A stretch of DNA of 64,000 nucleotides from positions 402,263 to 466,262 of the forward strand of contig JYNZ01000003.1 in NCBI GenBank assembly GCA_001567355.1, read 5' to 3'. The notes under the pieces were generated by a model. That model had not been told where the DNA came from. It ran no database searches and saw only the letters and a list, made by a program, of their open reading frames with translations. Within the stretch, counting starts at the first letter, position 1. Each line of letters begins with the position of its first letter. Shown here piece after piece: positions 1 through 64,000 of the stretch. The DNA comes from a candidate division WS6 bacterium OLB20 (GTDB lineage: Bacteria; Patescibacteriota; Dojkabacteria; B142; OLB20). The translations under genes were made by a program, and so were the position numbers.

Positions 1-1671
1 GGTCTTCAAAGGTAATCAGATCGCGGTTATCCTTGGCGACTATAATTGCCGCCTCATTAAGCATATTCTCAATGTCCGCTCCTGAGAACCCGACCGTACG
101 CTTGGCAATCTGCTCAAGGTCAACCTTGGGATCAATCGGCTTGTTTTTAGCATGTATCTCAATGATCTGTTTTCTGCCCTCAATATCTGGGACATCCAGA
201 ACGACTCTCCGGTCAAACCTGCCAGGTCGCAGAATTGCGGGGTCAAGAACATCGGGCCTGTTAGTAGCTGCGATCACAATAACATTGGTATTCTTTTCAA
301 ATCCGTCCATCTCAACGAGTATCTGATTGAGTGTCTGCTCGGTTGTGCTTGACTGAACCGTTGTGCCACGCTTTCGCGCTACTGCATCAATCTCGTCAAT
401 AAAGATGATTGATGGTGCCGCACGCTTTGCTTTTTCAAACAGATCGCGTACCCGTGATGCTCCTGCACCGACAAGCATCTCTTCAAATTCTGAACCCGAT
501 GTATGGAAGAATGGAACACCGGCCTCACCAGCGATAGCGCGGGCAAGCAGTGTCTTACCTGTTCCCGGAGGACCGACCATCAGAAGACCCTTTGGAATGC
601 GCGCACCAAGCTTCAAGAAGCGCTTCGGCTCACGCAGAAAGAGAACAACCTCCCGCAGTTCCTCCTTGGCCTCATCAACACCTGCAACATCCTTAAACGT
701 AATATCAGGACGCTTGCCAAAGATCATTCTGGCCTTTGACTGTCCAAACTTCATAAGCGAATTGCCCGATCCCTGAACGCCACGGAACATAAAGAATACA
801 AGCACACCAAGCCCGAAGAGCATTCCCAGCAGAATCAGATCACCCCAGGGCACACGGGGGATGACCGCAGAAGAGAATGTTACTGTTTCGGATTCAAATG
901 ATATACCTTCCGCCTGCAGAAACTCGGGCAGACTCAGACCGTTTATCACCTGCCAGTTCATAAACTGTTCCTGCACAAATTCAGGCTTCAGCTCTGCAAT
1001 TGCAAAGTCCTCAAACACCCATGCATTGCGAAACGTGTCAGCATCTGAAAGTGCAGCAAACTCCTCCGGTGTCCTGTAACCAGCAGAATCCCGCAGGTAG
1101 TAAACCCGGACCGGCAGCTCTACAGCCGAGATGCCTTCACGGTTGAGAAATGCCTCAAACTCGGCTTCACCGGCGTCAGCTACCAGCAGATCCTTTTTAG
1201 CAGGATCAGTCGCACGTGCGAAAATCTGCTCACTGCCGACATATACTGCTGCCACACGGTGGATCTTGTCAGGGGCTGTAATAGAAGAGAATATCTCACG
1301 TATTCCAAGCGGGCGTACAGATTCGTACAGCTGGTCGATCGAGACCGTCTCAAATCCGTCGTTTTCCTGCCGGACAACTCTGTCAGCCTCTTCAAGCTCG
1401 ATTCCGGACTCACCGAGTTCGGTGCCGATCAGTGGCTTTGTGCGTGCTATCGCTCTGCCGTCATCACGGATCTGGACAGTTGCATATTCATTGTTTTTGA
1501 TACTCTGGACAAACTCGCTGACGCTCACCTCAACAGCCTGAAACGGAGCGTTTAACATATTAAAGACAACAGAGACGAGCAACAGAATGATACTGACTGC
1601 AAACAGTGTATTGAAGTTGAAGCCGATCCCTGAAGGACGCTTTACTCTGGGCATACGTTTTATTTTGGAAT
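1..1671 (-). CDS. ftsH: ATP-dependent zinc metalloprotease FtsH. Only the N-terminal ~557 aa lie in the window; the gene runs off the 5' edge.
   Basis: Minus-strand translation gives an N-terminal TM region, Walker [27 protein letters not shown], Walker [11 protein letters not shown] and the SRH region [22 protein letters not shown]. There is no stop codon before position 1. Confidence 0.9.
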
Positions 1672-1785
1672 TATCCGCCATGGATTAATTGTCTTAAGCT
1701 TAAATGCAAGGTTCGGGATATTTTCTGTAAGCAGTATACACGTTTGATTCAGTGTACACCTAATTGCCCGATACAGAAGTATAAA

Positions 1786-1859
1786 TGACGGGAACTGGGA
1801 TCGAACCAGTGACCTGGGGCTTATGAGTCCCCCGCTCTAACCAACTGAGCTATCCCGCC
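1786..1859 (-). tRNA. tRNA with anticodon CAU. It is elongator tRNA-Met or lysidine-type tRNA-Ile2, not initiator, because pair 1-72 is G-C. No CCA is encoded.
   Basis: Reverse complement GGCGGGATAGCTCAGTTGGTTAGAGCGGGGGACTCATAAGCCCCAGGTCACTGGTTCGATCCCAGTTCCCGTCA folds as a cloverleaf: 7-bp acceptor, GCTC/GAGC D-stem, CTCATAA anticodon loop, TTCGATC T-loop. Confidence 0.8.
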
Positions 1860-1981
1860 AGGAAACAGTAAGGATGATTCTACCACATAGATTACCATTT
1901 TTGCCAAGCAACCGACAGCGATTAAGACACATGCACAGGGCATTCGCGCTGTGATCGAATCGTTTTATAAAAAAGCCCTGC

Positions 1982-2713
1982 ATGTGCTATATTGTATATA
2001 GTAGGTATATACAGATGCTCGAATACAATAACAATCCAGGGCGCGTCGACAACCGTCATCCGGACTACGATACAGTTTTTGCGCAGTGGATCGACTCGTT
2101 CACACAACTCCCTGAACGGGATGCTAATCCGCACTATCAGGCCGTTCACGCTGCAGTAGGACCCACACTGCACAGATGGATAGACCATCTGAGCAGACGC
2201 TTTGCAGCGTTTCCGGAGCTTCAGCAGAATATTGAACCCGAAGAGCGTATGGTGCTGCACGAGGCGGTCGCTGAAACCCTTACGATGCTCGGCGTCGAGG
2301 CCCACCAGATCCCGGAGTTTGTCATACTTACCTATGACGAAGAGATCTTCGGTAAAAAGCCAGGAGATGCTGCAATGATGATCGGCGGTGACAGGAACAA
2401 CTGCTCATGGATCATGCAGTGGGAAAAACTTTACAAATACTGTGATGATATCGCGGCAGCGAGAAGCAGCGGTGGCTGGCACAGGTATGTTCTTGCCGTG
2501 CAGCAGCTTTTGACTTCAGTTGGCCATGAGGCCATGCATGTCCACGACACATACTATAATCAGCACCGCATCGAAGGGGCATACATCGCCAATACTCCTG
2601 GCAACCAGTATCATGGAGCATATGGCGAATACGAACCGCAGGCGTTTGGAATGCAGTATGCCTGGCTGAAGGCTGCTGAACTTGCTGACCGGTTCTGCCC
2701 CAGACAGTACTAA
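1982..2713 (+). CDS. Hypothetical protein with an HExxH motif (VGHEAMHVHD). It may be a Zn-metallopeptidase-like protein. The true start may be the Met at 2015.
   Basis: 243-aa ORF in an otherwise gene-free interval. The HEAMH motif was seen directly. No other domain was recognised. Confidence 0.45.
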   Translation: MCYIVYSRYIQMLEYNNNPGRVDNRHPDYDTVFAQWIDSFTQLPERDANPHYQAVHAAVGPTLHRWIDHLSRRFAAFPELQQNIEPEERMVLHEAVAETLTMLGVEAHQIPEFVILTYDEEIFGKKPGDAAMMIGGDRNNCSWIMQWEKLYKYCDDIAAARSSGGWHRYVLAVQQLLTSVGHEAMHVHDTYYNQHRIEGAYIANTPGNQYHGAYGEYEPQAFGMQYAWLKAAELADRFCPRQY

Positions 2714-2880
2714 CCGCTAATACTGTTTAATGGGACGGCTCAGCTGATCTCGACTGATCCCAGCATAGCGACACCCTTTATTGTCAGGCGTTTTCCGGTT
2801 TTATCCGAACGCCTCCGTTTGTCGGATACCTCTCCAAGGACTGCAATCGCCTCATTAACAAGAGTCACATCCTCCGGAAG

Positions 2881-3399
2881 TCACAATTCGACTCCGCCAA
2901 AGACAGCGACAACTTCCAGTTCTGCATCGTCTGCAAACTGTGTATCCCGGAAATCGAGCTCTATACTGCCGAATACTGCAGTCAGACTGCCCTGCTTGAA
3001 GCTGTCAGAATCCACATGGCGCTTTGCACCGCCAAATACAACAACCTCAGACAATGCATCTGCTGATGCTTTATCCTTTGACGATCCCTGTCGGAGGAGG
3101 ATGCTCAGACCGATTGCGACCAGAAACAGCGGCCATAGAGTCCAGAGACTGAATGTGAACAGTCCCAGATTCCCTGCCAGAAGTGCAGCTCCAAAGAACA
3201 TAAACAGAACACCGGCAACCAGTGACCGGCGATGTACCAGAGCAATCCACAAGCCGAATGCAATCAGGAATACAGGCCACCACCGGATAACACTGCCCCA
3301 GACTTCGCCTGGAAGCAGATTATCTGCCAGAAACACTACACCAAGGAAGATGAACAATCCTCCCCAGATAAGGCGTGACGTTAAGTTTTGCATATGCAA
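2881..3399 (-). CDS. Membrane protein with a LiaF-like C-terminal domain and a DUF5668-like N-terminal TM region.
   Basis: Two N-terminal TM helices (WWPVFLIAFGLWIALV..). The C-terminal region has repeated VFGGxE/VFGSIEL strands typical of the LiaF/DUF2154 beta-rich domain. Confidence 0.5.
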   Translation of the reverse strand: MHMQNLTSRLIWGGLFIFLGVVFLADNLLPGEVWGSVIRWWPVFLIAFGLWIALVHRRSLVAGVLFMFFGAALLAGNLGLFTFSLWTLWPLFLVAIGLSILLRQGSSKDKASADALSEVVVFGGAKRHVDSDSFKQGSLTAVFGSIELDFRDTQFADDAELEVVAVFGGVEL

Positions 3400-3474
3400 A
3401 TCAGTAATAATTAATTATCTTCAGTGAACTCTTCAACAAATGAATCCGGGAAATTCTCCCAGAATGACTGCTGA

Positions 3475-3798
3475 TCACTGACTCCTGTTGCTGCAGAAAA
3501 AAAAGATCACGACGAAGACCAGATACCAGAGCAATCCTGTAACGATTTTAGCCGGAATGGAATTACCTGCAATAATGCTGACACCTGCTCCAATCAGAAA
3601 CAGTGGCCACAATCTGAAAAACACCATGAACACTGCTCCCCAGATAGACCATGGAAGCATACCGGTGGTATTCATAAAGAATACCGATCCCAGACTGATC
3701 AGCCACAGCGCGCCAAAAATCCTGTCGGGGAGTTTTTCGCCCTGATCGGTGCCGTCACTGAAGAAAGTAAAATTGCTCACACGTTGCGGCTCTTTCAT
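3475..3798 (-). CDS. Small membrane protein. It is paralogous to the N-terminal TM module of the neighbouring LiaF-like protein.
   Basis: 107-aa ORF. The TM segment LWPLFLIGAGVSIIAG matches WWPVFLIAFGLWIALV of the neighbour. Confidence 0.45.
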   Translation of the reverse strand: MKEPQRVSNFTFFSDGTDQGEKLPDRIFGALWLISLGSVFFMNTTGMLPWSIWGAVFMVFFRLWPLFLIGAGVSIIAGNSIPAKIVTGLLWYLVFVVIFFFCSNRSQ

Positions 3799-4047
3799 GC
3801 AAATGCCCTAAAGACTATTAACCGTATTGTACTCCCGGAAGAATGTAAACGTAACCCCTCTCAGCCTTGCCAGGAACATTTGTGTAAACAGCAATGATTT
3901 CAGAAACATCCTGCTACTGCTCTGCTGGATAAAAAAATTCAGGACTATTTAAAGGGAACTCAGCTACAATCTGATTAGGGGGAACGGGGCGACAGCCCCG
4001 GGGTTAAAGATGCACCTGCACCTCATTAAAACGCATTAAAGCCAAAG

Positions 4048-4119
4048 TTGCGGGGAGAGGATTCGAACCTCTGACCTTCAGGTTATGAGCCTGACGAGCT
4101 GCCACTGCTCCACCCCGCG
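4048..4119 (-). tRNA. Initiator tRNA-fMet, anticodon CAU.
   Basis: Reverse complement CGCGGGGTGGAGCAGTGGCAGCTCGTCAGGCTCATAACCTGAAGGTCAGAGGTTCGAATCCTCTCCCCGCAA is near-identical over acceptor, D and anticodon arms to E. coli tRNA-fMet. It carries the diagnostic C1:A72 mismatch. A 6-bp GC hairpin (GGGGC-GACA-GCCCC, 3998-4011) lies just 3'. Confidence 0.85.
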
Positions 4120-4182
4120 ACTTTGGCTTTAAGTTGTACACGTGCCTGAATAACTGCATTCAGGGTGATTAATACTACACCA

Positions 4183-4614
4183 TCAACCGCCCAAAATCAA
4201 CTTCTGCCACCAGAACACGTTATCCCGCAATATGATCGGATCGTTGTTATCACGGACAAATTCTATCGGCAGTTCGTTGTCACGCTGGACTACATAGAGT
4301 TTTTCTCCAGGCTCAGCCAGATTCCAGCTTTCTCGGGCATACGAGCGCCGGTACTCAACAGATTCGTAGTATTTGACAAGCTCTTCCAGCTCAGATTGCT
4401 CCTCCTCCAATTTTGTGAGGCGGGCTTCTTCTTCTTCAATCCTCGTCAGATTGTCCCGCCCTTTATTAAACGCTGTGTAAATGTTGATGCTGAGCGCGAC
4501 AATTATTACCACCATGACCAGACGCGACACAATATCTCCGTATGTCAGTTCGACAGTTGTAAACCTACGCCGGATGTAGGCGGACACCCGTTTCAGAAGT
4601 TTTGTGATACGCAT
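4183..4614 (-). CDS. Septum-formation initiator FtsB/DivIC-like protein: N-terminal TM followed by a coiled coil.
   Basis: 143 aa. TM VMVVIIVALSINIYTAF is followed by a charged heptad-rich segment RIEEEEARLTKLEEEQSELEELVKYYES. Size and topology fit the FtsB/DivIC family. This is a fold-level call only. Confidence 0.4.
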   Translation of the reverse strand: MRITKLLKRVSAYIRRRFTTVELTYGDIVSRLVMVVIIVALSINIYTAFNKGRDNLTRIEEEEARLTKLEEEQSELEELVKYYESVEYRRSYARESWNLAEPGEKLYVVQRDNELPIEFVRDNNDPIILRDNVFWWQKLILGG

Positions 4615-4722
4615 GTTACGAATACCCTCTAGTTATTGACAGCCTGGAGATCACTGTGCTAAGATCAATCACTTACCCGCCGGATTGCCCCTGGCTCATT
4701 TTAGTATAGCACAGACACACTG

Positions 4723-5604
4723 ATGGCTCTGCACAGACACCGCGAAGAGTTTGTTCAGCACCTTGAAGGCAAGGGACGTTCAAAGTCGACGATAGTGGCA
4801 TACAACAAGGATATTGAACAACTTATCAGCTTTCTTGATGAGCTGCAGCACTCCGGTCTTCCGCAGGACCTTACTACCGGCATACTCGAAGCATATGTCG
4901 ACAAGCTGAAGCAGGAGGGTAACTACACACTCAAAACTGTCTCACGCAAAATCAACAGTCTCAAAACATTCTCAAAATATCTTGCCAATCAGGGTCTTAT
5001 AGTATCAGATGTTGCTGCGCCTATCTCGCACCCGGAGTTTACACCACAACTACCGCGCGTTCTTTCACCCCTGGAGTATCGTGCACTGCGCGACACAGCC
5101 CGGTCAAATGTGCGGCTGTACACTATGGTAGAGCTCCTGTTACAGACAGGGATCCGCATCGGCGAGCTCTCAAGACTTAAGCGGGCACATGTAAAGCTGG
5201 ATAACCCTCACATTTATATAGAGCCGTTCTCCAGCAACCCCGAACGAGTCGTTGATCTAAACGAGCGAGCAGTCGAGTCAATCGCACAGTACTTTGAAGA
5301 GCACCAGCATATCAGGGATGCCGAAAACGATCAGCTCCATATGTTTCAGACCAAGACAGGCAACCCCGTTCTTATCCGGAACATCAGGACGGCAATTAAC
5401 CGTGCCTTCAGGAAAGCAGGAATCAAAGGTGCAACAGTCAACGATATCCGTAACACCTTTATCGTCTATCAGCTTGAAAGCGGTATAGACCTTGAGCGCC
5501 TTGCGCAGATCGTAGGTCATCAGAAGCCGACCACCACAGAAAAATACCTCGAGTTGGTCGAGTCACGCCCGGATAAAACCTCCCACAAAATAGAACCGCT
5601 GTAA
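4723..5604 (+). CDS. Site-specific tyrosine recombinase, XerC/XerD-like.
   Basis: N-terminal SAM-like core-binding domain. Catalytic region TGIRIGELSRLKRAHV (box I Arg) and C-terminal GHQKPTTTEKYLE (HxxR...Y nucleophile region). 293 aa. Confidence 0.85.
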   Translation: MALHRHREEFVQHLEGKGRSKSTIVAYNKDIEQLISFLDELQHSGLPQDLTTGILEAYVDKLKQEGNYTLKTVSRKINSLKTFSKYLANQGLIVSDVAAPISHPEFTPQLPRVLSPLEYRALRDTARSNVRLYTMVELLLQTGIRIGELSRLKRAHVKLDNPHIYIEPFSSNPERVVDLNERAVESIAQYFEEHQHIRDAENDQLHMFQTKTGNPVLIRNIRTAINRAFRKAGIKGATVNDIRNTFIVYQLESGIDLERLAQIVGHQKPTTTEKYLELVESRPDKTSHKIEPL

Positions 5605-5728
5605 CGGTTTCCATACGCTGCATGCGGATGGTAGAATTAGTGCGCAATGGGTCAGTCCCCCTCTCCGTGCGGAGAGCGATGAACATGCGTTTGTCACGGG
5701 TCTGTCCCCTTCTCATCTTTTGAGTCGG

Positions 5729-5801
5729 GGGCCAGTAGCTCAGTGGTTAGAGCGCCGTTCTTATAAAGCGGTGGTCGGTGGTTCAATTCCACTCTGGCCC
5801 A
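5729..5801 (+). tRNA. tRNA with anticodon UAU (tRNA-Ile reading AUA). No CCA is encoded.
   Basis: GGGCCAGTAGCTCAGTGGTTAGAGCGCCGTTCTTATAAAGCGGTGGTCGGTGGTTCAATTCCACTCTGGCCCA. Acceptor 7 bp is perfect; D-stem GCTC/GAGC; anticodon stem CCGTT/AGCGG with loop CTTATAA; T-loop TTCAATT. The only consistent 5+7+5 anticodon arm places TAT at positions 34-36. Confidence 0.7.
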
Positions 5802-5810
5802 TTGATTTCT

Positions 5811-7979
5811 TCAGATAATCAGCTGCAGCAGCATTTCACCTGTACCCGCCAGAATCAGACCAATCAGCACTGCTGTGAGGATCATGAATGTATCTTCGCG
5901 TAGCAGCGATGCGACAAGGTAGCTCCTGTGCTGCGGTCTGCCCACAAGAGGATGCTGATGGTCAGGCTGAACTGCATGATCGTGAATCACAAACGGTGGA
6001 ATAACTGCGGTAAAGTGGTAGCGCCAGAGCGCGAACCAGATCAGAGCAGACAGACTGATCCCGAGGAGGAATGCATATACCAGGCGAACCGTATAACCTG
6101 TCGTATACACACGTGCGTCAGTATCCGCATCAGGGTAACCGGGTATCAGCGTCTCCGCCTTGTTGCGGTCAAAGCGGACCTCGATCTCATCGATTCCGGC
6201 CTGGGCATTCAGACTACCTTCGATAAATGCACGGACATAAAGCGTTCCGCCATCACTGGATAATGTGCTGATACTTCCGGCAACTTCATCAGGGGTGGAA
6301 ACATTGCGATCATTAAGCGCAGGCTGCCACTGTCCATCTTTGACGTAATACCAGATTGAACCGTCACTGCTGAGCTGAAGTGTCATCTGCCCCTTTGCAC
6401 TGAAGCTGTCAAGTTTTTCAAACGGAACACCGAAACGGGTTGTGACTACAGGCCTGTCAGCTGCAAAATGATCCGGACTGATGATTACCTCACTCACTGA
6501 AGCAGAGAGCCCCGCATCGCGTGTGACAAATTTGAGTCTGTACTGAAAGTATCTGCCGCTAAGATCAAGTTGCGGCAGACTGTACCGGCCGGATTCGACA
6601 TGACGGGGACGGTACCACGTGTCGGGGCCGGCGGGTCCACGAAAGGCTCTGTCACTGCAGAGTGTATCATCACATGTCCTTACCTGGACAAAGACATCAT
6701 GTGCGCCACGCCTGAAGATATCGTTCACTTCAATCAGTTGCAGTACGTCATTGAACACAGTAAATTCATCCAGATCGCCTTTAAACGTCTGCACGGGATC
6801 AAACCATCCGCCCAGCTCCTGCTGACGTTCGCCAAGGACAAGAGATCCGTTCTGGCCAAGGATTACACCCTGCTGCAGAAAACCTGAGTATGCAGGAAAC
6901 CCGTCACGGTAAACCTCAATCTTACCGGTATGTGAGTCCCAGGAAACAGCAAGATGATGCCACTGACCGTCATTGAATGCGACACCGGTGCGCAGCTTTT
7001 TACCGCTGATGATCAGCATCAGATCTGACGCGTCATACAGCACAATATCGCTGGTGTCGCTTTCTGAGGCATAGGACATGATTGTCTGAGAGGAGGAAGA
7101 CGTTTTGACCCAGAAAGCGATGGTAAACCTGTCAAGTGCAAGATTTTTATAAGGAAAGATTTTCAGGTAGTCGTTATTGCCGTCAAACTCCGCCCTGTTG
7201 CCTACTACGCCTCCGGGCTTTGCCACAACACCGACCCCTTTGGCAGTATTACCTGTTCCTGAGCTGTCGGCGAAGTACTGATCGGTACCGTCATTTTCGG
7301 GCTCGTCAAAATACAGAAGTGTCGTATTGTACTTCATAGATACCGCTCCTTCATCAAATCCGGCATCTGATCCCTGTTCTGCAGGCAGCCGGATACCAAC
7401 AGGTCTGTTGAGTTTCAGACCAAGGGACTCCCAGCGGGCGCCTGCCGCAGATGCATCCATAAGCCGGGATACAAACGTTCCCTCACCAGCAAGCATACCA
7501 TCGGTGGTTAAGGTGAGGACACCTTCTGCACCTTTATAATCAGTGCCGGTATGGCTGCCGCGGTCAAAATCCTCTGCTCCATCATCAGTATGGATAATCG
7601 GCCGGGTCAGTGCGCGGCCGGACGCGACAATGACACGTTCGTCATCAAATACGTAATTCTCTGCAATCGTAAAGTCCCACAGCTGCCTTGTAACCGGTCT
7701 CGCCTGCAGGCTGAACAGAACATACAGGCTCATAATCGAAAGCAGAAAAGCAAAGCAAACGAACAGTACCATGGCAAGCCGCAAAAGTCTGAACGTTGGG
7801 TGGCCGCTTCGACTGATAATATACGTGTGCTCCCGCCAGACTTGCGATCCTAACCTGCCCTGGCGCCAGTGCCAGCGCAGAAACGTACGGAAGGCATTGC
7901 GCAGACCGCCCTGGGTCAGACTTTCATACAACACTCTCTCGCCGGGTCTGATTGTGTGTTTAAAGCGGGACAGTTTCAT
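5811..7979 (-). CDS. Large membrane-anchored surface protein with a concanavalin-A-like/LamG domain.
   Basis: 722 aa. Basic cytoplasmic N-terminus, TM at ~aa 67-90, extracellular region containing a LamG-like block, and C-terminal hydrophobic segments. Confidence 0.55.
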   Translation of the reverse strand: MKLSRFKHTIRPGERVLYESLTQGGLRNAFRTFLRWHWRQGRLGSQVWREHTYIISRSGHPTFRLLRLAMVLFVCFAFLLSIMSLYVLFSLQARPVTRQLWDFTIAENYVFDDERVIVASGRALTRPIIHTDDGAEDFDRGSHTGTDYKGAEGVLTLTTDGMLAGEGTFVSRLMDASAAGARWESLGLKLNRPVGIRLPAEQGSDAGFDEGAVSMKYNTTLLYFDEPENDGTDQYFADSSGTGNTAKGVGVVAKPGGVVGNRAEFDGNNDYLKIFPYKNLALDRFTIAFWVKTSSSSQTIMSYASESDTSDIVLYDASDLMLIISGKKLRTGVAFNDGQWHHLAVSWDSHTGKIEVYRDGFPAYSGFLQQGVILGQNGSLVLGERQQELGGWFDPVQTFKGDLDEFTVFNDVLQLIEVNDIFRRGAHDVFVQVRTCDDTLCSDRAFRGPAGPDTWYRPRHVESGRYSLPQLDLSGRYFQYRLKFVTRDAGLSASVSEVIISPDHFAADRPVVTTRFGVPFEKLDSFSAKGQMTLQLSSDGSIWYYVKDGQWQPALNDRNVSTPDEVAGSISTLSSDGGTLYVRAFIEGSLNAQAGIDEIEVRFDRNKAETLIPGYPDADTDARVYTTGYTVRLVYAFLLGISLSALIWFALWRYHFTAVIPPFVIHDHAVQPDHQHPLVGRPQHRSYLVASLLREDTFMILTAVLIGLILAGTGEMLLQLII

Positions 7980-7984
7980 AGCTG

Positions 7985-8965
7985 CTATTTATGCTCACGC
8001 CGGTAACGTTCGCGCGCATACTCGTAGTATGCTGATGTTCCGCCGGGAACATGATGTTCGAGTACGTGTTCAAACAGCTGCTTCCAGTGCTTGCGCTGCA
8101 CCCGCAACGCGATAAAATACGGTGCCAGCGTAACAAACGCTTCCCTGTCTTTTTCTACACGGAAATAGTCCGCTGTCTTGAGAAACATTCTATAGCCCAG
8201 AACCTTTGTCCGCAGCGGTACTGTTTTGTCTGAAATCTCATGAAAGCTGTGCGCAAACGATGCTGCAATTGCACACATAAACAGAATATAAAGCGCAACC
8301 ACCGCTGTGCCCGCTGCAATCCAGAACATCTGGACACCTCCGCCTGCAGTCTGATCCAGGATGTAATAGACCAGCAGCCAGCCAAGCCAGATATATCCGA
8401 GCATCAGTGTGCCGACATTTGCCGCGATAAACTGAACAAAACCCGGATTATACGAGATGTATCCTTTTCGCTGCAGATCACCATACACAGCGGTGCTCAG
8501 GTACGCAGAATCATGCGAGAAAAGAGCTTTGTAGTCAACGTTGTAGATCAGGCTGTGCAGGTTTGAAGGATTGTCGACATATGTGCGGATTATCTTCTGT
8601 TCCAGCTCATCAGCAGCAGAAACCTCTCCGGTATGGAGAATGTAATACAGTGCTGTTGCCAGTACATCAACATCGTCAAACTCACCGTCAACCATATACC
8701 CCAGTTCGTAGAACCGCAGGTCTGCAGGCGGACGGTACGTCGGAATCGTAATCTGCTTTATCCGGATTGCCTGTTCAGATCTGCGCTTGAAGGCTGATGC
8801 GGATTTAAGAAACAGACTGAACAGAACAGCGGACAGGACGATCAGACCTGTAATCAGCGCAAGCTGCGCTGCCCCGTTAAAATCAGGATCTGCGAAGTAC
8901 ACAAAAACTAGCAGAAACGGGACACTTATCAGAGCAAGCGACCATAGTGCGACTGGTTTGTTCAT
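7985..8965 (-). CDS. Polytopic membrane protein, DUF2207-like; function unknown.
   Basis: 326 aa. N-terminal TM pair, central soluble region, then 3 C-terminal TM helices. It lies immediately downstream of the conjugative-type ATPase with only a 19-nt gap, so it is probably co-transcribed. Confidence 0.5.
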   Translation of the reverse strand: MNKPVALWSLALISVPFLLVFVYFADPDFNGAAQLALITGLIVLSAVLFSLFLKSASAFKRRSEQAIRIKQITIPTYRPPADLRFYELGYMVDGEFDDVDVLATALYYILHTGEVSAADELEQKIIRTYVDNPSNLHSLIYNVDYKALFSHDSAYLSTAVYGDLQRKGYISYNPGFVQFIAANVGTLMLGYIWLGWLLVYYILDQTAGGGVQMFWIAAGTAVVALYILFMCAIAASFAHSFHEISDKTVPLRTKVLGYRMFLKTADYFRVEKDREAFVTLAPYFIALRVQRKHWKQLFEHVLEHHVPGGTSAYYEYARERYRREHK

Positions 8966-8983
8966 GACTTGGACAGTGTAGTA

Positions 8984-11551
8984 TTAACCGGCACCCTTCG
9001 GTTTGAGCGGAGCATTAAATCCTCCGCCGCCGAACCCTCCTGCCATGCCGCCGGGAACAGGTGCTCCGCCTCCCTGATCTGCAGCTTCCTTTGCCTTGCT
9101 GCCGCTCAGGTCTGAGCGTTCGTTCATCTCTGCTTCAACAAGCCCGCGGTCGCGACCGTAGCGAAGACGTGACAGGTTTTTAACGATCTGGGCAACTTTC
9201 TTATTGCCGTGTTTCGGAAGTGCAAACGGTGCATTCCCGTAGTCCGTACTGATGGAGAATGCAGGCGGCGACTCTCCCTGAGCGATAATCTTCACGTAGG
9301 CATTTCTGTTCTCAAGGTTGGTGAGATCGGTCTGATCAAACATGGGAGTGAAAATGGTTTCAAGAAACTGTGCGTCAGACGTACCGACTTTCATACTGAC
9401 CACAGTACCAACGTTTCCAAACACGGCATCCCGGATCTTCTCATCAATCTGGGCAATGTACTGGTTGGCAACGACAAGGTTGAGACGGTATTTACGCGCT
9501 TCTGACAGGATCTGTGCAAAATCCTGGGTCGAAAAGTTCTGGAACTCGTCAACATACAGATAAAAGTCCTTACGAAGATCCTCCTGAGTATCAGCGCGGC
9601 TCATGGCAGACGACAGTATGCGTGGTACCAGAAGCAATCCCAGGAACTGTGCATTTTCTTCTCCGATCAGACCTTTCGACAGATTGACGATCAGAATCTT
9701 CTGATCATCCATAATCTTGCGCATGTTAAATCCTGATGCCGTCTGACCGAAGATGTTTCGGGTCAGTTTATTAGTGACAAAGCGGTCAAACTTCGAAACG
9801 ATGTATCCCAGAACCTCTGACTTGTGAAAGTCCTGCGTCTTTGCAATTTCGTCAGTCCAGTAACGCCTGACAAGGTCATCTTTAATTTCGGGGATAATGG
9901 TCTTGGCGTAATCCTCATCCGAAAGAATACGCAGCACTTCAACGAGAGTGCTGCCAGGCCGTTCCATAGCAGTAAGCATTGCATTTCGGACAGCACGTTC
10001 AAATCTGGGACCGGTAATACCCTGATTATGAGGGTCAAACATTTTCTGCATCAGACCTACAAACGAGTTTACTGTTCGATGCTTATCCTGCTCATTAAAG
10101 TACTCAATGATATTGAAACCTATCGGCCTGTCAGTGTCGCCCGGATCCCAGTAGATCACGTCTTCAATACGGTGAGGCGGAATGCGTTCAAGCAGCCACT
10201 CGGCAGAGTCACCGTGTGGATCAAGAAAAGCTATGCCCTCGCCGTTGATGATATCCTGATAGGCCATCTGCTGGATAAAGTACGATTTACCGGAGCCGGT
10301 CTTACCGATCACATACATATGACGGCGACGGTCATCGCGGTTGATATAAATATTCTTTTTAACATCACGGTAGACGTTAGTGCCAAGCCACAGGTCACCG
10401 CTGGACGGCACAGTGGATGAAGCAGCTGCACGTTTTGACAGCAGCCAGTTGATGTGCGGAGTATCGACAGTTCTATTGGGATAGTGCATTATCGTTGCCA
10501 GCTCTGCCGTATTCAGTACAAAGCTCTCACGCGGAACCCGGTAGATGAAATCCTTTACAAACTTAATCTTGTCCTTTGCATTGAGTGATACTTTCTTGAA
10601 GTGATTACTGCCCTCCTTGGTAAACTGCGAAAAGGAGCTGATCATACTTTCAAGGGTGATTTCTGCCTGCTGATCACTAGGTGCTACTGCAACCAGCCGT
10701 ATATCAACATTAAACCCGCCCTTTTCGCATTTTTTCTCAATCGCTCCCAGCAGGTCTTCGGCAACATCCATTTTCTTCTTCTCGGGATCTGAATTGTTGG
10801 TGCGTACCTTATCGACAAACTTTTTACCACCGTTACGCCATGATGATCCGGCACCGGTAATGACGACCTGCATCGCAGCCGCCTCACCCATGGTCAGTTT
10901 ACTCATAGTTGTCAGCAGCGATGACAGCGAATCGGTCGAGAGCTCTTCGTATGTACGAACCGGCTTATAGGTGTCGGAATCAAGCTTAAGCGTGCCGAAC
11001 TTGACCTTGCTGCCATCTGCAAAGATATTGTACTCCTGCGCAATAGCGACCTCTGCCGTAGGATATGCACCGTTTACCGCTTTTTCGACCGTATTTGCCA
11101 GATTTCTGCTGGCCACAATATAAAAACGGATATTCTCGGGCATACCTACAATCTCAAAGCTCACAAACGAACGTGCCTTGGTCAGTTTTTCGAAACCCTT
11201 GTAGGTCTCACTGATACCAAGCAACCCTGAGAACATCTGATCCGCGGCCTGGATCTCGACCTCATTATTGCGGGGAACGCGCACCTCAAAAACAACTGCA
11301 TCGAGCGATTTTTTCTCCATTGACGCTTCTCTCACTCCGCCAAAAAAGCGGCGGAAGAGTGAGCGAATGACCAGTATCACAATAATGAAAGAGATAACGA
11401 AGATCAGCAGACCGATCCAGAATCCCGGATTAAGCAGAAATCCGACCGGACTGTTTGACACTCCCGGCACCACAGCAGGAGTGGTCCGCAGTGTTGTCTG
11501 GGACAGAGGCAACGGAATCATGTTGTGCAACAATGCGGGCAAATATGCCAT
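8984..11551 (-). CDS. VirB4/VirD4-superfamily conjugative-type ATPase (TraG/TraD/TrbE-like; FtsK-HerA clade P-loop NTPase).
   Basis: 855 aa. One N-terminal TM. Walker A YVIGKTGSGKSY is followed 22 aa later by FLDPHGD, the DPxGD/E motif found after the P-loop in T4SS VirD4/VirB4 ATPases. Walker B-like LYVDEFQNF. Glycine-rich C-terminal tail GGGAPVPGGMAGGFGGGGF. Confidence 0.7.
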   Translation of the reverse strand: MAYLPALLHNMIPLPLSQTTLRTTPAVVPGVSNSPVGFLLNPGFWIGLLIFVISFIIVILVIRSLFRRFFGGVREASMEKKSLDAVVFEVRVPRNNEVEIQAADQMFSGLLGISETYKGFEKLTKARSFVSFEIVGMPENIRFYIVASRNLANTVEKAVNGAYPTAEVAIAQEYNIFADGSKVKFGTLKLDSDTYKPVRTYEELSTDSLSSLLTTMSKLTMGEAAAMQVVITGAGSSWRNGGKKFVDKVRTNNSDPEKKKMDVAEDLLGAIEKKCEKGGFNVDIRLVAVAPSDQQAEITLESMISSFSQFTKEGSNHFKKVSLNAKDKIKFVKDFIYRVPRESFVLNTAELATIMHYPNRTVDTPHINWLLSKRAAASSTVPSSGDLWLGTNVYRDVKKNIYINRDDRRRHMYVIGKTGSGKSYFIQQMAYQDIINGEGIAFLDPHGDSAEWLLERIPPHRIEDVIYWDPGDTDRPIGFNIIEYFNEQDKHRTVNSFVGLMQKMFDPHNQGITGPRFERAVRNAMLTAMERPGSTLVEVLRILSDEDYAKTIIPEIKDDLVRRYWTDEIAKTQDFHKSEVLGYIVSKFDRFVTNKLTRNIFGQTASGFNMRKIMDDQKILIVNLSKGLIGEENAQFLGLLLVPRILSSAMSRADTQEDLRKDFYLYVDEFQNFSTQDFAQILSEARKYRLNLVVANQYIAQIDEKIRDAVFGNVGTVVSMKVGTSDAQFLETIFTPMFDQTDLTNLENRNAYVKIIAQGESPPAFSISTDYGNAPFALPKHGNKKVAQIVKNLSRLRYGRDRGLVEAEMNERSDLSGSKAKEAADQGGGAPVPGGMAGGFGGGGFNAPLKPKGAG

Positions 11552-11605
11552 TATGCTAGTTCATCATACACCATTGAAAATATACCTTCAAAAGCGAATA
11601 ACGCG

Positions 11606-12142
11606 TTATGAGCTGCGCTGGCTTTGCTTTTTCAGGAGTCGATCGAGGAACATATAGACCCATGTACGCGCTTCTCCGGTATCGCCTCCTTTTTCCTTCT
11701 GCTCCGCAATCAGTTTAGGATTTGTTGCGATCTGCAGAGGGATTTTATATCCGTAAAACGATGGCGGTTCTGGCCCCTTTGGCTGTGCAGGTTTAGGCTG
11801 AGGCTTAGGTGCCTGCGGCTGCTGAGGAGGCTGTGGTCTTTGTTCCTGCTGCTCTGCTGCACGCTCCGGTTGCGGCTGCTGCTCAATACGTCTGATCGCC
11901 TCATTTCCATATTCAATTGAACGTTCGGGGGCTGCATTTGGAGATGACTCAATCCGGACAGGTCCTGTCTCGGGCGAACCGCCAGCAAAACCACCCTGCT
12001 GCACTGGTTGCTGTGCCAGCTGGTTGGGAAGCGGCTGTCCTGAGACCGGGTCAAAGTACTGTCCGGTCTGGGGATCATACTGCGGCGGAAATACCGGCAG
12101 TCCTGTGTTGGGATCAATTGGGGGTTGCTGCTGTCCTGCCAT
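11606..12142 (-). CDS. Pro/Gln-rich low-complexity hypothetical protein.
   Basis: 178 aa, with PQ repeats QPQPERAAEQQEQRPQPPQQPQAPKPQPKPAQPKGPEPP. Positioned between smpB and the T4SS-type ATPase, co-directional. Its stop overlaps the smpB start. Confidence 0.4.
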   Translation of the reverse strand: MAGQQQPPIDPNTGLPVFPPQYDPQTGQYFDPVSGQPLPNQLAQQPVQQGGFAGGSPETGPVRIESSPNAAPERSIEYGNEAIRRIEQQPQPERAAEQQEQRPQPPQQPQAPKPQPKPAQPKGPEPPSFYGYKIPLQIATNPKLIAEQKEKGGDTGEARTWVYMFLDRLLKKQSQRSS

Positions 12143-12597
12143 TATCTTAGGTTAAACTGTTTAATATCACGTTCGATTGTGCGCTTCGTCTCTTTTTCCT
12201 TTAATGCCTGACGTTTATCGTAGAGCTTTTTTCCGCGTGCCAGCGCCAGCTTTAATTTTACAATATTACGTTCAGTATGCATATTTACCGGTACTATTGT
12301 GCTGCCACGCTCGTTTTTACCGCGCATCAGAGCATCAAGCTCACTTCTGTGAAGCAGCAGTTTGCGGTCACGCGTCTCGACACCGGCATCAGGATTGGCC
12401 ATACCCCGCCACTTGGCGATATGAGCACCAACAAGCCATGCTTCTGAGTCACGGATCGTGATATAACTCTCTTTGAGGCTGACATTCCCTGCTTTGACTG
12501 ATTTTACCTCCCAGCCTTCGAGCACAATACCTGCATCATATGTTGCCAGCTGCTCGTAATTGAACAGCGCTTTTTTATTGGTAACCAGCGTTTTCAT
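12142..12597 (-). CDS. smpB: SsrA-binding protein SmpB.
   Basis: 151 aa. Full-length match to the SmpB pattern (KKALFNYEQLATYDAGIVLEGWEVKSVKAGNVSLKESY...LLLHRSELDAL..., basic C-terminal tail). Confidence 0.9.
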   Translation of the reverse strand: MKTLVTNKKALFNYEQLATYDAGIVLEGWEVKSVKAGNVSLKESYITIRDSEAWLVGAHIAKWRGMANPDAGVETRDRKLLLHRSELDALMRGKNERGSTIVPVNMHTERNIVKLKLALARGKKLYDKRQALKEKETKRTIERDIKQFNLR

Positions 12598-12599
12598 GA

Positions 12600-14951
12600 T
12601 CAGAAGTTTTCGAGGCCGGCAAGCGGGAGTTCAAAGACGGCTGTACCGTCAAGAACAAACAATTTTCCGGAAGACCTGTCTGCAATTATCTCTTTGATAT
12701 TGGCAAATGTTCCGTCATCAGGTCCTTTGTATTGATACTGCGCTTTAAGCGGCATCGTTTCCACATCCTTAACAAATACAAGGATTCGCTTGTTGACCGG
12801 ATCGGCAATATACACATAGACCTCATCAACGAACATTGCTGTCGCCTGGTGCAGGTTTTCACCCTGATCAAGTCCAAGCAGTTGGGGAGTATCATTTTCG
12901 TTGTTGAGTGCGCGGTACAGTCCCTGCATAATATCCGCAAGAACGTAGATCTTGAGATCATTGATACTCAGATCCGTGCCGGTCGAAAGCTCTTCCAGCT
13001 CAAAGCGTTTTGACGGTATTCCGTACGCATCGCCCGAGCGCTGCAACATTACTACAGACTTGATGCTCTGGTCAACTCCATACACACGCCCGCCAAAGAT
13101 ATCGACAAATTCTATATCTCGAATGTTTCCAAGTCTAAATTCGGATGTGCCTGCATGGCGCACGATCGAGCCATCTTCTGCACTGATTGTCCCGAGCCTG
13201 CGGTCGCCATCCTCATCAAGCACCACAATATCACCGTTGTTATCTGCAGTGATACTTCGCGGGGATGTCAGACCTGTTGCAAGTTCGGTCAGACTGCCAC
13301 CGGATGCAGGGATCTGATAGACCTTGCCGTACTCGCGGTCAGAGATGTACAGCGTCCCGCCGGAGAGCGTAATGTCGCTCGGAGATGCACCGGGAAACAG
13401 ACCGCCGACATCGACCAGCTGCTTCGGGTCGTCAACACTGATTACTTTATTAAGGAGATCACGCAATTCAGAAATGCGCGCGCTGCGGGTTGAGACCTCG
13501 TCCTGGAATTTCTCGACATCTCCGACTGCTGCAAGTTCCACTTCCGCCTCATCAAGTTTGGCAAGCATCGAATCCCTGCGCTCCGTGTTGTTGGATGCGC
13601 CGGCAATGATCTCTGCGACTTTGTCGACCTCTTCAATCAGCTCGATTGCATTATCAAGACGCAACTGTGCCTCTTCTTCAAGTGCAATTCGTGCATTGTT
13701 TTCATTAATACTGCGAATACTGAAGAACAGAATCGCACCGACAACAATTACGACAAAAGCCACGATCCTCCAGTTACGGCCAGGTCCTCTGCCCTTCAGG
13801 TAAATGCCGTCCTTCTTCATACCCAGGATGCCTTCCCAGATATTCTCCTTTAAAAACATTCCTACCTGTTTGAGGACAGCAGCGACTCTGTCGAGCATCA
13901 CCTTGTATGTGGGCTGATCATAGTTGATCTCTGTGTCGGTAGCGGTGGTTTTTGCCTCAGCTGCCGGAGCGGATTGTGCAGCCGGCGTCGGTCTTCCGCT
14001 GCGTTTTCTGCGCTGCTGATTTACAAAGTTTGTCAGCTTTGTCTTTACCGCAACTGCTCCTTCGCGCAGCCTGTCAACAAGTGCCTGGGCCTCTGTATCA
14101 TCAAATGTGGCCTGCTCATACATCGACTGCTCATCATCGTAAGCCTCGTCATCTGTATACTCCTGATCATTTTCTTCGTCCTGCATTACGTCATCAGCAG
14201 GGGCGACAACAGGCTTATCAGCCTTTGTTTCGCGCATTTTTGCGACAGTCTCCTGGACCGTCGGAGTCGTCTCCTGCAGGATGCGTTCTGCCCTGGCCTC
14301 CTGACGGTCAACACCGAAGCCGATCATGATTGCAGAAACAAGCGGTCCGTTATCAAAACTGCGCTGCTTGAACGCCGTATCATTAAATTCAACCGCGATA
14401 TCGAGCAGCTCATCGCGGGTCATCTCTTTAACCAGGGCAGGCGAACTCAGCATAATCACGTCACCCTGCTTAAGCATGGTGCTGCCGACACGCACATGTC
14501 CGCGGCCTGTAGGGTCTTTAAGCGACGGAGCGATATCAACCATGATTCCGTCACGAAGCATATGTGCATGCCCCTGACCCATGCTGACAAAATAGGCAAT
14601 ACGCTTGTGAATCACGAGGGCAATCAGATCTATGTCGATACCGGTCTCAGCGGCGTCATCGTGTTCAAGCAGCTTCTGCAGATAATTCTGTGTCGAGATA
14701 ACCGCCTTTTCAAGAGCCAGCAGCGGCTTATCCTCGGGGTTTTCAAAGTATGTTTCGTGAAGATGATCCAGAAGCAGATTACCGGCAGTGGATACGTTAA
14801 ACGAGTCAGGACCGGTCATCGAAATGGCCGCAAAAATATCACCCCGTTTTTTTATGAACTCATCGTTCTGAGGTGAATACGTGTAGACACTGGCCCATTT
14901 TCCGGGCCGGGGCGTGCCGATAAAGTATTTTTTCTGGATATCTGTCCTCAT
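12600..14951 (-). CDS. Bitopic membrane protein: N-terminal cytoplasmic PP2C-like (SpoIIE-fold) domain, acidic linker, one TM, extracellular NHL-repeat beta-propeller.
   Basis: 783 aa. PP2C-like blocks FVSMGQGHAHMLRDGIMVD and GDVIMLSSPALVKEM. TM at IVAFVVIVVGAILFFSI. C-terminal repeats SPRSITADNNGDIVVLDEDGDRRLG, GRVYGVDQS, YVYIADPVNKRILVF and KLFVLDGTAVFEL are typical of NHL propellers. Confidence 0.6.
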   Translation of the reverse strand: MRTDIQKKYFIGTPRPGKWASVYTYSPQNDEFIKKRGDIFAAISMTGPDSFNVSTAGNLLLDHLHETYFENPEDKPLLALEKAVISTQNYLQKLLEHDDAAETGIDIDLIALVIHKRIAYFVSMGQGHAHMLRDGIMVDIAPSLKDPTGRGHVRVGSTMLKQGDVIMLSSPALVKEMTRDELLDIAVEFNDTAFKQRSFDNGPLVSAIMIGFGVDRQEARAERILQETTPTVQETVAKMRETKADKPVVAPADDVMQDEENDQEYTDDEAYDDEQSMYEQATFDDTEAQALVDRLREGAVAVKTKLTNFVNQQRRKRSGRPTPAAQSAPAAEAKTTATDTEINYDQPTYKVMLDRVAAVLKQVGMFLKENIWEGILGMKKDGIYLKGRGPGRNWRIVAFVVIVVGAILFFSIRSINENNARIALEEEAQLRLDNAIELIEEVDKVAEIIAGASNNTERRDSMLAKLDEAEVELAAVGDVEKFQDEVSTRSARISELRDLLNKVISVDDPKQLVDVGGLFPGASPSDITLSGGTLYISDREYGKVYQIPASGGSLTELATGLTSPRSITADNNGDIVVLDEDGDRRLGTISAEDGSIVRHAGTSEFRLGNIRDIEFVDIFGGRVYGVDQSIKSVVMLQRSGDAYGIPSKRFELEELSTGTDLSINDLKIYVLADIMQGLYRALNNENDTPQLLGLDQGENLHQATAMFVDEVYVYIADPVNKRILVFVKDVETMPLKAQYQYKGPDDGTFANIKEIIADRSSGKLFVLDGTAVFELPLAGLENF

Positions 14952-15184
14952 GCTGCAGGATTAACTATGACTGTAAGGACCAGTACTAGAAACAACAGTA
15001 TAACATGCAGGAGCGCATAGATCATGATCGGAACCCGCAGTCCTGTCTTGATCAGACGACTGGTAAGGACTGTCTGCCTTACGATTACGAGCATGGTCAG
15101 AAGCAGCAGCACCATATAGACTATAGCAGCTATCTTTCCGACTGCAAGAATAAATACATATTCTGCTCCGTTTAAATCCGTCAT
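14948..15184 (-). CDS. Small hydrophobic membrane protein (78 aa), uncertain.
   Basis: The ORF is fully hydrophobic (two TM helices), overlaps neighbouring genes by 4 nt at both ends, and is co-directional with them. Confidence 0.3.
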   Translation of the reverse strand: MTDLNGAEYVFILAVGKIAAIVYMVLLLLTMLVIVRQTVLTSRLIKTGLRVPIMIYALLHVILLFLVLVLTVIVNPAA

Positions 15185-15837
15185 GGCTCCAGTGCCCTCC
15201 TTGGTTTAGTATGGACAAGCTTATTAAGATCAGTCAGCACATCCCGAAACCAGGTCGGATCAGGTACTGACTCAAAGCGGAATTTTCCGCGCTCAGATGC
15301 TGTTGTAATAATAATGTCGCCGTAGTTAAACAATGCAGGAAACAGTCCGACAACCTGCTGGCTGACATCCTCAATGTTTTTCAGTGGAGCCTCGGAGATA
15401 AACTTACCGGTAAGGATTCTGAACTCGATGTGAACAAACCGCTCACTTGTGACCAGATAAATGTCAAAGTACCAGTCAATAAATCTGGCAAACACGTAAC
15501 TGAAAATATTGACATAGTAGATTGCCGCCATCACAAGCCATGCGCCAGGTGCCAGCAGTTCCCACAAAGTGAAGTCACGGGGAATGAACTGCGGAAAACT
15601 GTCGGCCAGGATTTCTGTGCCAATGATCACAAGCAGTGGCAGCACTGCGAGCAGTGTTGCCCTAAATACCCAGCCGAGGTTAGTGATAACATGCTTGCGA
15701 GCCAGAATGTACACATGCTCGCCACGGTCCTGCGTGGCAAACGATACACCTCTCGGGTAGACACTGAGCTGTCCGAGAAGGCCTGACTTAGGTTTTGGAA
15801 GTATCTCGCGCACCGAGCGCGGATCGGCATCAGCCAT
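15181..15837 (-). CDS. Membrane protein with a bacterial PH domain (bPH_2/YdbT-like).
   Basis: 218 aa. A two-TM hairpin (VFRATLLAVLPLLVIIG ... GAWLVMAAIYYVNIFSYVFA) is followed by a ~90-aa beta-rich domain. This arrangement is typical of DUF304/bPH_2 proteins. Confidence 0.5.
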   Translation of the reverse strand: MADADPRSVREILPKPKSGLLGQLSVYPRGVSFATQDRGEHVYILARKHVITNLGWVFRATLLAVLPLLVIIGTEILADSFPQFIPRDFTLWELLAPGAWLVMAAIYYVNIFSYVFARFIDWYFDIYLVTSERFVHIEFRILTGKFISEAPLKNIEDVSQQVVGLFPALFNYGDIIITTASERGKFRFESVPDPTWFRDVLTDLNKLVHTKPRRALEP

Positions 15838-15894
15838 GGCTTATTGTATCAGGCGGACGGGATATGTTCCACAAGAGAACGTTTTGAGCAGATA

Positions 15895-17664
15895 TCAGCC
15901 GGTCTTGCCGGTCCAGGTAAGACTGTATATATAGTCCTGCTGTCCTGCAGGTTTTGAATAGGCCCAGCTGTTCCAAACGGCCTTGAAGAGCCACCCTGCC
16001 ATCACCTGGCTTCCGGCACTACCGTTAATACGTACCTGTTTTACGCGCTGCGACGGATCCTTGATAAATTCGAGACTCGTTACCGTACCGGTGCCGTTGC
16101 GCACGTTTTTGAGAAAAGTGTTTGCTCCTCCTGAGGTATAGTTGTCTGCTGCCCAGTTTAGGAACGTTGTAACCTCTGCCATGGTGTAGCTGTTGGTCTT
16201 CCATGCCCAGTTTGTGTACGAATAGCTTGCTGCTACTGCTGTGTCATTTGTTGCACGAAGATACGAGTATGGCGTTCCCACACCTGCAAAGTTTGACCAG
16301 ACAGTGTCGTTGTTGGCTGTACCATGACCCTGGCTGTTATCCGACGAATAGAGCGCTCGGATGATCTGACCGTTATGTGTTGCCCCTGTAGAGATGATCA
16401 CCTGATTTCTGGTCTCATCTGCTGCCCACTGCTTTGCATTGCCACCTTTATAGACCTGACATGCGGCAGTAGTGCAGATTGAACCGCCATAACTTGCAGC
16501 GTAGGACCGGGCGGCAATCACCTGAGCCTTGATTGCCTCCTCCGGCCAGCAGTCCCAGATAGTACCTGTATTGTCCACCACGTACTTGGCCGGGTTTGCT
16601 GCCGCCTGCTGTGCATTACCGCAAGCCTTATCCGGCACCTCACCGAGTCCTGCCACATATTCATTAAGATCTATCCAGCGGTTAACATAACCCGCATACG
16701 CAGTATTGCCAGATACAAAGACCGAACCTGTGCGCTCCTGCACCTCTGTCTGAGCATAGTAGAACTTTACAATCCTGACAGCGTCCCATCCGTTTTTTGC
16801 TGCACCGTATGCACCGAACTGCGACATTCCGACACCGTGTCCCTGATATTTGTCACGTCCGGTACCGGCGAGGTATAACTCTCCCGCGACAATATCTGTA
16901 CCTCCCTGATCAGGGTTTGAATTATCAAGAATACGGTCCTCCTCGGCGATAATCCTCTGCTGCTCGGCTGTCAGCTGCTCGATCTTCTGCTGTACGCTGC
17001 TGACCTGGCTGCGCAGTGTGCTGGCACTGTTGTTACTGGCGGCAATTGTGGTATTAATTTCTTTCAGCCGGTTTTCCAGCGTGGACTTTTTCTCCGCCAG
17101 TGCCACTCTGTCAGTTTCAAGTGTACTTATCTGTGAGGCATAGGAGTCGCGGCTGCGGCTGAGAGCATCCAGCTGGGTCGACAGACCGAGGATTTTTTCT
17201 TCGGATTGCTCGGACAGATACTCCTGATAGAGTGTACTCTTTAAAAAGTCCTCACTGCCAAACATCGTCTGGGTAAAATCAGTTGTCTTCCAGAGTACAT
17301 AGGCTTCTGTAACCTCATCGTTCTGCTTCTTTTCTGTCTCTTCCTTTTCCAGCTTTTTGAGATTGATCTCCTCGTTCAACTGTTTTTGCTCGAGCTCGTT
17401 GACTGCAAGCTGCTGTTCGACCTCAGCCAGCTCTGCCTGAACTTTTTCGATATCGTTCTGTGATGAGGCTTTCTTGCTCTGACTTTCTTTCAGCTTGTTC
17501 TGTGCCTCTTCAAGCTGTTTATTAAGTTTATCAAGCTCACCTTTTTTGTCTTCGATCTCTTCACCAACCTCGTCTGCAGTCCGGGCAACTACGACAGCAG
17601 GAGCAGCCAGATAGCTGAATGCGGTAATGAAGATAAGTGCAACAGTTGTCAGGCGCATGTTCAT
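15895..17664 (-). CDS. Secreted SpoIID/LytB-domain protein with an N-terminal coiled coil.
   Basis: Signal peptide, ~230-aa heptad-rich coiled coil, then a C-terminal domain with GHGVGMSQFGAYGAAKNGWDAVRIVKFYY, the SpoIID/LytB signature. Confidence 0.7.
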   Translation of the reverse strand: MNMRLTTVALIFITAFSYLAAPAVVVARTADEVGEEIEDKKGELDKLNKQLEEAQNKLKESQSKKASSQNDIEKVQAELAEVEQQLAVNELEQKQLNEEINLKKLEKEETEKKQNDEVTEAYVLWKTTDFTQTMFGSEDFLKSTLYQEYLSEQSEEKILGLSTQLDALSRSRDSYASQISTLETDRVALAEKKSTLENRLKEINTTIAASNNSASTLRSQVSSVQQKIEQLTAEQQRIIAEEDRILDNSNPDQGGTDIVAGELYLAGTGRDKYQGHGVGMSQFGAYGAAKNGWDAVRIVKFYYAQTEVQERTGSVFVSGNTAYAGYVNRWIDLNEYVAGLGEVPDKACGNAQQAAANPAKYVVDNTGTIWDCWPEEAIKAQVIAARSYAASYGGSICTTAACQVYKGGNAKQWAADETRNQVIISTGATHNGQIIRALYSSDNSQGHGTANNDTVWSNFAGVGTPYSYLRATNDTAVAASYSYTNWAWKTNSYTMAEVTTFLNWAADNYTSGGANTFLKNVRNGTGTVTSLEFIKDPSQRVKQVRINGSAGSQVMAGWLFKAVWNSWAYSKPAGQQDYIYSLTWTGKTG

Positions 17665-17810
17665 ACCCTGTAATAAGGCGTTCTGAGCATATTGTTACAC
17701 ATTTACGCCGTAACGGGCAACCGGCAATGGTATCAACCACGCGCACCCGCTGTGGACAAACAGTAATCACACAACAACTTCAGCCTGGTGATAACGAGTA
17801 CTATTTTTAC

Positions 17811-18578
17811 TCAGAGAGCAATAACATTATCTCCCCAGTCTTCGTACTCAGGATAATGCGTGAAAAAGAGAATCTGATATTCATCCTTGTACTTCTCAAG
17901 AATTGCCCTGATCTGAAGCCTGCGGGGAGCATCACATGTTACGAAAGGATCATCAAGCAAAAGCGGAACGGGATTGTTTCCGGCAATTGTTTTTAAGAAG
18001 GCAAGCCGTGCCAGAAAGTAAATCTGATCAACCGTACCTGCCGATAATGCCTCGGTCGGGACAACCCAGTCATTCTTTTCTGCGCTGAACACTTCGACGG
18101 CAAGATCATCACGCAGCCGTGCCTCTGTATATCTGCCACCTGTGATCGTACCCAGATGCTGCTCAATCGCGGCAGATACAACCTTCTGCGCACTGCTTGC
18201 CGTAGCTTTCACCGCTTTTGCAAGCTCCTGAAGAACAAGCCCGACAACCTGCTCCCTCCTCTTATGATACGCGAGACGCTGCTGCGCAGCCGCCAGCTGC
18301 TCTTCAAGACTCACTATCATCTCACGGTCAACCGGTGCATCCTCCTGCCTGACCTGCGATGCTGTCGTCTTCTGCTCCTCGCGCTTGCGCTCGAGTTTGA
18401 GCATGTCAAGCTCGCGGCGCTTACGCAGATACTCATCAGAGCTAAGTCTGGCGTGTTTTACATCATCTGTAAGCTCAGAATGTTCCAGCTCCTTCTTTGC
18501 ATTCAGCAGTTCAACCTGCTCGGTGCGAAGCTCATCGGCTGACTTGCCGGACAACATCCCCTCAAGACGCGCGTTCAC
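17811..18578 (-). CDS. sbcC: SbcC/Rad50-like ATPase, C-terminal fragment. The signature helix and Walker B/D-loop are present. It is separated from the N-terminal fragment by a frameshift.
   Basis: Ends with LLLDDPFVTCDAPRRLQIRAILEKY (SMC-type Walker B/D-loop). Read upstream, its frame continues without a stop into the 18619..19920 ORF once one base is removed from the A5 run at 18626-18630. Confidence 0.7.
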   Translation of the reverse strand: MNARLEGMLSGKSADELRTEQVELLNAKKELEHSELTDDVKHARLSSDEYLRKRRELDMLKLERKREEQKTTASQVRQEDAPVDREMIVSLEEQLAAAQQRLAYHKRREQVVGLVLQELAKAVKATASSAQKVVSAAIEQHLGTITGGRYTEARLRDDLAVEVFSAEKNDWVVPTEALSAGTVDQIYFLARLAFLKTIAGNNPVPLLLDDPFVTCDAPRRLQIRAILEKYKDEYQILFFTHYPEYEDWGDNVIAL

Positions 18579-18618
18579 TTCTGCAAGCTGCTGTTTTACT
18601 CCTGTGTATTCGGCCTTT

Positions 18619-19920
18619 TTAGCGTAAAAATCCTCTTCCGATCCCGCTCTGAATTTTTTTCAATAGTTCAGAGAGTTCTGTACCGGCGTCATCAAGGGCC
18701 TTCTGTTTATATGCACGCTGCTGCACCAGCTGCTCAAGTGCCTGACGCTGCGCCTCACCTGTTTCCCCCTGAACACGCAACACAATAAACAGCACAACCG
18801 CGATCAGTGATCCGATACCGGCGACAACAGCACTTTCGAGTACGACAGCCATGATCCCGCCCAGCACAAACACGGCAAGAGCAACCAGCATATGCTGATA
18901 TGTCCGCAAAAACGACTGCTGCACCTGAGGTGGCGGTGCCTGGGGTACAGGCATCATCTCAAGTTCGTGACGGATTGACTGACGCTGCTCGCTTAATGCC
19001 GTTATCCTGCGACCTGTTTCTTCAACCCCCTGACTGCCGAACTGAGAATACTGATCGAGCCTGCCTTTAAGCTGTTCCTGCTTCATGCTCAGGTCTGAGC
19101 TTTGCGAAAGAATATTCTGAATCTCATGCAGACGCTTGGTCAGATCCGCAAGCCGGGATTCAGCCTCCTCACGTTTCTTTACATTGGCCAGCAGAAGCTC
19201 CAGTTCTTCAATTGACTGATTGATCTCGTGCAGACGGGATCCCGATTTATCACCTTCGTCACGCGCAGCACTGACCTTTTCCCACTGAGAACGTTTCTGG
19301 GCAAGCTCCTGTTCAAGATGCTCAACCTCATCCTGGGCAGCCTTGATCGGGCCGGGGTTTTTTGCAAGTCTGTCAGTGCCTTTACGCAGATCTTTTAACG
19401 TGTCCTCAAGCGTGGCAAGAATAGTCACGACCCCGCCCTCTCCAGTACTGCTGACAGCATTCTGCAGAGCTGCGGTAAAGTCCTTGTCCGTCCTGATGGA
19501 GGCAATATCACTCTGCCGGATTGCTGCAGTTGCTGTATACATTGTGTCGCTTGAAAACGGCAGCAGGTCCGCAAGCTTTGCCGAGACAGCATCGCTACCT
19601 TCAAATGTCTCCTTTCTGGTCGTATTAACAAGCCTCGCCTCGCCCTTGCCGAAGTCTTTCTCAAGTATCCATTCCTCACCGCTCTGCTCAAACTCAAGTG
19701 CGAGATAGGCATCCGTATCACCCTGCCATGCTGTAATCCGGTTTTTCAGCGCACGCGCTCTGGACGACGGATCCGCAAACAGCACATCCATGATCGCCTG
19801 AGTAATGGTGGACTTACCTGCCTCGTTGTTACCAAGCACGATATTGATGCCGGCAGAAAATCTGAAGCTGCGGTCTCCAAATCTGCGGTAGTTTTTGAGG
19901 GTGAGTTTAGTCAGAATCAT
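18619..19920 (-). CDS. sbcC: SbcC/Rad50-like ATPase, N-terminal fragment (Walker A plus coiled coil).
   Basis: MILTKLTLKNYRRFGDRSFRFSAGINIVLGNNEAGKSTI is an SMC/SbcC N-terminal P-loop. A long coiled coil follows. There is a 14-nt overlap with upstream sbcD. Confidence 0.75.
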   Translation of the reverse strand: MILTKLTLKNYRRFGDRSFRFSAGINIVLGNNEAGKSTITQAIMDVLFADPSSRARALKNRITAWQGDTDAYLALEFEQSGEEWILEKDFGKGEARLVNTTRKETFEGSDAVSAKLADLLPFSSDTMYTATAAIRQSDIASIRTDKDFTAALQNAVSSTGEGGVVTILATLEDTLKDLRKGTDRLAKNPGPIKAAQDEVEHLEQELAQKRSQWEKVSAARDEGDKSGSRLHEINQSIEELELLLANVKKREEAESRLADLTKRLHEIQNILSQSSDLSMKQEQLKGRLDQYSQFGSQGVEETGRRITALSEQRQSIRHELEMMPVPQAPPPQVQQSFLRTYQHMLVALAVFVLGGIMAVVLESAVVAGIGSLIAVVLFIVLRVQGETGEAQRQALEQLVQQRAYKQKALDDAGTELSELLKKIQSGIGRGFLR

Positions 19921-21031
19921 CGGTTTTCAGGAGCAGCGATACTCCCAGCTGAATTGCTTCATCAATTATCGAGTCCTGCTGTGCATCGCCTGTGTGCCTG
20001 GCCTGCAGACTGCGGATAAACCTTCCGGCAATTGTAGTCTCAGGAAACTGTTTCAGTACATCCTCTCCCAGTTCAAGCTTCGTGTCATCCTTAACCTTTA
20101 CATAAAAGAACTGCTCTTCAAGCAGGCGCGTCAGCGAATCAAGATCAAAAACACCTCCGGGCTTTTTTGTACCCTCCACCGTCAGCACCACAAAATCCTG
20201 CTGCTCTGCATGTTTTTTGATTGCCTCAAGCACAGCTGCCGGAAGCACTTGTTCTGCCAGATTCAGACTATGGTTGTACACCTTGCGTTTTCCGGACTGC
20301 AGCTGCCTGACCGAAGCCTTGCCGTCACCTGCTTCAACCTGCAGAACACGTCCGGCCCCCTGCTGCGCAGGCTGCAGCATCTCGGGTGACCCGCTGTACC
20401 AGGCGGTCACATTGCCCGCCGAAACATCAAGTGTACTGTGCCAGTCCCCGAGCGCCACATAATCAAGTCCGCTCTTTGCCAGAACGTCCTTGCTGATTGG
20501 CGCATTCCCATCATCCTTTGTGATATCAAGTGAACCATGAAAGATGCCGATCCTGGTTTTCTGCGAGGACTCAACCTTTAAACCGTCGAGCGGCGAACGC
20601 CTGCTGACCCGCTCTTTTGTTGCGGTACCGTAAACAGTCGTCAACAGCTCGGGAACATCCCATGCCTCGACCTTTTCTCTGAAGATCTTAAGATGCCCCG
20701 AATCCTCAAGCGATTTAAATGCTGTCCCCGCAAATACGGAACCGGTCTCAAGCCGGTCATGATTGCCCGGTGTGACTGCTATTCGGATATCAGCTGCGGC
20801 CAGTCTGCCGAACTGCTCCTGCACGTGATTTACATCAACACCTGCCGGAAACGGAGTATCAAAAAGGTCTCCTGCAATCACAAACAGCTGCACCTTCGCT
20901 GACAATGCCTGATCAATCAGGGATGCAAAGGTAGACCGCAAGAGCGTCCTCTGCTCGTGCGCGCGCGATCCAAGAAACGAAAACTTCGCTCCCAGATGGA
21001 CATCGCTTGTATGCATCAGCTTGAGTGACAT
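19907..21031 (-). CDS. sbcD: Nuclease SbcD/Mre11 (calcineurin-like phosphoesterase).
   Basis: MHTSDVHLG, VIAGDLFD, GNHD and IFHGSL...GDWH phosphoesterase motifs appear in canonical order. Operonic with sbcC. Confidence 0.85.
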   Translation of the reverse strand: MSLKLMHTSDVHLGAKFSFLGSRAHEQRTLLRSTFASLIDQALSAKVQLFVIAGDLFDTPFPAGVDVNHVQEQFGRLAAADIRIAVTPGNHDRLETGSVFAGTAFKSLEDSGHLKIFREKVEAWDVPELLTTVYGTATKERVSRRSPLDGLKVESSQKTRIGIFHGSLDITKDDGNAPISKDVLAKSGLDYVALGDWHSTLDVSAGNVTAWYSGSPEMLQPAQQGAGRVLQVEAGDGKASVRQLQSGKRKVYNHSLNLAEQVLPAAVLEAIKKHAEQQDFVVLTVEGTKKPGGVFDLDSLTRLLEEQFFYVKVKDDTKLELGEDVLKQFPETTIAGRFIRSLQARHTGDAQQDSIIDEAIQLGVSLLLKTDDSD

Positions 21032-21409
21032 AGTTTCAGTCTACAGTTTGAGTGCTTGTTTGAAAAGTATACCCTGCACACCATATCTAATCATGAATTC
21101 AGACTTAAACCGGAGCAACCGCTTGCATGCGACCGTCGCTACACACTATGGGTCAGGTATATACCAGATACACATCCACCAATACTGAAGTCCGTCCGGG
21201 CAAAAGCACTAAGAAGAAAATCATCGAAACATTTATGCCGCATCTGTAGTATTAATATACATAAGTTAACGATAGTTATCCACACAAGAGGGATATTCTG
21301 TTATGACTCAGACGAGGTGAATAGATATTATATATACCAAGGATATATTTACTATAGGGTTGTATATATCTGTGATTCTTGTTAAAATAGCCTTACTTTA
21401 ATATATATC

Positions 21410-23539
21410 GTGGCGACTCAAGAACTACGCACACAATTAAGCGCAACCCACCACTTCCCAGGTACAGCCGAAATTGTGCATTTTGATGAAGATGGTGGTT
21501 ACAGCTCTGAATTTACTCCCGTTAGAACTCTGCCAAGACCGAACGGTATGTCTATTATCAGGATCGCCGACAGTTACGGCGTGAACATGAACAGCATTGT
21601 CGTAGACAGTGCTGGCACACTGATCAGCGGTGAGCAGGAACTTGGAGGCAGGATCAGTGAAACGATGGCCGGACTTAGATCGCACGGAATCAGGCCGACT
21701 CTGACGATAGTAGACTCCAGCTCCCAGCCGGAACTGTTTTCAGAGGAACAACGGCCATACAAATCCCGTGTAATCATTCTGGAAGATGTTAAACAGACAC
21801 TGAGGTCATCCGAGCGCACGACTCTTGGGTTTGTGAGGGTCGACTATGATGAGAACGATGACATCGAGAATGTGTCATACACGATGTCCGTCAACCCCTA
21901 CCCTGTGTCTGCTGATTCTCCCGAGATCTTTAACAGGGTCAATACTGCACTCAGAGATATTACCGCGCGTGAGCTTCACCCGATGTTCCAGCGTGTCATA
22001 GAGGCAAACGCCAATGGCGAAATCCACCTGACTCAGGAAAAGATCACTATGCTGGAACAGTTGAGCACACTGCTGGGAGATGCAGAGACAATAGGTCTTA
22101 GTGCAGAAGAGCAGGATTTCCTCAATGATTTTGAAGGCCAGATTCTAAATGGAGCCTATGACAGAGTATTCCGTCAGGCCGTGACCGATACGCTTGTATC
22201 AGTTGGATTGACACAGGCTGTAGCAATGGCCGGTCCTGCAGCGAGCGTACTGATCGGTGCGATGACCGAACCTGAAATTGGCGCTGCGATTGCTGCTGCC
22301 AGCTATATTGGTGCACCGGTACCCTCATGGTTACGAATGATGTATCAGAGTAAGAAACTGACAGGAAAGTTTAACGACATCAAAACCGTTATCGGCAGCT
22401 TCACAGCAATGAATCTCGTCCCCGTGGTTGGACCGGCTGCTGCATTCCCTCTTAGCGTTAATAATCAGACCGACGGGAAGCTTGGCAGATTCCGGCACCT
22501 CCTTCGTAAACACCCTGCCCTGGCCGCAGAGATTACACGTAAAGAAAAAGTTATGGATCTGCTTCTTTTTGGTAGACCGGAAGGCACAAGAGCTACCGAG
22601 GCTGCGCATATTTATGAAATCGAGGATACTGAGGATTATGATCTTGTCGAACACATCTCTTTCAACGGGAACGCTGTCGGAGTTGATATCGTTACTCCAA
22701 AAAGCGAAAAAGCCAAACATGAGCTCGCGCGTTTTGTAGCTGAACAGCACATCAAACACAAGCTGAGCAAACCCGGCGACGAAAACATTATCAACGTTGG
22801 GACAGATGAAAACCCGATCTACGAAATTGCAGAAGACGAATGCTGTGAAGCAGACTGGGTTGTGGTGAGAGACAGCAAGACCGCCGAGATCGTCGTTGCC
22901 CACAAAATGTACCGCAGAAAAGACGGCAATCTGCTCCCGATGCAGCAGCATGCATCACACGAAGCGATAGAGCCGAATACCAAGATCACAGATATGACGG
23001 CCGAGGAACTGCTGAACTCATTTGACACAGAACTCGGATCGCTGGCATTTAACCTTCGTGCAATACAAAGGACTGGTTCCCAGACCGAATCCGGGTACAG
23101 AATGACACTTGCACTGCTCGCATGGCTGCGAGGCGTTCATCATTACATGACTGAGAATGATGTAAAGGAGTTTGGTGCAATCTTTACCCGCAGAGCTTTC
23201 AGCTATGTAAGCAGACTTGGCAGCCTGGGGATAGAATCCATGACTGAACCCTTCCATTACATGCCAGTGGATGTAGAGACACATACACAATCAGAGGTGA
23301 TCCGGTTAAACCTGAAATACTCTCAGGGTATTATGAAGCTGAAAAACAGAGCGATCCATGATTTTATCTTCAATGGCCTTACTAATCACGAACCGACAAG
23401 AAAGGCTATCTGGAGAGAGGTAATCAACAAAAACTTCCAGCCCAGTTACAGAGAAGGACTCCTTAAGTACGCAGGCAAGTCAATAATGCGTGCATATCTC
23501 AACATTCGTGCAGGAGCTATAGTCTCATTTAAACTGTAG
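21410..23539 (+). CDS. Large (709 aa) hypothetical soluble protein with a central Gly/Ala-rich hydrophobic segment. No recognisable domain.
   Basis: Long ORF with a GTG start, preceded by a 350-bp AT-rich non-coding region. No TM or signal peptide at the N-terminus. Internal segment GLTQAVAMAGPAASVLIGAMTEPEIGAAIAAASYIGAPVP. Confidence 0.5.
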   Translation: MATQELRTQLSATHHFPGTAEIVHFDEDGGYSSEFTPVRTLPRPNGMSIIRIADSYGVNMNSIVVDSAGTLISGEQELGGRISETMAGLRSHGIRPTLTIVDSSSQPELFSEEQRPYKSRVIILEDVKQTLRSSERTTLGFVRVDYDENDDIENVSYTMSVNPYPVSADSPEIFNRVNTALRDITARELHPMFQRVIEANANGEIHLTQEKITMLEQLSTLLGDAETIGLSAEEQDFLNDFEGQILNGAYDRVFRQAVTDTLVSVGLTQAVAMAGPAASVLIGAMTEPEIGAAIAAASYIGAPVPSWLRMMYQSKKLTGKFNDIKTVIGSFTAMNLVPVVGPAAAFPLSVNNQTDGKLGRFRHLLRKHPALAAEITRKEKVMDLLLFGRPEGTRATEAAHIYEIEDTEDYDLVEHISFNGNAVGVDIVTPKSEKAKHELARFVAEQHIKHKLSKPGDENIINVGTDENPIYEIAEDECCEADWVVVRDSKTAEIVVAHKMYRRKDGNLLPMQQHASHEAIEPNTKITDMTAEELLNSFDTELGSLAFNLRAIQRTGSQTESGYRMTLALLAWLRGVHHYMTENDVKEFGAIFTRRAFSYVSRLGSLGIESMTEPFHYMPVDVETHTQSEVIRLNLKYSQGIMKLKNRAIHDFIFNGLTNHEPTRKAIWREVINKNFQPSYREGLLKYAGKSIMRAYLNIRAGAIVSFKL

Positions 23540-23589
23540 CAACGTATCCGGGTGTGGAATAATTTGCATGATCGTTGTATCTTTAGGGT

Positions 23590-25977
23590 ATGGCTCCACT
23601 CACCTTACTGTTCATCGTTGTTATTGTTTTCCAGTTCGGGCTGAACTATCTGATACTTGCAGGCGGCAACTACCGTAAACAGACCAATCTCTGGTTTGCA
23701 GGAATGAACACGTCTTTGATCGTCTGGATCCTTACGATCATTCTTGCGAACATTGACTTCAATTCCGAGTCGCTCAGTCTGTTTATCAGCAGGCTATCGT
23801 TCGCCAGTATCTTCACATTCACATTCTTTCTCTACTTTTTTGCAAAGACATTCTCTGCTGTACCGTTAAGAATACCCCGCGTTTTTCACTGGTACATGAT
23901 TGCATCAACACTGTTCTGGGCTGTTGTAATCTTCATTACTGATCAGGTTGTCCGCGGGGTCATCCGGGTGGAAGATCGCTTTGATGTCGACAGAAGCGGA
24001 GATCTCTATATCCATTTTCTGGTATTCACACTCCTGCATCTTGGTGTATCCATTGTTGTGCTTGGTCTGAAAACGCTGAAAGCAGACGCAAAAGAACGGC
24101 CAAAGCTTAAGATTGTACTGTTCGGACTTGTCCTGATCTCCATTATTGTAGTGATCACCAATGCAATAATTCCGCTTCTGACGGGCACGACCGAGTCTTC
24201 AAGCTATGGTCCGCTGGCAATAATCATCTGGCTGTCAGTGATCTTCTATAACATTCATCAGAACCAGTTCCTGGATACACGGCTTATCCTTGGACGCTTC
24301 TTTTACTATGCAATTCTCGGTGTACTGGCATATGTCTCGTTTTATGTGTTCTCATTTATCACACTGGTACTGTTTGGGAGCATTTACGAACCGGGCAGCT
24401 ATATTATCGGCATTTTTAATGCTGCAGTCTTTGTGCTGGGATTTGATGCAGCACGAAAGTTCTTCCAGGAACAGATTACACTCCGTCTTATTAACCCTGG
24501 ATTCAATCCCCTCGAAATTATTGATCAGTTTAATGGAGAGATCAGCACAACATTGGATTTAAAGGATGTTGCGGATCAGACCATGAGCGTTCTCGCCAAG
24601 ACTATCCGTCCTGACCGACTGGGAGTAATTGTCTCACCAAATGACAGCAATAATAACTGGCGGTCATTTGAACACAAGAGTAAAGAGGCCTCTGTTTTCC
24701 AGGTGCAGGACTTCAAAGTCTTGAATGGTTTCTGGGATGGCACTAATACCAGACCGATAGTGTTTGATGACCTTGAATATGATACACAGGGGCTTTTCAG
24801 AACCATGCCGAACATGATCGAACAGGTACGGACACTTATGCAGAAGTACGAACTCAAGGTCATCTACCCCCTTATTGAGAACGAAGAGGTTTCGGGAATG
24901 CTGCTCCTGGGCAGAAAGGAGGCTGACAGTCCATATTCAACACAGGATCTGAAGTTTCTGGAAAGTCTTGCGAGTATAACCGGCCTTGCCATCAACCGCG
25001 CCCTCCTCTATCAGGAGACCCAGCAGTTCAATATAGAGCTGCAGAAGCAGGTGGAGAAAGCCACTAAAGAGCTTAAAGTTAAAAACAGCTCACTTGAGGA
25101 CGCGCTGACTAAACTGGAAGAGATCCGCCGTCAGGAGCGTGACATGATTGACGTTATGGGTCATGAGCTGCGTACCCCGATATCCATCGTGCGTAATGCC
25201 CTGCTTGTGATGGACAGCAAGTACAAAAAACATGGAGAGATTCCTAAAGAGACGCTTGAGAAGTATCTTGAGATGGCGATCGAATCCGTCAGGCGTGAGT
25301 TGACACTGATCGAGACGCTGCTGTCTGCCACCAAGGTCGAGGGAAACAGGATCCAGCTGCATCTCACAAAGATTGACATGAAGGATGTTATTGACGACTC
25401 CCTCGAAGCACTGAGGCGTGATGCACAGGAAAAAGGACTGACAATCAATTATGATCCTCCACAGCACGAAATTATTGCCTACGCAGACCGTGTCAGGACA
25501 CAGGAGGTCATGGACAATTTCCTCAGCAACGCCATCAAATACACGCCTCGCGGTCAGATTACGATCAGTGTCGGTGAAGACGACGGCTTTGCATGGATCT
25601 CGGTCAAGGATTCCGGAGTCGGGATTTCCAGGGAGGACATCAAGAAGCTTGGTAAGAAGTTCTTCAGAGCTCAGCCGCACTACTCTGCAGAAGATGGCGC
25701 ACGCCCCAGCGGGACCGGTCTGGGTCTGTATGTGACATTTGAGCTGATCGATGTAATGAACGGCAAGCGGGATATTCAGAGCGAGATTGGCAAGGGCTCG
25801 ACATTCAGCTTCTATCTGCCTTCTTATACGGAGCAGGAGGATACACAGATTGACCAGACATTTATGACTAATCCGGCACTGGCAAAGGAAACGATAGACA
25901 ATATTGCGGGTAAGAAAGTGGAACGTTCCGACCGTTATACTGTGGTCAGCATCGAACCCGACCCGGCTCAGAGTTAA
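23590..25977 (+). CDS. Sensor histidine kinase: 7-TM N-terminal sensor, GAF-like domain, HisKA and HATPase_c.
   Basis: ~7 N-terminal TM helices; H-box MGHELRTPISIVRNAL; N/G boxes LSNAIKYT, DSGVGI, GTGLGL. No response regulator is adjacent. Confidence 0.85.
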   Translation: MAPLTLLFIVVIVFQFGLNYLILAGGNYRKQTNLWFAGMNTSLIVWILTIILANIDFNSESLSLFISRLSFASIFTFTFFLYFFAKTFSAVPLRIPRVFHWYMIASTLFWAVVIFITDQVVRGVIRVEDRFDVDRSGDLYIHFLVFTLLHLGVSIVVLGLKTLKADAKERPKLKIVLFGLVLISIIVVITNAIIPLLTGTTESSSYGPLAIIIWLSVIFYNIHQNQFLDTRLILGRFFYYAILGVLAYVSFYVFSFITLVLFGSIYEPGSYIIGIFNAAVFVLGFDAARKFFQEQITLRLINPGFNPLEIIDQFNGEISTTLDLKDVADQTMSVLAKTIRPDRLGVIVSPNDSNNNWRSFEHKSKEASVFQVQDFKVLNGFWDGTNTRPIVFDDLEYDTQGLFRTMPNMIEQVRTLMQKYELKVIYPLIENEEVSGMLLLGRKEADSPYSTQDLKFLESLASITGLAINRALLYQETQQFNIELQKQVEKATKELKVKNSSLEDALTKLEEIRRQERDMIDVMGHELRTPISIVRNALLVMDSKYKKHGEIPKETLEKYLEMAIESVRRELTLIETLLSATKVEGNRIQLHLTKIDMKDVIDDSLEALRRDAQEKGLTINYDPPQHEIIAYADRVRTQEVMDNFLSNAIKYTPRGQITISVGEDDGFAWISVKDSGVGISREDIKKLGKKFFRAQPHYSAEDGARPSGTGLGLYVTFELIDVMNGKRDIQSEIGKGSTFSFYLPSYTEQEDTQIDQTFMTNPALAKETIDNIAGKKVERSDRYTVVSIEPDPAQS

Positions 25978-26283
25978 GTACTCCTGAAGAAAAACCCTGT
26001 ACACTGGACTCCATAGGGGTTTCGGGGAGCCCCTGCCATATTCTGGCTTAATAAATCCCAAATTCCATGCGCCATCAGTCACTGCTCCTCACCCGTCATT
26101 CGTATCTGGAAACAGTGTCAGACCAGCAGGACGGATCCGAATCATGTGTTAGGGAATAATTGATACTACTACTGCTACAATCATTATCAGGGGGATCAGG
26201 GGCTGCCCCAAATGACAGATCCCGACTTACACAGTCCTGAATTTGAACCTGAGGGAACAGTTATTTCCGCGGCAGCAATAAAC

Positions 26284-26736
26284 TCAGCGGCAGTCTGTTA
26301 CTGTAGCCAGCGGCATTCTCACTGCGGCAGTATAGTCACGAATTATCTCAGCTACAGCAGGTCTGATCGGCATGGCAAGGACAGCGGCACCGTCAAGCCA
26401 GACGTTTTCGCTGACGTCCGCATCAGTCTCCGCAGTCTCACCGGTCCCGGTCAGCTCCATCTCGTAAGCTATTCCAAATGCTCCGCCGATAAGATAAAAA
26501 CCGATAATTGAAACCGGTTTTGCCGGGTATCCTGTTTCTTCCAGCATCTCCCGTACCGCAGCATCTTCGGGATGTTCACCCGGGTTGCAGAAACCGGTCG
26601 GGAAACTCAGCATTCCTGCTTTTTTGCCGATCGAGGGATTATCTTCAAGCTCTTTGATAAGGAGAAAGCCTTTTTCGGTCTTTAAGACTGCCGAGATGCC
26701 GAAAACGGTTGGCCGCTGCATATCCCTGATGGCCAT
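26284..26736 (-). CDS. NUDIX hydrolase.
   Basis: Nudix box GFCNPGEHPEDAAVREMLEETGY (GX5EX7REUXEEXGU). Its start overlaps the stop of the upstream polyprenyl synthase gene by 1 nt. Confidence 0.8.
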   Translation of the reverse strand: MAIRDMQRPTVFGISAVLKTEKGFLLIKELEDNPSIGKKAGMLSFPTGFCNPGEHPEDAAVREMLEETGYPAKPVSIIGFYLIGGAFGIAYEMELTGTGETAETDADVSENVWLDGAAVLAMPIRPAVAEIIRDYTAAVRMPLATVTDCR

Positions 26737-27632
26737 CAGAATTCGCGGTTGATCATGTAATCAGCGATTCCGTCCAGAAACGCCCTGCCTTCGCCATTCC
26801 AGTCAGGCATCGTGGCCAGCGCCTCTTTAGCCTTGTATACAAAATCGCGTGCGGTATTTTTGGAGTACTCCAGCGAGCCGGTTTCCGCAATAATCTCCCG
26901 GACTTTATCGGCATCCGCTTGCGTCACGTTGGGGTTGCCAAGTGCCTGCGTAACAGTATGAATTTGAGCCTTAGAGCCGTTTTCAAGCGCCTTGATGATC
27001 AGAAGTGTGTGTTTACCCTCCCGCAGATCAGAAATATTAGGCTTGCCGAGTTTTTCCTCCTGACCGTACATTCCCAGAATGTCATCCTGGATCTGGAACG
27101 CAATTCCGGCAGGGATTGCATATCCGCTCAGAATCTGTACGTCCTCGTCACTTGCGCCTGCAAGCACCGCGCCGATTGAAATTGGCGTTTCGTATGTATA
27201 AACAGCAGTTTTATAGTGATGGACCTTAAAGACATCATCCTGCGTCACCTCTTTTTTTACAGAACTCACAATATCCAGCATCTGTCCAAATCCGACAGTA
27301 ACAATCTGCCGATGCAGCTGCGACAATGCTCTGACCTTCAGCTCGGGTGCAAAATCCGAATCAGTCAGGATCTGGCAGGCATAATGACAGGCGATATCCC
27401 CCAGATTGACAGCCATGCTCTCGCCAAAATGTGCCGGGTCCTGCATTCCATACTTTTTTTTATGAACGTCCTCGTAAATTTTATGGATCGTAGCGCCTCC
27501 CCGTCGTTTGTCATCCTGATCCATGACATCATCATGGATGAGAAGGTATGACTGGATAAGTTCGGTAAACAGCGATGCATGGAGCGCCTCATCGGGGTCA
27601 GTACCCCCCATCATCATGTACGTGTAGTACAT
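26736..27632 (-). CDS. Trans-polyprenyl diphosphate synthase (FPP/GGPP synthase family), C-terminal ~300 aa. Both DDxxD motifs are present.
   Basis: First aspartate-rich motif LLIHDDVMD and second FQIQDDILG. The N-terminal ~60 aa are encoded in the adjacent 27598..27894 ORF, in another frame. Confidence 0.8.
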   Translation of the reverse strand: MYYTYMMMGGTDPDEALHASLFTELIQSYLLIHDDVMDQDDKRRGGATIHKIYEDVHKKKYGMQDPAHFGESMAVNLGDIACHYACQILTDSDFAPELKVRALSQLHRQIVTVGFGQMLDIVSSVKKEVTQDDVFKVHHYKTAVYTYETPISIGAVLAGASDEDVQILSGYAIPAGIAFQIQDDILGMYGQEEKLGKPNISDLREGKHTLLIIKALENGSKAQIHTVTQALGNPNVTQADADKVREIIAETGSLEYSKNTARDFVYKAKEALATMPDWNGEGRAFLDGIADYMINREF

Positions 27633-27894
27633 AAGTGCTGCTCGAAGGCGTTTTTGCTTTGCGCAGGGAATACTCCCGCAGATATTTTACAGCTGCGTAT
27701 GACTCCGGCGAGATGGTTTTTGCATGAGGAGCCACTGTCTCAAAGTACTCTTCCAGCAGAGGTTCTATCTTTGTCCGAAACTCCTCAAGTTTTGTTTTTG
27801 CGTCCATGCAGCCCGAAAAAGCCTTTCTCTTACGGTCAAAAACTACTATGTGTACGATTGTAAACCAGTTTCCTTTGCTATTCAAGCACATCAC
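27598..27894 (-). CDS. N-terminal fragment of the same polyprenyl synthase, displaced by a frameshift at the T5 run 27651-27655.
   Basis: Encodes MDAKTKLEEFRTKIEPLLEEYF...YLREYSLRKAK. Removing one A from the minus-strand A5 run gives ...SLRKAKRLRAALMYYTYMMMGG. That restores the conserved GKRLR motif and runs in frame into the main ORF. Confidence 0.7.
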   Translation of the reverse strand: MMCLNSKGNWFTIVHIVVFDRKRKAFSGCMDAKTKLEEFRTKIEPLLEEYFETVAPHAKTISPESYAAVKYLREYSLRKAKTPSSSTYVLHVHDDGGY

Positions 27895-27987
27895 AATGGC
27901 GCCATGAAACGGCAGAACGTGTTTTCAATCCGGAGTGATTACAAGTAATATGTGGTGTACACGGGTTGAACAACGAGTACTATCGAA

Positions 27988-29427
27988 ATGATGAATATTG
28001 AAAACGAACTGGACGCAGCGAGGAAGAACGCCCTCCGCTACATAATCACCACGCAGAAAAAAGACGGCTCATGGAGCGGTCCTTATAGTTCGCGTCTAAG
28101 AGAGACTGTGCTCGCTAACCTTATAGCAAAAATTGCTGGTTGGAAAGAGATCTCGCAAGCTACAGAGACGTGGATTAATGAGCATCCTGAGCCATTCGGG
28201 GTTTCAGAACTTGAACTGGCTTTAAATACTGCGCTTTTGGATATTCTTCGCCGGAAGTCTCTATTGATACCACATGAGCAATTCATGCAACGTGATCTGG
28301 TAAGGAAGTATTTGATGATTTACGCAATAGGAATCCTGTTAAATATCAACTTCCCTACCGATACACAGCAGCTGGTTGCAAAAATACTTACAAGGATTGA
28401 AGAGGAATTGAAAGCGAATACTACACTTAAGCCATGGGCACGTTCAGAGTTTCTCAGTTTCCTAATAATCTGCTGTGACAGAGACGACTTGATTGAAGAA
28501 CTACTTAAACTTGAGGGAGACAGTGGAAGCTGGTTTAACAACACGGCTACAACTGCGATAGCACTGCTTTCCATATCGAGGCACCAACGTATTCAGTTTA
28601 ACTCGTACTATCAATTCTTTAAAGAAAATATGCAGCAGGACGGCGGTTACTCGTATGCACCTATTGAGAACTGGGATACAGGACTTACCCTTCAAATTCT
28701 TGCCGAACAACCTGATCAGGATGATATTATTTCTAAAGCGATTAGTTATCTGGAACTAAGTCAGAATCCAGATGGCGGATGGGGTTTTACTAAAGCCACA
28801 CCATCAGAATCAGATACAACAAGTATTGTTGTAAGAGCCTTGCAGATCCTTGGTGAAGATAGACTTAAGTCAAAGGCGTTAAATTTCTTGAAGTCAGTTC
28901 AATTTACTACTGGTGAATACAAAGGCTTGTGGCCAGTATGGGATCAAAGCGAAATGCCGAGTATCGAGGTGGTAGCTCATGTAGCAGAAGTATTTAGCCA
29001 CGAGGGATTTGACGTTTCCCATGCAGTATCGTGGCTCACTAATAAAGTTTTAACTGACTCCTGGATGCCAGTCTGGGGTAGAAGTTCTGCTTACGCTGCT
29101 TCGGCAATTCTAGCAACTATTGGAAATAAACGAGCAAGATCGATAATTTGCAAACACATTCTGAGCACACAGCTTAAAGATGGAGGATGGCCCAGTGTAC
29201 ACGGCGAATCAAGCAATGCGAGTGCAACAGGTAATGCCTTAGCCGCTCTTAGACTACTGGACAGCCCCGAACAGAAAATCAAGAGATCTGGTATGGAGTA
29301 CCTGATCAGAAACCAGCTGGAAAACGGAACCTGGCCAGAAGTCAGAGAGGTTGTAGGCCCACGGCCATACTCATACAGCGATCAGATGTCGACACACTAC
29401 TTTGCATTGAATCCCTTACTATTATGA
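27988..29427 (+). CDS. Prenyltransferase/squalene-oxidase (QW) repeat protein; class-II terpene-cyclase-like alpha/alpha barrel.
   Basis: 479 aa with at least 5 QW-type repeats (QKKDGSWSG, QQDGGYSY, QNPDGGWGF, QLKDGGWPS, QLENGTWPE) and a DRDD tetrapeptide. It sits divergent from the polyprenyl synthase. Local GC is lower than the window average. Confidence 0.6.
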   Translation: MMNIENELDAARKNALRYIITTQKKDGSWSGPYSSRLRETVLANLIAKIAGWKEISQATETWINEHPEPFGVSELELALNTALLDILRRKSLLIPHEQFMQRDLVRKYLMIYAIGILLNINFPTDTQQLVAKILTRIEEELKANTTLKPWARSEFLSFLIICCDRDDLIEELLKLEGDSGSWFNNTATTAIALLSISRHQRIQFNSYYQFFKENMQQDGGYSYAPIENWDTGLTLQILAEQPDQDDIISKAISYLELSQNPDGGWGFTKATPSESDTTSIVVRALQILGEDRLKSKALNFLKSVQFTTGEYKGLWPVWDQSEMPSIEVVAHVAEVFSHEGFDVSHAVSWLTNKVLTDSWMPVWGRSSAYAASAILATIGNKRARSIICKHILSTQLKDGGWPSVHGESSNASATGNALAALRLLDSPEQKIKRSGMEYLIRNQLENGTWPEVREVVGPRPYSYSDQMSTHYFALNPLLL

Positions 29428-30152
29428 AATTAGTGCGACTGCTTATAAACTCGGTATTAAAGCATCCATTTGCTGCGTTGAAACTTATTTCTCTCAGACC
29501 ATCCGAAGTATCACTCAAACGCTTCCTGTCTGTTTTTGTTACAGCGTCAATAGCCGCACCCAAAAACAGCTTCTACTCCAAAGATATAGTTAGGCTTTGC
29601 CAACTAACACTAATACCTTTCATCATTGATAGCAAACTCGATGAGTCCAACTATTTTCGATTTGGAGTTGATCTAGCAATTGAAAAACTTCAGAAGGATC
29701 TAGAAGTTCGCATTAATGACTTGAAGCTCAGCCAAGAGGAGACTCAAGTTGTCAACAAAGAGATAAGAAACTTAATCGCACATGACTTTTTAGCTAATGA
29801 ATCAGATACTATATCTTCATATCTAATGCACTCAACTTATACAATCGGATTAATATTTGTTACCAGGTCTTTAACGTCTGTTCATCAAGATGAATACGAT
29901 TTAGGCTTTCTAATCGAGTGTTCTAAACTTATTAGATACCTTAGTGATCGCGCAACTATCGAGAAAGATAAATCTGAGAAGAGGAATAATCTATCCAACT
30001 ACATTAATAAACAAGAAATCAATCATAGAATTTATACTTCTTCGAAAAAAATCGAGCAATACAAGATAACTTCGGTGACAGAGCAATTTCTGTACAACAT
30101 TGCAAAATTGAGCCTCATTTTCTATAAGAACAAAGACTTTGAGTACGTATGA
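29424..30152 (+). CDS. Hypothetical all-alpha protein (242 aa), encoded in AT-rich DNA. Its start overlaps the upstream stop by 4 nt.
   Basis: ORF with an ATGA overlap to the QW-repeat gene. No TM. I could not confirm canonical DDxxD or NSE/DTE terpene synthase motifs. Confidence 0.45.
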   Translation: MKLVRLLINSVLKHPFAALKLISLRPSEVSLKRFLSVFVTASIAAPKNSFYSKDIVRLCQLTLIPFIIDSKLDESNYFRFGVDLAIEKLQKDLEVRINDLKLSQEETQVVNKEIRNLIAHDFLANESDTISSYLMHSTYTIGLIFVTRSLTSVHQDEYDLGFLIECSKLIRYLSDRATIEKDKSEKRNNLSNYINKQEINHRIYTSSKKIEQYKITSVTEQFLYNIAKLSLIFYKNKDFEYV

Positions 30153-32140
30153 TATTTGGAAATAGAAAAAAGAAGCCAGCAGGTACACCTGCCCGTAAAC
30201 TGCTTGATGCTAATCTATTAGCTAGTCAGCTTGATGCTGTTCAGGCCGTCTCAAGTGTTCTTATCAAGCAAACAGACCTTGACGAGACCCTTTCTGTCAT
30301 AGTCAATCAGCTCGGTGAGAAGCTCCACTATATAAACCCTGTTATCTATCTCTTAAATGACTCACGTTCCTCTATCTCGGTTCGGAAGGTGAATGTCCCC
30401 AAAGCTATTGTCGCTCTAACAAATAGAATAGTTGGCAAGTCAGTATATGATGTCAACTTTGATCTAGATTCAAACAATACCCTTGCGAAAGCAATTCGCA
30501 GTAGCGAGATTCAAATATCCGATGACTTCTCAGAGGTTTTTCATCCCTATCTGAATAGTTTTGCTGCAAAGACGATCCAAACAGCATTAAATATAAAACG
30601 AGTTATCATTTCTCCAATTAAGGTCGATGATGTGCCGATCGGATGTCTATCAATCGGATCACGAAGTGATGAGGTTGAATCGTCAGAAATAACCACCTTA
30701 CAAACATTTTCTGCACAAATTAGTATTGCGATATATAATTCTCAACAGTTTGAAAATATAGCCCAACAGAAGAACAACCTCGAATCCCTCTTCAACCTCA
30801 CCAGCTCTATCAGTCAGACACTTGACCCGAACAAGGTTACGCAGACTGCTGTCAACACGATCCCGATGAACGATGAGCTGGTAGGGATAACTGTATCGAC
30901 ATATGATCCGGATACAAAACTTATTGTCCCGCAGGCTACCACCCAGGGCGACCTTGCCAGACGCGCTGAAGAGGTGATCGGTTCATTCAAACAGTATGCA
31001 CTTGATCTGTCCAACCCTGATCACCGCTCCAACATGATAGTGCAGACAATCAAAGACGGCACACCGAAGGAAAGCGACCACCTGTCTTCAGTTGTCAGTC
31101 CTGTCATGCCAAAGGCTCTGGTTGACGGACTCAACCGGCTGCTCAAGATCAACAAGGTCATCGCCTACCCCCTGCAATCCCGTGGCGAGCCTATAGGCGT
31201 CATTGTGTTTTACATGCGGCTCAAGGAAGAGAACGCCTTTACACCTGAAAAACAGCAGCTGTTTGAGACATATGCATCCCAGATCAGCATTGCACTTGAA
31301 AACGCACTTCTGTACACACAATCAGAAGAGATCACACAGAACCTGCGCGAAGCCAGACGTCGCGAACGTGATATGGTCGATGTCATGGGACACGAGCTGC
31401 GAACACCGATTTCTATTGTGCGCAATGCCCTGCTGACCCTCGAAAAAGACTACCAGGAGGATAACAAGGTCGAAGATCAGGAGAAGCTGGGTAAATACCT
31501 ATCCATGGCAATCGAGTCCACCAAACGAGAGGTCCGGCTGATTGAGACCATGCTTTCTGCCACTAAAGTTGAGGGGAACAAGATTCAGCTTGATTTCGGC
31601 AAGGTTGATATGCTGGATGTGATAGATGATGCTATTGAGGCATTAAAGCCACTTGCAGATGATAAGAATCTGCCTATTGTCTACGCCCGGCCACAGGTCG
31701 ACTATTTTGCGTACGCTGATCGAGTGCGTACACAGGAGATCATGGATAATATTCTCAGCAATGGCATCAAGTATACAGCCAGCGGTGAGGTGCGAATAAG
31801 TATCCGCAAAGACAAAGGGAAGATCTGGGTTGATGTTTCCGATACAGGTATAGGATTACACGAGGAAGACAAGGCACAGCTTGGTAAAAAGTTCTTCCGG
31901 GCTAAAGCGATGTTCAGCGATAAACCCGGCGTGGTTCAGCCAAGCGGCACAGGTCTGGGACTGTTTGTCACCTTCAACCTGATAGAGCTTATGAACGGTG
32001 ATAAGACCATTAAGAGCGAACCCGGCAATGGCTCAGTCTTCAGCTTTGGCCTGCCGGAGTTTACCGGTCAGAAGGAGCAGCATCTGCAGGAGGCGATGCT
32101 TGGCAAAACTTCAAAGCCAGCTGACGCCCGATCTGACTGA
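30149..32140 (+). CDS. Cytoplasmic sensor histidine kinase with tandem GAF domains; paralogue of the 23590..25977 kinase core.
   Basis: No TM. Two GAF-like regions. H-box MGHELRTPISIVRNAL. HATPase boxes LSNGIKYT, DTGIGL, GTGLGL. The kinase core is ~65% identical in protein to the other HK. No adjacent response regulator. Confidence 0.85.
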   Translation: MIFGNRKKKPAGTPARKLLDANLLASQLDAVQAVSSVLIKQTDLDETLSVIVNQLGEKLHYINPVIYLLNDSRSSISVRKVNVPKAIVALTNRIVGKSVYDVNFDLDSNNTLAKAIRSSEIQISDDFSEVFHPYLNSFAAKTIQTALNIKRVIISPIKVDDVPIGCLSIGSRSDEVESSEITTLQTFSAQISIAIYNSQQFENIAQQKNNLESLFNLTSSISQTLDPNKVTQTAVNTIPMNDELVGITVSTYDPDTKLIVPQATTQGDLARRAEEVIGSFKQYALDLSNPDHRSNMIVQTIKDGTPKESDHLSSVVSPVMPKALVDGLNRLLKINKVIAYPLQSRGEPIGVIVFYMRLKEENAFTPEKQQLFETYASQISIALENALLYTQSEEITQNLREARRRERDMVDVMGHELRTPISIVRNALLTLEKDYQEDNKVEDQEKLGKYLSMAIESTKREVRLIETMLSATKVEGNKIQLDFGKVDMLDVIDDAIEALKPLADDKNLPIVYARPQVDYFAYADRVRTQEIMDNILSNGIKYTASGEVRISIRKDKGKIWVDVSDTGIGLHEEDKAQLGKKFFRAKAMFSDKPGVVQPSGTGLGLFVTFNLIELMNGDKTIKSEPGNGSVFSFGLPEFTGQKEQHLQEAMLGKTSKPADARSD

Positions 32141-32837
32141 CAAATTCCTCCATCAACGGCATCTCAGCATCAAAGGTTCTTTTCTCTAGATGGGTAAAGT
32201 AAACAGCTCCGTAAACCTTTGCCTCGTATAGAATTGGTAACCCTGCGGAGTAACGCGACTTACTGAATTTCTGCATTAGTTCTGTAAAATTTCTACTCAT
32301 CGCTCCTACAGTGAAATTGTAGTTATAATCCGAATAGTATTTCTTTTTTTCTTTTACAACCCTGACTAAATAGTTATCGGGATGTTCAGTGAGCGACACG
32401 GACAAACTTGTTAGGTTTTTTCCCAACCTTCCGATCGTGATCAATGCCAGATTAGTTCTGCTGAAAGCACTGACTCGTAATCTGTCTCCATCCACAAGCA
32501 GCAATACTACAATAGAAAATCCCAGCACTTTTGCCACCTCATCAACGGCGTATTGTAGTAGCTCATCCGTATTCAGTATTCCTTCCAGATTATTTATTAT
32601 ATTCAACAGCTTTGAGGGCGTATCAAACACAATCCCGAATAGATCACCAAGCTCTAAATCTGACAAGCTGAGATGATCAGCGATTTTGAGTATAGTCTCC
32701 TTCGTAGGATTATTTACACCGTTCTCTATCCGCGACAGACTCCCCGGCGACGCGCCAATCGCCATCTCAAGGTCAAGCTGGCTTACACCCGCACGTTTGC
32801 GGTAGGTCCTGATTTTATCGCCGACTGATTCGCTCAT
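32061..32837 (-). CDS. XRE-family HTH transcription regulator fused to a GAF-like sensor domain.
   Basis: N-terminal YRKRAGVSQLDLEMAIGASPGSLSRIENG is a Cro/C1-type HTH. The C-terminal ~180 aa are GAF-like. The 3' end overlaps the convergent HK 3' end by ~80 nt, so one of the two ends may be shorter. Confidence 0.65.
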   Translation of the reverse strand: MSESVGDKIRTYRKRAGVSQLDLEMAIGASPGSLSRIENGVNNPTKETILKIADHLSLSDLELGDLFGIVFDTPSKLLNIINNLEGILNTDELLQYAVDEVAKVLGFSIVVLLLVDGDRLRVSAFSRTNLALITIGRLGKNLTSLSVSLTEHPDNYLVRVVKEKKKYYSDYNYNFTVGAMSRNFTELMQKFSKSRYSAGLPILYEAKVYGAVYFTHLEKRTFDAEMPLMEEFVSQIGRQLALKFCQASPPADAAPSDR

Positions 32838-33618
32838 GGTTAAGTTTGAATAACTCCTCCTTTGAAAGTAATTTTAGTAATCCCCTGATCATATCTGCGA
32901 TCTGCTTCATCATTTTCTCAAGTGCTCTGGCTTCGTTCTGATTAAACGATGCGAGCGATTCCTTCCGTGCGATAGTGAGTGCCCCATACACAGTATTCTC
33001 ATCAGCAATCGGTAACGCAATAAAGGATTTAAGCCCGATTGTGCTTGCAATCAGTTTGCACTGCATCTTCGTAAGCGGTGGCGAAGCAAAATCTGAAAGT
33101 ACTTCACCAGTAAACATCCTGTTTTCATCAACACATTGTTTGGTATATGTATCAAGGTTATCCAGACTCTGTGGGTTGAACGACAATTGATCCAGAATGT
33201 ATTTAAAAGCAAAATCCACTGCCGGACCGGTCGAGAAGTATCGCAGGTGAAGTGCATTCAGATCCTGATCAAAATAGGAGAATGCTATACCTTTGTATCC
33301 AAGCTTGTTTTGAATCTCAGTCAACTTCTCTCCGAGAGCGTAATCCACGACTTTACCCGAAAGCATTGCCCGTATGCCCTGCAGTGAGTCTTCAAACTGT
33401 TCGATGGAGAGATCTATATCAAAGAGTCCGGCTGTTTCAACCGCGTCAAGCTTCAGTACATCTGCAATATTGAGAAGCGTCTCTTTGGTCGGGTTAACAA
33501 TACCGTTCTCAATCCGCGACAGACTCCCCGGCGACGCGCCAATCGCCATCTCAAGGTCAAGCTGGCTTACACCCGCACGTTTGCGGTAATCACGGATAAT
33601 GCTGCCCAGATCATGCAT
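32815..33618 (-). CDS. XRE-family HTH plus GAF-like regulator; tandem paralogue of the previous gene.
   Basis: The first ~30 codons are identical at the DNA level to the neighbouring paralogue (about 85-bp repeat at 32720-32805 and 33500-33585). The C-terminal sensor domain has diverged. Confidence 0.65.
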   Translation of the reverse strand: MHDLGSIIRDYRKRAGVSQLDLEMAIGASPGSLSRIENGIVNPTKETLLNIADVLKLDAVETAGLFDIDLSIEQFEDSLQGIRAMLSGKVVDYALGEKLTEIQNKLGYKGIAFSYFDQDLNALHLRYFSTGPAVDFAFKYILDQLSFNPQSLDNLDTYTKQCVDENRMFTGEVLSDFASPPLTKMQCKLIASTIGLKSFIALPIADENTVYGALTIARKESLASFNQNEARALEKMMKQIADMIRGLLKLLSKEELFKLNHERISRR

Positions 33619-33694
33619 TTTTAGTATATAACTGGGCGAATTATATCAAAAACACATGCGGAAACATTGTGCTGCAATACAAATCTGCCTGGAG

Positions 33695-34375
33695 TTATTC
33701 TGCTACAGTGTTAACCACCTTCTCAACACATGCTGATGTTCTACAGTCGCATCGTATTGTATAACACTGAGGTTGGCCGGGATCAGGGCGCGTTGCAGGA
33801 CAAACCTGATATTCCTCGATATCGTCCGACGCTCCTGGATTGGAGCAGTTATTAGTACAGACAAATCGATCGTTCTCATTGCACGCGAGTACCTGCCCTA
33901 CATAGGAACCACCTGTACAGACCTGCGGGAAGAAGAACGTAAATCCGGGATCACGAAGGTTTTCATAGCAGCTTGCATCCTCGGCAATCAGCCCTTGCAT
34001 CAATGTTGCTGATATCGGGTATGCAAGAAAGTACAGGAGCAGACCGATAACCCACTGCCCTGCACGCTTTTTAGCGATCTCAACCTTGCTCTGGTCGCCG
34101 GCACTTGTCAGGTAGATTCCACCGATTACAACCAGCAGCACCATAAAGACAATGCCTCCAAACGCCCAGGCGGCATATATTACCCGGGTGACAAGATACT
34201 GCAGTTCACGGATTGTGGGTGGTTCGCAGGGTTCACTGCTCTCGAGGGAGCACGGCTCAGAGACCTGAGCCGATGCCGGCTCTGCTGAGATGAACAACGG
34301 CAGCACAACAACTATCAGTACAAGCAGTACCGGGTATGCACGCTTAATAAGTGTTGCAAACCGTTGCACAGTCAT
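33695..34375 (-). CDS. Pilin-like protein 1: signal peptide, two-helix hydrophobic hairpin (TrbC/VirB2-like topology), Cys-rich C-terminal ectodomain (12 Cys).
   Basis: Signal peptide ends ASAQ. Hairpin VIYAAWAFGGIVFMVLLVVIGGIYL - TSAGDQSKVEIAKKRAG - QWVIGLLLYFLAYPISA. The Cys-rich tail follows. Confidence 0.55.
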   Translation of the reverse strand: MTVQRFATLIKRAYPVLLVLIVVVLPLFISAEPASAQVSEPCSLESSEPCEPPTIRELQYLVTRVIYAAWAFGGIVFMVLLVVIGGIYLTSAGDQSKVEIAKKRAGQWVIGLLLYFLAYPISATLMQGLIAEDASCYENLRDPGFTFFFPQVCTGGSYVGQVLACNENDRFVCTNNCSNPGASDDIEEYQVCPATRPDPGQPQCYTIRCDCRTSACVEKVVNTVAE

Positions 34376-34935
34376 CAGTTTGTGATAGGATCGATGCAGT
34401 CCGGTTCTGTGATGTCATCCGGATCAGTTGCAGCCTGGTACAGCGCCTCACATGAATTACACAGAGCCTGACTGTCATCCACTTCACCGGTGCACGATCT
34501 GCAGCCCTCACTGTTAGGCGCGGACAGACATACCTGGTAAAGTGCCGGATCCGGTCTGTTGGCTCCAAAGAAGACAAAGACAAGAACAATACCGACAATT
34601 GCAATAAGCATCGCACCAATACCAAAAAAGATCGCCTGGATGGCTTTTTGCGCCTCCTCTATCTTACCGGCATCTCCCTGAGACTGGATATACTTAATAG
34701 CAGCCATGATCGCATATACCACAGCGATCAGGACAACTGCTCCAAGAGCAAGCACAAGTCCAAGCTGAATACGGCTGGTAACAAAACCCGAAGCACCGAT
34801 ACCTTCTTCTCCAAGCAGACCAAAGATGTCGCCTATCTGATCAGGCAGAAGACTCTGCGCCTGAACTGGCAGTATCATAGCTGCTCCAAGCAGAATCGAC
34901 AGAGATAAAAACGCTCCCGTTATGTACTTTTTCAT
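34375..34935 (-). CDS. Pilin-like protein 2 (copy A of the tandem triplication).
   Basis: Signal peptide (..VQAQ). Core QLGLVLALGAVVLIAVVYAIMAAIKYIQSQGDAGKIEEAQKAIQAIFFGIGAMLIAIVGIVLVFVFF is identical to copies B and C. Distinct Cys-containing C-terminal tail. Confidence 0.6.
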   Translation of the reverse strand: MKKYITGAFLSLSILLGAAMILPVQAQSLLPDQIGDIFGLLGEEGIGASGFVTSRIQLGLVLALGAVVLIAVVYAIMAAIKYIQSQGDAGKIEEAQKAIQAIFFGIGAMLIAIVGIVLVFVFFGANRPDPALYQVCLSAPNSEGCRSCTGEVDDSQALCNSCEALYQAATDPDDITEPDCIDPITN

Positions 34936-34953
34936 GCGAGATAAAAATAATTA

Positions 34954-35559
34954 TTAATTTTCTGCACAGATGCCACCGGCATAGTTGCGCAACGCTGTTG
35001 TAAGCTGAGAATATGACCAGTTGTCCTGCACCTGTGTCTCAAAAAACTCCTCACACTGACCGCAGGCTGTATTTGTTCGTGCTCCGCGGGTACCTGGATC
35101 TTCTCCTGCAAGGCACGACTCACAGCCTTCACTGTCCGGGGACGTCAGGCACACCTGGTAAAGTGCCGGATCCGGTCTGTTGGCTCCAAAGAAGACAAAG
35201 ACAAGAACAATACCGACAATTGCAATAAGCATCGCACCAATACCAAAAAAGATCGCCTGGATGGCTTTTTGCGCCTCCTCTATCTTACCGGCATCTCCCT
35301 GAGACTGGATATACTTAATAGCAGCCATGATCGCATATACCACAGCGATCAGGACGACCGCCCCAAGAGCAAGGACAAGTCCAAGCTGGATACGGCTGGT
35401 AACAAAACCTGCCGAGCCCGAACCGCCGGGTCCAAGCAGGTTGAAGATATCAGCTATCTGACCGGGCAGCAAGCTCTGAGCCTGAACGGTAGTTACACCT
35501 GTCAGCAGGAGCAGCATTGTGGTGGACAGAAGCAGAAGTTGTTTCGTCCGTCTGATCAT
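34954..35559 (-). CDS. Pilin-like protein 3 (copy B).
   Basis: Same hairpin core. About 200 bp are DNA-identical to copy A (34535-34733 vs 35155-35353). The tail differs (...CESCLAGEDPGTRGARTNTACGQCEEFF...). Confidence 0.6.
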   Translation of the reverse strand: MIRRTKQLLLLSTTMLLLLTGVTTVQAQSLLPGQIADIFNLLGPGGSGSAGFVTSRIQLGLVLALGAVVLIAVVYAIMAAIKYIQSQGDAGKIEEAQKAIQAIFFGIGAMLIAIVGIVLVFVFFGANRPDPALYQVCLTSPDSEGCESCLAGEDPGTRGARTNTACGQCEEFFETQVQDNWSYSQLTTALRNYAGGICAEN

Positions 35560-35564
35560 CGTGT

Positions 35565-36170
35565 TTAAGGCTCGTCACACTCATCTGGAATAGTCGTCCC
35601 GCTTGCCTCTGAGTCACAGTTGCTGCCGTTTCTGGCAAGACAGTCGTATGCAGCCTCACACTGACCGCACAATGTATTGGAATATGTTCCATCCGCATCT
35701 GTTGCAGCATCATTATTTAGACATGATTCACAGCCGGCGCTGTTAGGCGCGGACAGACATACCTGGTATAGAGCTGGATCAGGTCTGTTGGCTCCAAAGA
35801 AGACAAAGACAAGAACAATACCGACAATTGCGATAAGCATCGCACCAATACCAAAAAAGATCGCCTGGATGGCTTTTTGCGCCTCCTCAATCTTACCGGC
35901 ATCACCCTGGGACTGGATATATTTAATGGCAGCCATGATCGCATATACAACAGCGATCAGGACAACTGCTCCAAGAGCAAGCACAAGTCCGAGCTGAACA
36001 CGGCTGGTGACAAAGTTTGCAGACCCGGAACCTTCCGGTCCGAGCAGATTGAAGATGTCTCCTATCTGATCAGGCAGAAGACTTTGTGCAGATACTGCTG
36101 CAGGCATTGTCACAAACAGCACCAGAAAGAAGCTGAGTGCGCTGAAAACAAGAAACGATCGTTTGTTCAT
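35565..36170 (-). CDS. Pilin-like protein 4 (copy C).
   Basis: Same core with a few synonymous or near-synonymous changes. Different tail (...CESCLNNDAATDADGTYSNTLCGQCEAAYDCLARNGSNCDSEASG...). Confidence 0.6.
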   Translation of the reverse strand: MNKRSFLVFSALSFFLVLFVTMPAAVSAQSLLPDQIGDIFNLLGPEGSGSANFVTSRVQLGLVLALGAVVLIAVVYAIMAAIKYIQSQGDAGKIEEAQKAIQAIFFGIGAMLIAIVGIVLVFVFFGANRPDPALYQVCLSAPNSAGCESCLNNDAATDADGTYSNTLCGQCEAAYDCLARNGSNCDSEASGTTIPDECDEP

Positions 36171-36234
36171 GGCGTATGTAAAAAATGTTTAAACTCAGTC
36201 TAGTCTATTTGGCAGCTAATGTTAAGGTTTGCGC

Positions 36235-36789
36235 TTAAAGAAAAGTGTAGCTTAGGTTTTCGCAGCGGTCCTCAAATCTGAAAAACTCATTGAGCGGAAC
36301 ATCACTGACATCCAGATGGTCCCACTCCTGATCAGAACCCAGTCCGCCAGTTCTGCAGCACGCTATGGCATACTCTCTGCGCTCATCATCTGCGATCTCA
36401 GGTTGCATCTCCAGCTCAATGTAACGGAACTTGAACTCCGAATCAGCCCCTCCGCACTGTGCAAGATTGCTGCTCCATGAATAGATATCCCCCACTCCGG
36501 TAAACACTCCAATCAGCGACAGTACAATCAGAAACCCGAGAAACATGGCGATCCCGATCCAGATATTCTTGATCACTGTCATTCCACCCTGGATACCGTC
36601 CGGATTACCGGCGCTGGTGATAATTTTGATTCCTGCGTAGATGCTGAAGACAACCCAGACAACAAGCATCACCGAAAACAGAAGCGAGATAAACAGAGCG
36701 ATCACTGACAGGACGCCTCCGTTAAGCAGCCCCCCGACATTAGGGAGAAATAACGAGATACCGCCAATATCAACCTGACCAGTCAGCAT
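36235..36789 (-). CDS. Pilin-like protein 5. Hairpin core diverged. C-terminal Cys-containing acidic domain.
   Basis: 184 aa. Hairpin LSVIALFISLLFSVMLVVWVVFSIYAGIKIITSAGNPDGIQGGMTVIKNIWIGIAMFLGFLIVLSLIGVF. No clear cleavable signal peptide. Confidence 0.5.
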   Translation of the reverse strand: MLTGQVDIGGISLFLPNVGGLLNGGVLSVIALFISLLFSVMLVVWVVFSIYAGIKIITSAGNPDGIQGGMTVIKNIWIGIAMFLGFLIVLSLIGVFTGVGDIYSWSSNLAQCGGADSEFKFRYIELEMQPEIADDERREYAIACCRTGGLGSDQEWDHLDVSDVPLNEFFRFEDRCENLSYTFL

Positions 36790-36805
36790 AGTCGTTTTTT
36801 AAAAG

Positions 36806-37525
36806 TTAATCCCTGTATGGCTCCCAGCTGCCACCGCGGCAGATGTAATTACGAACCCCATCTACAGACGGGTCAGCATCGACATAACCGAATGATCCGT
36901 CGCCGCATGCCTCAGTCAGCTCTGCAGAAGTCAGTTCGAGCGGTACAAGATTAAAGTCAAACAGGTTCTGTGCCACGCCGAGCAGCATGGCGATTATCTG
37001 GATGATGAGTATCCCCATGGTTGAAACAACAACACCGATGATCGCGTTCTGGAATATTTTTGCAGATTCCTCCACCTTGTCCGGACTCTCACCCGCGGTT
37101 GTCCGCACCACCATACCGTATATCCCCATCACGATTGCGGCAACCGATATCACACCCATGACTGCGTAGAGGAACATCCTTATCAGACTCGGTATCGCAC
37201 GCTCAGGCGGACCGAAGTTGATACCGGCAAAATTGACATTGTCTTCAACCTCCGCAATTGCCTGCTCAACCTCTTTGCACTTGGAAGGATCTTCTTTTTC
37301 ACACCCCTCACCTGCCTCGATACATTTATACTGACACAGCAGACTGCACTCAGCCTGAGGATCAGTAAAGAGAAGCGCGGAACAGTTAGGATCGACAACC
37401 AGATCAGTGGGCTCGTTTGCGCTGTTGACATCAGTCGGCCTGTCAATAATTGTGCAGCCCACAGCAAACAGCAGCAGTGCTGCAGCAATACCAATTAGTT
37501 TGAAGTTAACCTTCATATCAGCCAC
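36806..37525 (-). CDS. Pilin-like lipoprotein 6: Cys-rich N-terminal domain, hairpin, then a C-terminal domain.
   Basis: Lipobox LLLFAVGC. Cys-rich block CSALLFTDPQAECSLLCQYKCIEAGEGCEKEDPSKC. Hairpin MFLYAVMGVISVAAIVMGIYGMVV...ESAKIFQNAIIGVVVSTMGILIIQIIAML. Confidence 0.5.
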   Translation of the reverse strand: MADMKVNFKLIGIAAALLLFAVGCTIIDRPTDVNSANEPTDLVVDPNCSALLFTDPQAECSLLCQYKCIEAGEGCEKEDPSKCKEVEQAIAEVEDNVNFAGINFGPPERAIPSLIRMFLYAVMGVISVAAIVMGIYGMVVRTTAGESPDKVEESAKIFQNAIIGVVVSTMGILIIQIIAMLLGVAQNLFDFNLVPLELTSAELTEACGDGSFGYVDADPSVDGVRNYICRGGSWEPYRD

Positions 37526-37898
37526 CGATCAGCTGCACACCAAACAGTGCGGAAATAATACCGACAACAACAGGTGCAACAAGAATGATAATAAATCCGA
37601 TTACGGCGAACGTGAGGATCTTTTTTGCCTGCGCCACTTTTTCGTCAGACCCGGCGGCAGTAAGGTATGTAAAACCGCCGTAGATAATCATTGCCAGAAA
37701 CGCAAGTGTCGCCACGGGTATGATAAATGCGCTCAGTGTCGAGAAAATTGACCCGATATCGCTGAACAGCGAGTTTAGCGGGTTCTGAATCGTATTCGGT
37801 CCGTCTGTAGCAGGTGTCGGAGAGGCCGCATTAACAGCACTTACACCAGCAGCAGCAAACAGTAAGATAGCGGCAAGAATGTTTGTGAGTACTTTCAT
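37518..37898 (-). CDS. Pilin-like protein 7 (minimal form). Start taken at MKVLTNIL; the ORF is open to 38024.
   Basis: Signal peptide MKVLTNILAAILLFAAAGVSAVNAA. Hairpin FIIPVATLAFLAMIIYGGFTYLTAAGSDEKVAQAKKILTFAVIGFIIILVAPVVVGII. No ectodomain. Confidence 0.5.
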   Translation of the reverse strand: MKVLTNILAAILLFAAAGVSAVNAASPTPATDGPNTIQNPLNSLFSDIGSIFSTLSAFIIPVATLAFLAMIIYGGFTYLTAAGSDEKVAQAKKILTFAVIGFIIILVAPVVVGIISALFGVQLIGG

Positions 37899-37941
37899 AC
37901 TACCTAGAGTAGCAGACAGAAACGGTGGCAGCAATACTCTG

Positions 37942-39135
37942 CTATTGCAGGAAGTCCAACGGCAGAATGCCGAGAACATTAATACCCAGAAACCGCAGGA
38001 TGACAACAGCGCCAAGTAGTACAATCAGGGCAATAATTGCTGAACTGACAATCTCTTTTGCCTCACGGATCTGCTCGGGATTATCAGTTTGCATCATAAT
38101 GGCTGCCTGGATAAAGCGCAGGATCATGACACCGCCGATTATACCGATACCGATTTGAAACAGCCTGGTTACTATCCCGTTGAGTGATACATCCCAGCAG
38201 CCAAGAGCGTTCCACACAAAGAAACCCTCATCCGCCTCATCGAGATTGCGGGCCACACAGGCGCGACACTGTGTACGCTCCTCCGCATTTTCTTCCGGAA
38301 TATTATCACACCCTTTACTCAACTCACCGGCATCAGGATCTATCGGAGCCGACGCATCTACCAGATTGCCATCTACGCATCTTCTCGTTGCATCGTTCGG
38401 GTCAAGCTCATTGTTGTTGATACAGTAGGCTCCGTTTGCCTCACACGCTGATTCTGATTCAAACGTCTCGGCGGGGTTCATGCGGTCACCATTGAGTACT
38501 CGGCAGTTTCCTCCGCCACCGCACCACCAGAGGGTTTCTGTTTCAATTAAATGGTTTGACCCTTCAAGCCCCCAGATGCTGCTGAGGTCACGATCCTGCT
38601 CTGCGGGTACTGAACTGTTATCTGGACGATAACACTTTCCATCACTATCACTGACGATGCTGTCGTTCGGATCCGGACAGCACAAAAGATCATACGTCAG
38701 GTGAATACCCTGGGGCTGAAGAATGAGATTCGGATGAGACTCGGGACAACACCTGGCTGCACCTCCATACGCCAGGAGCCCGGATGGACTCTTGTCAGCT
38801 ACATATCCATCAAAACATACGTTAAATACCCAGCCGCCCGCATGACTCCAGACCGAATTTACTTCTGTGATATTGCTCAATGCGCAGTGTCTGTTGCCTT
38901 CCACAATGATATTCCGTTCTTCAGAGGAGTTTAAATCATCTGCAAAAAGGTTATTCTCAAGAAAATAATCACCCAGAGGACCAAGCGTTGATGACGGACA
39001 CATGTTCTCGTCACTCACACAACCTGCAGCCAGCGCCTGTGATGATGTAAGGACTGCGACAACGAACACGACTGAAGATACGATAAGGAGCTTCAACGCA
39101 ATCCCTTGAAGGGAGAGTTTATGACCTGACAACAT
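37942..39135 (-). CDS. Pilin-like protein 8: large Cys-rich extracellular domain (~300 aa, ~30 Cys) fused to a C-terminal hairpin module.
   Basis: Signal peptide ..SSQALAAG. Many CxxC/CC pairs. C-terminal LFQIGIGIIGGVMILRFIQAAIMMQTDNPEQIREAKEIVSSAIIALIVLLGAVVILRFL. The ORF is open to 39171, overlapping the 3' end of the Clp-like gene. Confidence 0.55.
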   Translation of the reverse strand: MLSGHKLSLQGIALKLLIVSSVVFVVAVLTSSQALAAGCVSDENMCPSSTLGPLGDYFLENNLFADDLNSSEERNIIVEGNRHCALSNITEVNSVWSHAGGWVFNVCFDGYVADKSPSGLLAYGGAARCCPESHPNLILQPQGIHLTYDLLCCPDPNDSIVSDSDGKCYRPDNSSVPAEQDRDLSSIWGLEGSNHLIETETLWWCGGGGNCRVLNGDRMNPAETFESESACEANGAYCINNNELDPNDATRRCVDGNLVDASAPIDPDAGELSKGCDNIPEENAEERTQCRACVARNLDEADEGFFVWNALGCWDVSLNGIVTRLFQIGIGIIGGVMILRFIQAAIMMQTDNPEQIREAKEIVSSAIIALIVLLGAVVILRFLGINVLGILPLDFLQ

Positions 39136-41449
39136 CAATTTTCTCCAGCGAAGTAATATGCAGTCTGTCACCGTAATCCAGATTGCCGGCGACGATCAGT
39201 TTAGCGATCTTGTTTTCGACCTCGTCCTGAATCACACGTCGAAGTTCGCGAGCGCCGTAGACCGGGTTGTAACCTTTTCGGGCAAGTTCTTCGAGCAGCT
39301 GCGGCGTGTAGGTCAGAGTTATACCTTTCTCTTCCAGTGTTTTAGCCTGCTTCTGCATCATTATCTCAGCGACTTTTTGCACCTCAAGCGGTACAAGCGG
39401 TCTGAATAGAATCACTTTATCAAATCTGTTGAGGAATTCAACGCGCAGGTACTTTGCCAGGATCGGCTGCACCTGTTTTCTGATCTGCTCGTATGGTGTT
39501 CCCCTGGTGGTCAGTTCTGATATCTCGCGGGTACCAACGTTTGAGGTGGCAATAATTATGGTATTGGTAAAATCAACCTTTCTGCCCAGGCCGTCGGTCA
39601 TGCTTCCCTCGTCCAGCACCTGCAGAAACAGGTCCAGTACGCGGGGATTAGCCTTCTCGATCTCGTCAAGCAGCAGGAGCGAGTACGGACGGTTGCGCAC
39701 AGCCTCGGTCAGATAGCCTCCTTCAAACCGGCCGTCGACAGACTTGCCGATCAGGCGGTCAAGATTTGTCTCCTCCTGATACTCAGACATATCGAGCCGG
39801 ATCATCAGTTTTTCGTCTCCGTAGTAAACCGCGGTCAGTGCCTTTGAAAGCTCTGTTTTACCGACACCGGTAGGACCAAAAAACAGAAACGTGGCGATCG
39901 GACGCTTGCCGCTGACAAGTCCAGCCCTGGATCTGCGCATTGCATCAGCAACAGCCTGGACTGCCTCTGTCTGACCGATCAGCCGCTGGTGCAGTTTTTC
40001 CTCCAGATTAACAAGCAGCTCGGACTCGCGGCTGTCGATCGCACCAACTTTGACACCCACCTTGGCAGAGATCACCTCTTCAATCAGCTGCTCGTTAGCA
40101 AACTCAAGTCCTCTACTGCGAGCACTGACCATAACCTCTTCGAGCAGATCGATTCCTTTGTCGGGCAGCACTTTTTCAAAGGCAAACGTATGCGAGAGTT
40201 TTACCAGCCGCACAAGCGCATCAAAACTGACACGAACACCGTAGCGCAGCTCCATCGCGGGCAGCACATCCATCAGAATCTGAACTGCTACAGGGTCTGA
40301 TGGCTCTTTAACCTCAACCAGTTTAAATGATGATGCCAGACCACGTTCTGTCTTGATCTTCTGGTTGTAGCCTTCGGGAGTTGAGACGGCAATCACGCGC
40401 AGATGATAACGGTCCATTGCGCTGACGATAAGATTGACGACTTCGGATGCGATCTCTCTGCGGATGTTAAGCACCTGGTCAAAATCATCAAGGACCAGAA
40501 TGATATTGCCTGCCGACGCTGTCTCCTCAAGTACATTCTGTACACGGGACTTGAACACCTCAACGGTCGGCGCCAGTGAAAACGCCCGGTTAAAATCAAA
40601 TGCCACAAGACGCTTGTCACGAAGTATCGGTGGAACGTCCTCTACCACCATGCGTGTCGCGAGACTGTTCACAAGCGTTGTACGGCCGACTCCGGGCTGA
40701 CCCACTAGCAGTACAGCGCTGGCATCACCCTCCTCAAGATAACTGATCACCTGGTTCAGCTCACCCTCGCGTGCAATCGAGTATGTAAAGTCACCCTTAA
40801 CTGTTTCGGCAGTGAAATCGCGCTGAAACTGAACGAGCACCGGTGAGTATCGTGATGTAAACGCCCTGTTGACTGTAGAAACGGGCTTCAGTGCACGTTT
40901 GGCGTAGAACTCGTCCTTATAGCGTCTGATATCACTTTTATTTTTAAGCCACATACCAAGCGCCTCAACCTCATCCGGCAGAACATTTACACTCTTAAGC
41001 TCCTGCGCAAGGGGCTTCTGCATCAGAAAGAGGAAAAACGCCATCTCATCCACACTGTTAAGGCGCAGATCGTATGACAGCTGAAACGTACTGATCAGCA
41101 CCTGAACAAGCCATGAGTCGATGTGAGTATCGCTTGCCAGGTTGTGCTTTGCCGCCAGTTCAAGCAGCGACCGCTTTTCGAGGCCAAGACGGGCAGCCGC
41201 TTTCTGCACATTGGCATAGCGCAGCACCTCGTGTATCAGCAGTGTCAGAAAGTCCTGCTCACCTGTCCCGGCCAGATCATCAAGAACATTAAGCAGATCA
41301 TGATCTATATACTCCGTTATTTCGATCTCTTCGGGAAGATTACCCTGATTGATCTGTTCTCTAAGTCCCGAAAGCTTTTTCAGTCGCAGAGTATCGACAA
41401 ACAGTGCACGGTTGCGTCTGAGAAACATTGCATACAGATACAGCAGCAC
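39119..41449 (-). CDS. ClpC/ClpB-family Hsp100 AAA+ ATPase with two nucleotide-binding domains and a non-canonical ~230-aa N-terminal region.
   Basis: D1 LLVGQPGVGRTTLVNSLA with IILVLDDFD. D2 FLFFGPTGVGKTELSKAL, LLLLDEIEKANPRVLDLFLQVLDEGSMTD, sensor-2 GARELRRVI. The N-terminus lacks recognisable Clp_N repeats. The annotated start is GTG, immediately after the C6 run at 41451-41456. Confidence 0.85.
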   Translation of the reverse strand: MLLYLYAMFLRRNRALFVDTLRLKKLSGLREQINQGNLPEEIEITEYIDHDLLNVLDDLAGTGEQDFLTLLIHEVLRYANVQKAAARLGLEKRSLLELAAKHNLASDTHIDSWLVQVLISTFQLSYDLRLNSVDEMAFFLFLMQKPLAQELKSVNVLPDEVEALGMWLKNKSDIRRYKDEFYAKRALKPVSTVNRAFTSRYSPVLVQFQRDFTAETVKGDFTYSIAREGELNQVISYLEEGDASAVLLVGQPGVGRTTLVNSLATRMVVEDVPPILRDKRLVAFDFNRAFSLAPTVEVFKSRVQNVLEETASAGNIILVLDDFDQVLNIRREIASEVVNLIVSAMDRYHLRVIAVSTPEGYNQKIKTERGLASSFKLVEVKEPSDPVAVQILMDVLPAMELRYGVRVSFDALVRLVKLSHTFAFEKVLPDKGIDLLEEVMVSARSRGLEFANEQLIEEVISAKVGVKVGAIDSRESELLVNLEEKLHQRLIGQTEAVQAVADAMRRSRAGLVSGKRPIATFLFFGPTGVGKTELSKALTAVYYGDEKLMIRLDMSEYQEETNLDRLIGKSVDGRFEGGYLTEAVRNRPYSLLLLDEIEKANPRVLDLFLQVLDEGSMTDGLGRKVDFTNTIIIATSNVGTREISELTTRGTPYEQIRKQVQPILAKYLRVEFLNRFDKVILFRPLVPLEVQKVAEIMMQKQAKTLEEKGITLTYTPQLLEELARKGYNPVYGARELRRVIQDEVENKIAKLIVAGNLDYGDRLHITSLEKIDVVRS

Positions 41450-41706
41450 TCCCCCCAGAAAACCGCATCAGCAATTCGATCCGGATTGAGCACCTCAAAC
41501 GGCAGAAACCTCCCCTGAAGAAAATCGTACGCCAGCAGCGATCCCAGGGTCAGCAGAAGAACCGCCATCAACAGACGTGACAGTGCTTTCTCCGCTGTTT
41601 CTGTCTCACGTCTGAGGCCATGCTCCTTAAACAGATAGTCCCAGTTCAGGGTTAGCGGCACCCCCTTAAACATTCCTACTGTTTCCTTGCCCTTACGTAA
41701 TCGCAT
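41380..41706 (-). CDS. Small ORF. It may be the 5' extension of the Clp-like gene (a TM-containing N-terminus) if one G is missing from the G6 run; otherwise a small membrane protein.
   Basis: 108 aa with TM LLMAVLLLTLGSLLAY. Inserting one G into the G6 run fuses it in frame to the Clp ORF (AVFWGGVLLYLYAMFLRRNR...). Confidence 0.3.
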   Translation of the reverse strand: MRLRKGKETVGMFKGVPLTLNWDYLFKEHGLRRETETAEKALSRLLMAVLLLTLGSLLAYDFLQGRFLPFEVLNPDRIADAVFWGECCCICMQCFSDATVHCLSILCD

Positions 41707-42025
41707 TTGACAGATAGCGTAACAGCTGAAAAACAGGGATTAGCGGCAGAACAAGGTACATAAGAAAGAGTAATAGCAAGGGGACGGTAACAAACAGCTG
41801 CATGATGCTTCCGACTGTGATCCATATCAGGCGGATCGGAAAGCTGATCGCGTAGCCTATTGCTGAGTAGTCCTGATACAGCGGTACAAAGAGGTTACGC
41901 GCCATCGGCACGACATTAAAGTAGCCTAGCGTGAAGCTCCACATGTTGATCAGATTGCGTGCCACCTGACCGGCCTCAATCACGTACCACCAGAGCCAGA
42001 AATTTATGAAATACTTCTTCATCAA
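41693..42025 (-). CDS. Small polytopic membrane protein, hypothetical.
   Basis: 110 aa, 3 predicted TM helices. Head of the minus-strand run that continues into the Clp-like gene and pilin-like cassette. The convergent GT-C gene starts 40 nt away. Confidence 0.4.
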   Translation of the reverse strand: MMKKYFINFWLWWYVIEAGQVARNLINMWSFTLGYFNVVPMARNLFVPLYQDYSAIGYAISFPIRLIWITVGSIMQLFVTVPLLLLFLMYLVLPLIPVFQLLRYLSNAIT

Positions 42026-42064
42026 CAGGTTTACGACAGTTAGGTCAGTGTAGCACAGCTATCT

Positions 42065-43834
42065 GTGGCAGTCATGCATATTCATGGGTACAGTGGTATA
42101 ATCAGCTGCCAAGTAAAACGCGCCATGAAGAACCTGAAACGCAACCTGCACAAGTATGCAACCGAGATTTATTTTCTTGCGCTGTCGCTGATCATCTTTG
42201 TTCCCCTGCTTCGGCCCGGGTACGTTCTTACGCTGGATCTGATCTTTACACCCCGGATGCATTACCAGTACACCAATTCGCACGGTCTCTACAGCGAGAC
42301 TGCTCGTGATGCCGTTCTTAATCTGCTTGCGAGGATCGTCGATGCCAGTGTGATAGAAAAGCTTCTTCTGATGCTGCTGTTTTTCTGTATCGGTTACTTT
42401 ATGTACCGGTTTCTGCTGCAGCTGCGCAAACGCAACCGCAGTTATGCGATTGTTGCCGCAACGCTGTATATGTGGAATCCGTTCACTTACTCGCGTCTTC
42501 TTGCCGGTCACTGGGCATTTTTATGCGGCTACGCGCTGCTGCCTGTCTTTATGTGGGGACTGCATCACTTCTACCGCCAGAAAAAAATCTCCAACAGACT
42601 GCTGATCGCCTGCTCGGTATCATGGTTTGTGGCAAGCCTTGTCAGTGTTCATTTTCTGCTGCTGTTTGCAGTACCGTTTGCTGTATATACAGTACTGCAC
42701 ATGTTCACCTATGTGCGCTGGGACCGGACTGCAGCCCGTGCCGTAGCTCTGCTGGCATTTATCACGCTGTTTTCACTCAGCTGGATTGTACCCTCGCTTC
42801 TGATAAGCGATGTATCACGCCTGGGTCCGCTGCATCTGATCTTTTTCGCTCCCACTCCCGACCTTCAGTACGGTCTTACCTTTAATCTGCTCAGCATGTA
42901 CGGTTTCTGGGCCGAGAGCACCATCGGCACCATGCCAAAGGAGCTGATCACCGTCTGGCCCCTTCTGACACTGGTTCTGTTAATCATTGTTGCGGCTCCG
43001 CTGATCCGTGCAGGCGGTGATCTGCTTGCCATCAAGAAAAACAAATCCTACAGCAGGACACAGCGTCTGCTGATCGGATCCCTGTTTATCACCGGACTGC
43101 TTGGACTCGTTCTTGCGCATGGCTCTACAGGGTTTATGCAGCCTGTCTGGGATTACCTCTACAATACCGTTCCGGTTCTGCAGCCGTTCCGTGAAGTACA
43201 GAAGTTTCTGCTGCTGTACGTGTTTGCAGCAACCGTTCTGTTCTATTATGGCCTTGACGCTGTTGCCGACCTGATCAGGGAGGGGGTACGTTCTGTCCGG
43301 TCGCGCTTTACAATTGATGCAGAACGGATCACCGCCTTTTCGGGTCTGATACTCGTAATCCTGATTACACCATTGCTTGGTTTTGCCGCTGCAGGGCAAC
43401 TGCAGACAACACAGTATCCCCGGTCCTGGTACCAGCTTGAGGAGGAGCTTACAGAGCGCGCGACCGAGGGGCGTATTCTGGTACTGCCGTGGCGCGCCTA
43501 TGCCGAGTTTCCGTTCAGCAGCAGACAGATTGCTGACCCGTCACGGTCATTTTTCAGCGGTTATGTAATCAGTGAACGTGTTCCGGCCTATCTGCGCTCA
43601 ACCATCGAATGCGAAATTGAATTTACAGAAATTCACCGCAACGAAGTGATCCGCCTCTGCCTCGGCAGTGACTCTGACAAGCAGGACTGGATCAGCCAGG
43701 TCAAACTTAACAGCATCGATTATGTCGTCTTCAACAAAGTTCAGGCCTTCAAGGTTAATGACTTCTTTAATGATGAGGAACACTTTCAACTCATCTATTC
43801 GGATAACTATGCGGATATCTACCGGGTGTTATAA
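42065..43834 (+). CDS. Polytopic integral membrane protein, GT-C-type glycosyltransferase-like (YfhO/PMT-like topology). The true start is probably the Met at 42125.
   Basis: At least 11 TM helices. First extracytoplasmic loop has acidic residues (TLDLIF...SETARDAV). Blocks TLDLI, LYMWNPFTYSRLLAGHWAFLCGYALLPVFMWGL align to the N-terminal domain of the 49001..52660 paralogue. Confidence 0.55.
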   Translation: MAVMHIHGYSGIISCQVKRAMKNLKRNLHKYATEIYFLALSLIIFVPLLRPGYVLTLDLIFTPRMHYQYTNSHGLYSETARDAVLNLLARIVDASVIEKLLLMLLFFCIGYFMYRFLLQLRKRNRSYAIVAATLYMWNPFTYSRLLAGHWAFLCGYALLPVFMWGLHHFYRQKKISNRLLIACSVSWFVASLVSVHFLLLFAVPFAVYTVLHMFTYVRWDRTAARAVALLAFITLFSLSWIVPSLLISDVSRLGPLHLIFFAPTPDLQYGLTFNLLSMYGFWAESTIGTMPKELITVWPLLTLVLLIIVAAPLIRAGGDLLAIKKNKSYSRTQRLLIGSLFITGLLGLVLAHGSTGFMQPVWDYLYNTVPVLQPFREVQKFLLLYVFAATVLFYYGLDAVADLIREGVRSVRSRFTIDAERITAFSGLILVILITPLLGFAAAGQLQTTQYPRSWYQLEEELTERATEGRILVLPWRAYAEFPFSSRQIADPSRSFFSGYVISERVPAYLRSTIECEIEFTEIHRNEVIRLCLGSDSDKQDWISQVKLNSIDYVVFNKVQAFKVNDFFNDEEHFQLIYSDNYADIYRVL

Positions 43835-43853
43835 TTGCTGAAACACTGGAGCC

Positions 43854-44132
43854 GTGAGCGAACAACTTGCGACATACCATATCGGCAGACTTCTTGCGCA
43901 GGAGGCGTTTTCAGAACGCAACTCCACATATCCGGGTACGATCATGGCAATTACACCACTTGAGGTAAGCGCCAGAAAGCTTGCCGGAGAAGCCTCCGAG
44001 TGGGGAGTCAGTCTTGAGCACTACAGCGGATTTATCCCTTACATTGATGTAGAGTTCCGGGTCGCTGCAGCATACTATCTTGCAATTATGTTGCGGGACA
44101 GATACGGGGACACTTCTCCGCACTCATTCTGA
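43854..44132 (+). CDS. Small hypothetical protein (92 aa).
   Basis: ORF only. It fills the gap between the GT-C-like gene and the TP-rich protein gene on the same strand. Confidence 0.3.
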   Translation: MSEQLATYHIGRLLAQEAFSERNSTYPGTIMAITPLEVSARKLAGEASEWGVSLEHYSGFIPYIDVEFRVAAAYYLAIMLRDRYGDTSPHSF

Positions 44133-44232
44133 TACATATCTGTAACATATCTTAATCTTGACCGTAATGCCAGCTATAGGATATAATTCTGACGTTTCAC
44201 TGCCTCGAAACTAACTTTTCAGTAGAACCACT

Positions 44233-46116
44233 GTGAGTGATCTTGACCCAATTCGACGTGACGATGAAGATCTGTTCCGTAGCGATGCAGGTACCGGCGA
44301 CATGTTTGACGAACTGAGACCCACTGAGGGACTTACACCCGAAGAACGCGCGCGCCGCAACCGCATGATCCTTGCAGGCGTTTTGATCATGGCAGCAGCA
44401 ACGATCGTAATTATCGCAGGCATTCTGTATCTGCAGTACGAGGACGGCAGACTGGAACGTATCGGAGAAGCCGGCACCCAGACTGCTGTATATAATGCGA
44501 CAGGAACACAGCACCAGATCTTTATTCGAGATGAAACTGCGACTGCGGAGGCATTTGTCCTGCCGACCAATACTCCAACACCATCTGATACACCGACACC
44601 AACGCTGACTCCAACACCTACACTGACGCCTTCACTGACTCCGACAAGCACACATACACCTACGATAACACCATCGCCCACCTGGACACCCGACATGATC
44701 GGTACCGGCACTGCTGAGGCATACGCAGCTGCCACTGCTACAGAGATCTATAATGACAGTGTCGACTTCGGTCGCAACCTGATCTTCGAGCCTGACAGCC
44801 GGACATGGTTTTCTATCGAGACCGGCTTTATCAATCCTCCCCTGCCCGAAAACCCGACACCGGATCAGATACAGAGATGGATGGACTTTGAAGCCCAGCA
44901 GGCAGAGGTTGTAAGAGCATATGCATATGCACGGTACACAGGCGAAACGTTTGACTCAACTCAGCTTGACAGTGTTATAGCTGCACAGCGGGCATTGTTT
45001 GCAGATTACGGACTTGATCTGTCAGTTGTTGCCGAAACTGCCGCCGCAAGCACTATCGGAGATGGTGATGACGGTAATGATGTACCTGACGGCAATGCGT
45101 TTCTGTACGGCCAGCTTGCTGGTGAATTTGAGTCACTTGTTGAACAGCTGCAGGGCAACGATGGTGATTATGGCAATAACGACGGACGTGCAAACGGTCT
45201 GACACAGCGTACAATGAGACTTCTGACCTTACGCGCAGGAGCACTGGGATCCATGGCCTCCGGTGAAACAGGTATGGATGCGACAATACTTGCTGTAGTA
45301 AACGCGATCCCTGATGTTGACGGATCACCGGCAGCACCGCTAACAGATTTTGATGTTACCGTCTCTGTTGTACCATCGGATCTGATTGCTGGTGGACGCG
45401 GAATAGTAAACCCTGACTTTATTGTCTGGGATTCTGACGTTGACCCTGATTACAGCGGTGGCACTGCTGTACCGGAGACACCGGCGGTGGTCAGAACCGG
45501 AGCGATTTTCTCTCTGCCTCCGGGTCCGGAGGGCACTTTTATGCTGCTTGCCCCCAATGGGGATGTTGACCGGATCGGTGCAACTGCATGTGAGGTAACA
45601 ACCGGTATCAGAACAGGAGACACATTCTCTGATGACGATGGCACTGTGTGCGTTACAGCAGGCCCGGTACTTGGTGTCACTATTTACATGGCTGGTGAGA
45701 CTGATTATGACGAGACAACAATTTACGGCCAGCGGACTGCATTCAGACCGGTGAGCCCGCAAGGGGTACCGGCTGCTACAGCCACATCCGAGGTCCCAGG
45801 CGCACAGCCGACCGACGGTGCCGGCGAGGAGACACCGGTGATCATTCCAACAAGCCAAGGGACACCTGATATAACGTTAATACCACCGACGTTGCAGCCG
45901 ACTCAGCCGGGAGTAACATTTGTTCCTCCTACATCACAACCGACACCTGACAATCCACCTGTGATTCCGACATCACAACCGACACCGGATAGTCCACCTG
46001 CGATTCCGACAGCCCAAAACACACCTGTCGAGCAGCAGGTCATACCGACAGCGCAGAATACACAAGTACCGCAATTTGAGATCCCGACAGCCCAGCCAAC
46101 GCAGGACGGGAACTAA
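44233..46116 (+). CDS. Membrane-anchored surface protein with Thr/Pro-rich linkers.
   Basis: Cytoplasmic N-terminus, one TM (MILAGVLIMAAATIVIIAGILYL). Repeat tract TPTPSDTPTPTLTPTPTLTPSLTPTSTHTPTITPSPTWTP. C-terminal PT/Q-rich repeats IPTSQPTPD..IPTAQNT... Confidence 0.6.
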   Translation: MSDLDPIRRDDEDLFRSDAGTGDMFDELRPTEGLTPEERARRNRMILAGVLIMAAATIVIIAGILYLQYEDGRLERIGEAGTQTAVYNATGTQHQIFIRDETATAEAFVLPTNTPTPSDTPTPTLTPTPTLTPSLTPTSTHTPTITPSPTWTPDMIGTGTAEAYAAATATEIYNDSVDFGRNLIFEPDSRTWFSIETGFINPPLPENPTPDQIQRWMDFEAQQAEVVRAYAYARYTGETFDSTQLDSVIAAQRALFADYGLDLSVVAETAAASTIGDGDDGNDVPDGNAFLYGQLAGEFESLVEQLQGNDGDYGNNDGRANGLTQRTMRLLTLRAGALGSMASGETGMDATILAVVNAIPDVDGSPAAPLTDFDVTVSVVPSDLIAGGRGIVNPDFIVWDSDVDPDYSGGTAVPETPAVVRTGAIFSLPPGPEGTFMLLAPNGDVDRIGATACEVTTGIRTGDTFSDDDGTVCVTAGPVLGVTIYMAGETDYDETTIYGQRTAFRPVSPQGVPAATATSEVPGAQPTDGAGEETPVIIPTSQGTPDITLIPPTLQPTQPGVTFVPPTSQPTPDNPPVIPTSQPTPDSPPAIPTAQNTPVEQQVIPTAQNTQVPQFEIPTAQPTQDGN

Positions 46117-46134
46117 TTATTTATTTATTAATTT

Positions 46135-48954
46135 GTGAGTAACAGCATGAGAAAACTCAAAGCACTGGTAACCGGAGTTCTCCTCACCACGCTGGCCTTC
46201 AGTATGCTGCCTGTGCAGTCAGCACGAGCAGACTTTACAGAATGTGCCATCGGCACTGTTTGTGTGTTCAAGGACGTGTTCAATGATGCCCAGGCAGCAT
46301 GGAACAACAACACAACAAATGGCGTACCCGGTGAATACCATGAGTTCAATATCGGTGTCTGGAATACAACAGCAGGCACCATTAATAATGTCACATTCAG
46401 GGACACCCTTCCTGCAGGACTGACCTTTACAACAGGGTCAATCCAGTTTGCCGGATGGAGCGGTTCCTACAATGAGGCCGACCTTTTCAACGGCACAGGA
46501 ATCAATGTGGGATCTCTGACCAGCGGTCAGTCAGTACAGCTGGCAATCAGAGTTTCCATTGATCCGCTTCCTGCCGGTGTTCACAACCTGACAAACTCGG
46601 CAACAGTAAGCTGGACAGGCGGCAGCAAGAGCAATTCTGCACAGATTGTTGTCACATCCACAGGTCTGCCTGCAGAAGAAGGCGACCTGCTGATCAACGA
46701 GATCAACCACAATCCCCAGGCTGACTGGAGTGGCGGCTCAAGCTACGCTCTCAGCAACCGCACAGCAATCGACGCTGATGACGAGTGGATTGAGGTATAT
46801 GTCACAGAGGCAGGCCTTGACCTGACAGACAGCAACTGGACACTAACCATCGCCAACAATGGCGGTGCATCAAGCACTACACAGCTGCTTGCAACAGGCA
46901 CAGGCTATGAATACTTCGGATCAGGATCAGTCAGCAACACAGCCGCAGGTGCATACCTGCTGATCAATAACCCACTGCTTGACCTGAACGATACAGCAAG
47001 CATCGGCATCGACTTTGACAGCAGCGCCATCGACAGCATGAGCTACAGCGGCACACCGTCAGGTCTTCTGGACGAGACTGTCGGCCGCAATGCATCAAGC
47101 ACCGATACTGGCAGCAACAGCGACTTTTCACGCAATCATGCCACACCAGGCATGGTTAACGATGTTCGCAGCGCAACCCGCTATGAGGCAGAGATCTATA
47201 TGGCATCCGGAGCAGGTAACGAGCATGGTGAGGATGAGCGGATTGCGGCAGCAAGCCGCGGACTCGCAGTAAAACTGGATTCCAGCGTGGACCTTGCCGG
47301 TGACACGTTCAGTGTTATCAGCAATGCGCACCAGAGCGCCGGAGCATACCGCGCAGACCTGCGCATCCGCACCAATGATGCCATCCTTAACGACTTTGAC
47401 AGCAAATTTGCTGACTTTGTGGTCGCCTATCCTAACGGCAGCGGCGGATACAAAGAGACAGGATTCGCAATCGTCGGACGCGACTTCAGCAGCAATGGAA
47501 CATTCCAGACACTTTCAATCGAGTTTGTTAAACCTGCGACAAGCGGAAACAACATCTACCAGATGAACTTCTTCCCTGCTGCAGGCGTTAACGTAGTTGT
47601 TGACTACATCGAAGTAACACAGATCAGCCCGAGCAATGCTCTACCCCAGGTTTTCCAGGCAGAAGATATGCACAAGAAGGCAGGCAGCGTGTTTAACGAT
47701 GGCGGAACAACAGTAGTTCTCGGCAATGCGTCCGAGATCAGCGGTATTCCGGTACATGTAGCATACGGACCGTACACCGCTAAATTCCACACCGGTCTTA
47801 ACAGTCAACAGCTTGAGGCATCATTCCGCCTTAAGTTTGCCAACGTAACCGGTACAGGCAACGATGTCATCGCCCGTATCGAAGTGACAAACCCGACCCA
47901 GGGTCTCAACCGTGAGACATTCCTGAGGGCAAGCGATGTAAGCGGCAGCTATGCCGACTACAAACTGCAGTTTCCGACTGCATCGGAAGGATCATTCCAG
48001 TTCCGTGTGATGAACTTCGGCAATGCAGACATCTTTTTTGACAGTGTGACTGTCAACAGTCTGAGCGGTCTGCCTGTATGGGTATACGAGACCGAGAACG
48101 ACTTTGACCTTACAAACAACGGTGTTATCCAGGATAACGCCGCAGCCTCCGGCGGACAGGAAGTTGTAACGACTGTTGCCGCTAACGATCCGGGTCACAT
48201 CCAGATGGGACCGTTTACACTGGACCAGACCGGTACAGGAGAGTTTTACAAGGCGACCTACCGTGTCCGCACAACCGGTACACCGTCATCATCTGATATT
48301 GCAGCGCTGATGATCGTGCGCGAATTTGATACAGCACGCATCATCGCCAACGGATATATCTATGCCAATACTCTCAACAGCGACTATCGCGAGTTTGAGG
48401 TCATCTTCCAGTCATTCAGCTCAGGACGCAATACTTACGAGCTGTACTTCAATGATGTCGTTGATGTTATCTCAGACAGCGTTACTGTCGAGCAGCTGGC
48501 AGCAAATCCTGACCCGCGTGAGATCCAGGCAGAATCACTTTACCGTGAAGGCCTGAACGGTGATATTACTGAAGACGCACTGGCAACCAACGCAATCGGG
48601 CATACAACCGGTCTTGCAGTGATTGCACAGGACGGCGTTGATGACGGTAAAATCATCGTCTACTCCAACAGCCAGGAGATGTTTGCAGCCGGCAACTACG
48701 AAGCTGCATTCAGCCTGCGCAAGACAGGTCCGGGCAGCTCATCTGCTCCGGTCATGTACGTTGAGGTGTTTACACCGTTCAACCAGATCGGCTATGTGGA
48801 GGTAAGCGAAGCGGACCTGAGTACAGGCGGCTACACAGACATTGTTGTACCGTTTAACCTGGGCAGCAGCGAGCGAATCTACTATAAGATCTACTTTGTG
48901 GGCGGTACCGGGAACAACATCCTGGTGGACAAAATCACGCTGGATAAGGTATAA
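46135..48954 (+). CDS. Secreted large surface protein with a DUF11-like N-terminal domain and a lamin-tail domain (LTD), followed by beta-rich repeats.
   Basis: Signal peptide ..LPVQSARA. LTD-like block DLLINEINHNPQADWSGGSSYALSNRTAIDADDEWIEVYVTEAG. 939 aa. Confidence 0.6.
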   Translation: MSNSMRKLKALVTGVLLTTLAFSMLPVQSARADFTECAIGTVCVFKDVFNDAQAAWNNNTTNGVPGEYHEFNIGVWNTTAGTINNVTFRDTLPAGLTFTTGSIQFAGWSGSYNEADLFNGTGINVGSLTSGQSVQLAIRVSIDPLPAGVHNLTNSATVSWTGGSKSNSAQIVVTSTGLPAEEGDLLINEINHNPQADWSGGSSYALSNRTAIDADDEWIEVYVTEAGLDLTDSNWTLTIANNGGASSTTQLLATGTGYEYFGSGSVSNTAAGAYLLINNPLLDLNDTASIGIDFDSSAIDSMSYSGTPSGLLDETVGRNASSTDTGSNSDFSRNHATPGMVNDVRSATRYEAEIYMASGAGNEHGEDERIAAASRGLAVKLDSSVDLAGDTFSVISNAHQSAGAYRADLRIRTNDAILNDFDSKFADFVVAYPNGSGGYKETGFAIVGRDFSSNGTFQTLSIEFVKPATSGNNIYQMNFFPAAGVNVVVDYIEVTQISPSNALPQVFQAEDMHKKAGSVFNDGGTTVVLGNASEISGIPVHVAYGPYTAKFHTGLNSQQLEASFRLKFANVTGTGNDVIARIEVTNPTQGLNRETFLRASDVSGSYADYKLQFPTASEGSFQFRVMNFGNADIFFDSVTVNSLSGLPVWVYETENDFDLTNNGVIQDNAAASGGQEVVTTVAANDPGHIQMGPFTLDQTGTGEFYKATYRVRTTGTPSSSDIAALMIVREFDTARIIANGYIYANTLNSDYREFEVIFQSFSSGRNTYELYFNDVVDVISDSVTVEQLAANPDPREIQAESLYREGLNGDITEDALATNAIGHTTGLAVIAQDGVDDGKIIVYSNSQEMFAAGNYEAAFSLRKTGPGSSSAPVMYVEVFTPFNQIGYVEVSEADLSTGGYTDIVVPFNLGSSERIYYKIYFVGGTGNNILVDKITLDKV

Positions 48955-49000
48955 TAGACCTATAGTCTGAGTTCTCAGACATAATTATAGGACTTGTACC

Positions 49001-52000
49001 TTGTTTAAACGACTGCTTGAAACAATAACAAGGAGGCCATCGATACTCATACTGTTTACGATGGCCTCTTTTGTGTTAATCTTTGCGCTGCAATGGATCA
49101 GTCCGCTACCGCAATACGGCGGCGACTGGCACTACGTCTACCCTGCAGAGCTTGAATCCTCTGTGCGCCTGCCGCAGACCTGGACTACCGGTGAAAACTT
49201 CGGCCAGAGTAACGCTGCACGCGTTACTCTCGATATTCTCAGGGCGGGCCAGGGTATTCTTTACACCGGCACAGGAGCTGATTTTGCTGTCAGTGAGGTA
49301 GTTATCTGGTTTATACCCTTTGTGGTCGGCGGATTTGCCGGGATGTACCTGTTCGCCCGCAAACTGTTTAAATCCGGAACGGCTGCGCTGGTGGCCGGAC
49401 TGTTTTACGTCCTCAACACGTACACGCTTGTTCTTTTTTCCGAGGCGGGACACATCAATACGCTTACAGCATATGCGTTTGTGCCGTTTGTAATGATCCT
49501 GTTTCTGGACATTCTCAGGCGTACCCAGATAACGCCGGTGTTTGGATATGTTCTTGTCTTCACCCTGGTATTCATTTTTGATATCCGCATCGCCTTTGTA
49601 TCACTGATTATCCAGCTGGTTTTTCTGATTTACTGGTTTACACATAACCACACGAGGCGCGAAATCAGGCGGATTGTGCCCCGATTTGTACTTGCTGGTG
49701 CACTTCTTCTGCTCACAAATCTGTTCTGGATCTATGCCCTGTTCGGCATCCGGGGTGAAGTGCTGTTTGACAAGGGGCAAAATGACCCTGCATGGGTCGA
49801 ACGGCTCAGTTTTCAGGAGGTCAGCCACGGTCTGACCGGACAGCACCCGTTCTGGGGATACGACGGTGTCTCATACTTCACCAGCAATGATGTTTCACCG
49901 GTATTCTTCGTGTTTTTTGCACTTATCCTCGCAGGAATGATCCTTGCACGCAACAAGCGATTGCGCAGCAGCATGATCGTTCTGTTCGCAGTCTGGCTTA
50001 CAGGAGTGTTTCTGATCAAGGGCGCAAACGAACCCTTTACCGGTGTCTACGAATGGCTCTTTACGAATGTGCCGGGCTTTGTCATGTTCCGCGAACCGCA
50101 GAAGTTTTACATTCTTGTCATGTTTGCCATGAGCCTGCTGACAGGTATATCCGTTGAGATCATCCTCAGACGACTTGTCCAGGCAAATCCCGCCAGAGCA
50201 GCCCAGCTGAAGCTGCTGTTTGCGCTCCTGTTTGTGATTGTGTTCGTGATCGCTCTACTTCCTGCATATTCGCTGTCCCTCGACGGAGTCGCAAGGGATC
50301 GTGAGCTGCCGGAGTACGCACAGTTTACTGCAGATCTGGTCAGCCGCGACAGTACATTCTACAGGACACTCTGGGTACCTCAGCTCACCGCCGCAGCATA
50401 CTGGGATGCAATGCACCCGCGTGTTGATGCGTCGATCGCGCTGACGGACTACTTTGGTGTTGATGAGAAGGATGCGGAACGCGTATTTGCCTATATGCGC
50501 AGCCGCGAGTTTGACCGCTTTGCCGACAGCTCAGCTGTGAAGTATATAGTCTTTCCGCAGGATGAGGACAGCCTGCGCTGGTTTACATTTGACTTTGAGT
50601 CTCTGATCAGACTGTTTACCTCGCGCGAAGGGTACACACTTGTGAGCAGTCCCGATGACAGCTTTGCAGTATTCCGTAATGACAGCTTTGACAGCCTGGC
50701 TACGGCTGATACCCGCAGTGTACTGACCTCGTATGACCCGCGCATTGAAACAGCTCCACAGGGTACTGTCATCCGTTTTGATGCCAATAACTACGATGTC
50801 GATCCGAAACTCTACGAATCTTCGTTGATCCACTACTCTATCAGCAACTATGATGCGGTTTCCGATGTTCAGACAGGTTCAGTCGTCAGTGATCTGACCC
50901 TGCTCGAAAATGACATGTTTCGCCTGCACGATACAGATGCCAATCGGTATTTCCGTGCAGGATTTGTACGTTCGGGAGAACGGTTTCAGCTGCAGCTTAC
51001 GTCACTGGATGAATCGGTGGTTTTTGGAGATACGACAGTACCGACAGGATCAACAAAGCTGCTGACACAGGAACGTTTCTTTCTGCAGCGGCAGAACAGC
51101 TATGTTGTATTAATCGGAAGCTCGTACATCCTGTTCAGCGGAGACGAGGTGTATGACGGTATCGCAAAAGGACTTGCATACCTGCCTTCACCGCTGGATG
51201 CCGAGATCACCGTATACGAGTCCAACCCAGAGCTTTACCTGCGCGAAGAGTTTGAGCCGGGCAGCACTCCGGACATCGGAGACTGTAACAATTTTGACAA
51301 CAGAACTCTTGAACAGGCCGGTATCAGCTATACGATCTCGGATGATGCTGCGCAGCGGGACGGCTCACTGCTACTGCACGCGGACTCACATTCAGCATGC
51401 TATACCAAGGCAATGTTCCCGAATCCGGATGATGCTGTCGCAGTGCTGACGCTGGCTTACAAAAACCTTGCAGGCAGTGCACCGGAGATCTGCGTCTACA
51501 ACAATACAGCTCAGACATGTGATCTGCGCCGTACACTTGCCGATGCAAAAACAGACGACTGGACATACGCGGCCATACCATTTGAACTTGCAGATGAAGT
51601 AAAGACATACAATCTCTACCTTTACTCGGATGCACTTGAACAGCGCTCTACCAACAAATATGACGATGTGAGCATCCGGGCCTACAGCCCGCTGGTGCGT
51701 TCCGGACTGGCTGTTGAGAGTCAGAGCGAGACATCCGACCGCGAACTATTTCTGCGCGCCCTGAACCCGGGCATCGTATACAACTCGACAGTAATCACAC
51801 CGCACCGCTTTCAGAACGGCTCATTTGAACAACCAAGCAACTACCAGCTGGGCGTCAAAAACTGCAATAACACAGACCAGACAGATCTGACATTCAACCG
51901 CATCATGGCACAGCAGGTTGAGGACGCAACCGACCGCAGGTTTTCGCTGGCACTGAGCGGCGAACGGCATGCTGCCTGTTACAACCTGCAGCTCGGTGAG

Positions 52001-52660
52001 CTCTCCCAGGAGTACGGGTATGTAATCAGTTTTGACTACAAGACCGGTGGGGAGTCGGATGCGCGTATCTGTCTGCTTCGCAGCAGCGACGGTACCTGCA
52101 GTGTTGACACAGTACTTGAACATGCTGGAGAGTGGTCACGTCATACGGAATACTTTAGTCCACAAAATCGCAGCGACTACGAGCTGTTCTTTTACGCGTA
52201 CAAAGAAAACGCGAGTGACCGCGAATACTACGAGGCACATTTTGATAATCTGAAGATTTTCCGGATTCCGCGCAACTACGCGGGCCGCTTTGCTATTACC
52301 AGTGCCGCTGCAGCTGATGCAAAAGCCCCGGAGGTATCTGTAACGTCCGTGTCACCGACAAGAATTACACTTTTAGCAACCAAAGCAGAGCAACCCTACC
52401 TTCTGCGTCTGAGTATGCAATACTCTCCAAACTGGAAACTGAACGGGGCTGAGGTTATCTCGCAGACAACCGGCACAGGGACAGATACCATCTGGTACCT
52501 GTCACCGCATGATTCGACTGAGATTGAACTTGTCTATGCCCCGCAGCGCTCGTTTGAGCCGGTAATTGTGGTATCGGCTGTAAGTGCCTTTGCCACCCTT
52601 ATGCTGTGGCCGGCATTCAGACTTTATTATGCAATTAAACGCAATGGCACCGGTAACTGA
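49001..52660 (+). CDS. Giant (1219 aa) membrane protein: N-terminal GT-C-like polytopic domain paralogous to 42065..43834, about 750-aa extracytoplasmic domain, C-terminal TM.
   Basis: ~12 TM helices in the first 450 aa with blocks VTLDIL, LFYVLNTYTLVLFSEAGHINTLTAYAFVPFVMILF. Long soluble domain. Final TM VIVVSAVSAFATLMLWPAF. The architecture recalls YfhO-type GT-C enzymes. Confidence 0.6.
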   Translation: MFKRLLETITRRPSILILFTMASFVLIFALQWISPLPQYGGDWHYVYPAELESSVRLPQTWTTGENFGQSNAARVTLDILRAGQGILYTGTGADFAVSEVVIWFIPFVVGGFAGMYLFARKLFKSGTAALVAGLFYVLNTYTLVLFSEAGHINTLTAYAFVPFVMILFLDILRRTQITPVFGYVLVFTLVFIFDIRIAFVSLIIQLVFLIYWFTHNHTRREIRRIVPRFVLAGALLLLTNLFWIYALFGIRGEVLFDKGQNDPAWVERLSFQEVSHGLTGQHPFWGYDGVSYFTSNDVSPVFFVFFALILAGMILARNKRLRSSMIVLFAVWLTGVFLIKGANEPFTGVYEWLFTNVPGFVMFREPQKFYILVMFAMSLLTGISVEIILRRLVQANPARAAQLKLLFALLFVIVFVIALLPAYSLSLDGVARDRELPEYAQFTADLVSRDSTFYRTLWVPQLTAAAYWDAMHPRVDASIALTDYFGVDEKDAERVFAYMRSREFDRFADSSAVKYIVFPQDEDSLRWFTFDFESLIRLFTSREGYTLVSSPDDSFAVFRNDSFDSLATADTRSVLTSYDPRIETAPQGTVIRFDANNYDVDPKLYESSLIHYSISNYDAVSDVQTGSVVSDLTLLENDMFRLHDTDANRYFRAGFVRSGERFQLQLTSLDESVVFGDTTVPTGSTKLLTQERFFLQRQNSYVVLIGSSYILFSGDEVYDGIAKGLAYLPSPLDAEITVYESNPELYLREEFEPGSTPDIGDCNNFDNRTLEQAGISYTISDDAAQRDGSLLLHADSHSACYTKAMFPNPDDAVAVLTLAYKNLAGSAPEICVYNNTAQTCDLRRTLADAKTDDWTYAAIPFELADEVKTYNLYLYSDALEQRSTNKYDDVSIRAYSPLVRSGLAVESQSETSDRELFLRALNPGIVYNSTVITPHRFQNGSFEQPSNYQLGVKNCNNTDQTDLTFNRIMAQQVEDATDRRFSLALSGERHAACYNLQLGELSQEYGYVISFDYKTGGESDARICLLRSSDGTCSVDTVLEHAGEWSRHTEYFSPQNRSDYELFFYAYKENASDREYYEAHFDNLKIFRIPRNYAGRFAITSAAAADAKAPEVSVTSVSPTRITLLATKAEQPYLLRLSMQYSPNWKLNGAEVISQTTGTGTDTIWYLSPHDSTEIELVYAPQRSFEPVIVVSAVSAFATLMLWPAFRLYYAIKRNGTGN

Positions 52661-52997
52661 GCGGATAAAATCAGGAGTACGTACTGTACTGTCTAACAGC
52701 CAGTACACAGCGCTTGTTATTTACACGGTCGCCCTCTTTCTGCTGGGTGGCTTCAGTCTGCCGGTAAAGATCATTCTGGCTCTGGGGGCCGCATCGCTCA
52801 TCTATGCGATTCCTGTTACAGCCATTCTTGTCTTTACCCTGCTGTACACTGCACTGCTTCTGATCACAGGCCGCTTCTCACAGACAGAACAGATAACCGA
52901 GCTGTATTTTGCAGTTTGCGTGTATGTTGTGGTTGAGATGGCACATATTGCTGTGCGCTACTTTGTAAAGCGCACACAGAAGCTACTTGAGCCCTGA
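52629..52997 (+). CDS. GtrA-like small 4-TM membrane protein (possible polyprenyl-phosphate-sugar translocase partner). The ORF is open from 52584.
   Basis: ~120 aa, 4 hydrophobic helices. It overlaps the 3' end of the GT-C gene, suggesting translational coupling. Size and topology match the GtrA family. No motif-level confirmation. Confidence 0.35.
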   Translation: MQLNAMAPVTERIKSGVRTVLSNSQYTALVIYTVALFLLGGFSLPVKIILALGAASLIYAIPVTAILVFTLLYTALLLITGRFSQTEQITELYFAVCVYVVVEMAHIAVRYFVKRTQKLLEP

Positions 52998-53792
52998 TCT
53001 GGTTCGTGCAGCAGTGTAAACGACCATCTCCAGCAGCTTCATGGTAAAGAGTCCCCATGTCAGATGCGGACGTGTTATCAGCCGGAATGGTTTACGCATG
53101 AAGACAAAAAGACGTCTTAGCGGGTTAAACTGAACTGCGGCATCATCCGCACTCTGCCGGTAGGTACCGATGTTGCGGCTGTAATAGTACTTCTTTTTGA
53201 GATGTTTCCAGAGCGTAAGACCTGTTTCGTCATGCCTGATCCGGGCTGCAATCCTGCCGGTCCTGCCAGATGCCGCTGCACGCTTTGCCAGATCCCAGTC
53301 CTCACCACTGATCATATCTTCATTGTACCCTCCCGTCTTTTCAAAGACCTGCCTTGGAAAAGCTCTGGCAGCCTCGATCCAGGATACGCCTTCATAAAAG
53401 CCCCGTTCAAACCTGCGCACCGCCGGCCAGAATCCCCTGCCGACAGTCTCTTCAGGGATAACCACAGCCGCAAGCCCGGGATCTTCAGAAAAGGCTTCTG
53501 CAACCTGTGTGACGACATCTCGGTCGAGAACCATATCACTGTCAATAAAGATGAGTATGTCGCCTGCAGCCCGTCTGGCGGCCTGATTACGCTGTGCCGA
53601 TCGTTCCGGACCGGCAATAAATGCTGTCCCATACTGCCGCGCGATATCACGGGTTGCATCAGACGAGTTGTTATCTGCAACAATCAGTTCGACGGGGTTC
53701 CACGTCTGTGCCTGAATACTGCGCAGGCAGGCTTCAAGCGTTGCTGCGCTGTTGTAAGTCGGAACAATAACTGTGATTTTAGGCTTTGCCAT
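52983..53792 (-). CDS. Family 2 glycosyltransferase. Start taken at MAKPKITVIV; the ORF is open to 53975.
   Basis: ITVIVPTYNSAATLEACLRSI, DNNSSDAT, FIDSDMVL (DxD), GGYNEDMISGEDWDLAKR. Confidence 0.8.
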   Translation of the reverse strand: MAKPKITVIVPTYNSAATLEACLRSIQAQTWNPVELIVADNNSSDATRDIARQYGTAFIAGPERSAQRNQAARRAAGDILIFIDSDMVLDRDVVTQVAEAFSEDPGLAAVVIPEETVGRGFWPAVRRFERGFYEGVSWIEAARAFPRQVFEKTGGYNEDMISGEDWDLAKRAAASGRTGRIAARIRHDETGLTLWKHLKKKYYYSRNIGTYRQSADDAAVQFNPLRRLFVFMRKPFRLITRPHLTWGLFTMKLLEMVVYTAARTRSGLK

Positions 53793-54879
53793 CAGAAAGA
53801 ACTGCGTCTTTAAAAGCATGATAGCTTTTTTCCCAGGTGAGCGCATTTGCAGCTTTGCGTGCACTGGCGGACAGTTCCTGTCTGAAGTCATCTTCACTGA
53901 AGAGTTTGCGTGCAGCCTGCGCGAGTTTGTCAGGGCTTTCGGCAATCGTGTGCAGTCCGGTTTCCATATGTTCAACGGCTTCGGTATTACCCGGTGTCGG
54001 ATAAACTATGGCCGGGGTACCAAGTGCTGCAGCCTCTGCGACTGCCAGACCCCACCCTTCCTTTACCGATGTGCCAAAGGTCACCCAGGCTGAAGCGACT
54101 ATCCTGTCACGCTCATCCTGCGGGACAAACCCTGTAAATTCGACCCTGTCGTCCAGCTTCAGCTGGCTGACGATTTTTTTCAGTTTACGGGCATACGCAC
54201 TGCTGTCATTACCGAGAATGTACATTTTCAGGTAGGGATACTCTTTTTTAAGCAGCGAGACCGCCACCAGCTGATGCTCGACCCGCTTAAGCGGTCGCAG
54301 ACCGCCAAAGTAGACAATAGACGGACGCTCTGTTTTATCTGCCTCTACCATACTCACCGATACACCTTCGGGAATCACAGTTATCATATCTGACGGGATC
54401 CCGCATGACACAAGCTCATCCCGCCCGGCTTTACTGACTGTCAGGACAGGTTGTGTGCGGTAGAACAGACGCAAAAGGAGCCGCTCAACGACTCTGCCGA
54501 TCAGAGCAACCGGTAACGGTGTCATGTAACTCCAGATCACGCCTGCGACTTCATGTATCAGAAGAACCCGCTTTTCAGCGGGGACATAGAGAGGTGTCAT
54601 AAATGGCAGCGCATGCATCTCATCAATCACGAGGTCATAGCCGTCTTCTTTCCGGAAGTGTCGCCAGGCATGCATAATTACGCTCAGCCGGTTGCCGCGC
54701 CTCATTATCCTGACACCATCAACAGTCTCTTCTGATACGCTGTCCCGAAACGATGATGCAAACCATGTCACGCTGTGACCGTCGGCGACGAACCGTTTCA
54801 TATTTTCCAGCGAAAAGCGTTCTGCCCCGCCTGCTCTGGGATGGGCAGGGTCATATCTGTTCAGGAGGAGTATGTTCAT
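53779..54879 (-). CDS. Family 4 (GT-B) glycosyltransferase.
   Basis: MNILLLNRYDPAHPRAGGAERF N-terminus. C-terminal EGWGLAVAEAAALGTPAIVYPTPGNTE (EX7E region). Confidence 0.8.
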   Translation of the reverse strand: MNILLLNRYDPAHPRAGGAERFSLENMKRFVADGHSVTWFASSFRDSVSEETVDGVRIMRRGNRLSVIMHAWRHFRKEDGYDLVIDEMHALPFMTPLYVPAEKRVLLIHEVAGVIWSYMTPLPVALIGRVVERLLLRLFYRTQPVLTVSKAGRDELVSCGIPSDMITVIPEGVSVSMVEADKTERPSIVYFGGLRPLKRVEHQLVAVSLLKKEYPYLKMYILGNDSSAYARKLKKIVSQLKLDDRVEFTGFVPQDERDRIVASAWVTFGTSVKEGWGLAVAEAAALGTPAIVYPTPGNTEAVEHMETGLHTIAESPDKLAQAARKLFSEDDFRQELSASARKAANALTWEKSYHAFKDAVLSDGKA

Positions 54880-55688
54880 CAGTCCAGAAGACGCAGGGTT
54901 GAAAGTTCCTGCTTAAGCTGTAAAAAGTAACCTGCATCAGCGCCCCGGTAGTAGCGCAGCAGTCGTAACCGGTAGAAAACGGCTGCGGTATCCCAGAACG
55001 ACCTGATCCCTTCAAGTAGTGTCACGGTGCTTCCCTCGATATCTTCCTTAAGTGTAACAGGTACCTCTTCAAATCGTTTAAACCCGAGACTCCACGCGAC
55101 TGACAGAAACTCGACTTCAAATGCAAAGCGCTTTACCAGCAGTCGCGGGATCACCGCATGGACAAGTTCGCGCCTGTAGAGTTTGACGCCGACCTGTGTA
55201 TCACGGACGGGAATACCAAGAAGGATGCGCGAGAATGCGTTGTAGAGCTTGCTGAACAGACGCCTGCGTCCCGAATAGTGCAACAGTGTGTCCGGATGCC
55301 ATTTGGACGGGATAACAGCATCTGCGTGCGTTTTCTGCATGGTTGTAATCAGACGGGTGAGATTACCGGGCAGAATATCCGCACCCGCGTCAACATATCC
55401 GATGTATGCTCCACGTGCGCGGGCCATTCCAAATTTGACCGCAAAACCCTTTCCGCGGTTTTTCTCGTAGTGGTAATAACGGACATTGGGATGTGCAAGC
55501 TTTTTGAGGGCCTCGGCTGTCTCAACTGAGCGTCCGTCAATCACAACAATGATCTCATATGGTACATGCAGGCTTTCCAGCTCCACAAGACGGGATTTAA
55601 CCGTTTCTAGGATAAACCGGCCCGCCCGGTAGGCAGGGATTACAATTGAGACCAGAATTTTATCGGACTGGTTTGTGGTGCGGTTCAT
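54879..55688 (-). CDS. GT2 polyprenyl-phosphate sugar synthase-like (DPM1/GtrB/CsbB-like). The ORF is open to 55739.
   Basis: ILVSIVIPAYRAG, IIVVIDGRSVET (DxD-like), NRGKGFAVKFG, YVDAGAD. Size is ~270 aa. Confidence 0.75.
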   Translation of the reverse strand: MNRTTNQSDKILVSIVIPAYRAGRFILETVKSRLVELESLHVPYEIIVVIDGRSVETAEALKKLAHPNVRYYHYEKNRGKGFAVKFGMARARGAYIGYVDAGADILPGNLTRLITTMQKTHADAVIPSKWHPDTLLHYSGRRRLFSKLYNAFSRILLGIPVRDTQVGVKLYRRELVHAVIPRLLVKRFAFEVEFLSVAWSLGFKRFEEVPVTLKEDIEGSTVTLLEGIRSFWDTAAVFYRLRLLRYYRGADAGYFLQLKQELSTLRLLD

Positions 55689-56889
55689 AGAACAGCATCT
55701 GATATCCCAGGTAAACGAGTGACAGTGCGAGCATTCCACCCATGAAGACCGTCTGCACTGTCAGTATAGCTTCGATCGAGTTGCCCCAGAAGAGTAACGC
55801 ACCGGTCTGTATCACCAGCGCGATCCCCAGCAGCGGAACGTATGAATCACGGTCCTTGCCGATCAGGTATGCAGAGATCTGATTGACACAGACAAACATG
55901 GTCATGATCACAGCCTCCAGAGGCAGATATGCAGGTACAAGTGCAAATTCCGACCCGAACACAAATTGGGTAATCGGGGCTCCGAGCAGTACAAAACCGA
56001 TAAAACTGCCGATGCCGATAAACATACTCATGGCCAACCCCTCTACAAGCAGCGACAGTTTTGCCCCCTTCTCTGAACTGATAGGGAACAGTGCCAGCGT
56101 TATCGAGTTAGCGAGATAAAAAATCAGCTTGCCGAAGGTGATCACGGCGCCGTAGATACCTGCGTCAGCTTCTGTCAGAGTGTTTCTGGCAATGATGGAA
56201 TCCGCAGTCAGCATAAGGTTGAGCACAATAAACCCTATCGAGACTGACGCCAGCAGACGCCGGCTGAAGATCTTTTTCAGATCTGTATCATAGTCCTTTT
56301 TATCTTCAATCCGTTCAGCCATGCGCCTGGCGAGCAGAAGTGTAATAAACGAGCTTACTGCCAGACCAAACATCACGCCCGAAACCCCGAGTCCCAGAAG
56401 AACAGCAGCAAATGCCGTTACCAGTTTGAGTACTGCCTCTAATATCTGGGTTGATGCCATGTCGCCAAAGCGTTTGTAGCCACGCAGTATTCCTCTGTAC
56501 AAGGCCAGATCCAGTCCTGTCAGTGCCAGAAGCGCAAGCATGATGAAGGGAATGATATTGTCCAGCCGCAGGAACTCACGCAGGAACAGCCAGCCCGCTG
56601 CGATAATGAAGACTGCAACCACAAGCTGCGCCTTAAACAGAACAGGACGCAGATTTGAGGTAAGGCCGGTGTCTCCGGCTTTACCGCCCGCGATGACCTT
56701 GGTGACCAGGTTGGACACCACCGTCTGCAGGATCGTAATAATAAAGGAAAGCGAAACCAGTGCGACCAGTTTGCCGAACTCCTCAGGACCGATAATCTTA
56801 CCGATCGTGTAAAAGACGAAGTTGAGGGCAGCTGAGACTATCGCAGCAACCGAAAATATCGCCGTGCCTTTCAGTAGCTGTTTAGACAT
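55660..56889 (-). CDS. MOP-superfamily polysaccharide/oligosaccharide flippase (Wzx-like).
   Basis: 409 aa, ~12 TM helices. N-terminal MSKQLLKGTAIFSVAAIVSAALNFVFYTIGKIIGPEEFG is typical of polysaccharide biosynthesis protein / Wzx N-termini. Confidence 0.7.
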   Translation of the reverse strand: MSKQLLKGTAIFSVAAIVSAALNFVFYTIGKIIGPEEFGKLVALVSLSFIITILQTVVSNLVTKVIAGGKAGDTGLTSNLRPVLFKAQLVVAVFIIAAGWLFLREFLRLDNIIPFIMLALLALTGLDLALYRGILRGYKRFGDMASTQILEAVLKLVTAFAAVLLGLGVSGVMFGLAVSSFITLLLARRMAERIEDKKDYDTDLKKIFSRRLLASVSIGFIVLNLMLTADSIIARNTLTEADAGIYGAVITFGKLIFYLANSITLALFPISSEKGAKLSLLVEGLAMSMFIGIGSFIGFVLLGAPITQFVFGSEFALVPAYLPLEAVIMTMFVCVNQISAYLIGKDRDSYVPLLGIALVIQTGALLFWGNSIEAILTVQTVFMGGMLALSLVYLGYQMLFYEPHHKPVR

Positions 56890-56919
56890 GAGTTGTGATT
56901 AAAGAGTTCCCGGTTTAGC

Positions 56920-57579
56920 TTACGCGTTACCTCTGCGTCGTGCTGCAAGCGCGAATGCAAGCAGGATAAGCAGAAGCAGGGATACGATACAGCATAGCAG
57001 GATTACGCCTGCGTTGATAGAGCTCAAAAAGCTCTCGCTGCGCTGGCCTACTGCCCAGTAAGGGAAGTTACCCGCCTCTGAATCATAGAAGAAGTAGATT
57101 GAACTTTCTGTCTTCTGTGCCGTGTTTTCGCGTGACCAGGTGTTGTCATCCTCATTAAAGGTGAACAGTGCAATATCGTCCTCACTGAGGTTATTGTCCT
57201 CGATCCAGCTCTTGCGGACCTTAAGCTCTACCTCTGTTGACTGGATATCATCTGCATCAATGCCGTCAAACTCAAGCTCACAGTATTCGAAAACGTTGTC
57301 GATCTCACCCGCATCAGGCTTGGGGTTTTCGTCAAGCTTGCGCAGAATGATCTCTCCCTTGATTGCGTTTTTAGCCTCAATAGTTACCTTGTCAATTGAT
57401 TCGCAACCGGTCGGAAAGAACGATACTCTGTCCGAAGCGGCAATATCGATGCCGTATACTTCACCGTCTTCACGGTATACAGGTGTAATCTGCTCTGTGT
57501 CGTACTGAGCTGATACTGGAGAAGCTACGAGAAAGCTGAAAACGATCCCGAGCAGAAGTGCTTTGGCACTGTTTTTCAT
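56920..57579 (-). CDS. Secreted protein with a C-terminal TM anchor plus basic tail. The central domain resembles the archaeal/CPR pre-PGF (S-layer-associated) beta domain.
   Basis: Signal peptide ..PVSAQ. Segment VELKVRKSWIEDNNLSEDDIALFTFNEDDNTWSRENTAQKTESSIYFFYDSEAGNFPYWAVG resembles, from memory, the pre-PGF consensus (..sWl..n.....v.lyRy.dg.W..L.T......FsA.tpgfS.fAv). C-terminus ILLCCIVSLLLLILLAFALAARRRGNA. Confidence 0.45.
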   Translation of the reverse strand: MKNSAKALLLGIVFSFLVASPVSAQYDTEQITPVYREDGEVYGIDIAASDRVSFFPTGCESIDKVTIEAKNAIKGEIILRKLDENPKPDAGEIDNVFEYCELEFDGIDADDIQSTEVELKVRKSWIEDNNLSEDDIALFTFNEDDNTWSRENTAQKTESSIYFFYDSEAGNFPYWAVGQRSESFLSSINAGVILLCCIVSLLLLILLAFALAARRRGNA

Positions 57580-57685
57580 TGGTATTCGCTGAACATGTAA
57601 AAAAACGGCAGCAGTTAATTATATCAAAAGTATAGCGATTCTCATAACAATTATAGGATATTTGAGACGCTGCACCCGCATACAG

Positions 57686-57716
57686 AAAAAGCCCCGTTCG
57701 CAAAGCGAGCGGGGCT
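57686..57716 (-). terminator. Rho-independent terminator downstream of groEL. It is bidirectional in form.
   Basis: Plus strand reads AAAAAGCCCCGTTCGCAAAGCGAGCGGGGCTTTT. A GC-rich stem GCCCCG/CGGGGC with an inner imperfect stem, flanked by an A-run and a T-run. Confidence 0.7.
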
Positions 57717-57740
57717 TTTAAACACTCTGTAAGCGGATAC

Positions 57741-59387
<1,647 letters not shown>

Positions 59388-59687
59388 TTAGTTAATAATC
59401 GCGAGAATAGCATCCTCACTCATGATGAGGTACTCCTCGCCGTCAACCTCTACCTCTTCATTGGAATATTTCTTGAAGAGAACGGTATCACCTACTTTGA
59501 CATTAAACGGAATTGTTTTGCCTTCCGGTGTTACACGACCTGATCCGAGAGCGATGATCTCGCCTCTTTGTGATCGTTCTTTGTCAACCGTGTCAGGAAG
59601 AACAATACCTGACTCTGAAACAGCCTCCTCAGTAACAGGTTTTACGAGGATATTGCCTCCCAGAGGCGTAAGTTTGGCTTGTGCCAT
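59388..59687 (-). CDS. groES: Co-chaperonin GroES (Cpn10).
   Basis: 99 aa. LTPLGGNILVKPVTEEAVSESGIVLPDT...GEIIALGSGR. Located immediately upstream of groEL. Confidence 0.95.
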   Translation of the reverse strand: MAQAKLTPLGGNILVKPVTEEAVSESGIVLPDTVDKERSQRGEIIALGSGRVTPEGKTIPFNVKVGDTVLFKKYSNEEVEVDGEEYLIMSEDAILAIIN

Positions 59688-59851
59688 TGAGGAAACAGTA
59701 ATAAATATAATATACGCTTCTTTGCAATAGACTGAACCCTTACCAGGGTAGAACGTAAGTCCTCAGCGTGTGATAGTTGGCAGCTAAGCAAAGAAACTGC
59801 TAAAAATACTACCTTCTGAACCGTCTTACTGTCAAGAGCGTATCGGGGATT

Positions 59852-60904
59852 TTATTCTTCTGCAGTAGTTTCAAAGGATTTTTCCACGGTAATCTTGCCG
59901 TGGTCAGAAGGGATCCGCTGCAGAAAGAACGGAATGTAGATAGGACTGTACCTGACAGAGAAATCATCAAGTCCGTCAATGCTATCCAGGTATTCGCGCG
60001 CCTCAGCCACACTTACACCAGCAATCGTTTCCTTAAGCTGCGCCTCGTCCAGATCTGCAGTTACACCCGCCTTTGAGCTGAGAGAAAATGTTGCCTGTCT
60101 GCCGTCATCACTGATCGAGATATCCCGGACGATGGGGTCAGTGACACTGATCGAAGCGCCTTCCGAGCTGTCATTGCGCTTAACAACCTCTTCGGCAACA
60201 GTCGAAAGGTCGGATTTCAGCACCGTCAGGGCACTGAGAGTCATTTTGATATCAACAGTAAATTTGTCAGCCTCCTTGCCTGCCTCAACAGAGCTCTTAA
60301 ACTCATCCTCTTTATAGGTCTGACTGCCCTCAAGCAGAATATCCTCCTCCGAGATCAGTCCGTTGACACTGTCCAGCAGCTGACGCTTCAGCTCTTCGAT
60401 AGCAGTGGCCTTGACAGCATCAATATCCTCCTGCGATACGACAACCACGTCCTCGGTGGTACCGCCTTCAATATCGCGGAAGCTGCGGGCAATCATCTGA
60501 GACGTGTTGTAGCCGGCGACAACGTAGTCAGCACTGTTATCAACGATATTGTAGTTTTGTCCGAACGATGACGCCTCCATGGGTACATCCTCGACACGGT
60601 CACCGGCGGGTATAGTAACCTCACGAGTGATCACGTACTTGAGGTCTGTGGAGATATTTGTCAGTGTCGTACCATTTGCAAGCGTGATCCCGTCATCCGA
60701 ATTATTGTAGATATCGACCAGACCGCGTGCCTTTTCGCCGCTCTGACCTGTTCCTGTCGCGTCTCCCTCTTTCTGGATCGAGCTTGTCTTACTGAGCAGG
60801 TTTGCCGGGATCTTAAGTTCGTCTGTATCAATCGTCTCCAGACCGGTTACAGCGCTGACCGTCTCGTTAACCCGCACCTCGTTTTCTGCAAACACAAGCG
60901 ACAC
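59852..60904 (-). CDS. Hypothetical extracytoplasmic domain (350 aa). It is probably the C-terminal part of one bitopic protein split by a homopolymer indel.
   Basis: Read upstream without stops, this frame encodes a TM helix (KKLLQAFAIGLLLFFLISYLFFPSV) directly before the annotated Met. It joins the 60934..61824 ORF if the minus-strand T5 run (plus-strand A5 at 60998-61002) becomes T6. Confidence 0.5.
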   Translation of the reverse strand: MSLVFAENEVRVNETVSAVTGLETIDTDELKIPANLLSKTSSIQKEGDATGTGQSGEKARGLVDIYNNSDDGITLANGTTLTNISTDLKYVITREVTIPAGDRVEDVPMEASSFGQNYNIVDNSADYVVAGYNTSQMIARSFRDIEGGTTEDVVVVSQEDIDAVKATAIEELKRQLLDSVNGLISEEDILLEGSQTYKEDEFKSSVEAGKEADKFTVDIKMTLSALTVLKSDLSTVAEEVVKRNDSSEGASISVTDPIVRDISISDDGRQATFSLSSKAGVTADLDEAQLKETIAGVSVAEAREYLDSIDGLDDFSVRYSPIYIPFFLQRIPSDHGKITVEKSFETTAEE

Positions 60905-60933
60905 TGTGACTGACGGGAAGAACAGATACGAGA

Positions 60934-61824
60934 TCAGAAAGAACAGGAGAAGACCGATAGCAAATGCCTGCAGCAGCTTTTTATTACCGCCACCGGCAAA
61001 AATCTACCCGCTGCAGCTTTCACCTTTTCTATCACCGGCGGGACTGCCGCAGCCTGGCGCTTTGTACGTTGTGTGCGTTTAGGTTCTTTTGGTGCCATCA
61101 TTGCTGTCAGATCACGTCCGATCAGTGCCTTTTTAGGCTGAGCCGGTGTGTCCTGTTTTGCATTATCCGCTTTGCGCTTCAGGTCTGCAAGGTTTTTACC
61201 CTGCCCCTTGAATGTCGCCTGCTCAACCTGGGGTTCGACAGGATCGATGCCTGAAATGTCGGGCTCTTCTTCAAGCCGTAAACGTTCGTTTTCCATCAGC
61301 TCGGGATTATCGGTGATATCTCCACCCGCAAACAGCAGTATTCCCTCAAGATCAACAGCTTTTACATCGACACGGGTCTCGGGCGCGACAGCTGTCTGAT
61401 CTTCCTCTTCAAGTACAGCCTTGACAGGCTCAGGTGCTATCTCGGGCTCGTCAGTTACTTTTTCCTCTTTGCGGGCACCCACCAGCTCATCCCGGACACG
61501 TTCCTTTTCGGACTGCTGCATCTGTTTTATCTCTTTAGCGCGTACCCAGACATCCTTTGTAACTTCGCTGATCTTACCGACCGCAACCAGTGCCGCCTTT
61601 TCAGCCAGGCGCCTGCCGATCTCGTCCTCTGTAACAAGCACTGCCAGCTTGGTGGTTCTGAGCATCTGCTTGGTCAGCAGTTTAAGCGAAACCGCACTGC
61701 TGACGAGTGCCGCATTTTTGGGCACAACCAGGATGGCGCGGCTCTCGGCTGCCTGAACGATCTTTTCAATCGTAAATACGATCTCCTCGTCAGGCTCTAC
61801 AAAGATTTTGTGTACGTTCGCCAT
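60934..61824 (-). CDS. Hypothetical cytoplasmic region (296 aa), probably the N-terminal part of the same split gene. It lies immediately downstream of the ftsA-like gene.
   Basis: Start MANVHKIFVEPDEEIVFTIEKIV... with charged E/K-rich middle. The ORF ends 6 codons after the homopolymer run, where the alternative frame continues into the downstream ORF. Confidence 0.5.
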   Translation of the reverse strand: MANVHKIFVEPDEEIVFTIEKIVQAAESRAILVVPKNAALVSSAVSLKLLTKQMLRTTKLAVLVTEDEIGRRLAEKAALVAVGKISEVTKDVWVRAKEIKQMQQSEKERVRDELVGARKEEKVTDEPEIAPEPVKAVLEEEDQTAVAPETRVDVKAVDLEGILLFAGGDITDNPELMENERLRLEEEPDISGIDPVEPQVEQATFKGQGKNLADLKRKADNAKQDTPAQPKKALIGRDLTAMMAPKEPKRTQRTKRQAAAVPPVIEKVKAAAGRFLPVAVIKSCCRHLLSVFSCSF

Positions 61825-61826
61825 TG

Positions 61827-63083
61827 CTATACCAGTTCAAGAATCATGCGGGCCAGTGCGAGCGGTGTCACATCGGCCGGATCAATAATACTGTCAGTCG
61901 CATCAATAATGTCTTCAAGCTGACCGGGAAACAGCATGCTGGTTTTCGGATACTTCCGAAACGGCAACACCTGCAGCCAGGGATGTTCCATCAGCACCTC
62001 GCGGATCTCGGGTAATGCCGATCCCCCTCCGCACAGGTAGAACTGTGTCGGGTAGCGTTCAAGATCATCAAGCTCTTCCAGTGACAGCTCGATACCTTCC
62101 GCCCAGATGGTGATGTCTTTTTTAAGTGCGTCCCGGACGCGCAGTTCCTGCTCTTTTGGCAGTTTGCCGTCAGAGTAGTCAATCTTCATCTGCTCAGCTT
62201 CGTGAAGCTCAAGGTCCAGATCCTTCTGGATACGTCGTGAGAACACTCTGCCGCCAAAGGCAAACATCTTGGTACCGATGATGCCTCCCTGATCAACAAC
62301 GGCAACATCGGTTGTGCCGCCACCCACATCAATGATAACAGCACTGAAATCCTTGCTGCGGCTGCCCTTGATCGCGCGCGAAATCACATACGGCTGCACT
62401 TCGATACTTAACACCTCGAGTCCAAGGCTGGCTGCGATCTCTTTAAGCGAATTGACATGCAGTGATGGTGCAAACGTCGAAAACACACGATAGGTCACTT
62501 CTGTGCCGGTAAACCCGAGCGGGTTGTCAACCTTGACCCCATCTATGTATGTCGCGTTGATCTTGCTGTTAAGTTCCTGAAGTGCGGCGACAGGGACACC
62601 GATATCCTCAGCAATATCCTCAACGGCATCAGCAAACGCCTGTTCCTTGACGTGCGCAATCACCTCGTTCATCTCTTCTTCGTCGATCTTGCTGTCGGGA
62701 TCCTCGCGCGTATAGTCGGCCATGATGGTTATACCCTGCACAAGCTCGCCCGCGATACCCATGATAGTGCGGGTCGGAATCGGAGTGCTTACCGGCTCCT
62801 CATCCTGACCTCTGCCCTTGTTGGCAACACGGTCGGCATGATGTAGAGCCTCACCGATAGCACGGTCACAGGCGCTTATCACCTGTTCGAGGTTGACAAT
62901 CATAGCACCCTGCATCGCACTTGAGTGCTGACGCACCTTGGAGTAGCCTCTGACGGTGATAGTCAGGTCAGAAAAATCCACCGAAAAAATGGCGGCCTTG
63001 ATAAACTCGGTACCTATGTCGAGTGCCAGGAATACATCATCCTGCGTCGTATTTTGTTTTTTACTTCGGAAGAACGGTAACAT
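61827..63083 (-). CDS. ftsA: Actin-like ATPase of the FtsA/PilM family (FtsA favoured).
   Basis: Phosphate-1 ALDIGTEFIKAAIF, phosphate-2/adenosine IIDVGGGTTDVAVV, C-terminal LCGGGSALPEI. 418 aa. Confidence 0.55.
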   Translation of the reverse strand: MLPFFRSKKQNTTQDDVFLALDIGTEFIKAAIFSVDFSDLTITVRGYSKVRQHSSAMQGAMIVNLEQVISACDRAIGEALHHADRVANKGRGQDEEPVSTPIPTRTIMGIAGELVQGITIMADYTREDPDSKIDEEEMNEVIAHVKEQAFADAVEDIAEDIGVPVAALQELNSKINATYIDGVKVDNPLGFTGTEVTYRVFSTFAPSLHVNSLKEIAASLGLEVLSIEVQPYVISRAIKGSRSKDFSAVIIDVGGGTTDVAVVDQGGIIGTKMFAFGGRVFSRRIQKDLDLELHEAEQMKIDYSDGKLPKEQELRVRDALKKDITIWAEGIELSLEELDDLERYPTQFYLCGGGSALPEIREVLMEHPWLQVLPFRKYPKTSMLFPGQLEDIIDATDSIIDPADVTPLALARMILELV

Positions 63084-63185
63084 TCAGTACTACATGAATT
63101 GCAGTACTTCACATAATACAGCATAGACATGATTATGTCTTGAAGATTGCTGACCTCTCTGTGGAAATATAAAGACGCGGGTGAA

Positions 63186-64000
63186 CTAGTTGGTATGAAC
63201 CACCGCGCCATTGGTCGGCATTGGCATAACCTGCAGAACAACACCTTCGTACTGGATATTGAACTGGATATCCTGGATGTAGCGTTCACTGGCGTCCCAG
63301 ATTGGTCTGACTATACTGTCAGCACTGATCCCGCCGGGGAACATTACTGCATAGCTGTCGAGAATGCTGGCAAAAAATTCCTTGCGGGCATGCTTCTCAT
63401 CAGTGTATCCCTTGACCCTCATCCAGATGCCCTTGTAGCGGTCAAATATATCCCCGATTGTCCTGGTGCCGTATTGTGAATCAGCAGAATCCGTAAGCGT
63501 GAATGTCTTCAGCTTGATAAAGCTTTTACCCTCCGGCTGGTCAAGGTTGATCCTGTCCAGATTTTCCTCGATTGTCTCAGGCTGAATGTAATGCAGCTGC
63601 TTTTCGTCACCTGTTGCAATCCTCAGAACATTTTCAAAGAAATGAAGCCCTTCCGGATCTCCGGTGCTGAGAATATCAGTAAAGATCGACCCGCGCGGCA
63701 GTACATCCAGAAGGTGCTGATAAAGCTCCATCTGGGCTGTGGTAAAGCCGCTGTCTTCAACAGGAAAAGCACGTATTCCGTCGCGGGCGCCGTTCTGGAA
63801 GTACTGTGTCACAGCACGCTGCACATAGAACACAGGGACATCCGGATCCAGATCCAATGCGTCAGAGCCCATGTCAAGCAGATTCAGGTGTCTGTACTCG
63901 ATACCGTGATTGCGTGAACGGCCGACTTCAAGCTTGTCCTCATCAACATCGACAACCATTGGTCGTGACGAGACGGCAAACTCGTATCCGGATCCGACGA
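63186..64000 (-). CDS. Hypothetical protein, 5' partial. The ORF continues beyond the window end.
   Basis: Open minus-strand frame with no stop between 63186 and 64000. No motif recognised. Confidence 0.45.
   Translation of the reverse strand, partial: VGSGYEFAVSSRPMVVDVDEDKLEVGRSRNHGIEYRHLNLLDMGSDALDLDPDVPVFYVQRAVTQYFQNGARDGIRAFPVEDSGFTTAQMELYQHLLDVLPRGSIFTDILSTGDPEGLHFFENVLRIATGDEKQLHYIQPETIEENLDRINLDQPEGKSFIKLKTFTLTDSADSQYGTRTIGDIFDRYKGIWMRVKGYTDEKHARKEFFASILDSYAVMFPGGISADSIVRPIWDASERYIQDIQFNIQYEGVVLQVMPMPTNGAVVHTN

Follow-up and report, generated by a model that had tools for sequence, protein, structure and literature searches.

Gene conversion of a shared hairpin core among apparently old tandem paralogues in a VirB2-like array of Dojkabacteria

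Attachment to other microbes is the way of life of Patescibacteria. Few gene sets have been shown to be essential for it, and VirB2-like arrays, in Southlakia, belong to these few (Wang et al. 2023, PMC10633639; review PMC12857230). VirB2 arrays of 2–11 genes have been described in Patescibacteria, with a mean identity of 25% and a maximum of 54% between members (Quinonero-Coronel et al. 2025, PMC12102498). In Bartonella, the virB2 homologue trwL is amplified, diversified and recombining, and trwJ is tandemly amplified as well (Nystedt et al. 2008 Mol Biol Evol 25:287, as cited in PMC2883598); the role proposed for the Trw system, in the account given by PMC2883598, is the binding of polymorphic host surfaces. 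The virB2 paralogues of Anaplasma are described as hypervariable near their N and C termini (PMC3556328). Both the VirB2-like arrays of Patescibacteria and the concerted evolution and diversification of an amplified VirB2 gene (Bartonella trwL) are thus already known. Here, we describe an array from an uncultured, ultra-small member of the Dojkabacteria (candidate division WS6) in which one position is occupied by three closely similar genes, and evaluate how these came to share an almost identical central segment.

Within the window, by which we mean the entire 64-kb stretch of DNA analyzed, eight consecutive minus-strand genes at 33695..39171 form a tandem array, taken as at least two pilin-like genes that are adjacent or have one gene between them. 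Four of them match PF18895 at E ≤ 2.3e-5, the occupant of slot 4 is recognized by a family HMM, and the rest are the triplet. Slot 1 (37942..39171, minus strand) encodes a large pilin-like protein whose C-terminal part holds a PF18895 hairpin (E = 1.3e-5); translation probably begins at ATG 39135, which overlaps the end of a Clp-like gene. Slot 2 (37518..38024, minus strand) holds a canonical small T4SS_pilin (PF18895 E = 8e-10), which also matches NCBIfam NF045849, a Mycoplasma ICE pilin-like protein, at 1.2e-8; given orthologues of about 120 aa, its translation probably begins at an internal ATG. The pilin-like protein of slot 3 (36806..37525, minus strand) has 239 aa and a PF18895 E-value of 1.1e-5, and slot 4 (36235..36789, minus strand) encodes a pilin-like paralogue of 184 aa (family HMM E = 8e-10) that, of all the array members, stands closest to the triplet and has orthologues in all related loci. 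The triplet fills slot 5. The last member (33695..34375, minus strand; 226 aa) matches PF18895 at E = 2.3e-5 and PF04956 TrbC/VirB2 at E = 0.006, and its C-terminal part is also Cys-rich.

Directly upstream of the array lies the gene for a Clp/Hsp100-like double AAA+ ATPase (39119..41706, minus strand). Its open reading frame at 39119..41449 lacks the N-terminal ~85 aa, which are found in another frame up to ~41706, giving an apparent frameshift near 41450; the orthologues are ~860 aa long and carry two N-terminal hydrophobic helices. Directly downstream are two tandem HTH_3 + GAF regulators (32815..33618 and 32061..32837, minus strand), and several related loci also have a homologous HTH-GAF gene after the array. 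The genes for the membrane-anchored Clp-like AAA+ ATPase and, behind it, the six different VirB2-like proteins make up a conserved Dojkabacteria operon. All the related loci that we examined, in Dojkabacteria as well as in neighbouring CPR classes, contained it, and its order is kept in 23 or more loci. Slot 5 holds 1–4 copies in relatives, and a single gene in each of the closest relatives found (L028 and L029).

Like the arrays described in Patescibacteria, this one is chromosomal, belongs to an ultra-small monoderm bacterium and consists of tandem small PF18895/VirB2-like proteins, each bearing a signal peptide and two-helix hairpin; likewise, the 64-kb window yielded no relaxase gene. Its six distinct slots recall the six structurally similar, sequence-divergent members in Southlakia. 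Unlike those arrays, however, it stands directly after a membrane-anchored Clp-like ATPase gene and not beside virB4, and its slot-5 proteins bear a C-terminal domain with six cysteines. Moreover, whereas the non-triplet members are mutually divergent, as PMC12102498 describes, the triplet proteins share 68–74% identity overall, rising to 100% over a stretch of about 80 aa. We found no report of gene conversion in Patescibacteria arrays, and it is not mentioned in PMC12102498.

The three slot-5 genes lie on the minus strand exactly where the original prediction had placed them, with products of 186, 201 and 201 aa. Copy C (TR69_WS6001000807; 35565..36170; 201 aa), the first in transcription order, comprises a signal peptide (36087–36170), an N segment (35997–36086), a hairpin core (35796–35996) and a Cys-rich tail with eight Cys (35568–35795). 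Copy B (TR69_WS6001000806; 34954..35559; 201 aa) has the same layout, with its signal peptide at 35479–35559, N segment at 35389–35478, core at 35188–35388 and a six-Cys tail at 34957–35187, as does copy A (TR69_WS6001000805; 34375..34935; 186 aa), with the corresponding parts at 34858–34935, 34768–34857, 34567–34767 and 34378–34566 (six Cys). Only 5 nt separate the stop of copy C from the start of copy B and 18 nt separate copy B from the start of copy A, the stop of which shares 1 nt with the ATG of the gene that follows (33695..34375). A promoter and terminator scan of the locus performed at or below chance level; the weak −35/−10 match that it returned upstream of copy C, at 36225–36197, carries no evidential value.

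At the DNA level, the copies are joined by a direct-repeat family of 3 × 300 nt (34492–34791, 35113–35412 and 35721–36020, at spacings of 621 and 608 nt), in which identity to the copy A reference is 93% and 91%, the latter for the minus-strand repeat of copy C. Within these repeats, a tract of 203 nt is 100% identical between copy A (34532..34734, minus strand) and copy B (35153..35355, minus strand), bearing out, with slightly wider limits, the identity that had been predicted at 34535–34733 and 35155–35353. The predicted near-identity of the third copy was also confirmed: over the 70-codon core, copy C differs from A and B at 8–12 sites, all of them synonymous. A core 50-mer occurs exactly three times in the window against an expectation of zero, so that by this count there are no further core copies in the 64 kb. 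Tandem Repeats Finder did not detect the triplet repeat, because the unit of ~615 nt exceeds its longest period of 500 nt, and plasmid sequences gave no blastn match to the triplet.

Outside the core, the picture is more graded than had been proposed. The region following the signal peptide had been called unrelated between copies, which does not apply to the N segment (71–77% identity as DNA and ~80% as protein); only the signal peptides themselves are at random-level identity (32–43% of nucleotides). The C-terminal tails, to which the same description had been given, are homologous and share a common six-Cys scaffold, though they are only 41–47% identical as DNA and not alignable at that level.

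Next, we compared synonymous divergence along the genes. Between copies, pS is 0.08–0.23 in the 70-codon core versus 0.39–0.89 in the conserved flanks (Fisher p = 9e-7, 2e-3 and 8e-7), and core pN is 0 among all three. Divergence of the flanks between copies is close to that between species (0.43–0.8), and the core itself is synonymously saturated between species, with pS of 0.67–0.89. The low core pS, species-level flank pS and saturated between-species core together imply that the core has been homogenized between old paralogues: it is a segment of low pS among paralogues with no nucleotide-level constraint between species, as concerted evolution requires. A run test on third codon positions agrees for copies A and B (P<1e-5; 67 identical codons in a row), and site patterns form a mosaic over the length of the gene (chi2 = 30.4, p = 1.8e-4). 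We take these comparisons to show that the core was homogenized by gene conversion among old tandem paralogues and not by recent triplication. Judged from their flanks, the three paralogues arose at about the time when their lineage parted from related species, and the core alone is young; the 203-nt tract shared by A and B is the latest conversion tract. Unequal crossing-over is probably also involved in the homologous recombination between copies. The gene conversion originally suggested for the core is therefore upheld, while the word "recent", applied to the triplication as a whole, has to be dropped, given flanks at or near synonymous saturation.

A recent tandem triplication with very rapid divergence of the ends, in which the core is simply too young to have changed, would explain why the core is nearly identical, and the single slot-5 genes of L028 and L029 mean that the extra copies could be lineage-specific. 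Young duplicates should nevertheless be alike at all synonymous sites, whereas flanks that align well and are conserved as protein differ at the level seen in other species, 3–10 times the core value. The shift of site patterns along the gene and the random-level identity of the signal peptides also argue against such an origin, which we consider highly unlikely. Purifying selection alone, holding the core identical with no recombination, is barely credible. The core protein does retain ~90% amino-acid identity between species, and two copies of one relative (L024) are near-identical as proteins at pS 0.38–0.84, but selection on protein leaves synonymous differences of exactly this kind, and the within-genome range lies far below the between-species one. 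The latter shows that codon-level constraint does not explain the identity of the core, and purifying selection on its own also does not account for the unbroken run of identical codons in A and B.

The same pattern has arisen independently in two other genomes: homogenization is core-specific in copies 1–3 of L009, where core pS is 0–0.25, and likewise in L024. Phylogenetic incongruence along the gene was found through copy A: its N-terminal part and tail are closest to P0006, a single-copy orthologue in a different genome, whereas its core matches its own paralogues at 100%. Copies B and C give a weak signal. These observations also bear on the possibility of an assembly or polishing artefact, with the tract produced by mis-assembly or multi-mapped short reads, or with a wrong copy number. 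The source is a metagenome-assembled genome in which an exact 203-nt repeat is a known hazard, and the apparent frameshift in the adjacent Clp-like gene indicates that the assembly is not error-free. The copies, however, differ in signal peptide and tail and all keep an intact frame, the differences of copy C are scattered and purely synonymous, which an artefact would not yield, and L009 and L024 come from independent assemblies of other projects. We therefore give an artefact a very slim chance.

All three preproteins have the same order of parts: a Sec signal peptide, a conserved N segment of ~30 aa, a two-helix hairpin and an acidic 6-Cys C-terminal domain. The Sec leader is classical, with 26–28 aa and an A-x-A cleavage site (VSA|Q or VQA|Q). 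Hydrophobic stretches at ~53–87 and 97–131 are linked by the loop KYIQSQGDAGKIEEAQKA, and this interhelix loop is highly conserved (KYIQSQGDxGKIEEAQKA). In the AF2 model, helices 50–87 and 91–126 form a hairpin, and the tail has a pLDDT >90. Given a VirB2-like topology, both termini would lie outside the cytoplasm and the loop inside. The C-terminal domain spans 60–75 aa; exactly six tail cysteines are present in 88 of 96 family members, and 90 of the 96 have no cysteine elsewhere. Modelled alone, the tail reached a pLDDT of 81 and a pTM of 0.70. One relative (P0091) combines a single hairpin with four tandem knob repeats, and the tail can therefore be regarded as an autonomous module. A search of PDB sequences with the family profile gave chance matches only, and fold searches returned generic helical hairpins only.

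The contrast between a conserved hairpin anchor and variable ends, as originally proposed, is borne out by substitution rates. Tail pN/pS is 0.57–0.68 among the window copies and 0.96 in the least saturated pair (copies 1 and 2 of L009), compared with 0.00 in the core, so the proposed dN/dS comparison finds the tails evolving far faster, yet in no pair above 1. Since pS is near saturation and pN/pS does not exceed 0.96, positive selection on the tails cannot be claimed, and relaxed constraint fits their divergence as well as diversifying selection does. Tails are also not always variable: the "type 1" copies in slot 5 of several relatives have conserved tails, with pN/pS of 0.10–0.14.

These rates could fit amplification for dosage with neutral tail drift, in which slot 5 supplies the most abundant subunit, additional copies increase its output, conversion is a by-product of tandem identity and the tails vary through weak constraint instead of any benefit of variety. 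A tail pN/pS of at most 1, probable co-expression from one operon with gaps of 5 and 18 nt, and a copy number free to vary between 1 and 4 among relatives are all consistent with it. On the other hand, 88 of 96 members keep the 6-Cys scaffold and an acidic tail, and models of the tail are confident, which indicates that the tail is functional and not junk, and "type 1" tails are strongly conserved. Dosage would further predict conversion of whole genes, whereas tract boundaries fall at the core edges in three independent lineages. We consider this explanation unlikely.

With respect to kinship, the signal peptide, two hydrophobic helices and short polar loop in a small protein, the layout of VirB2/TrbC, are present in all three copies. 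Against the PF18895 and PF04956 profiles, the triplet proteins themselves remain below threshold (best E = 0.7), so that an HMM-based census would miss such members. Across the family, 20 of 52 members match PF18895 at E<0.01 (best 6.8e-7), 3 of 10 distant relatives match it as well, and hhalign against the canonical neighbour gave a weak match (E = 4e-4, probability 34%). Homology of the triplet to PF18895 pilins thus appears to hold through intermediates, by transitive support only. Other assignments were discarded. A type IV pilin would have a class III leader ending in Gly, the F/M-x-x-x-E motif and a single helix, as opposed to the 26–28-aa Sec leader with A-x-A and two helices found here. 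Profile support was absent for a holin-like protein and for the labels "fumarate reductase subunit D" and DUF4190 that homologues carry in some sources. Silent cassettes of the pilS kind do not apply, all three copies being complete, each with a start codon, a signal peptide and an unbroken frame, within one operon.

It is unlikely, in our view, that the array encodes no pilus subunits at all but hairpin proteins of a heteromeric membrane complex with the Clp-like ATPase, PF18895 marking only a shared two-helix hairpin. Several features would suit such a complex. No VirB4, VirB6 or VirB3 domains were detected among the large ORFs of the 64-kb window; six distinct paralogues in fixed order across classes suggest a defined complex rather than interchangeable pilins; the predicted cytoplasmic loop is the most conserved part; the ATPase is membrane-anchored, with its gene overlapping the first array gene; and the Pfam matches are weak. 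The evidence for pilin ancestry comes from slot 2, which lies above the PF18895 threshold and matches the conjugation-associated Mycoplasma ICE protein, from the weak TrbC/VirB2 match of the last array member, and from Saccharibacteria, which hold comparable arrays inside an essential T4SS cluster (PMC10633639, PMC12857230). A more speculative reading, which we regard as doubtful, is that the operon forms a self-contained, VirB4-independent surface filament or membrane machine with slot 5 as its exchangeable host-recognition subunit. The ATPase gene would be translationally coupled to the six VirB2-like hairpin proteins, and the Clp-like ATPase, acting as an unfoldase, would move the hairpins, pulling subunits from the membrane or re-inserting them to build or retract the structure. 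A TrwB/TraD-like, coupling-type (T4CP-like) ATPase is encoded at 8984..11551, 22 kb from the array.

We favour, with a probability of roughly 60%, the explanation that slot 5 of the Clp-like ATPase and six-hairpin operon contains old tandem paralogues with a converted core, diverging ends and displayed knobs. Recombination between tandem copies repeatedly overwrites the hairpin core of ~200–300 nt, such that every slot-5 copy in one genome bears the same core, while signal peptides and tails, outside the conversion tracts, continue to diverge. An identical core may admit all variants to the same membrane or polymer assembly, and the 6-Cys tail could form a disulfide-bonded knob on the cell exterior. 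Three different knobs would thereby be carried on one scaffold, plausibly for contact with host cells or other surfaces; surface display of the tail and a role in host recognition are suggested by analogy with the amplified VirB2 systems, and the antigenic or receptor diversification originally proposed would be a putative use of the tail variation. If the tails are merely unconstrained, the locus reduces to ordinary concerted evolution in a tandem gene family.

Gene conversion among pilin copies is known from pilE and pilS of Neisseria, where a constant part is joined to a variable C-terminal part bounded by cysteines. These are type IV pilins and have no kinship with VirB2. Silent, promoterless, 5'-truncated cassettes act as donors there, and conversion carries the variable part into a single expression locus. 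The slot-5 genes resemble that system in conversion among pilin genes with constant and variable parts, and differ in that all three copies are complete and that conversion runs over the constant part.

The likeness to Bartonella trwL, as portrayed in PMC2883598, is closer: VirB2-type genes are tandemly amplified, with copy number varying between species and with recombination or concerted evolution, the presumed surface parts evolve faster, and the variants are probably co-expressed. Bartonella, however, belongs to the diderm Alphaproteobacteria and carries a complete R388-like T4SS at the trwL locus itself. Its TrwL is not known to have a Cys-rich C-terminal domain, and function there has been shown genetically, in a mammalian erythrocyte host, whereas the present system is described from sequence. 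Anaplasma phagocytophilum and A. marginale, in the account of PMC3556328, likewise have tandem VirB2 clusters (8–15 there) encoding a conserved layout of signal peptide and two helices, with diversity near both termini and copy numbers that differ between strains; they are obligate intracellular diderms, and that account includes neither a 6-Cys domain nor segmental core identity at the DNA level.

The locus represents a clean natural experiment, with one slot of six amplified, its core held identical by recombination and a presumed disulfide-rich outer domain diversifying, and the slot-5 tail is the best candidate for a specificity determinant. By missing such members, HMM-based surveys underestimate similarity within arrays, and the constant pairing with a membrane-anchored Clp-like ATPase, not VirB4, offers a testable assembly partner. 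Slot 5 is also the sole slot in which a 6-Cys knob, of a fold that found no match, coincides with multi-copy variants maintained by conversion.

The three minus-strand pilin-like ORFs of the original prediction were confirmed as copy A (34375..34935, 186 aa; locus tag ..805), copy B (34954..35559, 201 aa; locus tag ..806) and copy C (35565..36170, 201 aa), the last encoding a protein identical to TR69_WS6001000807 of candidate division WS6 bacterium OLB20 (Dojkabacteria, Patescibacteria/CPR; 744,746-bp contig). The near-identical core claimed for them is likewise present: a repeat finder returned one 3 x 300-nt family (34492-34791, 35113-35412 and 35721-36020; spacing 621 and 608 nt) with 93% and 91% identity to the reference copy, A and B are perfectly identical over 203 nt (34532-34734 = 35153-35355), and a core 50-mer is found at exactly three places in the window versus none in shuffles. 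The sequence feature is real. Signal-peptide DNA is at random level among the copies (32-43% nt identity). The ~30 residues that follow, said to be unrelated, are instead well conserved (71-77% nt; QSLLPDQIGDIFNLLGPEGSGSA.FVTSR), and the C-terminal tails, described in the same way, retain a common cysteine framework although their DNA is not alignable (41-47%).

We compared pS, the proportion of synonymous differences (Nei-Gojobori counts on the codon alignment), along the genes. In the 70-codon hairpin-coding core, where pN = 0 for every pair, pS was 0.08 (A-B), 0.15 (A-C) and 0.23 (B-C), compared with 0.53, 0.39 and 0.65 in the conserved N segment and 0.57, 0.58 and 0.89 in the post-helix segment (Fisher test of core vs flanks: p = 9e-7, 2e-3 and 8e-7, respectively). 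Between species the core is synonymously saturated (pS 0.67-0.89), and therefore no constraint at the codon or RNA level explains its identity within the genome. The 67-codon identical A/B run has P<1e-5 in a shuffle test of third codon positions, and the nearest-neighbour pattern shifts along the gene (chi2 = 30.4, p = 1.8e-4), with the A-C pair closest, and B apart, early in the N segment and immediately past the core, and the A-B pair closest, with C apart, within it. Copy A is a mosaic, its N-terminal part and tail being closest to P0006, the single-copy orthologue at locus L028 of another genome, and its core 100% identical to its own paralogues. Taken together, these results are not compatible with the recent triplication originally proposed; the flank pS (0.39-0.89) equals that of OLB20 vs other species (0.43-0.8), and only the core is low. 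Rather, the core/flank gap, the identical run, the shifting neighbours and the mosaic of copy A together are the mark of recurrent gene conversion that stays within the hairpin core, a reading that bears out the conversion originally suggested and to which we assign a probability of about 0.85. Core homogenisation recurs independently in the related loci L009 (JBAXHO010000012; core pS 0-0.25 vs flanks 0.14-0.61 in copies 1-3) and L024, which also speaks against an assembly artefact, and more weakly in L003.

The family of copies A-C, which fill slot 5 of an operon, was found in that operon at all 23 genome loci fetched and at four metagenome loci. The order is a Clp/Hsp100-like ATPase (~860 aa), a ~400-aa large pilin-like protein, a ~120-aa canonical T4SS_pilin, two further paralogues, the slot-5 family and a last paralogue, often with an HTH-GAF regulator and a GAF histidine kinase 3' of the operon. 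Slot 5 is occupied by a single copy in L001, L007, L010, L011, L028 and L029, by two in L002, L004, L005 and L006, by two plus a 93-aa fragment in L008, by three in the window, and by four in L003 and L009. The L008 fragment (9998-10279), a truncated copy between the two full ones, may be a relic of unequal crossing-over. Slot 2 is duplicated in L009 (6567-7280), L025 (5288-6044) and L028 (3035-3742), and slot 1 in L011 (3785-6233).

Some 100 homologues were retrieved, nearly all from metagenome contigs of Dojkabacteria type and each either unnamed or labelled "hypothetical". When 1.84 billion cluster representatives were searched exhaustively with a profile, 65 clusters scored below E = 1e-30, 206 below 1e-10 and 1679 below 1e-3. 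Proteins A, B and C themselves fall below the threshold of Pfam PF18895 (T4SS_pilin; best E = 0.7). The model is matched at E<0.01 by 20 of 52 family members, as well as by 3 of 10 distant relatives, and all five genes flanking the triplet are PF18895-like, four through direct matches (8e-10 to 2e-5) and slot 4 through the family HMM (E = 8e-10). Of these flanking genes, 33695..34375 has in addition a weak match to PF04956 (TrbC/VirB2), and 37518..38024 matches a Mycoplasma ICE pilin-like conjugation protein. On these profile comparisons, the slot-5 family appears to be a small subfamily, restricted in lineage, on the periphery of the larger PF18895 superfamily.

Each of the three proteins opens with a classical Sec leader ending VSA|Q or VQA|Q, followed by the conserved N segment and two hydrophobic helices linked by KYIQSQGDAGKIEEAQKA, the most conserved stretch family-wide; S87, G89, D90, A97 and K99 are invariant in the family. 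After the second helix comes an acidic tail of 63-77 residues. Among 96 distinct family members, 88 have exactly six cysteines in this tail, and 90 have no Cys outside it. The homologue P0091 carries a single hairpin and then four tandem copies of the 6-Cys domain, which is therefore an autonomous module. Other fusion-type relatives are P0220 and P0221, with 4-6 complete hairpin units per polypeptide, and P0227. Given the topology of VirB2 and the cleavage of the signal peptide, we infer that both termini of A, B and C would lie outside the cytoplasm and the loop inside, and that the six cysteines would form three disulfides in an extracytoplasmic knob.

Tail pN/pS was 0.57-0.68 among the window copies, 0.45-0.71 between presumed orthologues of different species and 0.96 in the least saturated pair (copies 1 and 2 of L009), compared with 0.00-0.08 in the core. 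With pS near saturation, the tail-versus-core check proposed at the outset shows much weaker constraint, or diversification, in the tails, but stops short of proving positive selection. The first slot-5 copy of L003, L004, L005, L006 and L008 ("type-1") has a conserved tail (pN/pS 0.10-0.14) ending ...GEQIQFNNLC[QR] and coexists with variable-tail copies in the same genomes; the slot-5 family therefore holds both fixed and variable tails. A type-1 copy seems to be absent from the OLB20 lineage. By analogy and topology, surface exposure and host-related diversification of the tails are plausible, albeit tentative; the explanation that combines them with conversion of the core is moderately favored.

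Arrays of 2-11 VirB2-like pilin genes have been described in 383 Patescibacteria assemblies, their members sharing 25% mean and 54% maximum identity (PMC12102498), and Southlakia requires a six-gene array to grow as an epibiont (PMC10633639, PMC12857230). As established for Bartonella (PMC2883598, citing Nystedt et al. 2008), the trwL VirB2 homologues are tandemly amplified, recombining or concertedly evolving, and diversified; in Anaplasma virB2 paralogues, the N- and C-proximal regions are hypervariable (PMC3556328). Such arrays, and VirB2 amplification with concerted evolution, are thus already known, and what the OLB20 locus adds is a subfamily that Pfam does not detect and that bears a 6-Cys knob, conversion tracts limited to the hairpin core, copy number varying at one slot of a six-slot array, and a membrane-anchored Clp-like ATPase linked in place of VirB4. 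Variation of the Neisseria pilE/pilS type is a poor match, as the OLB20 copies are all complete and the constant part is the converted part.

The Clp/Hsp100-like double AAA+ ATPase (39119..41706, minus strand, ~860 aa; L001 orthologue 4496-7075) lies directly 5' of the array in every related locus (orthologues in L002-L029), and its gene usually shares a few nt with the first gene of the array. The protein has two hydrophobic helices at its N terminus and Walker A motifs at ~335 and ~610; its score with the ClpB equivalog model is only 483 bits (cut-off 1232), and the Patescibacteria T4SS survey makes no mention of it. The gene is apparently frameshifted at ~41450, its first ~85 codons (~41452-41706) being out of frame with 39119..41449, which could mark a pseudogene or an error of sequencing or assembly. 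VirB4, VirB6 and VirB3 were not found within the 64-kb window, where the only T4SS-type gene beyond the array encodes a stand-alone, membrane-anchored TrwB/TraD/VirD4-like coupling-type ATPase (8984..11551, minus strand, 855 aa) with no T4SS neighbor. Next after it come a Pro/Gln-rich 178-aa ORF and SmpB; in L016-L020, homologues of the ATPase are located 7-8 kb from the array.

Two tandem paralogous HTH_3 + GAF regulators (32061..33618, minus strand; mutual overlap 23 nt) are convergent with a double-GAF histidine kinase (30149..32140, plus strand), and because this neighborhood recurs 3' of the array in related loci, they are candidate array regulators. Very large membrane or surface proteins are encoded in a row at 42065..52660 (plus strand), divergently from the Clp-pilin operon: GT-C/AftD-like (589 aa), unknown (627 aa), DUF11 (939 aa) and Wzy_C/GT-C-like (1219 aa). 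In L001 and L002, too, the GT-C-like gene is conserved 5' of the Clp-like gene. Elsewhere in the window, a squalene-hopene-cyclase/prenyltransferase-like alpha-alpha toroid protein (27988..29427, plus strand) is encoded close to a polyprenyl synthetase (26736..27632); minimal lipid biosynthesis is expected of this genome. Two tRNA-Met genes are present (1785-1860 and 4047-4119), and a tRNA-Ile (5729-5801) whose anticodon, TAT, is unusual adjoins a tyrosine recombinase (4723..5604).

Follow-up and report, generated by a model that had tools for sequence, protein, structure and literature searches.

A predicted membrane-anchored Clp/Hsp100-type ATPase of Dojkabacteria, split at a homopolymer and encoded together with VirB2-like genes

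The minus strand of the window, by which we mean the whole 64-kb stretch of DNA analysed here, contains an open reading frame of 776 aa for a Clp-type ATPase, read directly in the sequence from a GTG start (39119..41449), and upstream of it a frame of 108 aa with an ATG start (41380..41706). The question raised by this locus is whether these are two genes, one of them for a soluble Clp, or the two parts of a single gene for a Clp that is held in the membrane. The sequence-only reading had pointed out that the GTG comes right after a run of six G, and that one additional G would fuse the upstream frame to it. This is borne out: the run (41451..41456, minus strand) lies directly 5' of the GTG with only A41450 between, and one extra G joins ...AVFWGG to VLLYLYAMFLRRNR in a protein of 862 aa. 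With seven G the junction would read W84-G85-G86-V87 and the protein would be colinear with its orthologues, to which the corrected product aligns without gaps over the junction. In tblastn comparisons the orthologue residues 2-86 match 41706-41458 in frame -2 and residues 87-858 match 41452-39137 in frame -1; the frame thus changes exactly at the G run, and a chance fusion can be discounted. The last 22 residues of the 108-aa frame (ECCCICMQCF...) have no counterpart in the orthologues, and apart from the break the two halves of the Clp gene are well conserved and show no further lesions. Judged from its sequence, 39119-41706 on the minus strand is one gene, for a putatively membrane-anchored Clp/Hsp100-type ATPase of 862 aa that we call TM-Clp. 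The explanation as a whole, with a single TM-Clp gene, an artefactual break and the role proposed below, we hold with some confidence, although not a high one.

About 50 orthologues were found in Candidatus Dojkabacteria, all of them single proteins of 845-881 aa with 40-66% identity. The membrane anchor suggested earlier for the upstream frame is well supported by them, as the N-terminal tail and the first transmembrane helix are homologous in all 47 that were aligned; none starts at an internal Met without a transmembrane region, and the upstream frame is conserved. Among 1.84 billion representatives searched, the full-length relatives match the N-domain only from their own residue 75-125, mostly 83-95, which means that all of them carry an N-terminal extension. 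In the window, aa 1-85 (41452..41706, minus strand) correspond to orthologue residues 2-86, and from the translation, hydropathy and charge distribution they are predicted to form a basic cytoplasmic tail, TM1 (about aa 41-63, 41518-41586), a short external loop and the N-terminal half of TM2. The single transmembrane helix predicted earlier in the upstream frame is thus there, as TM1, but the hydrophobic helices are two, and the second of them (aa 78-96, 41420..41475) is cut by the frameshift. TM2 is above the hydropathy threshold in about 30 of the 47 aligned orthologues and is followed by a conserved RRNR/RDR cluster. The prediction, based on hydropathy and on the helices of AF2 models together with the charge distribution, is of a two-helix hairpin with both termini inside. 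The TM-Clp family is restricted to the lineage of Candidatus Dojkabacteria, ultra-small bacteria of the CPR/Patescibacteria. We defined it by a single chain of about 860 aa that comprises the N-terminal tail, the hairpin, a Clp_N-like domain, a linker with the motif LKPxSTVNRAYTS, a degenerate D1 and a D2, and by its setting between a small membrane-protein gene and an array of pilin-like genes. Once the one-nucleotide frameshift is repaired, the gene in the window shows every one of these features.

The region after the hairpin had been described as lacking Clp_N repeats over the first 230 aa or so, and this probably does not hold as written. Pfam gives no Clp_N match in the protein, yet the AF2 model of aa 87-310 (pLDDT 88.4) has an all-helical domain at about aa 125-270 (40898..41335, minus strand), and the top 34 Foldseek matches of this model in the PDB are all N-domains of Clp/Hsp100 proteins (Clp/Hsp104/ClpC1), with probabilities of 0.51-1.0, target TM-scores of 0.12-0.64 and E-values of only 0.2-2. 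Profile comparison with hhalign links the region at 98.75% to the N-terminal region of a CPR sister family with a Clp_N match in Pfam, while the comparison with canonical ClpB N-domains (3%) is not significant. The domain, which is followed by the linker with its invariant motif, would on this modelling be a divergent, Clp_N-like one.

Two tandem AAA+ modules and a C-terminal D2-small domain, the layout of class-I Hsp100/Clp proteins, make up the rest of the chain. D1 with its lid lies at 40088..40810 (Pfam AAA at aa 332-439, AAA_lid_9 at 473-533) and D2 with D2-small at 39155..39985 (AAA_2 at aa 602-764, E 1.7e-51; ClpB_D2-small at 775-851), both on the minus strand, and the AF2 model of a full-length orthologue matches ClpC, ClpC1 and ClpB in Foldseek with target TM-scores of 0.80-0.86. 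The two modules are however not the canonical ClpB/ClpC ones they had been taken for: they combine a degenerate D1 with a D2 whose pore loop is not of the GYVG type, and there is no M-domain. In D1 of the window protein the Walker A motif is GVGRTT, with Arg in place of Lys, and the Walker B motif is LVLDDFD, in which the catalytic Glu is missing. A motif census over the 48 family members found this Glu absent from D1 in 43 and a KYRG-type D1 pore loop, with its Tyr, in none, and the D1 ring is probably non-hydrolysing. D2 has intact Walker A and B motifs and F-x-G-G in its pore loop. ClpB residues of about 404-502, the M-domain, have no counterpart in TM-Clp, the two Walker A motifs are 275 aa apart, and no long coiled coil is seen in the AF2 model; ClpA aligns in one stretch, whereas the alignments with ClpB and ClpC are split around their own M-domains. 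Opposite the "FAGFGG" loop of S. aureus ClpC, by which ClpP is docked, the protein has a gap, none of the 48 members has an IGF/IGL/AGF-type tripeptide in the D2 loop segment, and Pfam finds no peptidase domain. The NCBIfam models for ClpB (483 bits, cut-off 1232), ClpA (401, cut-off 993) and ClpV (TIGR03345, 390 bits, cut-off 885) all score far below their thresholds.

The gene had been placed at the head of an operon of pilin-like genes, but it is the second one. By gene call and conservation the first is a gene for a small membrane protein of 109 aa (41693..42022, minus strand), which overlaps the ATG of TM-Clp by 14 nt and has homologues directly upstream of TM-Clp in all related loci. The small protein has a conserved motif, WWY...LPMA.NL.PLYQD...FPIR, and no match in Pfam or NCBIfam; its relatives were only hypothetical proteins of Dojkabacteria. 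At the other end, the overlap between TM-Clp and the first pilin-like gene was correctly seen. From the Clp stop (39119-39121) it is 17 nt (39119..39135) with ATG 39135 as the start of that gene, as in an independent gene call, or 53 nt for its longest frame, from GTG 39171. Stop and start overlap or abut in most loci (e.g. L004-L007), and the overlap of stop and ATG is consistent with translational coupling. The eight VirB2/T4SS-pilin-like genes that follow in the same direction (33695..39135, minus strand) were assigned from PF18895, NCBIfam and sequence features. All eight proteins have a two-helix hairpin, seven have a signal-peptide-like N-terminal segment, the fourth (36235-36789) having the hairpin only, and most have Cys-rich ecto-domains. 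The gene at 37518-38024 scores 39.1 bits against PF18895 (cut-off 26.6), three others are just under the cut-off at 24.8-25.9, and the pilin-like NCBIfam model NF045849 reaches 35.5 against a cut-off of 40. The pairing of the Clp with pilin-like genes, which had been remarked on as unusual, is a stable one, as 15 related loci have the small protein, TM-Clp and pilin-like genes 1 to 8 in collinear order. There is a VirD4-like ATPase at 8984-11551, about 22 kb away, and there are no T6SS genes among the annotated neighbours.

We hypothesize that TM-Clp would form a hexamer on the cytoplasmic side of the membrane, in which D2, with the help of the N-domain and of the small membrane partner, would pull on the cytoplasmically exposed parts of membrane proteins. 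In Dojkabacteria the preferred clients may be the VirB2-like hairpin proteins co-expressed with it, and it would extract, sort or clear them while a T4SS-type surface structure is assembled. The enzyme would be a stand-alone unfoldase, neither a partner of ClpP nor a disaggregase coupled to DnaK, and its likely role is that of a D2-driven membrane unfoldase for VirB2-like proteins or for membrane proteins in general. It is known that VirB2 needs ATPase-driven extraction from the membrane ahead of pilus assembly (PMC9259494). On the other hand, a motor in the cytoplasm pulls inwards, which is the wrong direction for the growth of a pilus and speaks against pilins as clients.

How general the role is can be viewed in the light of the wider CPR sister family, for instance the "AAA family ATPase" of Falkowbacteria (P0052-P0062), which shares with TM-Clp the hairpin, a probable Clp_N-type domain, a degenerate D1 and D2, as well as a homologous small membrane-protein gene just before the Clp gene. 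Unlike TM-Clp, most of its members have an additional N-terminal zinc ribbon of the DnaJ type, a motif that binds unfolded proteins, and their Clp_N can be recognized by Pfam. The pair of small protein and TM-Clp is there followed by a glycosyltransferase gene and not by pilins, so the pilin link belongs to one lineage, and the core function could be a broader one. The same architecture could accordingly serve the quality control of membrane proteins at large, as an FtsH-like extractor without protease, with the pilin neighbours as an accident of gene order in Dojkabacteria. The pair being kept without pilins and the zinc ribbon fit such a function, and so does groES-groEL, which lies directly upstream of the operon in 12 of the 15 loci and agrees with general proteostasis just as well as with a pilin-specific role. 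An accidental neighbourhood is harder to reconcile with the ordered pilin-like link, which in the lineage of the window was kept when about 15 kb came in between the operon and groEL, and with the overlapping or abutting stop and start codons. We rate general quality control as a real possibility that falls short of an even chance. At the other extreme, TM-Clp and its small partner could be a membrane-anchored Hsp100 machine dedicated to a T4SS-type surface structure, extracting, sorting or recycling the eight ordered VirB2-like proteins, which would be recognized through their cytoplasmic loops or tails; this is a somewhat doubtful idea. More remote still is the addition that the four homopolymer frameshifts of the window are real and tolerated through slippage.

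As to the break itself, the one-base deficit inside TM2, six G for seven, is quite probably a consensus or sequencing error, which is the likeliest cause given that one-nucleotide homopolymer indels break at least three more conserved genes of the 64-kb window. An SbcC-like gene is split at A7, and a polyprenyl synthase gene and the gene for a 646-aa membrane protein are each split at A5, all three with intact orthologues. The frameshift could instead be real: the gene may have become a pseudogene very recently, may be split in two, or may be switched on and off at the G tract, and the strain would then be without full-length anchored Clp, or would have it only in cells that have slipped to G7. 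Homopolymers are natural hot spots for indels, and the six G are also found in the Logan assemblies of runs SRR29904086 and SRR29904083, whose contigs match the window at 100% identity along 15.5 and 9.1 kb, which suggests accurate reads; the SbcC split is present in one of the two as well. If both runs consist of accurate short reads, the frameshifts are real, but systematic homopolymer errors would return in every run of the same chemistry. Four broken conserved genes out of about 60, each by a one-nucleotide homopolymer indel and with no other type of lesion, are the signature of consensus errors and not of gene decay, and the two Clp halves are both conserved and undamaged. Six G are also short for a contingency locus, no Shine-Dalgarno-like sequence could be seen on inspection before the internal GTG or ATG, and there is no convincing independent start. 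We therefore find a real frameshift unlikely.

Far less probable is that the full-length protein is made from six G by recoding, through a -1 slip of the ribosome on G GGG G, where tRNA-Gly re-pairs on GGG, or through an RNA polymerase that adds a G. Either route would give the orthologue-like ...FWGGVLL..., the slip on the run yielding the same amino acids as seven G, and the genome may tolerate several homopolymer frameshifts. In the orthologues, however, the corresponding site lacks a G run and thus any conserved recoding signal, and the 109 nt downstream of the run show no folding advantage over shuffled sequences (z = 0.87). Read in the zero frame, the run does not form a canonical X XXY YYZ heptamer, and six G are few for transcriptional slippage. 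That the annotation is correct as it stands, with a soluble Clp of 769-776 aa from an internal GTG or ATG and an unrelated 108-aa frame, deserves next to no credence: gene callers do produce exactly such a pair, but the first 85-86 residues of the 108-aa frame are homologous to the N-termini of all orthologues, the 776-aa frame starts midway in a conserved transmembrane helix and no full-length relative begins at that point. The "769-aa ClpC" and "108-aa hypothetical protein" of the public gene calls are thus likely artefacts, and with at least four genes split at homopolymers in 64 kb there is a lesson in this for annotation.

To our knowledge the class-I Hsp100 proteins (ClpA, B, C, E, L, V and Hsp104) are all soluble, and we know of no earlier membrane-integral one, so that TM-Clp would be the first. 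No report of a membrane-anchored Clp of this kind was found in the literature that we searched. An Hsp100 with a transmembrane hairpin, a dead D1, no M-domain and no ClpP loop would widen the membrane work of the family, and the strictly conserved operon of array, unfoldase and small membrane protein is a testable candidate for a step in the assembly of the array.

With ClpC, ClpB and ClpA the protein shares two AAA+ rings and D2-small and probably the Clp_N type of N-terminal fold; its D2 is 45-49% identical to that of ClpB and its D1-to-D2 spacing matches ClpA. It differs from them in the N-terminal hairpin, in a D1 without catalytic Glu and pore-loop Tyr, and in the F-x-GG pore loop of D2. 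It also has neither the M-domain of ClpB and ClpC, which in ClpB/Hsp104 is a long coiled coil inserted in D1 and required for the coupling to DnaK, nor the ClpP-docking loop of ClpA and ClpC. Like the proposed TM-Clp, ClpV/TssH from type VI secretion is an Hsp100 dedicated to and encoded with the structural proteins of an apparatus and has no ClpP partner, but it is soluble, has active rings and recognizes the sheath by its N-domain, and the TM-Clp locus has no T6SS context. If TM-Clp is indeed a dedicated machine, it would be to the pilin-like filaments of CPR bacteria what ClpV is to the T6SS sheath.

FtsH and Msp1/ATAD1, the latter also a membrane-held AAA+ extractor, are hexameric AAA+ motors with N-terminal transmembrane helices that pull membrane proteins from the cytoplasmic side. 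They have a single classical AAA ring, to which FtsH, with a transmembrane pair at its N-terminus like the one predicted in TM-Clp, adds an M41 protease, where TM-Clp has two rings of the Clp type and no protease domain; for FtsH the extraction of membrane proteins is described in PMC7949044. The dislocation of VirB2 by VirB4/VirB11 is similar in that an inner-membrane ATPase acts on two-helix pilins stored in the membrane before assembly (PMC9259494), but these ATPases belong to families unrelated to TM-Clp, and a part for a Clp in this step is our inference. Patescibacteria have tandem arrays of 2-11 divergent VirB2-like genes, and the array is essential in the Saccharibacterium Ca. Southlakia epibionticum (10.1101/2025.01.22.634366; PMC10633639), which puts such arrays among the few gene sets proven essential in a cultivated Patescibacterium (PMC10633639). 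In these two papers (10.1101/2025.01.22.634366; PMC10633639) a search by terms turned up no Clp or AAA+ partner of the arrays. Compared with the published CPR arrays, the one in Dojkabacteria has its orthologues in a set order, with the small protein and TM-Clp at its head.

The Clp open reading frame of 776 aa (39119..41449, minus strand) starts with a GTG at 41449-41447, a single A away from a run of six G just 5' of it (41451-41456, minus strand), and an upstream ORF of 108 aa (41380..41706, minus strand) crosses this G tract in another frame. The sequence-only reading had proposed that the two belong to one membrane-tethered protein, and when we re-inspected the sequence its coordinates and frame arithmetic were correct: one added G fuses both frames (...D-A-V-F-W-G-G|V-L-L-Y-L-Y-A-M-F-L-R-R-N-R...) to a product of 862 aa, here called TM-Clp. 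Besides the window's own product, called as 769 aa, the 776-aa ORF as query found about 50 relatives with 40-66% identity; nearly all of these are 845-881 aa long, and the named ones are Candidatus Dojkabacteria. The product with the added G aligns to 47 orthologues without any gap across the junction, where the consensus is FWxxxxxxYxxYLxRDR, and its first 86 residues, the "small ORF", correspond to the orthologue N-termini, with an invariant Gly30 and a DWDYL motif. When orthologue ORFs were compared with the window by tblastn, their residues 2-86 matched frame -2 (41706-41458) and their residues 87-858 matched frame -1 (41452-39137); the 108-aa ORF ends in 22 residues (ECCCICMQCF...) to which nothing in the orthologues corresponds. 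The fused N-terminal 328 aa gave no matches in a word-indexed homology search, and the relatives were found with the whole ORF instead. Residues 87-310 as phmmer query against 1.84 billion representative proteins gave only 39 relatives, and in the full-length ones (809-868 aa) the match begins at residue 75-125, mostly at 83-95. All of these thus carry an N-terminal extension, and so they are not proteins that start at an internal Met and lack a TM region.

We consider it probable that the frameshift in TM-Clp is a consensus error. Four of the approximately sixty genes in the window are broken, TM-Clp and three others, each by a one-base homopolymer indel and otherwise undamaged. An SbcC-like gene (17811-19920, minus strand) is in pieces of 433 and 255 aa with the break at an A7 run (18654-18660), and has ELLKK|F where the 687-aa orthologue, a single ORF in the related locus L004, has KLLKDF. 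A trans-polyprenyl synthase gene (26736-27810, minus strand) runs in two frames, broken at an A5 run (27651-27655) after about 50 codons, and its LRKAK|RLRAALMYY matches an intact 356-aa orthologue in another such locus, L002. A look-up by way of the neighbouring cyclase-like gene gave no record with which to compare this break in the Logan assembly. The membrane-protein gene after an FtsA/PilM-like gene (59852-61824, minus strand) is split into 296 and 350 aa at an A5 run (60978-60982), and its counterpart in four relatives (L004-L007) is one ORF of 619-731 aa, for which no family assignment was found. Four single-base homopolymer breaks are the pattern of consensus errors in a long-read assembly, and not of gene decay. 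A real mutation or a phase variant has a much smaller chance of being the explanation, even if stretches of 15.5 and 9.1 kb in Logan assemblies of run SRR29904086 match the window with 100% identity and show both G6 and the split of the SbcC-like gene, and gene calls from a second run, SRR29904083, likewise contain the frameshifted product of 108 aa. Systematic homopolymer errors would however recur in runs of the same chemistry; if the runs are accurate short reads, the frameshifts would be real. An exact 22-mer adjoining the G run, scanned in JGI metagenome contigs, gave no further copy of the strain. That the full-length product is made by recoding at the G run is very improbable, and a recoding signal is unlikely because the site is not conserved, the orthologues having no G run there, and the RNA downstream has no more stable a fold than shuffled sequence (z = 0.87); on these grounds programmed frameshifting was rejected as the main explanation. 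In itself, the frameshift is most likely a mundane feature.

The membrane anchor that had been suggested for the fused product is supported by hydropathy (Kyte-Doolittle windows), which gives two TM segments. TM1 (approximately aa 41-63) is strong in all 48 sequences and TM2 (approximately aa 78-96), within which the frameshift site lies, is above threshold in about 30 of 47 orthologues; the AlphaFold2 (AF2) model of P0002, an orthologue with 66% identity, has helices at 32-64 and 78-96. The N-tail has nine K+R and six D+E, the loop between TM1 and TM2 two of each, and the 24 residues after TM2 seven K+R and two D+E. By the positive-inside rule, this charge distribution suggests that both termini are inside, and that the ATPase would be cytoplasmic.

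It had also been claimed that the region before the ATPase modules lacks Clp_N, and this holds as far as Pfam is concerned, which does not find Clp_N in TM-Clp, nor among the families listed in a scan of 48 family members (E <= 0.1), but model and profile comparisons point to a divergent relative of that domain. The AF2 model of residues 87-310 (50 aligned sequences) is all-helical with a pLDDT of 88.4, and its top 34 Foldseek matches in the PDB are all N-domains of Hsp104, PfHsp101, ClpC1, ClpC or ClpA, with probabilities of 0.51-1.0 and target TM-scores of 0.12-0.64, although with E-values of only 0.2-2. Profile comparison with the N-region of a distant family from the Candidate Phyla Radiation (CPR), here called the CPR sister family, gave 98.75% probability (E = 1.5e-16), and this family does have a Pfam match to Clp_N (36 bits, residues 178-225 in its member P0062). 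A comparison with canonical ClpB N-domains by hhalign was not significant. We conclude, on structural and transitive grounds and not from a direct family match, that a divergent Clp_N-like domain probably follows the TM hairpin.

TM-Clp has Pfam matches to AAA, AAA_lid_9, AAA_2 and ClpB_D2-small, and the sequence-only reading had called both AAA modules canonical ClpB/ClpC. This holds only in part. The second one (D2) is nearest to ClpB and ClpC among solved structures, and its Walker motifs, GPTGVGKTE (A) and LLDE (B), are invariant in an alignment of 48 sequences; in the first (D1), the catalytic Glu of Walker B is absent in 43 of the 48 (DD, ED or DN instead) and the pore loop has no Tyr. 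The Walker-A Lys of D1 is an Arg in the window and its closest relative, and the D2 pore loop is F-x-G-G, not GYVG, and two residues shorter. It looks like D2 is the motor, while D1 probably is a structural or nucleotide-binding ring.

The Clp gene had been placed at the operon head, but a gene for a 109-aa membrane protein (41693-42022, minus strand) precedes it, with its stop overlapping the Clp ATG by 14 nt, and is thus the first one. The noted overlap with the first pilin-like gene is there: the Clp stop codon (39119-39121) lies inside the next gene, by 17 nt from ATG 39135 in an independent gene call or by 53 nt if the longest ORF is taken. Eight genes follow 3' (pil1-pil8), all encoding two-helix hairpin proteins, seven with an N-terminal signal-peptide-like segment and most with Cys-rich ecto-domains; four match PF18895 (T4SS_pilin), one of them above the Pfam cut-off. 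The order small protein, TM-Clp, pil1 to pil5 and on to pil8 is collinear in 15 loci with relatives of 40-66% identity, in 12 of which groES-groEL is directly upstream. A search for related loci with a narrow alignment gave nine Dojkabacteria loci, and the window's genome was not among them. In the window's lineage groEL (57741-59363) is separated from the operon by an island some 15 kb long (42065-57579; GT-C/Wzy-like, DUF11, GT2, GT4 and flippase products), but the operon itself is intact. Promoter and terminator scans within the operon gave no more sites than shuffled sequence, which bears neither way on a single transcript.

Three tandem pilin-like paralogues (34375-36170, minus strand) have a near-identical hairpin core (approximately residues 28-140) and different signal-peptide regions and Cys-rich C-terminal tails, which looks like cassette-style variation of an exposed tip. 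Directly 3' of the array (30149-33618) are two HTH-GAF regulator genes in tandem and one gene for a GAF histidine kinase, possibly regulators of the operon, and in L002 the array is likewise followed by genes for an HTH-GAF protein and a GAF kinase. A VirD4/TraD-like ATPase of 855 aa (8984-11551, minus strand; T4SS-DNA_transf, TraG-D_C, DUF87) adjoins SmpB; some 22 kb lie between it and the array, compared with only about 9 kb in the related locus L007, where the equivalent region is downstream in the same orientation. One tRNA-Ile gene of the window (5729-5801, plus strand) has the anticodon UAU, which is uncommon in bacteria, and near it two tRNA genes with a CAU anticodon (1785-1860 and 4047-4119).

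TM-Clp probably forms a hexamer that acts as a D2-driven unfoldase on the cytoplasmic side of the membrane, and its partner would be the small membrane protein. In Dojkabacteria the likeliest clients would be the VirB2-like proteins, since the operon is conserved and apparently translationally coupled. VirB2 of classical systems must be drawn out of the membrane by ATPases prior to assembly (PMC9259494). A serious alternative to this role would be quality control of membrane proteins in general. VirB2-like arrays in CPR are already documented (10.1101/2025.01.22.634366; PMC10633639); a term search of these papers did not find "Clp" or "AAA"/"AAA+", and literature searches brought up nothing relevant on a membrane-anchored Clp in CPR. 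Publicly, the family goes by no names other than "AAA family ATPase" and "ClpC".

The CPR sister family (L008, 7649-10739; L009, 1581-4720) has a DnaJ-type zinc ribbon, a TM hairpin, Clp_N, a degenerate D1 and D2, and the homologous small protein is always directly upstream, but the next gene is a Glycos_transf_4 glycosyltransferase and not pilins as in Dojkabacteria. The pair without pilins indicates that the two-gene core predates the pilin link. In comparison with known Clp proteins, TM-Clp scores far below the NCBIfam equivalog cut-offs (ClpB 483 against 1232, ClpA 401 against 993, ClpV 390 against 885), and the AF2 model of a full-length orthologue (pLDDT 83.8), in which no long coiled coil was seen, matches D1-D2 of ClpC, ClpC1 and ClpB with target TM-scores of 0.80-0.86. 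The ClpP-docking loop of ClpC falls opposite a gap, and TM-Clp would act without ClpP since it has no such loop, and without coupling to DnaK since it has no M-domain. The alignments to ClpB and ClpC are broken in two around their M-domain, whereas ClpA aligns in one continuous stretch (220-765 against ClpA 184-733).

What the first reader, a model, noticed from the sequence alone, without database searches (positions are those of the whole stretch)
42065..56889. Polyprenyl-phosphate-sugar dependent extracytoplasmic glycosylation locus flanking its probable surface-protein substrates
Gene content reconstitutes a CsbB-GtcA-YfhO / GtrB-GtrA-GtrX / Ppm-Pmt type pathway. A small GtrB/DPM1-like GT2 (54879..55688) would make a lipid-linked monosaccharide. 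A Wzx-like flippase and a GtrA-like 4-TM protein are present. Two paralogous GT-C-fold membrane enzymes (589 aa and 1219 aa) are encoded; the larger carries a ~750-aa extracytoplasmic domain. GT2 and GT4 enzymes supply further sugars. Sandwiched between the GT-C genes are a Thr/Pro-repeat protein (classic O-glycosylation linker TPTPSDTPTPTLTPTPT...) and a 939-aa LTD-domain secreted protein. The layout suggests a dedicated surface or S-layer-like glycoprotein modification system.
Basis: partly seen in the sequence, partly recalled or inferred. Interest (0 to 1): 0.7.

Follow-up and report, generated by a model that had tools for sequence, protein, structure and literature searches.

The report
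Surface glycosylation gene cassette, candidate-phylum bacterium
This is a conserved 11-gene cassette in an uncultivated ultra-small bacterium (WS6/Dojkabacteria) that very probably loads sugar onto a membrane lipid carrier, flips it outward and lets two membrane enzymes of the mycobacterial AftD/MmpA type attach it to cell-surface material; it matters because this enzyme family is huge and uncharacterised and includes a protein essential in M. tuberculosis.

Summary

The small GT2 belongs with DPMS/GtrB/ArnC-type polyprenyl-phosphate glycosyltransferases. This rests on weak direct matches plus membrane-anchored and positional equivalents elsewhere. A Wzx-type flippase is present. A GtrA homologue is not.

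The nine-gene core is collinear in Dojkabacteria. Its enzyme core recurs in Saccharimonadia, other Patescibacteria, DPANN archaea and Actinomycetota. The embedded surface proteins occur only in Dojkabacteria-type cassettes. These are a Thr/Pro-rich anchored protein, a 939-aa DUF11 + LTD-like + four-module protein, and a PGF-pre-PGF protein.

The lipid-linked extracytoplasmic glycosylation reading is supported. The YfhO/PMT analogy is not. The acceptor (protein or glycan) remains open. I rate it a new variant of a known kind, of moderate interest.

The parts
42065..43834 (+). Small GT-C-fold membrane enzyme (589-aa ORF; probable start at 42125). It is an MmpA/AftD-type protein of 11 TM helices plus a C-terminal alpha/beta domain of about 150 aa.
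43854..44132 (+). Small 92-aa ORF with no TM segment and unknown role.
   Evidence: It is conserved at the same position in Dojkabacteria CP129475 (46% identity, E 3.5e-14). It has no Pfam hit.
44233..46116 (+). Thr/Pro-rich, N-terminally membrane-anchored surface protein (627 aa). It is a candidate O-glycosylation acceptor.
   Evidence: It has a single TM at residues 46-64, then a TP-rich linker, and a Pro/Thr/Gln repeat tail. It has no family hit. The position-2 genes in L002, L005, L006 and L001 are all T/P-rich (T 10-12%, P 10-13%). Each has an N-terminal TM or lipobox and Pro-rich C-terminal repeats, but they are not alignable with one another.
46135..48954 (+). Secreted 939-aa protein: signal peptide, DUF11/CLIPPER domain, LTD-like region (about 180-342), and four tandem homologous modules of about 145 aa (345-939).
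   Evidence: DUF11 scores 38.4 bits. The LTD-like call rests only on transitive homology to P0203. The four modules are mutually homologous by hhalign (probability 86-98.6%). The module profile's best PDB match is a CBM22 domain, E 0.035, which is not significant. Orthologues are syntenic in L003-L007. Only four full-length homologues were found in 5.8 billion proteins.
49001..52660 (+). Large AftD-like GT-C enzyme (1219 aa). It has an N-terminal 10-11-TM GT-C domain, an alpha/beta domain, beta-sandwich modules including two tandem CBM22-like modules (about 760-930 and 930-1105), and a C-terminal TM anchor.
   Evidence: It is paralogous to the small GT-C. Pfam AftD scores 18.2 bits. The syntenic orthologue in L003 passes the Pfam cutoff at 28.4 bits, and the Saccharimonadia-type counterpart has Pfam CBM_4_9 at 38.7 bits. 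The AF2 model has pLDDT 79.8. Foldseek's top hit is AftD, E 2.2e-14, aligned over nearly the full length; tandem CBM22 (4XUP) follows at E 8e-8. The GGDWHY Asp42 after TM1 is invariant, as is PGFxMFRExQKFY. The tandem modules are homologous to each other by hhalign, probability 98.9%.
52644..52997 (+). Small hydrophobic ORF (117 aa).
   Evidence: It has no Pfam hit at E<=0.1, including GtrA. ORFs of similar size follow the large GT-C in L003 and the P0041 contig. They show no sequence similarity to it. No such ORF is present in L005 or L006.
52983..53819 (-). GT2 glycosyltransferase 'GT2b' (about 270-278 aa; the ORF extends to 53975). It is predicted soluble or peripheral and cytoplasmic.
   Evidence: Pfam Glycos_transf_2 scores 99.7 bits. 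NCBIfam's best hit is TIGR04283, sub-threshold. No TM segment was found. It is syntenic in L005, L006, L009 and many Saccharimonadia loci at 40-46% identity.
53779..54879 (-). GT4 (GT-B fold) glycosyltransferase, cytoplasmic and nucleotide-sugar dependent.
   Evidence: Pfam Glycos_transf_1 scores 106 bits and Glyco_transf_4 scores 56.9 bits. A homologue lies within 10 kb of the small GT-C in 22 of 46 species-level loci, including Actinomycetota and DPANN archaea.
54879..55688 (-). Small GT2 'GT2a' (269 aa), the predicted polyprenyl-phosphate sugar synthase (DPMS/GtrB/ArnC type). It has no TM helix of its own.
   Evidence: It matches ArnC structures over residues 13-215, E about 1e-5, including the RxxSKxxNxxxxxxxGxxxxD...YRR segment. 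NCBIfam gives PgfS, ArnC and AglJ full-domain hits, all sub-threshold. Its 39%-identical archaeal homologue (L042) has C-terminal TM helices, and that homologue's best PDB hit is P. furiosus DPMS 5MLZ, E 1.4e-19. The positional equivalent in L016 is a full-length GtrB (5EKP, E 2e-62).
55660..56889 (-). MOP-superfamily (Wzx/PST-type) flippase, 409 aa with about 12 TM segments.
   Evidence: Pfam Polysacc_synt scores 51 bits, above the 28.2 cutoff. A homologue lies next to the small GT-C in 21 of 46 loci.
56920..57579 (-). Surface-anchored 219-aa protein: signal peptide, PGF-pre-PGF domain, C-terminal TM and an RRRG tail. It is the best-conserved protein of the cassette.
   Evidence: NCBIfam TIGR04213 scores 51.1 bits, above the 28 cutoff. 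It is 70% identical in CP129475 and 37% in L006, at the same position after the flippase.

Best explanation
The locus is a conserved cell-envelope glycosylation cassette of the 'lipid-linked donor, flippase, GT-C' type, built around two AftD/MmpA-type GT-C enzymes.

Proposed steps:

1. On the cytoplasmic face, the small GT2 (GT2a, DPMS/GtrB/ArnC type) transfers a sugar from a nucleotide sugar to polyprenyl phosphate.
2. The GT4 and the second GT2 add further sugars on the cytoplasmic side. They act either on this lipid-linked intermediate or on a separate lipid primer.
3. The Wzx-type MOP transporter moves the lipid-linked sugar(s) to the outer face.
4. The 589-aa GT-C, using the invariant Asp in its first external loop, transfers sugar to an acceptor on the cell surface.
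5. The 1219-aa AftD-like GT-C uses its tandem CBM22-like modules to hold a glycan, and extends or branches it.

The product is a surface glycoconjugate. I consider the acceptor most likely a glycan chain (a cell-wall polymer or lipoglycan, or the glycan growing on a protein) rather than bare protein alone. In Dojkabacteria the three co-transcribed surface proteins would carry or bind this glycan.

Shown here: folds, family relationships, conserved residues, topology, synteny. Inferred: every enzymatic step, the sugar, the donor form (mono- or oligosaccharide) and the acceptor.
For: **GT-C fold of both enzymes, AftD the top hit by three searches.**
- Large GT-C: Foldseek E 2.2e-14, aligned over nearly the full length.
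- In a sequence-profile search of the PDB with the large family, AftD is ranked first. It is collinear in N- and C-terminal segments, although E is 0.13.

**MmpA homology.** E 1.9e-49.

**Catalytic-type conservation.**
- Asp in the first external loop, plus Arg/Lys residues, are invariant across 54 homologues at 22-28% identity.
- The equivalent GD and FRExxKF motifs are present in the large family.
- AftD needs K39, D41, E251, K361 and D474 (bioRxiv 10.1101/2019.12.22.885152).

**CBM modules.**
- Pfam CBM_4_9 in the Saccharimonadia counterpart.
- Tandem CBM22 fold hits.
- CBMs bind the acceptor glycan in AftD, EmbC and GT136 (PMC11127046).

**Donor synthase.**

**Flippase.** Pfam hit. A MATE-family (not GtrA) flippase serves a three-component system in PMC11127046.

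**Co-occurrence.**
- The nine-gene cassette is collinear in three further contigs.
- In 33 of 46 species-level loci, a GT4, GT2 or Wzx homologue lies within 10 kb of the small GT-C.

**Polymer-type accessory genes in relatives.**
- PS_pyruv_trans.
- NTP transferase plus CDP-alcohol phosphatidyltransferase.
Against: - No biochemical data exist for any member.
- The one studied homologue, MmpA, has a trehalose-mycolate acetylation/transport phenotype. It has not been shown to be an enzyme (PMC8698533).
- GT2a has no TM helix, and its direct matches to ArnC/GtrB are weak (29 bits).
- No priming phosphoglycosyltransferase, cis-prenyl synthase or nucleotide-sugar gene was found in the 64-kb window.
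- The large model's domain arrangement is uncertain (pTM 0.55).
- The tight co-transcription of a Thr/Pro-rich protein with the GT-C genes argues for a protein acceptor at least in Dojkabacteria.
Confidence: 0.55

Rival explanations
1. This is a dedicated protein O-glycosylation system. The GT-C enzymes transfer sugar from polyprenyl-phosphate sugar directly onto Ser/Thr of the co-encoded Thr/Pro-rich anchored protein, and perhaps onto the 939-aa and PGF-pre-PGF proteins. This would parallel Ppm1/PMT in Actinobacteria or PgfS/PgfM1 and GtrB/PgtC2 in streptococci.
For: - A T/P-rich, N-terminally anchored protein occupies position 2 in every Dojkabacteria-type cassette despite having no alignable sequence.
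- Intergenic gaps of 18-100 nt indicate co-transcription with both GT-C genes.
- PMT and OST enzymes are nearly as close structurally as AftD.
- GtrB-type plus GT-C enzymes glycosylate Ser/Thr-rich disordered regions of membrane-associated proteins in streptococci (PMC12041528).
- GT2a has sub-threshold PgfS and AglJ hits, and the GT4's best NCBIfam hit is Agl16.
Against: - There is no sequence membership in PMT, YfhO, STT3/AglB/PglB or PglL families.
- The enzyme core is widespread without these proteins. The 939-like protein is found in 3 of 46 loci, all Dojkabacteria.
- Two GT-Cs, a GT4, a second GT2 and CBM modules are more than monosaccharide O-glycosylation needs.
- Relatives carry polysaccharide-type accessory genes.
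Confidence: 0.3
2. En bloc or polymerising model. GT2a starts an oligosaccharide on polyprenyl monophosphate, as AglJ does in Haloferax. GT4 and GT2b extend it and Wzx flips it. The GT-C enzymes then act as oligosaccharyltransferase, ligase or polymerase rather than as monosaccharide transferases.
For: - It uses every enzyme in the cassette without needing a missing priming enzyme.
- Wzx-type transporters normally carry lipid-linked oligosaccharides.
- In Haloferax, AglJ, AglG, AglI and AglE build a glycan on dolichol phosphate (PMC3871713).
- GT-C hits include AglB, STT3 and PglB.
- The large GT-C has a weak Wzy_C hit of 23.1 bits.
Against: - The closest relatives (AftD, AftA, PMT) use monosaccharide donors.
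- The Wzy_C hit is below the cutoff of 31.7.
- No OST motifs or family hits are present.
- In some lineages only GT-C plus Wzx, or GT-C plus GT4, are adjacent.
Confidence: 0.1
3. Non-catalytic model. The small MmpA-like protein, and perhaps the large one, is a membrane scaffold or lipid-delivery factor, as the NCBIfam name suggests. The glycosyltransferase genes nearby serve an ordinary cytoplasmic polysaccharide pathway.
For: - NCBIfam names the family 'trehalose lipid delivery protein'.
- MmpA was proposed as a possible membrane anchor for a complex (PMC8698533).
- AftD has a non-enzymatic partner role with TmaT (bioRxiv 10.64898/2026.07.31.741767).
Against: - An invariant first-loop Asp plus invariant Arg/Lys persist across homologues at 22-28% identity. 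That is the pattern of an active GT-C.
- CPR bacteria make no mycolates.
- The family is persistently linked with a DPMS/GtrB-type GT2 and a flippase.
Confidence: 0.05

Closest known systems
AftD, mycobacterial arabinofuranosyltransferase D (PDB 6W98; Pfam PF11847 GT-C_AftD/DUF3367)
   Same: It is the top structural match for both GT-C proteins. The large enzyme shares the overall plan: an N-terminal 11-TM GT-C domain, a soluble GT-C domain, carbohydrate-binding modules and a C-terminal membrane anchor. A syntenic orthologue passes the Pfam cutoff.
   Different: The window proteins themselves score below the Pfam cutoff. The large enzyme has one C-terminal TM, where AftD has five plus an ACP-binding bundle. 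No decaprenyl-phospho-arabinose pathway genes are nearby; a DPMS/GtrB-type GT2 is present instead, implying a different sugar. The host is a CPR bacterium without arabinogalactan.
MmpA (NCgl2761 / Rv0226c), NCBIfam NF053599
   Same: It is the closest sequence family of the 589-aa protein (E 1.9e-49). Size and topology are similar. In Actinomycetota a GT4 gene is adjacent, and the corynebacterial mmpA locus contains a predicted glycosyltransferase, cgp_3166.
   Different: The score is below the equivalog cutoff (168.7 vs 210). There is no tmaT, mtrP or mycolate context. MmpA's known phenotype is loss of acetyl-TMCM and impaired trehalose-mycolate transport, and its biochemical activity is unknown (PMC8698533).
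Three-component extracytoplasmic glycosylation systems (GtrB-GtrA-Gtr*; the PPPRS-MATE-GT136 pentofuranose system, PMC11127046)
   Same: The logic is the same: a lipid-phosphate sugar synthase, a flippase and a GT-C enzyme. The GT136 system likewise has a non-GtrA flippase (MATE family; the one here is Wzx/PST type) and a CBM on the GT-C.
   Different: Here there are two GT-C enzymes of the AftD/MmpA type, two extra cytoplasmic GTs, and no GtrA. In Dojkabacteria, three surface-protein genes lie inside the cassette. The acceptor is not an O antigen, because the organism has no LPS context.
Streptococcal Pgf (PgfS/PgfM1/PgfE/PgfM2) and GtrB/PgtC2 protein glycosylation of Ser/Thr-rich regions (PMC12041528, PMC5856776)
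   Same: A GtrB-type GT2 plus GT-C enzymes act outside the membrane on Ser/Thr-rich disordered regions of anchored proteins. Those papers report that Pgf modifies the Cnm and WapA adhesins; the cnm-adjacent position of the pgf genes is from my own recollection, not a text I checked here.
   Different: The GT-C families are different, with no sequence relationship detected here. Whether proteins are acceptors in this locus is untested.
Haloferax volcanii AglD-AglR-AglS and AglJ/G/I/E pathway (PMC3871713)
   Same: A DPMS-like GT2 loads dolichol phosphate. A Wzx-like protein (AglR) is implicated in flipping a lipid-phosphate monosaccharide. A membrane enzyme completes transfer outside. GT2a and the GT4 have weak AglJ and Agl16 hits. 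A small-GT-C homologue exists in a Haloferax genome.
   Different: No identity with AglS could be tested. The Haloferax homologue lies in a different context, next to a fused GT2-GT4 and sulfatase/phosphodiesterase genes.

Membership tests
GT-C fold glycosyltransferase superfamily | Polytopic membrane domain (7-13 TM helices) whose fold matches solved GT-C enzymes | tested here: met
GT-C fold glycosyltransferase superfamily | Conserved acidic residue in the first extracytoplasmic loop after TM1 | tested here: met
   Asp58 (ORF numbering) is invariant in 54 homologues. Asp42 in GGDWHY is invariant in the large family. The loop position follows from the model and the positive-inside N terminus.
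GT-C fold glycosyltransferase superfamily | Transfer from a lipid-phosphate-linked sugar donor | not testable with these tools
   This needs an enzyme assay.
AftD family (Pfam PF11847) | Score above the Pfam gathering cutoff (26 bits) | tested here: not met
   The window proteins score 17.7 and 18.2 bits. The syntenic orthologue in L003 scores 28.4 bits.
AftD family (Pfam PF11847) | GT-C domain followed by carbohydrate-binding modules and a C-terminal membrane segment | tested here: met
   This applies to the large enzyme only. Its model shows beta modules and a C-terminal helix. It has tandem CBM22 fold hits, and its counterpart has CBM_4_9. It has one C-terminal TM, not five.
AftD family (Pfam PF11847) | Decaprenyl-phospho-arabinose donor pathway (UbiA-type DPPR synthase, DprE1/E2) | tested here: not met
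   None was found among the window ORFs scanned. Only 64 kb of the genome was seen.
MmpA family (NCBIfam NF053599, equivalog) | Score above the curated cutoff (210 bits) | tested here: not met
   168.7 bits, E 1.9e-49. The protein is a homologue, not an equivalog.
MmpA family (NCBIfam NF053599, equivalog) | Mycolate-pathway context (tmaT, mtrP) | tested here: not met
   No acyltransferase or methyltransferase is present in the cassette or its relatives.
Gtr-type three-component system | GtrB/DPMS-type polyprenyl-phosphate glycosyltransferase | tested here: inconclusive
   Direct matches are weak (ArnC 29 bits) and the protein has no TM helix. A 39%-identical homologue matches DPMS at 1.4e-19. 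The positional equivalent matches GtrB at 2e-62.
Gtr-type three-component system | GtrA-family small flippase | tested here: not met
   The 117-aa ORF has no GtrA hit at E<=0.1. A Polysacc_synt (MOP) transporter is present instead.
YfhO / PMT / STT3-AglB-PglB / ArnT families | Family HMM match | tested here: not met
   Neither GT-C has a Pfam or NCBIfam hit to any of these at E<=0.01. The resemblance is at fold level only.
Wzx/Wzy-dependent polysaccharide pathway | Wzx flippase, Wzy polymerase and a priming phosphoglycosyltransferase | tested here: inconclusive
   A Wzx-type protein is present. The Wzy_C hit of the large GT-C is below cutoff (23.1 vs 31.7). No priming enzyme was found in the window.
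Lamin tail domain (Pfam PF00932) in the 939-aa protein | Family HMM match | tested here: not met
   There is no hit at E<=1 in the protein or its orthologues. Residues 180-342 are homologous to an LTD-containing protein, so 'LTD-like' remains plausible.

The most novel reading that the evidence does not exclude
The MmpA-like small GT-C founds a very large, unrecognised glycosyltransferase family, with about 12,000 clusters at 50% identity. In CPR bacteria and DPANN archaea it would attach lipid-linked sugar directly to Thr/Pro-rich surface proteins. This would be a new protein O-glycosylation system. The AftD-like partner would extend the glycan, and the 939-aa four-module protein would bind it to form the cell's surface layer. 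By extension, the essential M. tuberculosis protein MmpA would be an active glycosyltransferase whose glycan product, not lipid delivery as such, underlies its phenotype.
Probability: 0.25. Interest if true: 0.8.

Novelty: new variant of a known kind. Interest (0 to 1): 0.55.

Why it matters
CPR/Patescibacteria have genomes of about 1 Mb, yet keep this six-enzyme core. It is therefore probably central to how these epibiotic cells build their surface, and glycosylation in the group is described as unexplored (bioRxiv 10.1101/2024.11.25.624915).

The small GT-C family is very large: 12,085 cluster representatives. It has no Pfam model of its own. Its only studied member is MmpA, which is essential in M. 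tuberculosis and of unknown biochemistry.

The comparative picture gives a concrete, testable hypothesis for MmpA and for AftD-like proteins outside the mycolata. The picture consists of an invariant first-loop Asp and persistent linkage to a DPMS/GtrB-type GT2, a GT4 and a flippase, across CPR bacteria, DPANN archaea and Actinomycetota. The hypothesis is that these are lipid-linked-sugar glycosyltransferases.

The Dojkabacteria arrangement also nominates specific candidate acceptor or binding proteins.

Tried and rejected
**Searches that found nothing or too little**
- Single-sequence PDB searches of both GT-C proteins found nothing.
- The small-family profile against PDB found nothing meaningful.
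- The large-family profile put AftD first, but only at E 0.13.
- Pfam scans of nine soluble sub-segments and of the TP-rich protein at E<=1 gave nothing.
- Direct LTD and GtrA detection failed.
- A literature search for GT-C enzymes in Patescibacteria found nothing relevant.

**Repeat analysis**
- BLAST found no internal repeats in the 939-aa protein or in the large GT-C's soluble part. Profile-profile comparison was needed.
- That comparison found no homology between the 939-aa modules and the GT-C modules. The idea that both use the same glycan-binding module is not supported.
- The module profile against PDB gave only a non-significant CBM22 match.

**Hypotheses considered and dropped**
- I considered whether the Haloferax homologue (L013) is AglS. 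Its neighbourhood is not the agl cluster and no AglS sequence was available, so this is left untested.
- I considered a Wzy/O-antigen-ligase identity for the large GT-C, from a 23-bit Wzy_C hit. I rejected it as the primary label because AftD is the consistent top match.

**Technical failures**
- The first structure model was lost and had to be recomputed.
- The afdb50 fold library was unavailable.

Full report
**Origin and gene map**

The 589-aa ORF is identical to KXK26794 of candidate division WS6 bacterium OLB20 (Dojkabacteria, CPR), on a 745-kb contig.

The plus strand carries, in order:
- the 589-aa polytopic protein;
- a 92-aa ORF;
- a 627-aa Thr/Pro-rich protein;
- a 939-aa secreted protein;
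- a 1219-aa polytopic protein;
- a small hydrophobic ORF.

Gaps between these genes are 18-100 nt.

A minus-strand operon converges on it. It follows groES-groEL and carries:
- a 219-aa PGF-pre-PGF protein;
- a Polysacc_synt (Wzx-type) transporter;
- a 269-aa GT2;
- a GT4;
- a second GT2.

The map rests. The GT2, GT4 and flippase calls are all well above Pfam cutoffs.

**The two polytopic proteins are GT-C enzymes of the AftD/MmpA kind**

At sequence level:
- They are paralogues (E 5e-9 over 474 aa).
- Both give sub-threshold Pfam GT-C_AftD hits.
- The small one matches NCBIfam MmpA at E 1.9e-49, below the equivalog cutoff.
- UniRef already labels it 'Glycosyltransferase RgtA/B/C/D-like domain-containing'.

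MmpA (NCgl2761/Rv0226c) is a membrane protein needed for acetyl-TMCM formation and trehalose-mycolate transport. [quoted passage not shown] A 2026 preprint notes from Foldseek that it may be a glycosyltransferase.

Small enzyme, structure:
- The AlphaFold2 model, from a 24-sequence alignment, has pLDDT 89.4 and pTM 0.91.
- Foldseek against the PDB puts AftD first (E 2.7e-9). Every hit at E<=1e-3 is a GT-C enzyme.
- The fold is therefore certain, but it cannot by itself tell a protein acceptor from a glycan acceptor.

Large enzyme, structure:
- The model has pLDDT 79.8 and pTM 0.55.
- It aligns to AftD over nearly its full length (E 2.2e-14).
- Its soluble part hits tandem CBM22 modules (4XUP, E 8e-8) and other CBM-bearing proteins.
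- Two of its modules are homologous to each other (hhalign probability 98.9%).
- The Saccharimonadia-type counterpart has Pfam CBM_4_9 in the same region.
- A syntenic orthologue passes the Pfam AftD cutoff.

**Conserved residues**

Across 54 homologues that are only 22-28% identical to the query, twelve positions are invariant. In ORF numbering, 3 higher than the numbering of that alignment, they are:
- G52;
- Asp58, in the loop just after TM1;
- K99, R144, G148 and Y156;
- W240, G280 and W282;
- R376, P452 and P475.

K380 is nearly invariant.

The large family keeps the equivalent GGDWHY Asp and a PGFxMFRExQKFY motif. A first-loop Asp plus basic residues is what active GT-C enzymes show. AftD needs K39, D41, E251, K361 and D474. 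This argues against a purely structural role.

**The donor side**

The 269-aa GT2 has no TM helix. It matches ArnC over its whole catalytic domain, including the segment after the DxD-like motif. The scores are weak: 28-29 bits, E about 1e-5.

Two comparisons strengthen the assignment:
- Its 39%-identical homologue in an Aenigmarchaeota cassette has C-terminal TM helices. That homologue's best PDB match is Pyrococcus dolichol-phosphate mannose synthase (E 1.4e-19).
- In a Saccharimonadia-type cassette (L016), the gene in the same position between the flippase and the GT4 is a full-length GtrB (5EKP, E 2e-62) with two C-terminal TM helices.

No GtrA homologue exists. The flippase candidate is the MOP/Wzx-type protein. 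There is precedent for a non-GtrA flippase: a MATE-family transporter in the pentofuranose three-component system (PMC11127046).

**Synteny and distribution**

The nine-gene core runs in this order:
1. small GT-C;
2. T/P-rich protein;
3. protein of about 940 aa;
4. large GT-C;
5. GT2;
6. GT4;
7. GT2;
8. flippase;
9. protein of about 220 aa.

This core is collinear in Dojkabacteria CP129475, in a JGI contig with unrelated flanks, and in an ENA contig. It is partly collinear in L003/L004, where a polysaccharide pyruvyl transferase is inserted.

A scan of species-representative genomes found 46 loci. They come from:
- Dojkabacteria, Saccharimonadia and other Patescibacteria;
- Dehalococcoidia and Actinomycetota;
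- archaea: Methanoperedens, Haloferax, Nano-, Aenigm- and Woesearchaeota.

| Partner homologue within 10 kb of the small GT-C | Loci out of 46 |
|---|---|
| Any of GT4, GT2 or Wzx | 33 |
| GT4 | 22 |
| Any GT2 | 22 |
| Wzx | 21 |
| Second, large GT-C | 15 |
| 939-like protein | 3 (all Dojkabacteria) |

The family profile finds 12,085 cluster representatives at E<=1e-3 among 1.84 billion proteins.

**The embedded proteins**

- **Position-2 gene.** In five Dojkabacteria-type loci it always encodes a T/P-rich protein with an N-terminal TM or lipobox and Pro-rich C-terminal repeats. The sequences cannot be aligned, so it evolves fast.
- **939-aa protein.** It has a signal peptide, DUF11 and an LTD-like region supported only transitively. 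It also has four homologous modules of about 145 aa, whose profile weakly resembles CBM22 (E 0.035, not significant).
- **219-aa protein.** It passes the cutoff of the PGF-pre-PGF model TIGR04213, a domain I know mainly from archaea, and is the best-conserved product (70% identity).

**Mechanism and its uncertainty**

I conclude with good confidence that the cassette performs lipid-linked, extracytoplasmic glycosylation by AftD/MmpA-type GT-C enzymes. The acceptor is unresolved.

Points favouring a glycan acceptor:
- CBM modules on the large enzyme;
- AftD kinship;
- two GT-Cs plus two extra GTs;
- polymer-type accessory genes in relatives;
- independence of the enzyme core from the surface-protein genes.

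Points favouring a protein acceptor:
- the constant, co-transcribed T/P-rich protein;
- the streptococcal precedent of GtrB-type plus GT-C enzymes modifying Ser/Thr-rich regions (PMC12041528).

A combined picture is my preferred reading. The small enzyme starts a glycan on an acceptor, possibly the T/P-rich protein. The CBM-bearing enzyme extends it, and the multi-module protein binds it. That picture is inference.

**Comparison and novelty**

The system works like the known three-component systems. It is not a member of the Gtr, CsbB/YfhO, Ppm/PMT or OST families, because the membership tests failed. It is only a sub-threshold relative of AftD and MmpA.

I found no description of this cassette or of GT-C enzymes in Patescibacteria. 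I rate it a new variant of a known kind.

Noticed in passing
window 56920-57579 (-): A PGF-pre-PGF domain protein (TIGR04213, 51 bits) occurs in a CPR bacterium; I know this domain mainly from archaeal surface proteins. It has a signal peptide and a C-terminal TM plus an RRRG tail. It is the most conserved product of the cassette (70% identity to CP129475).
   Followed up: partly
L016 4836-6223: In a Saccharimonadia-type cassette, a MobA-like nucleotidyltransferase and a CDP-alcohol phosphatidyltransferase sit between the second GT2 and the large GT-C. This hints at a phospho-alcohol decoration or a phosphatidyl-type lipid anchor for the product.
   Followed up: no
L003 9096-10136 and L004 8179-9219: A polysaccharide pyruvyl transferase (PF04230) is inserted between the 987-aa surface protein gene and the large GT-C gene.
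   Followed up: no
L013 92-11782 (Haloferax sp. DFSO52): The archaeal small-GT-C homologue lies downstream of a fused GT2-GT4 protein (755 aa), three sulfatase/phosphodiesterase genes, and a 918-aa protein with a weak CBM_4_9 hit. The GT2+GT4+GT-C association therefore crosses domains of life.
   Followed up: partly
window 49001-49060: The GenBank protein for the large GT-C (1199 aa) starts 20 codons downstream of the TTG at 49001. Homologues align through the upstream segment, which completes TM1, so the deposited start is probably too short. Conversely, the small GT-C probably starts at the ATG at 42125, not at 42065 or 42074.
   Followed up: partly
window 26736-29427: A trans-polyprenyl diphosphate synthase (PF00348, 172 bits) lies next to a 479-aa prenyltransferase/squalene-hopene-cyclase-like alpha-alpha toroid protein. 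They sit at the edge of a lower-GC stretch (0.42-0.45 between 28 and 34 kb).
   Followed up: no
window 33695-41449 (-): A run of T4SS_pilin-like small membrane proteins is followed by a ClpC/ClpB-like double-AAA protein. Two small membrane ORFs (41380-42025) come next. The arrangement is syntenic upstream of the cassette in several Dojkabacteria (L001, L002, L005) but absent in L006.
   Followed up: partly
window 4723-11551: A tyrosine integrase, a 722-aa pentaxin/LamG-domain protein and a VirD4/TraG-like coupling protein lie together. This is possibly an integrated conjugative element.
   Followed up: no
L001 10077-11573: In one Dojkabacteria relative, an AbiEii toxin gene and a companion ORF are inserted between the small GT-C and the T/P-rich protein gene.
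   Followed up: no
L017, L022: Two MAGs labelled 'uncultured Gammaproteobacteria' carry homologues of the small GT-C. L017 has the full Saccharimonadia-type enzyme core; L022 has only GT2 homologues within the contig. The taxonomic labels may be wrong.
   Followed up: no
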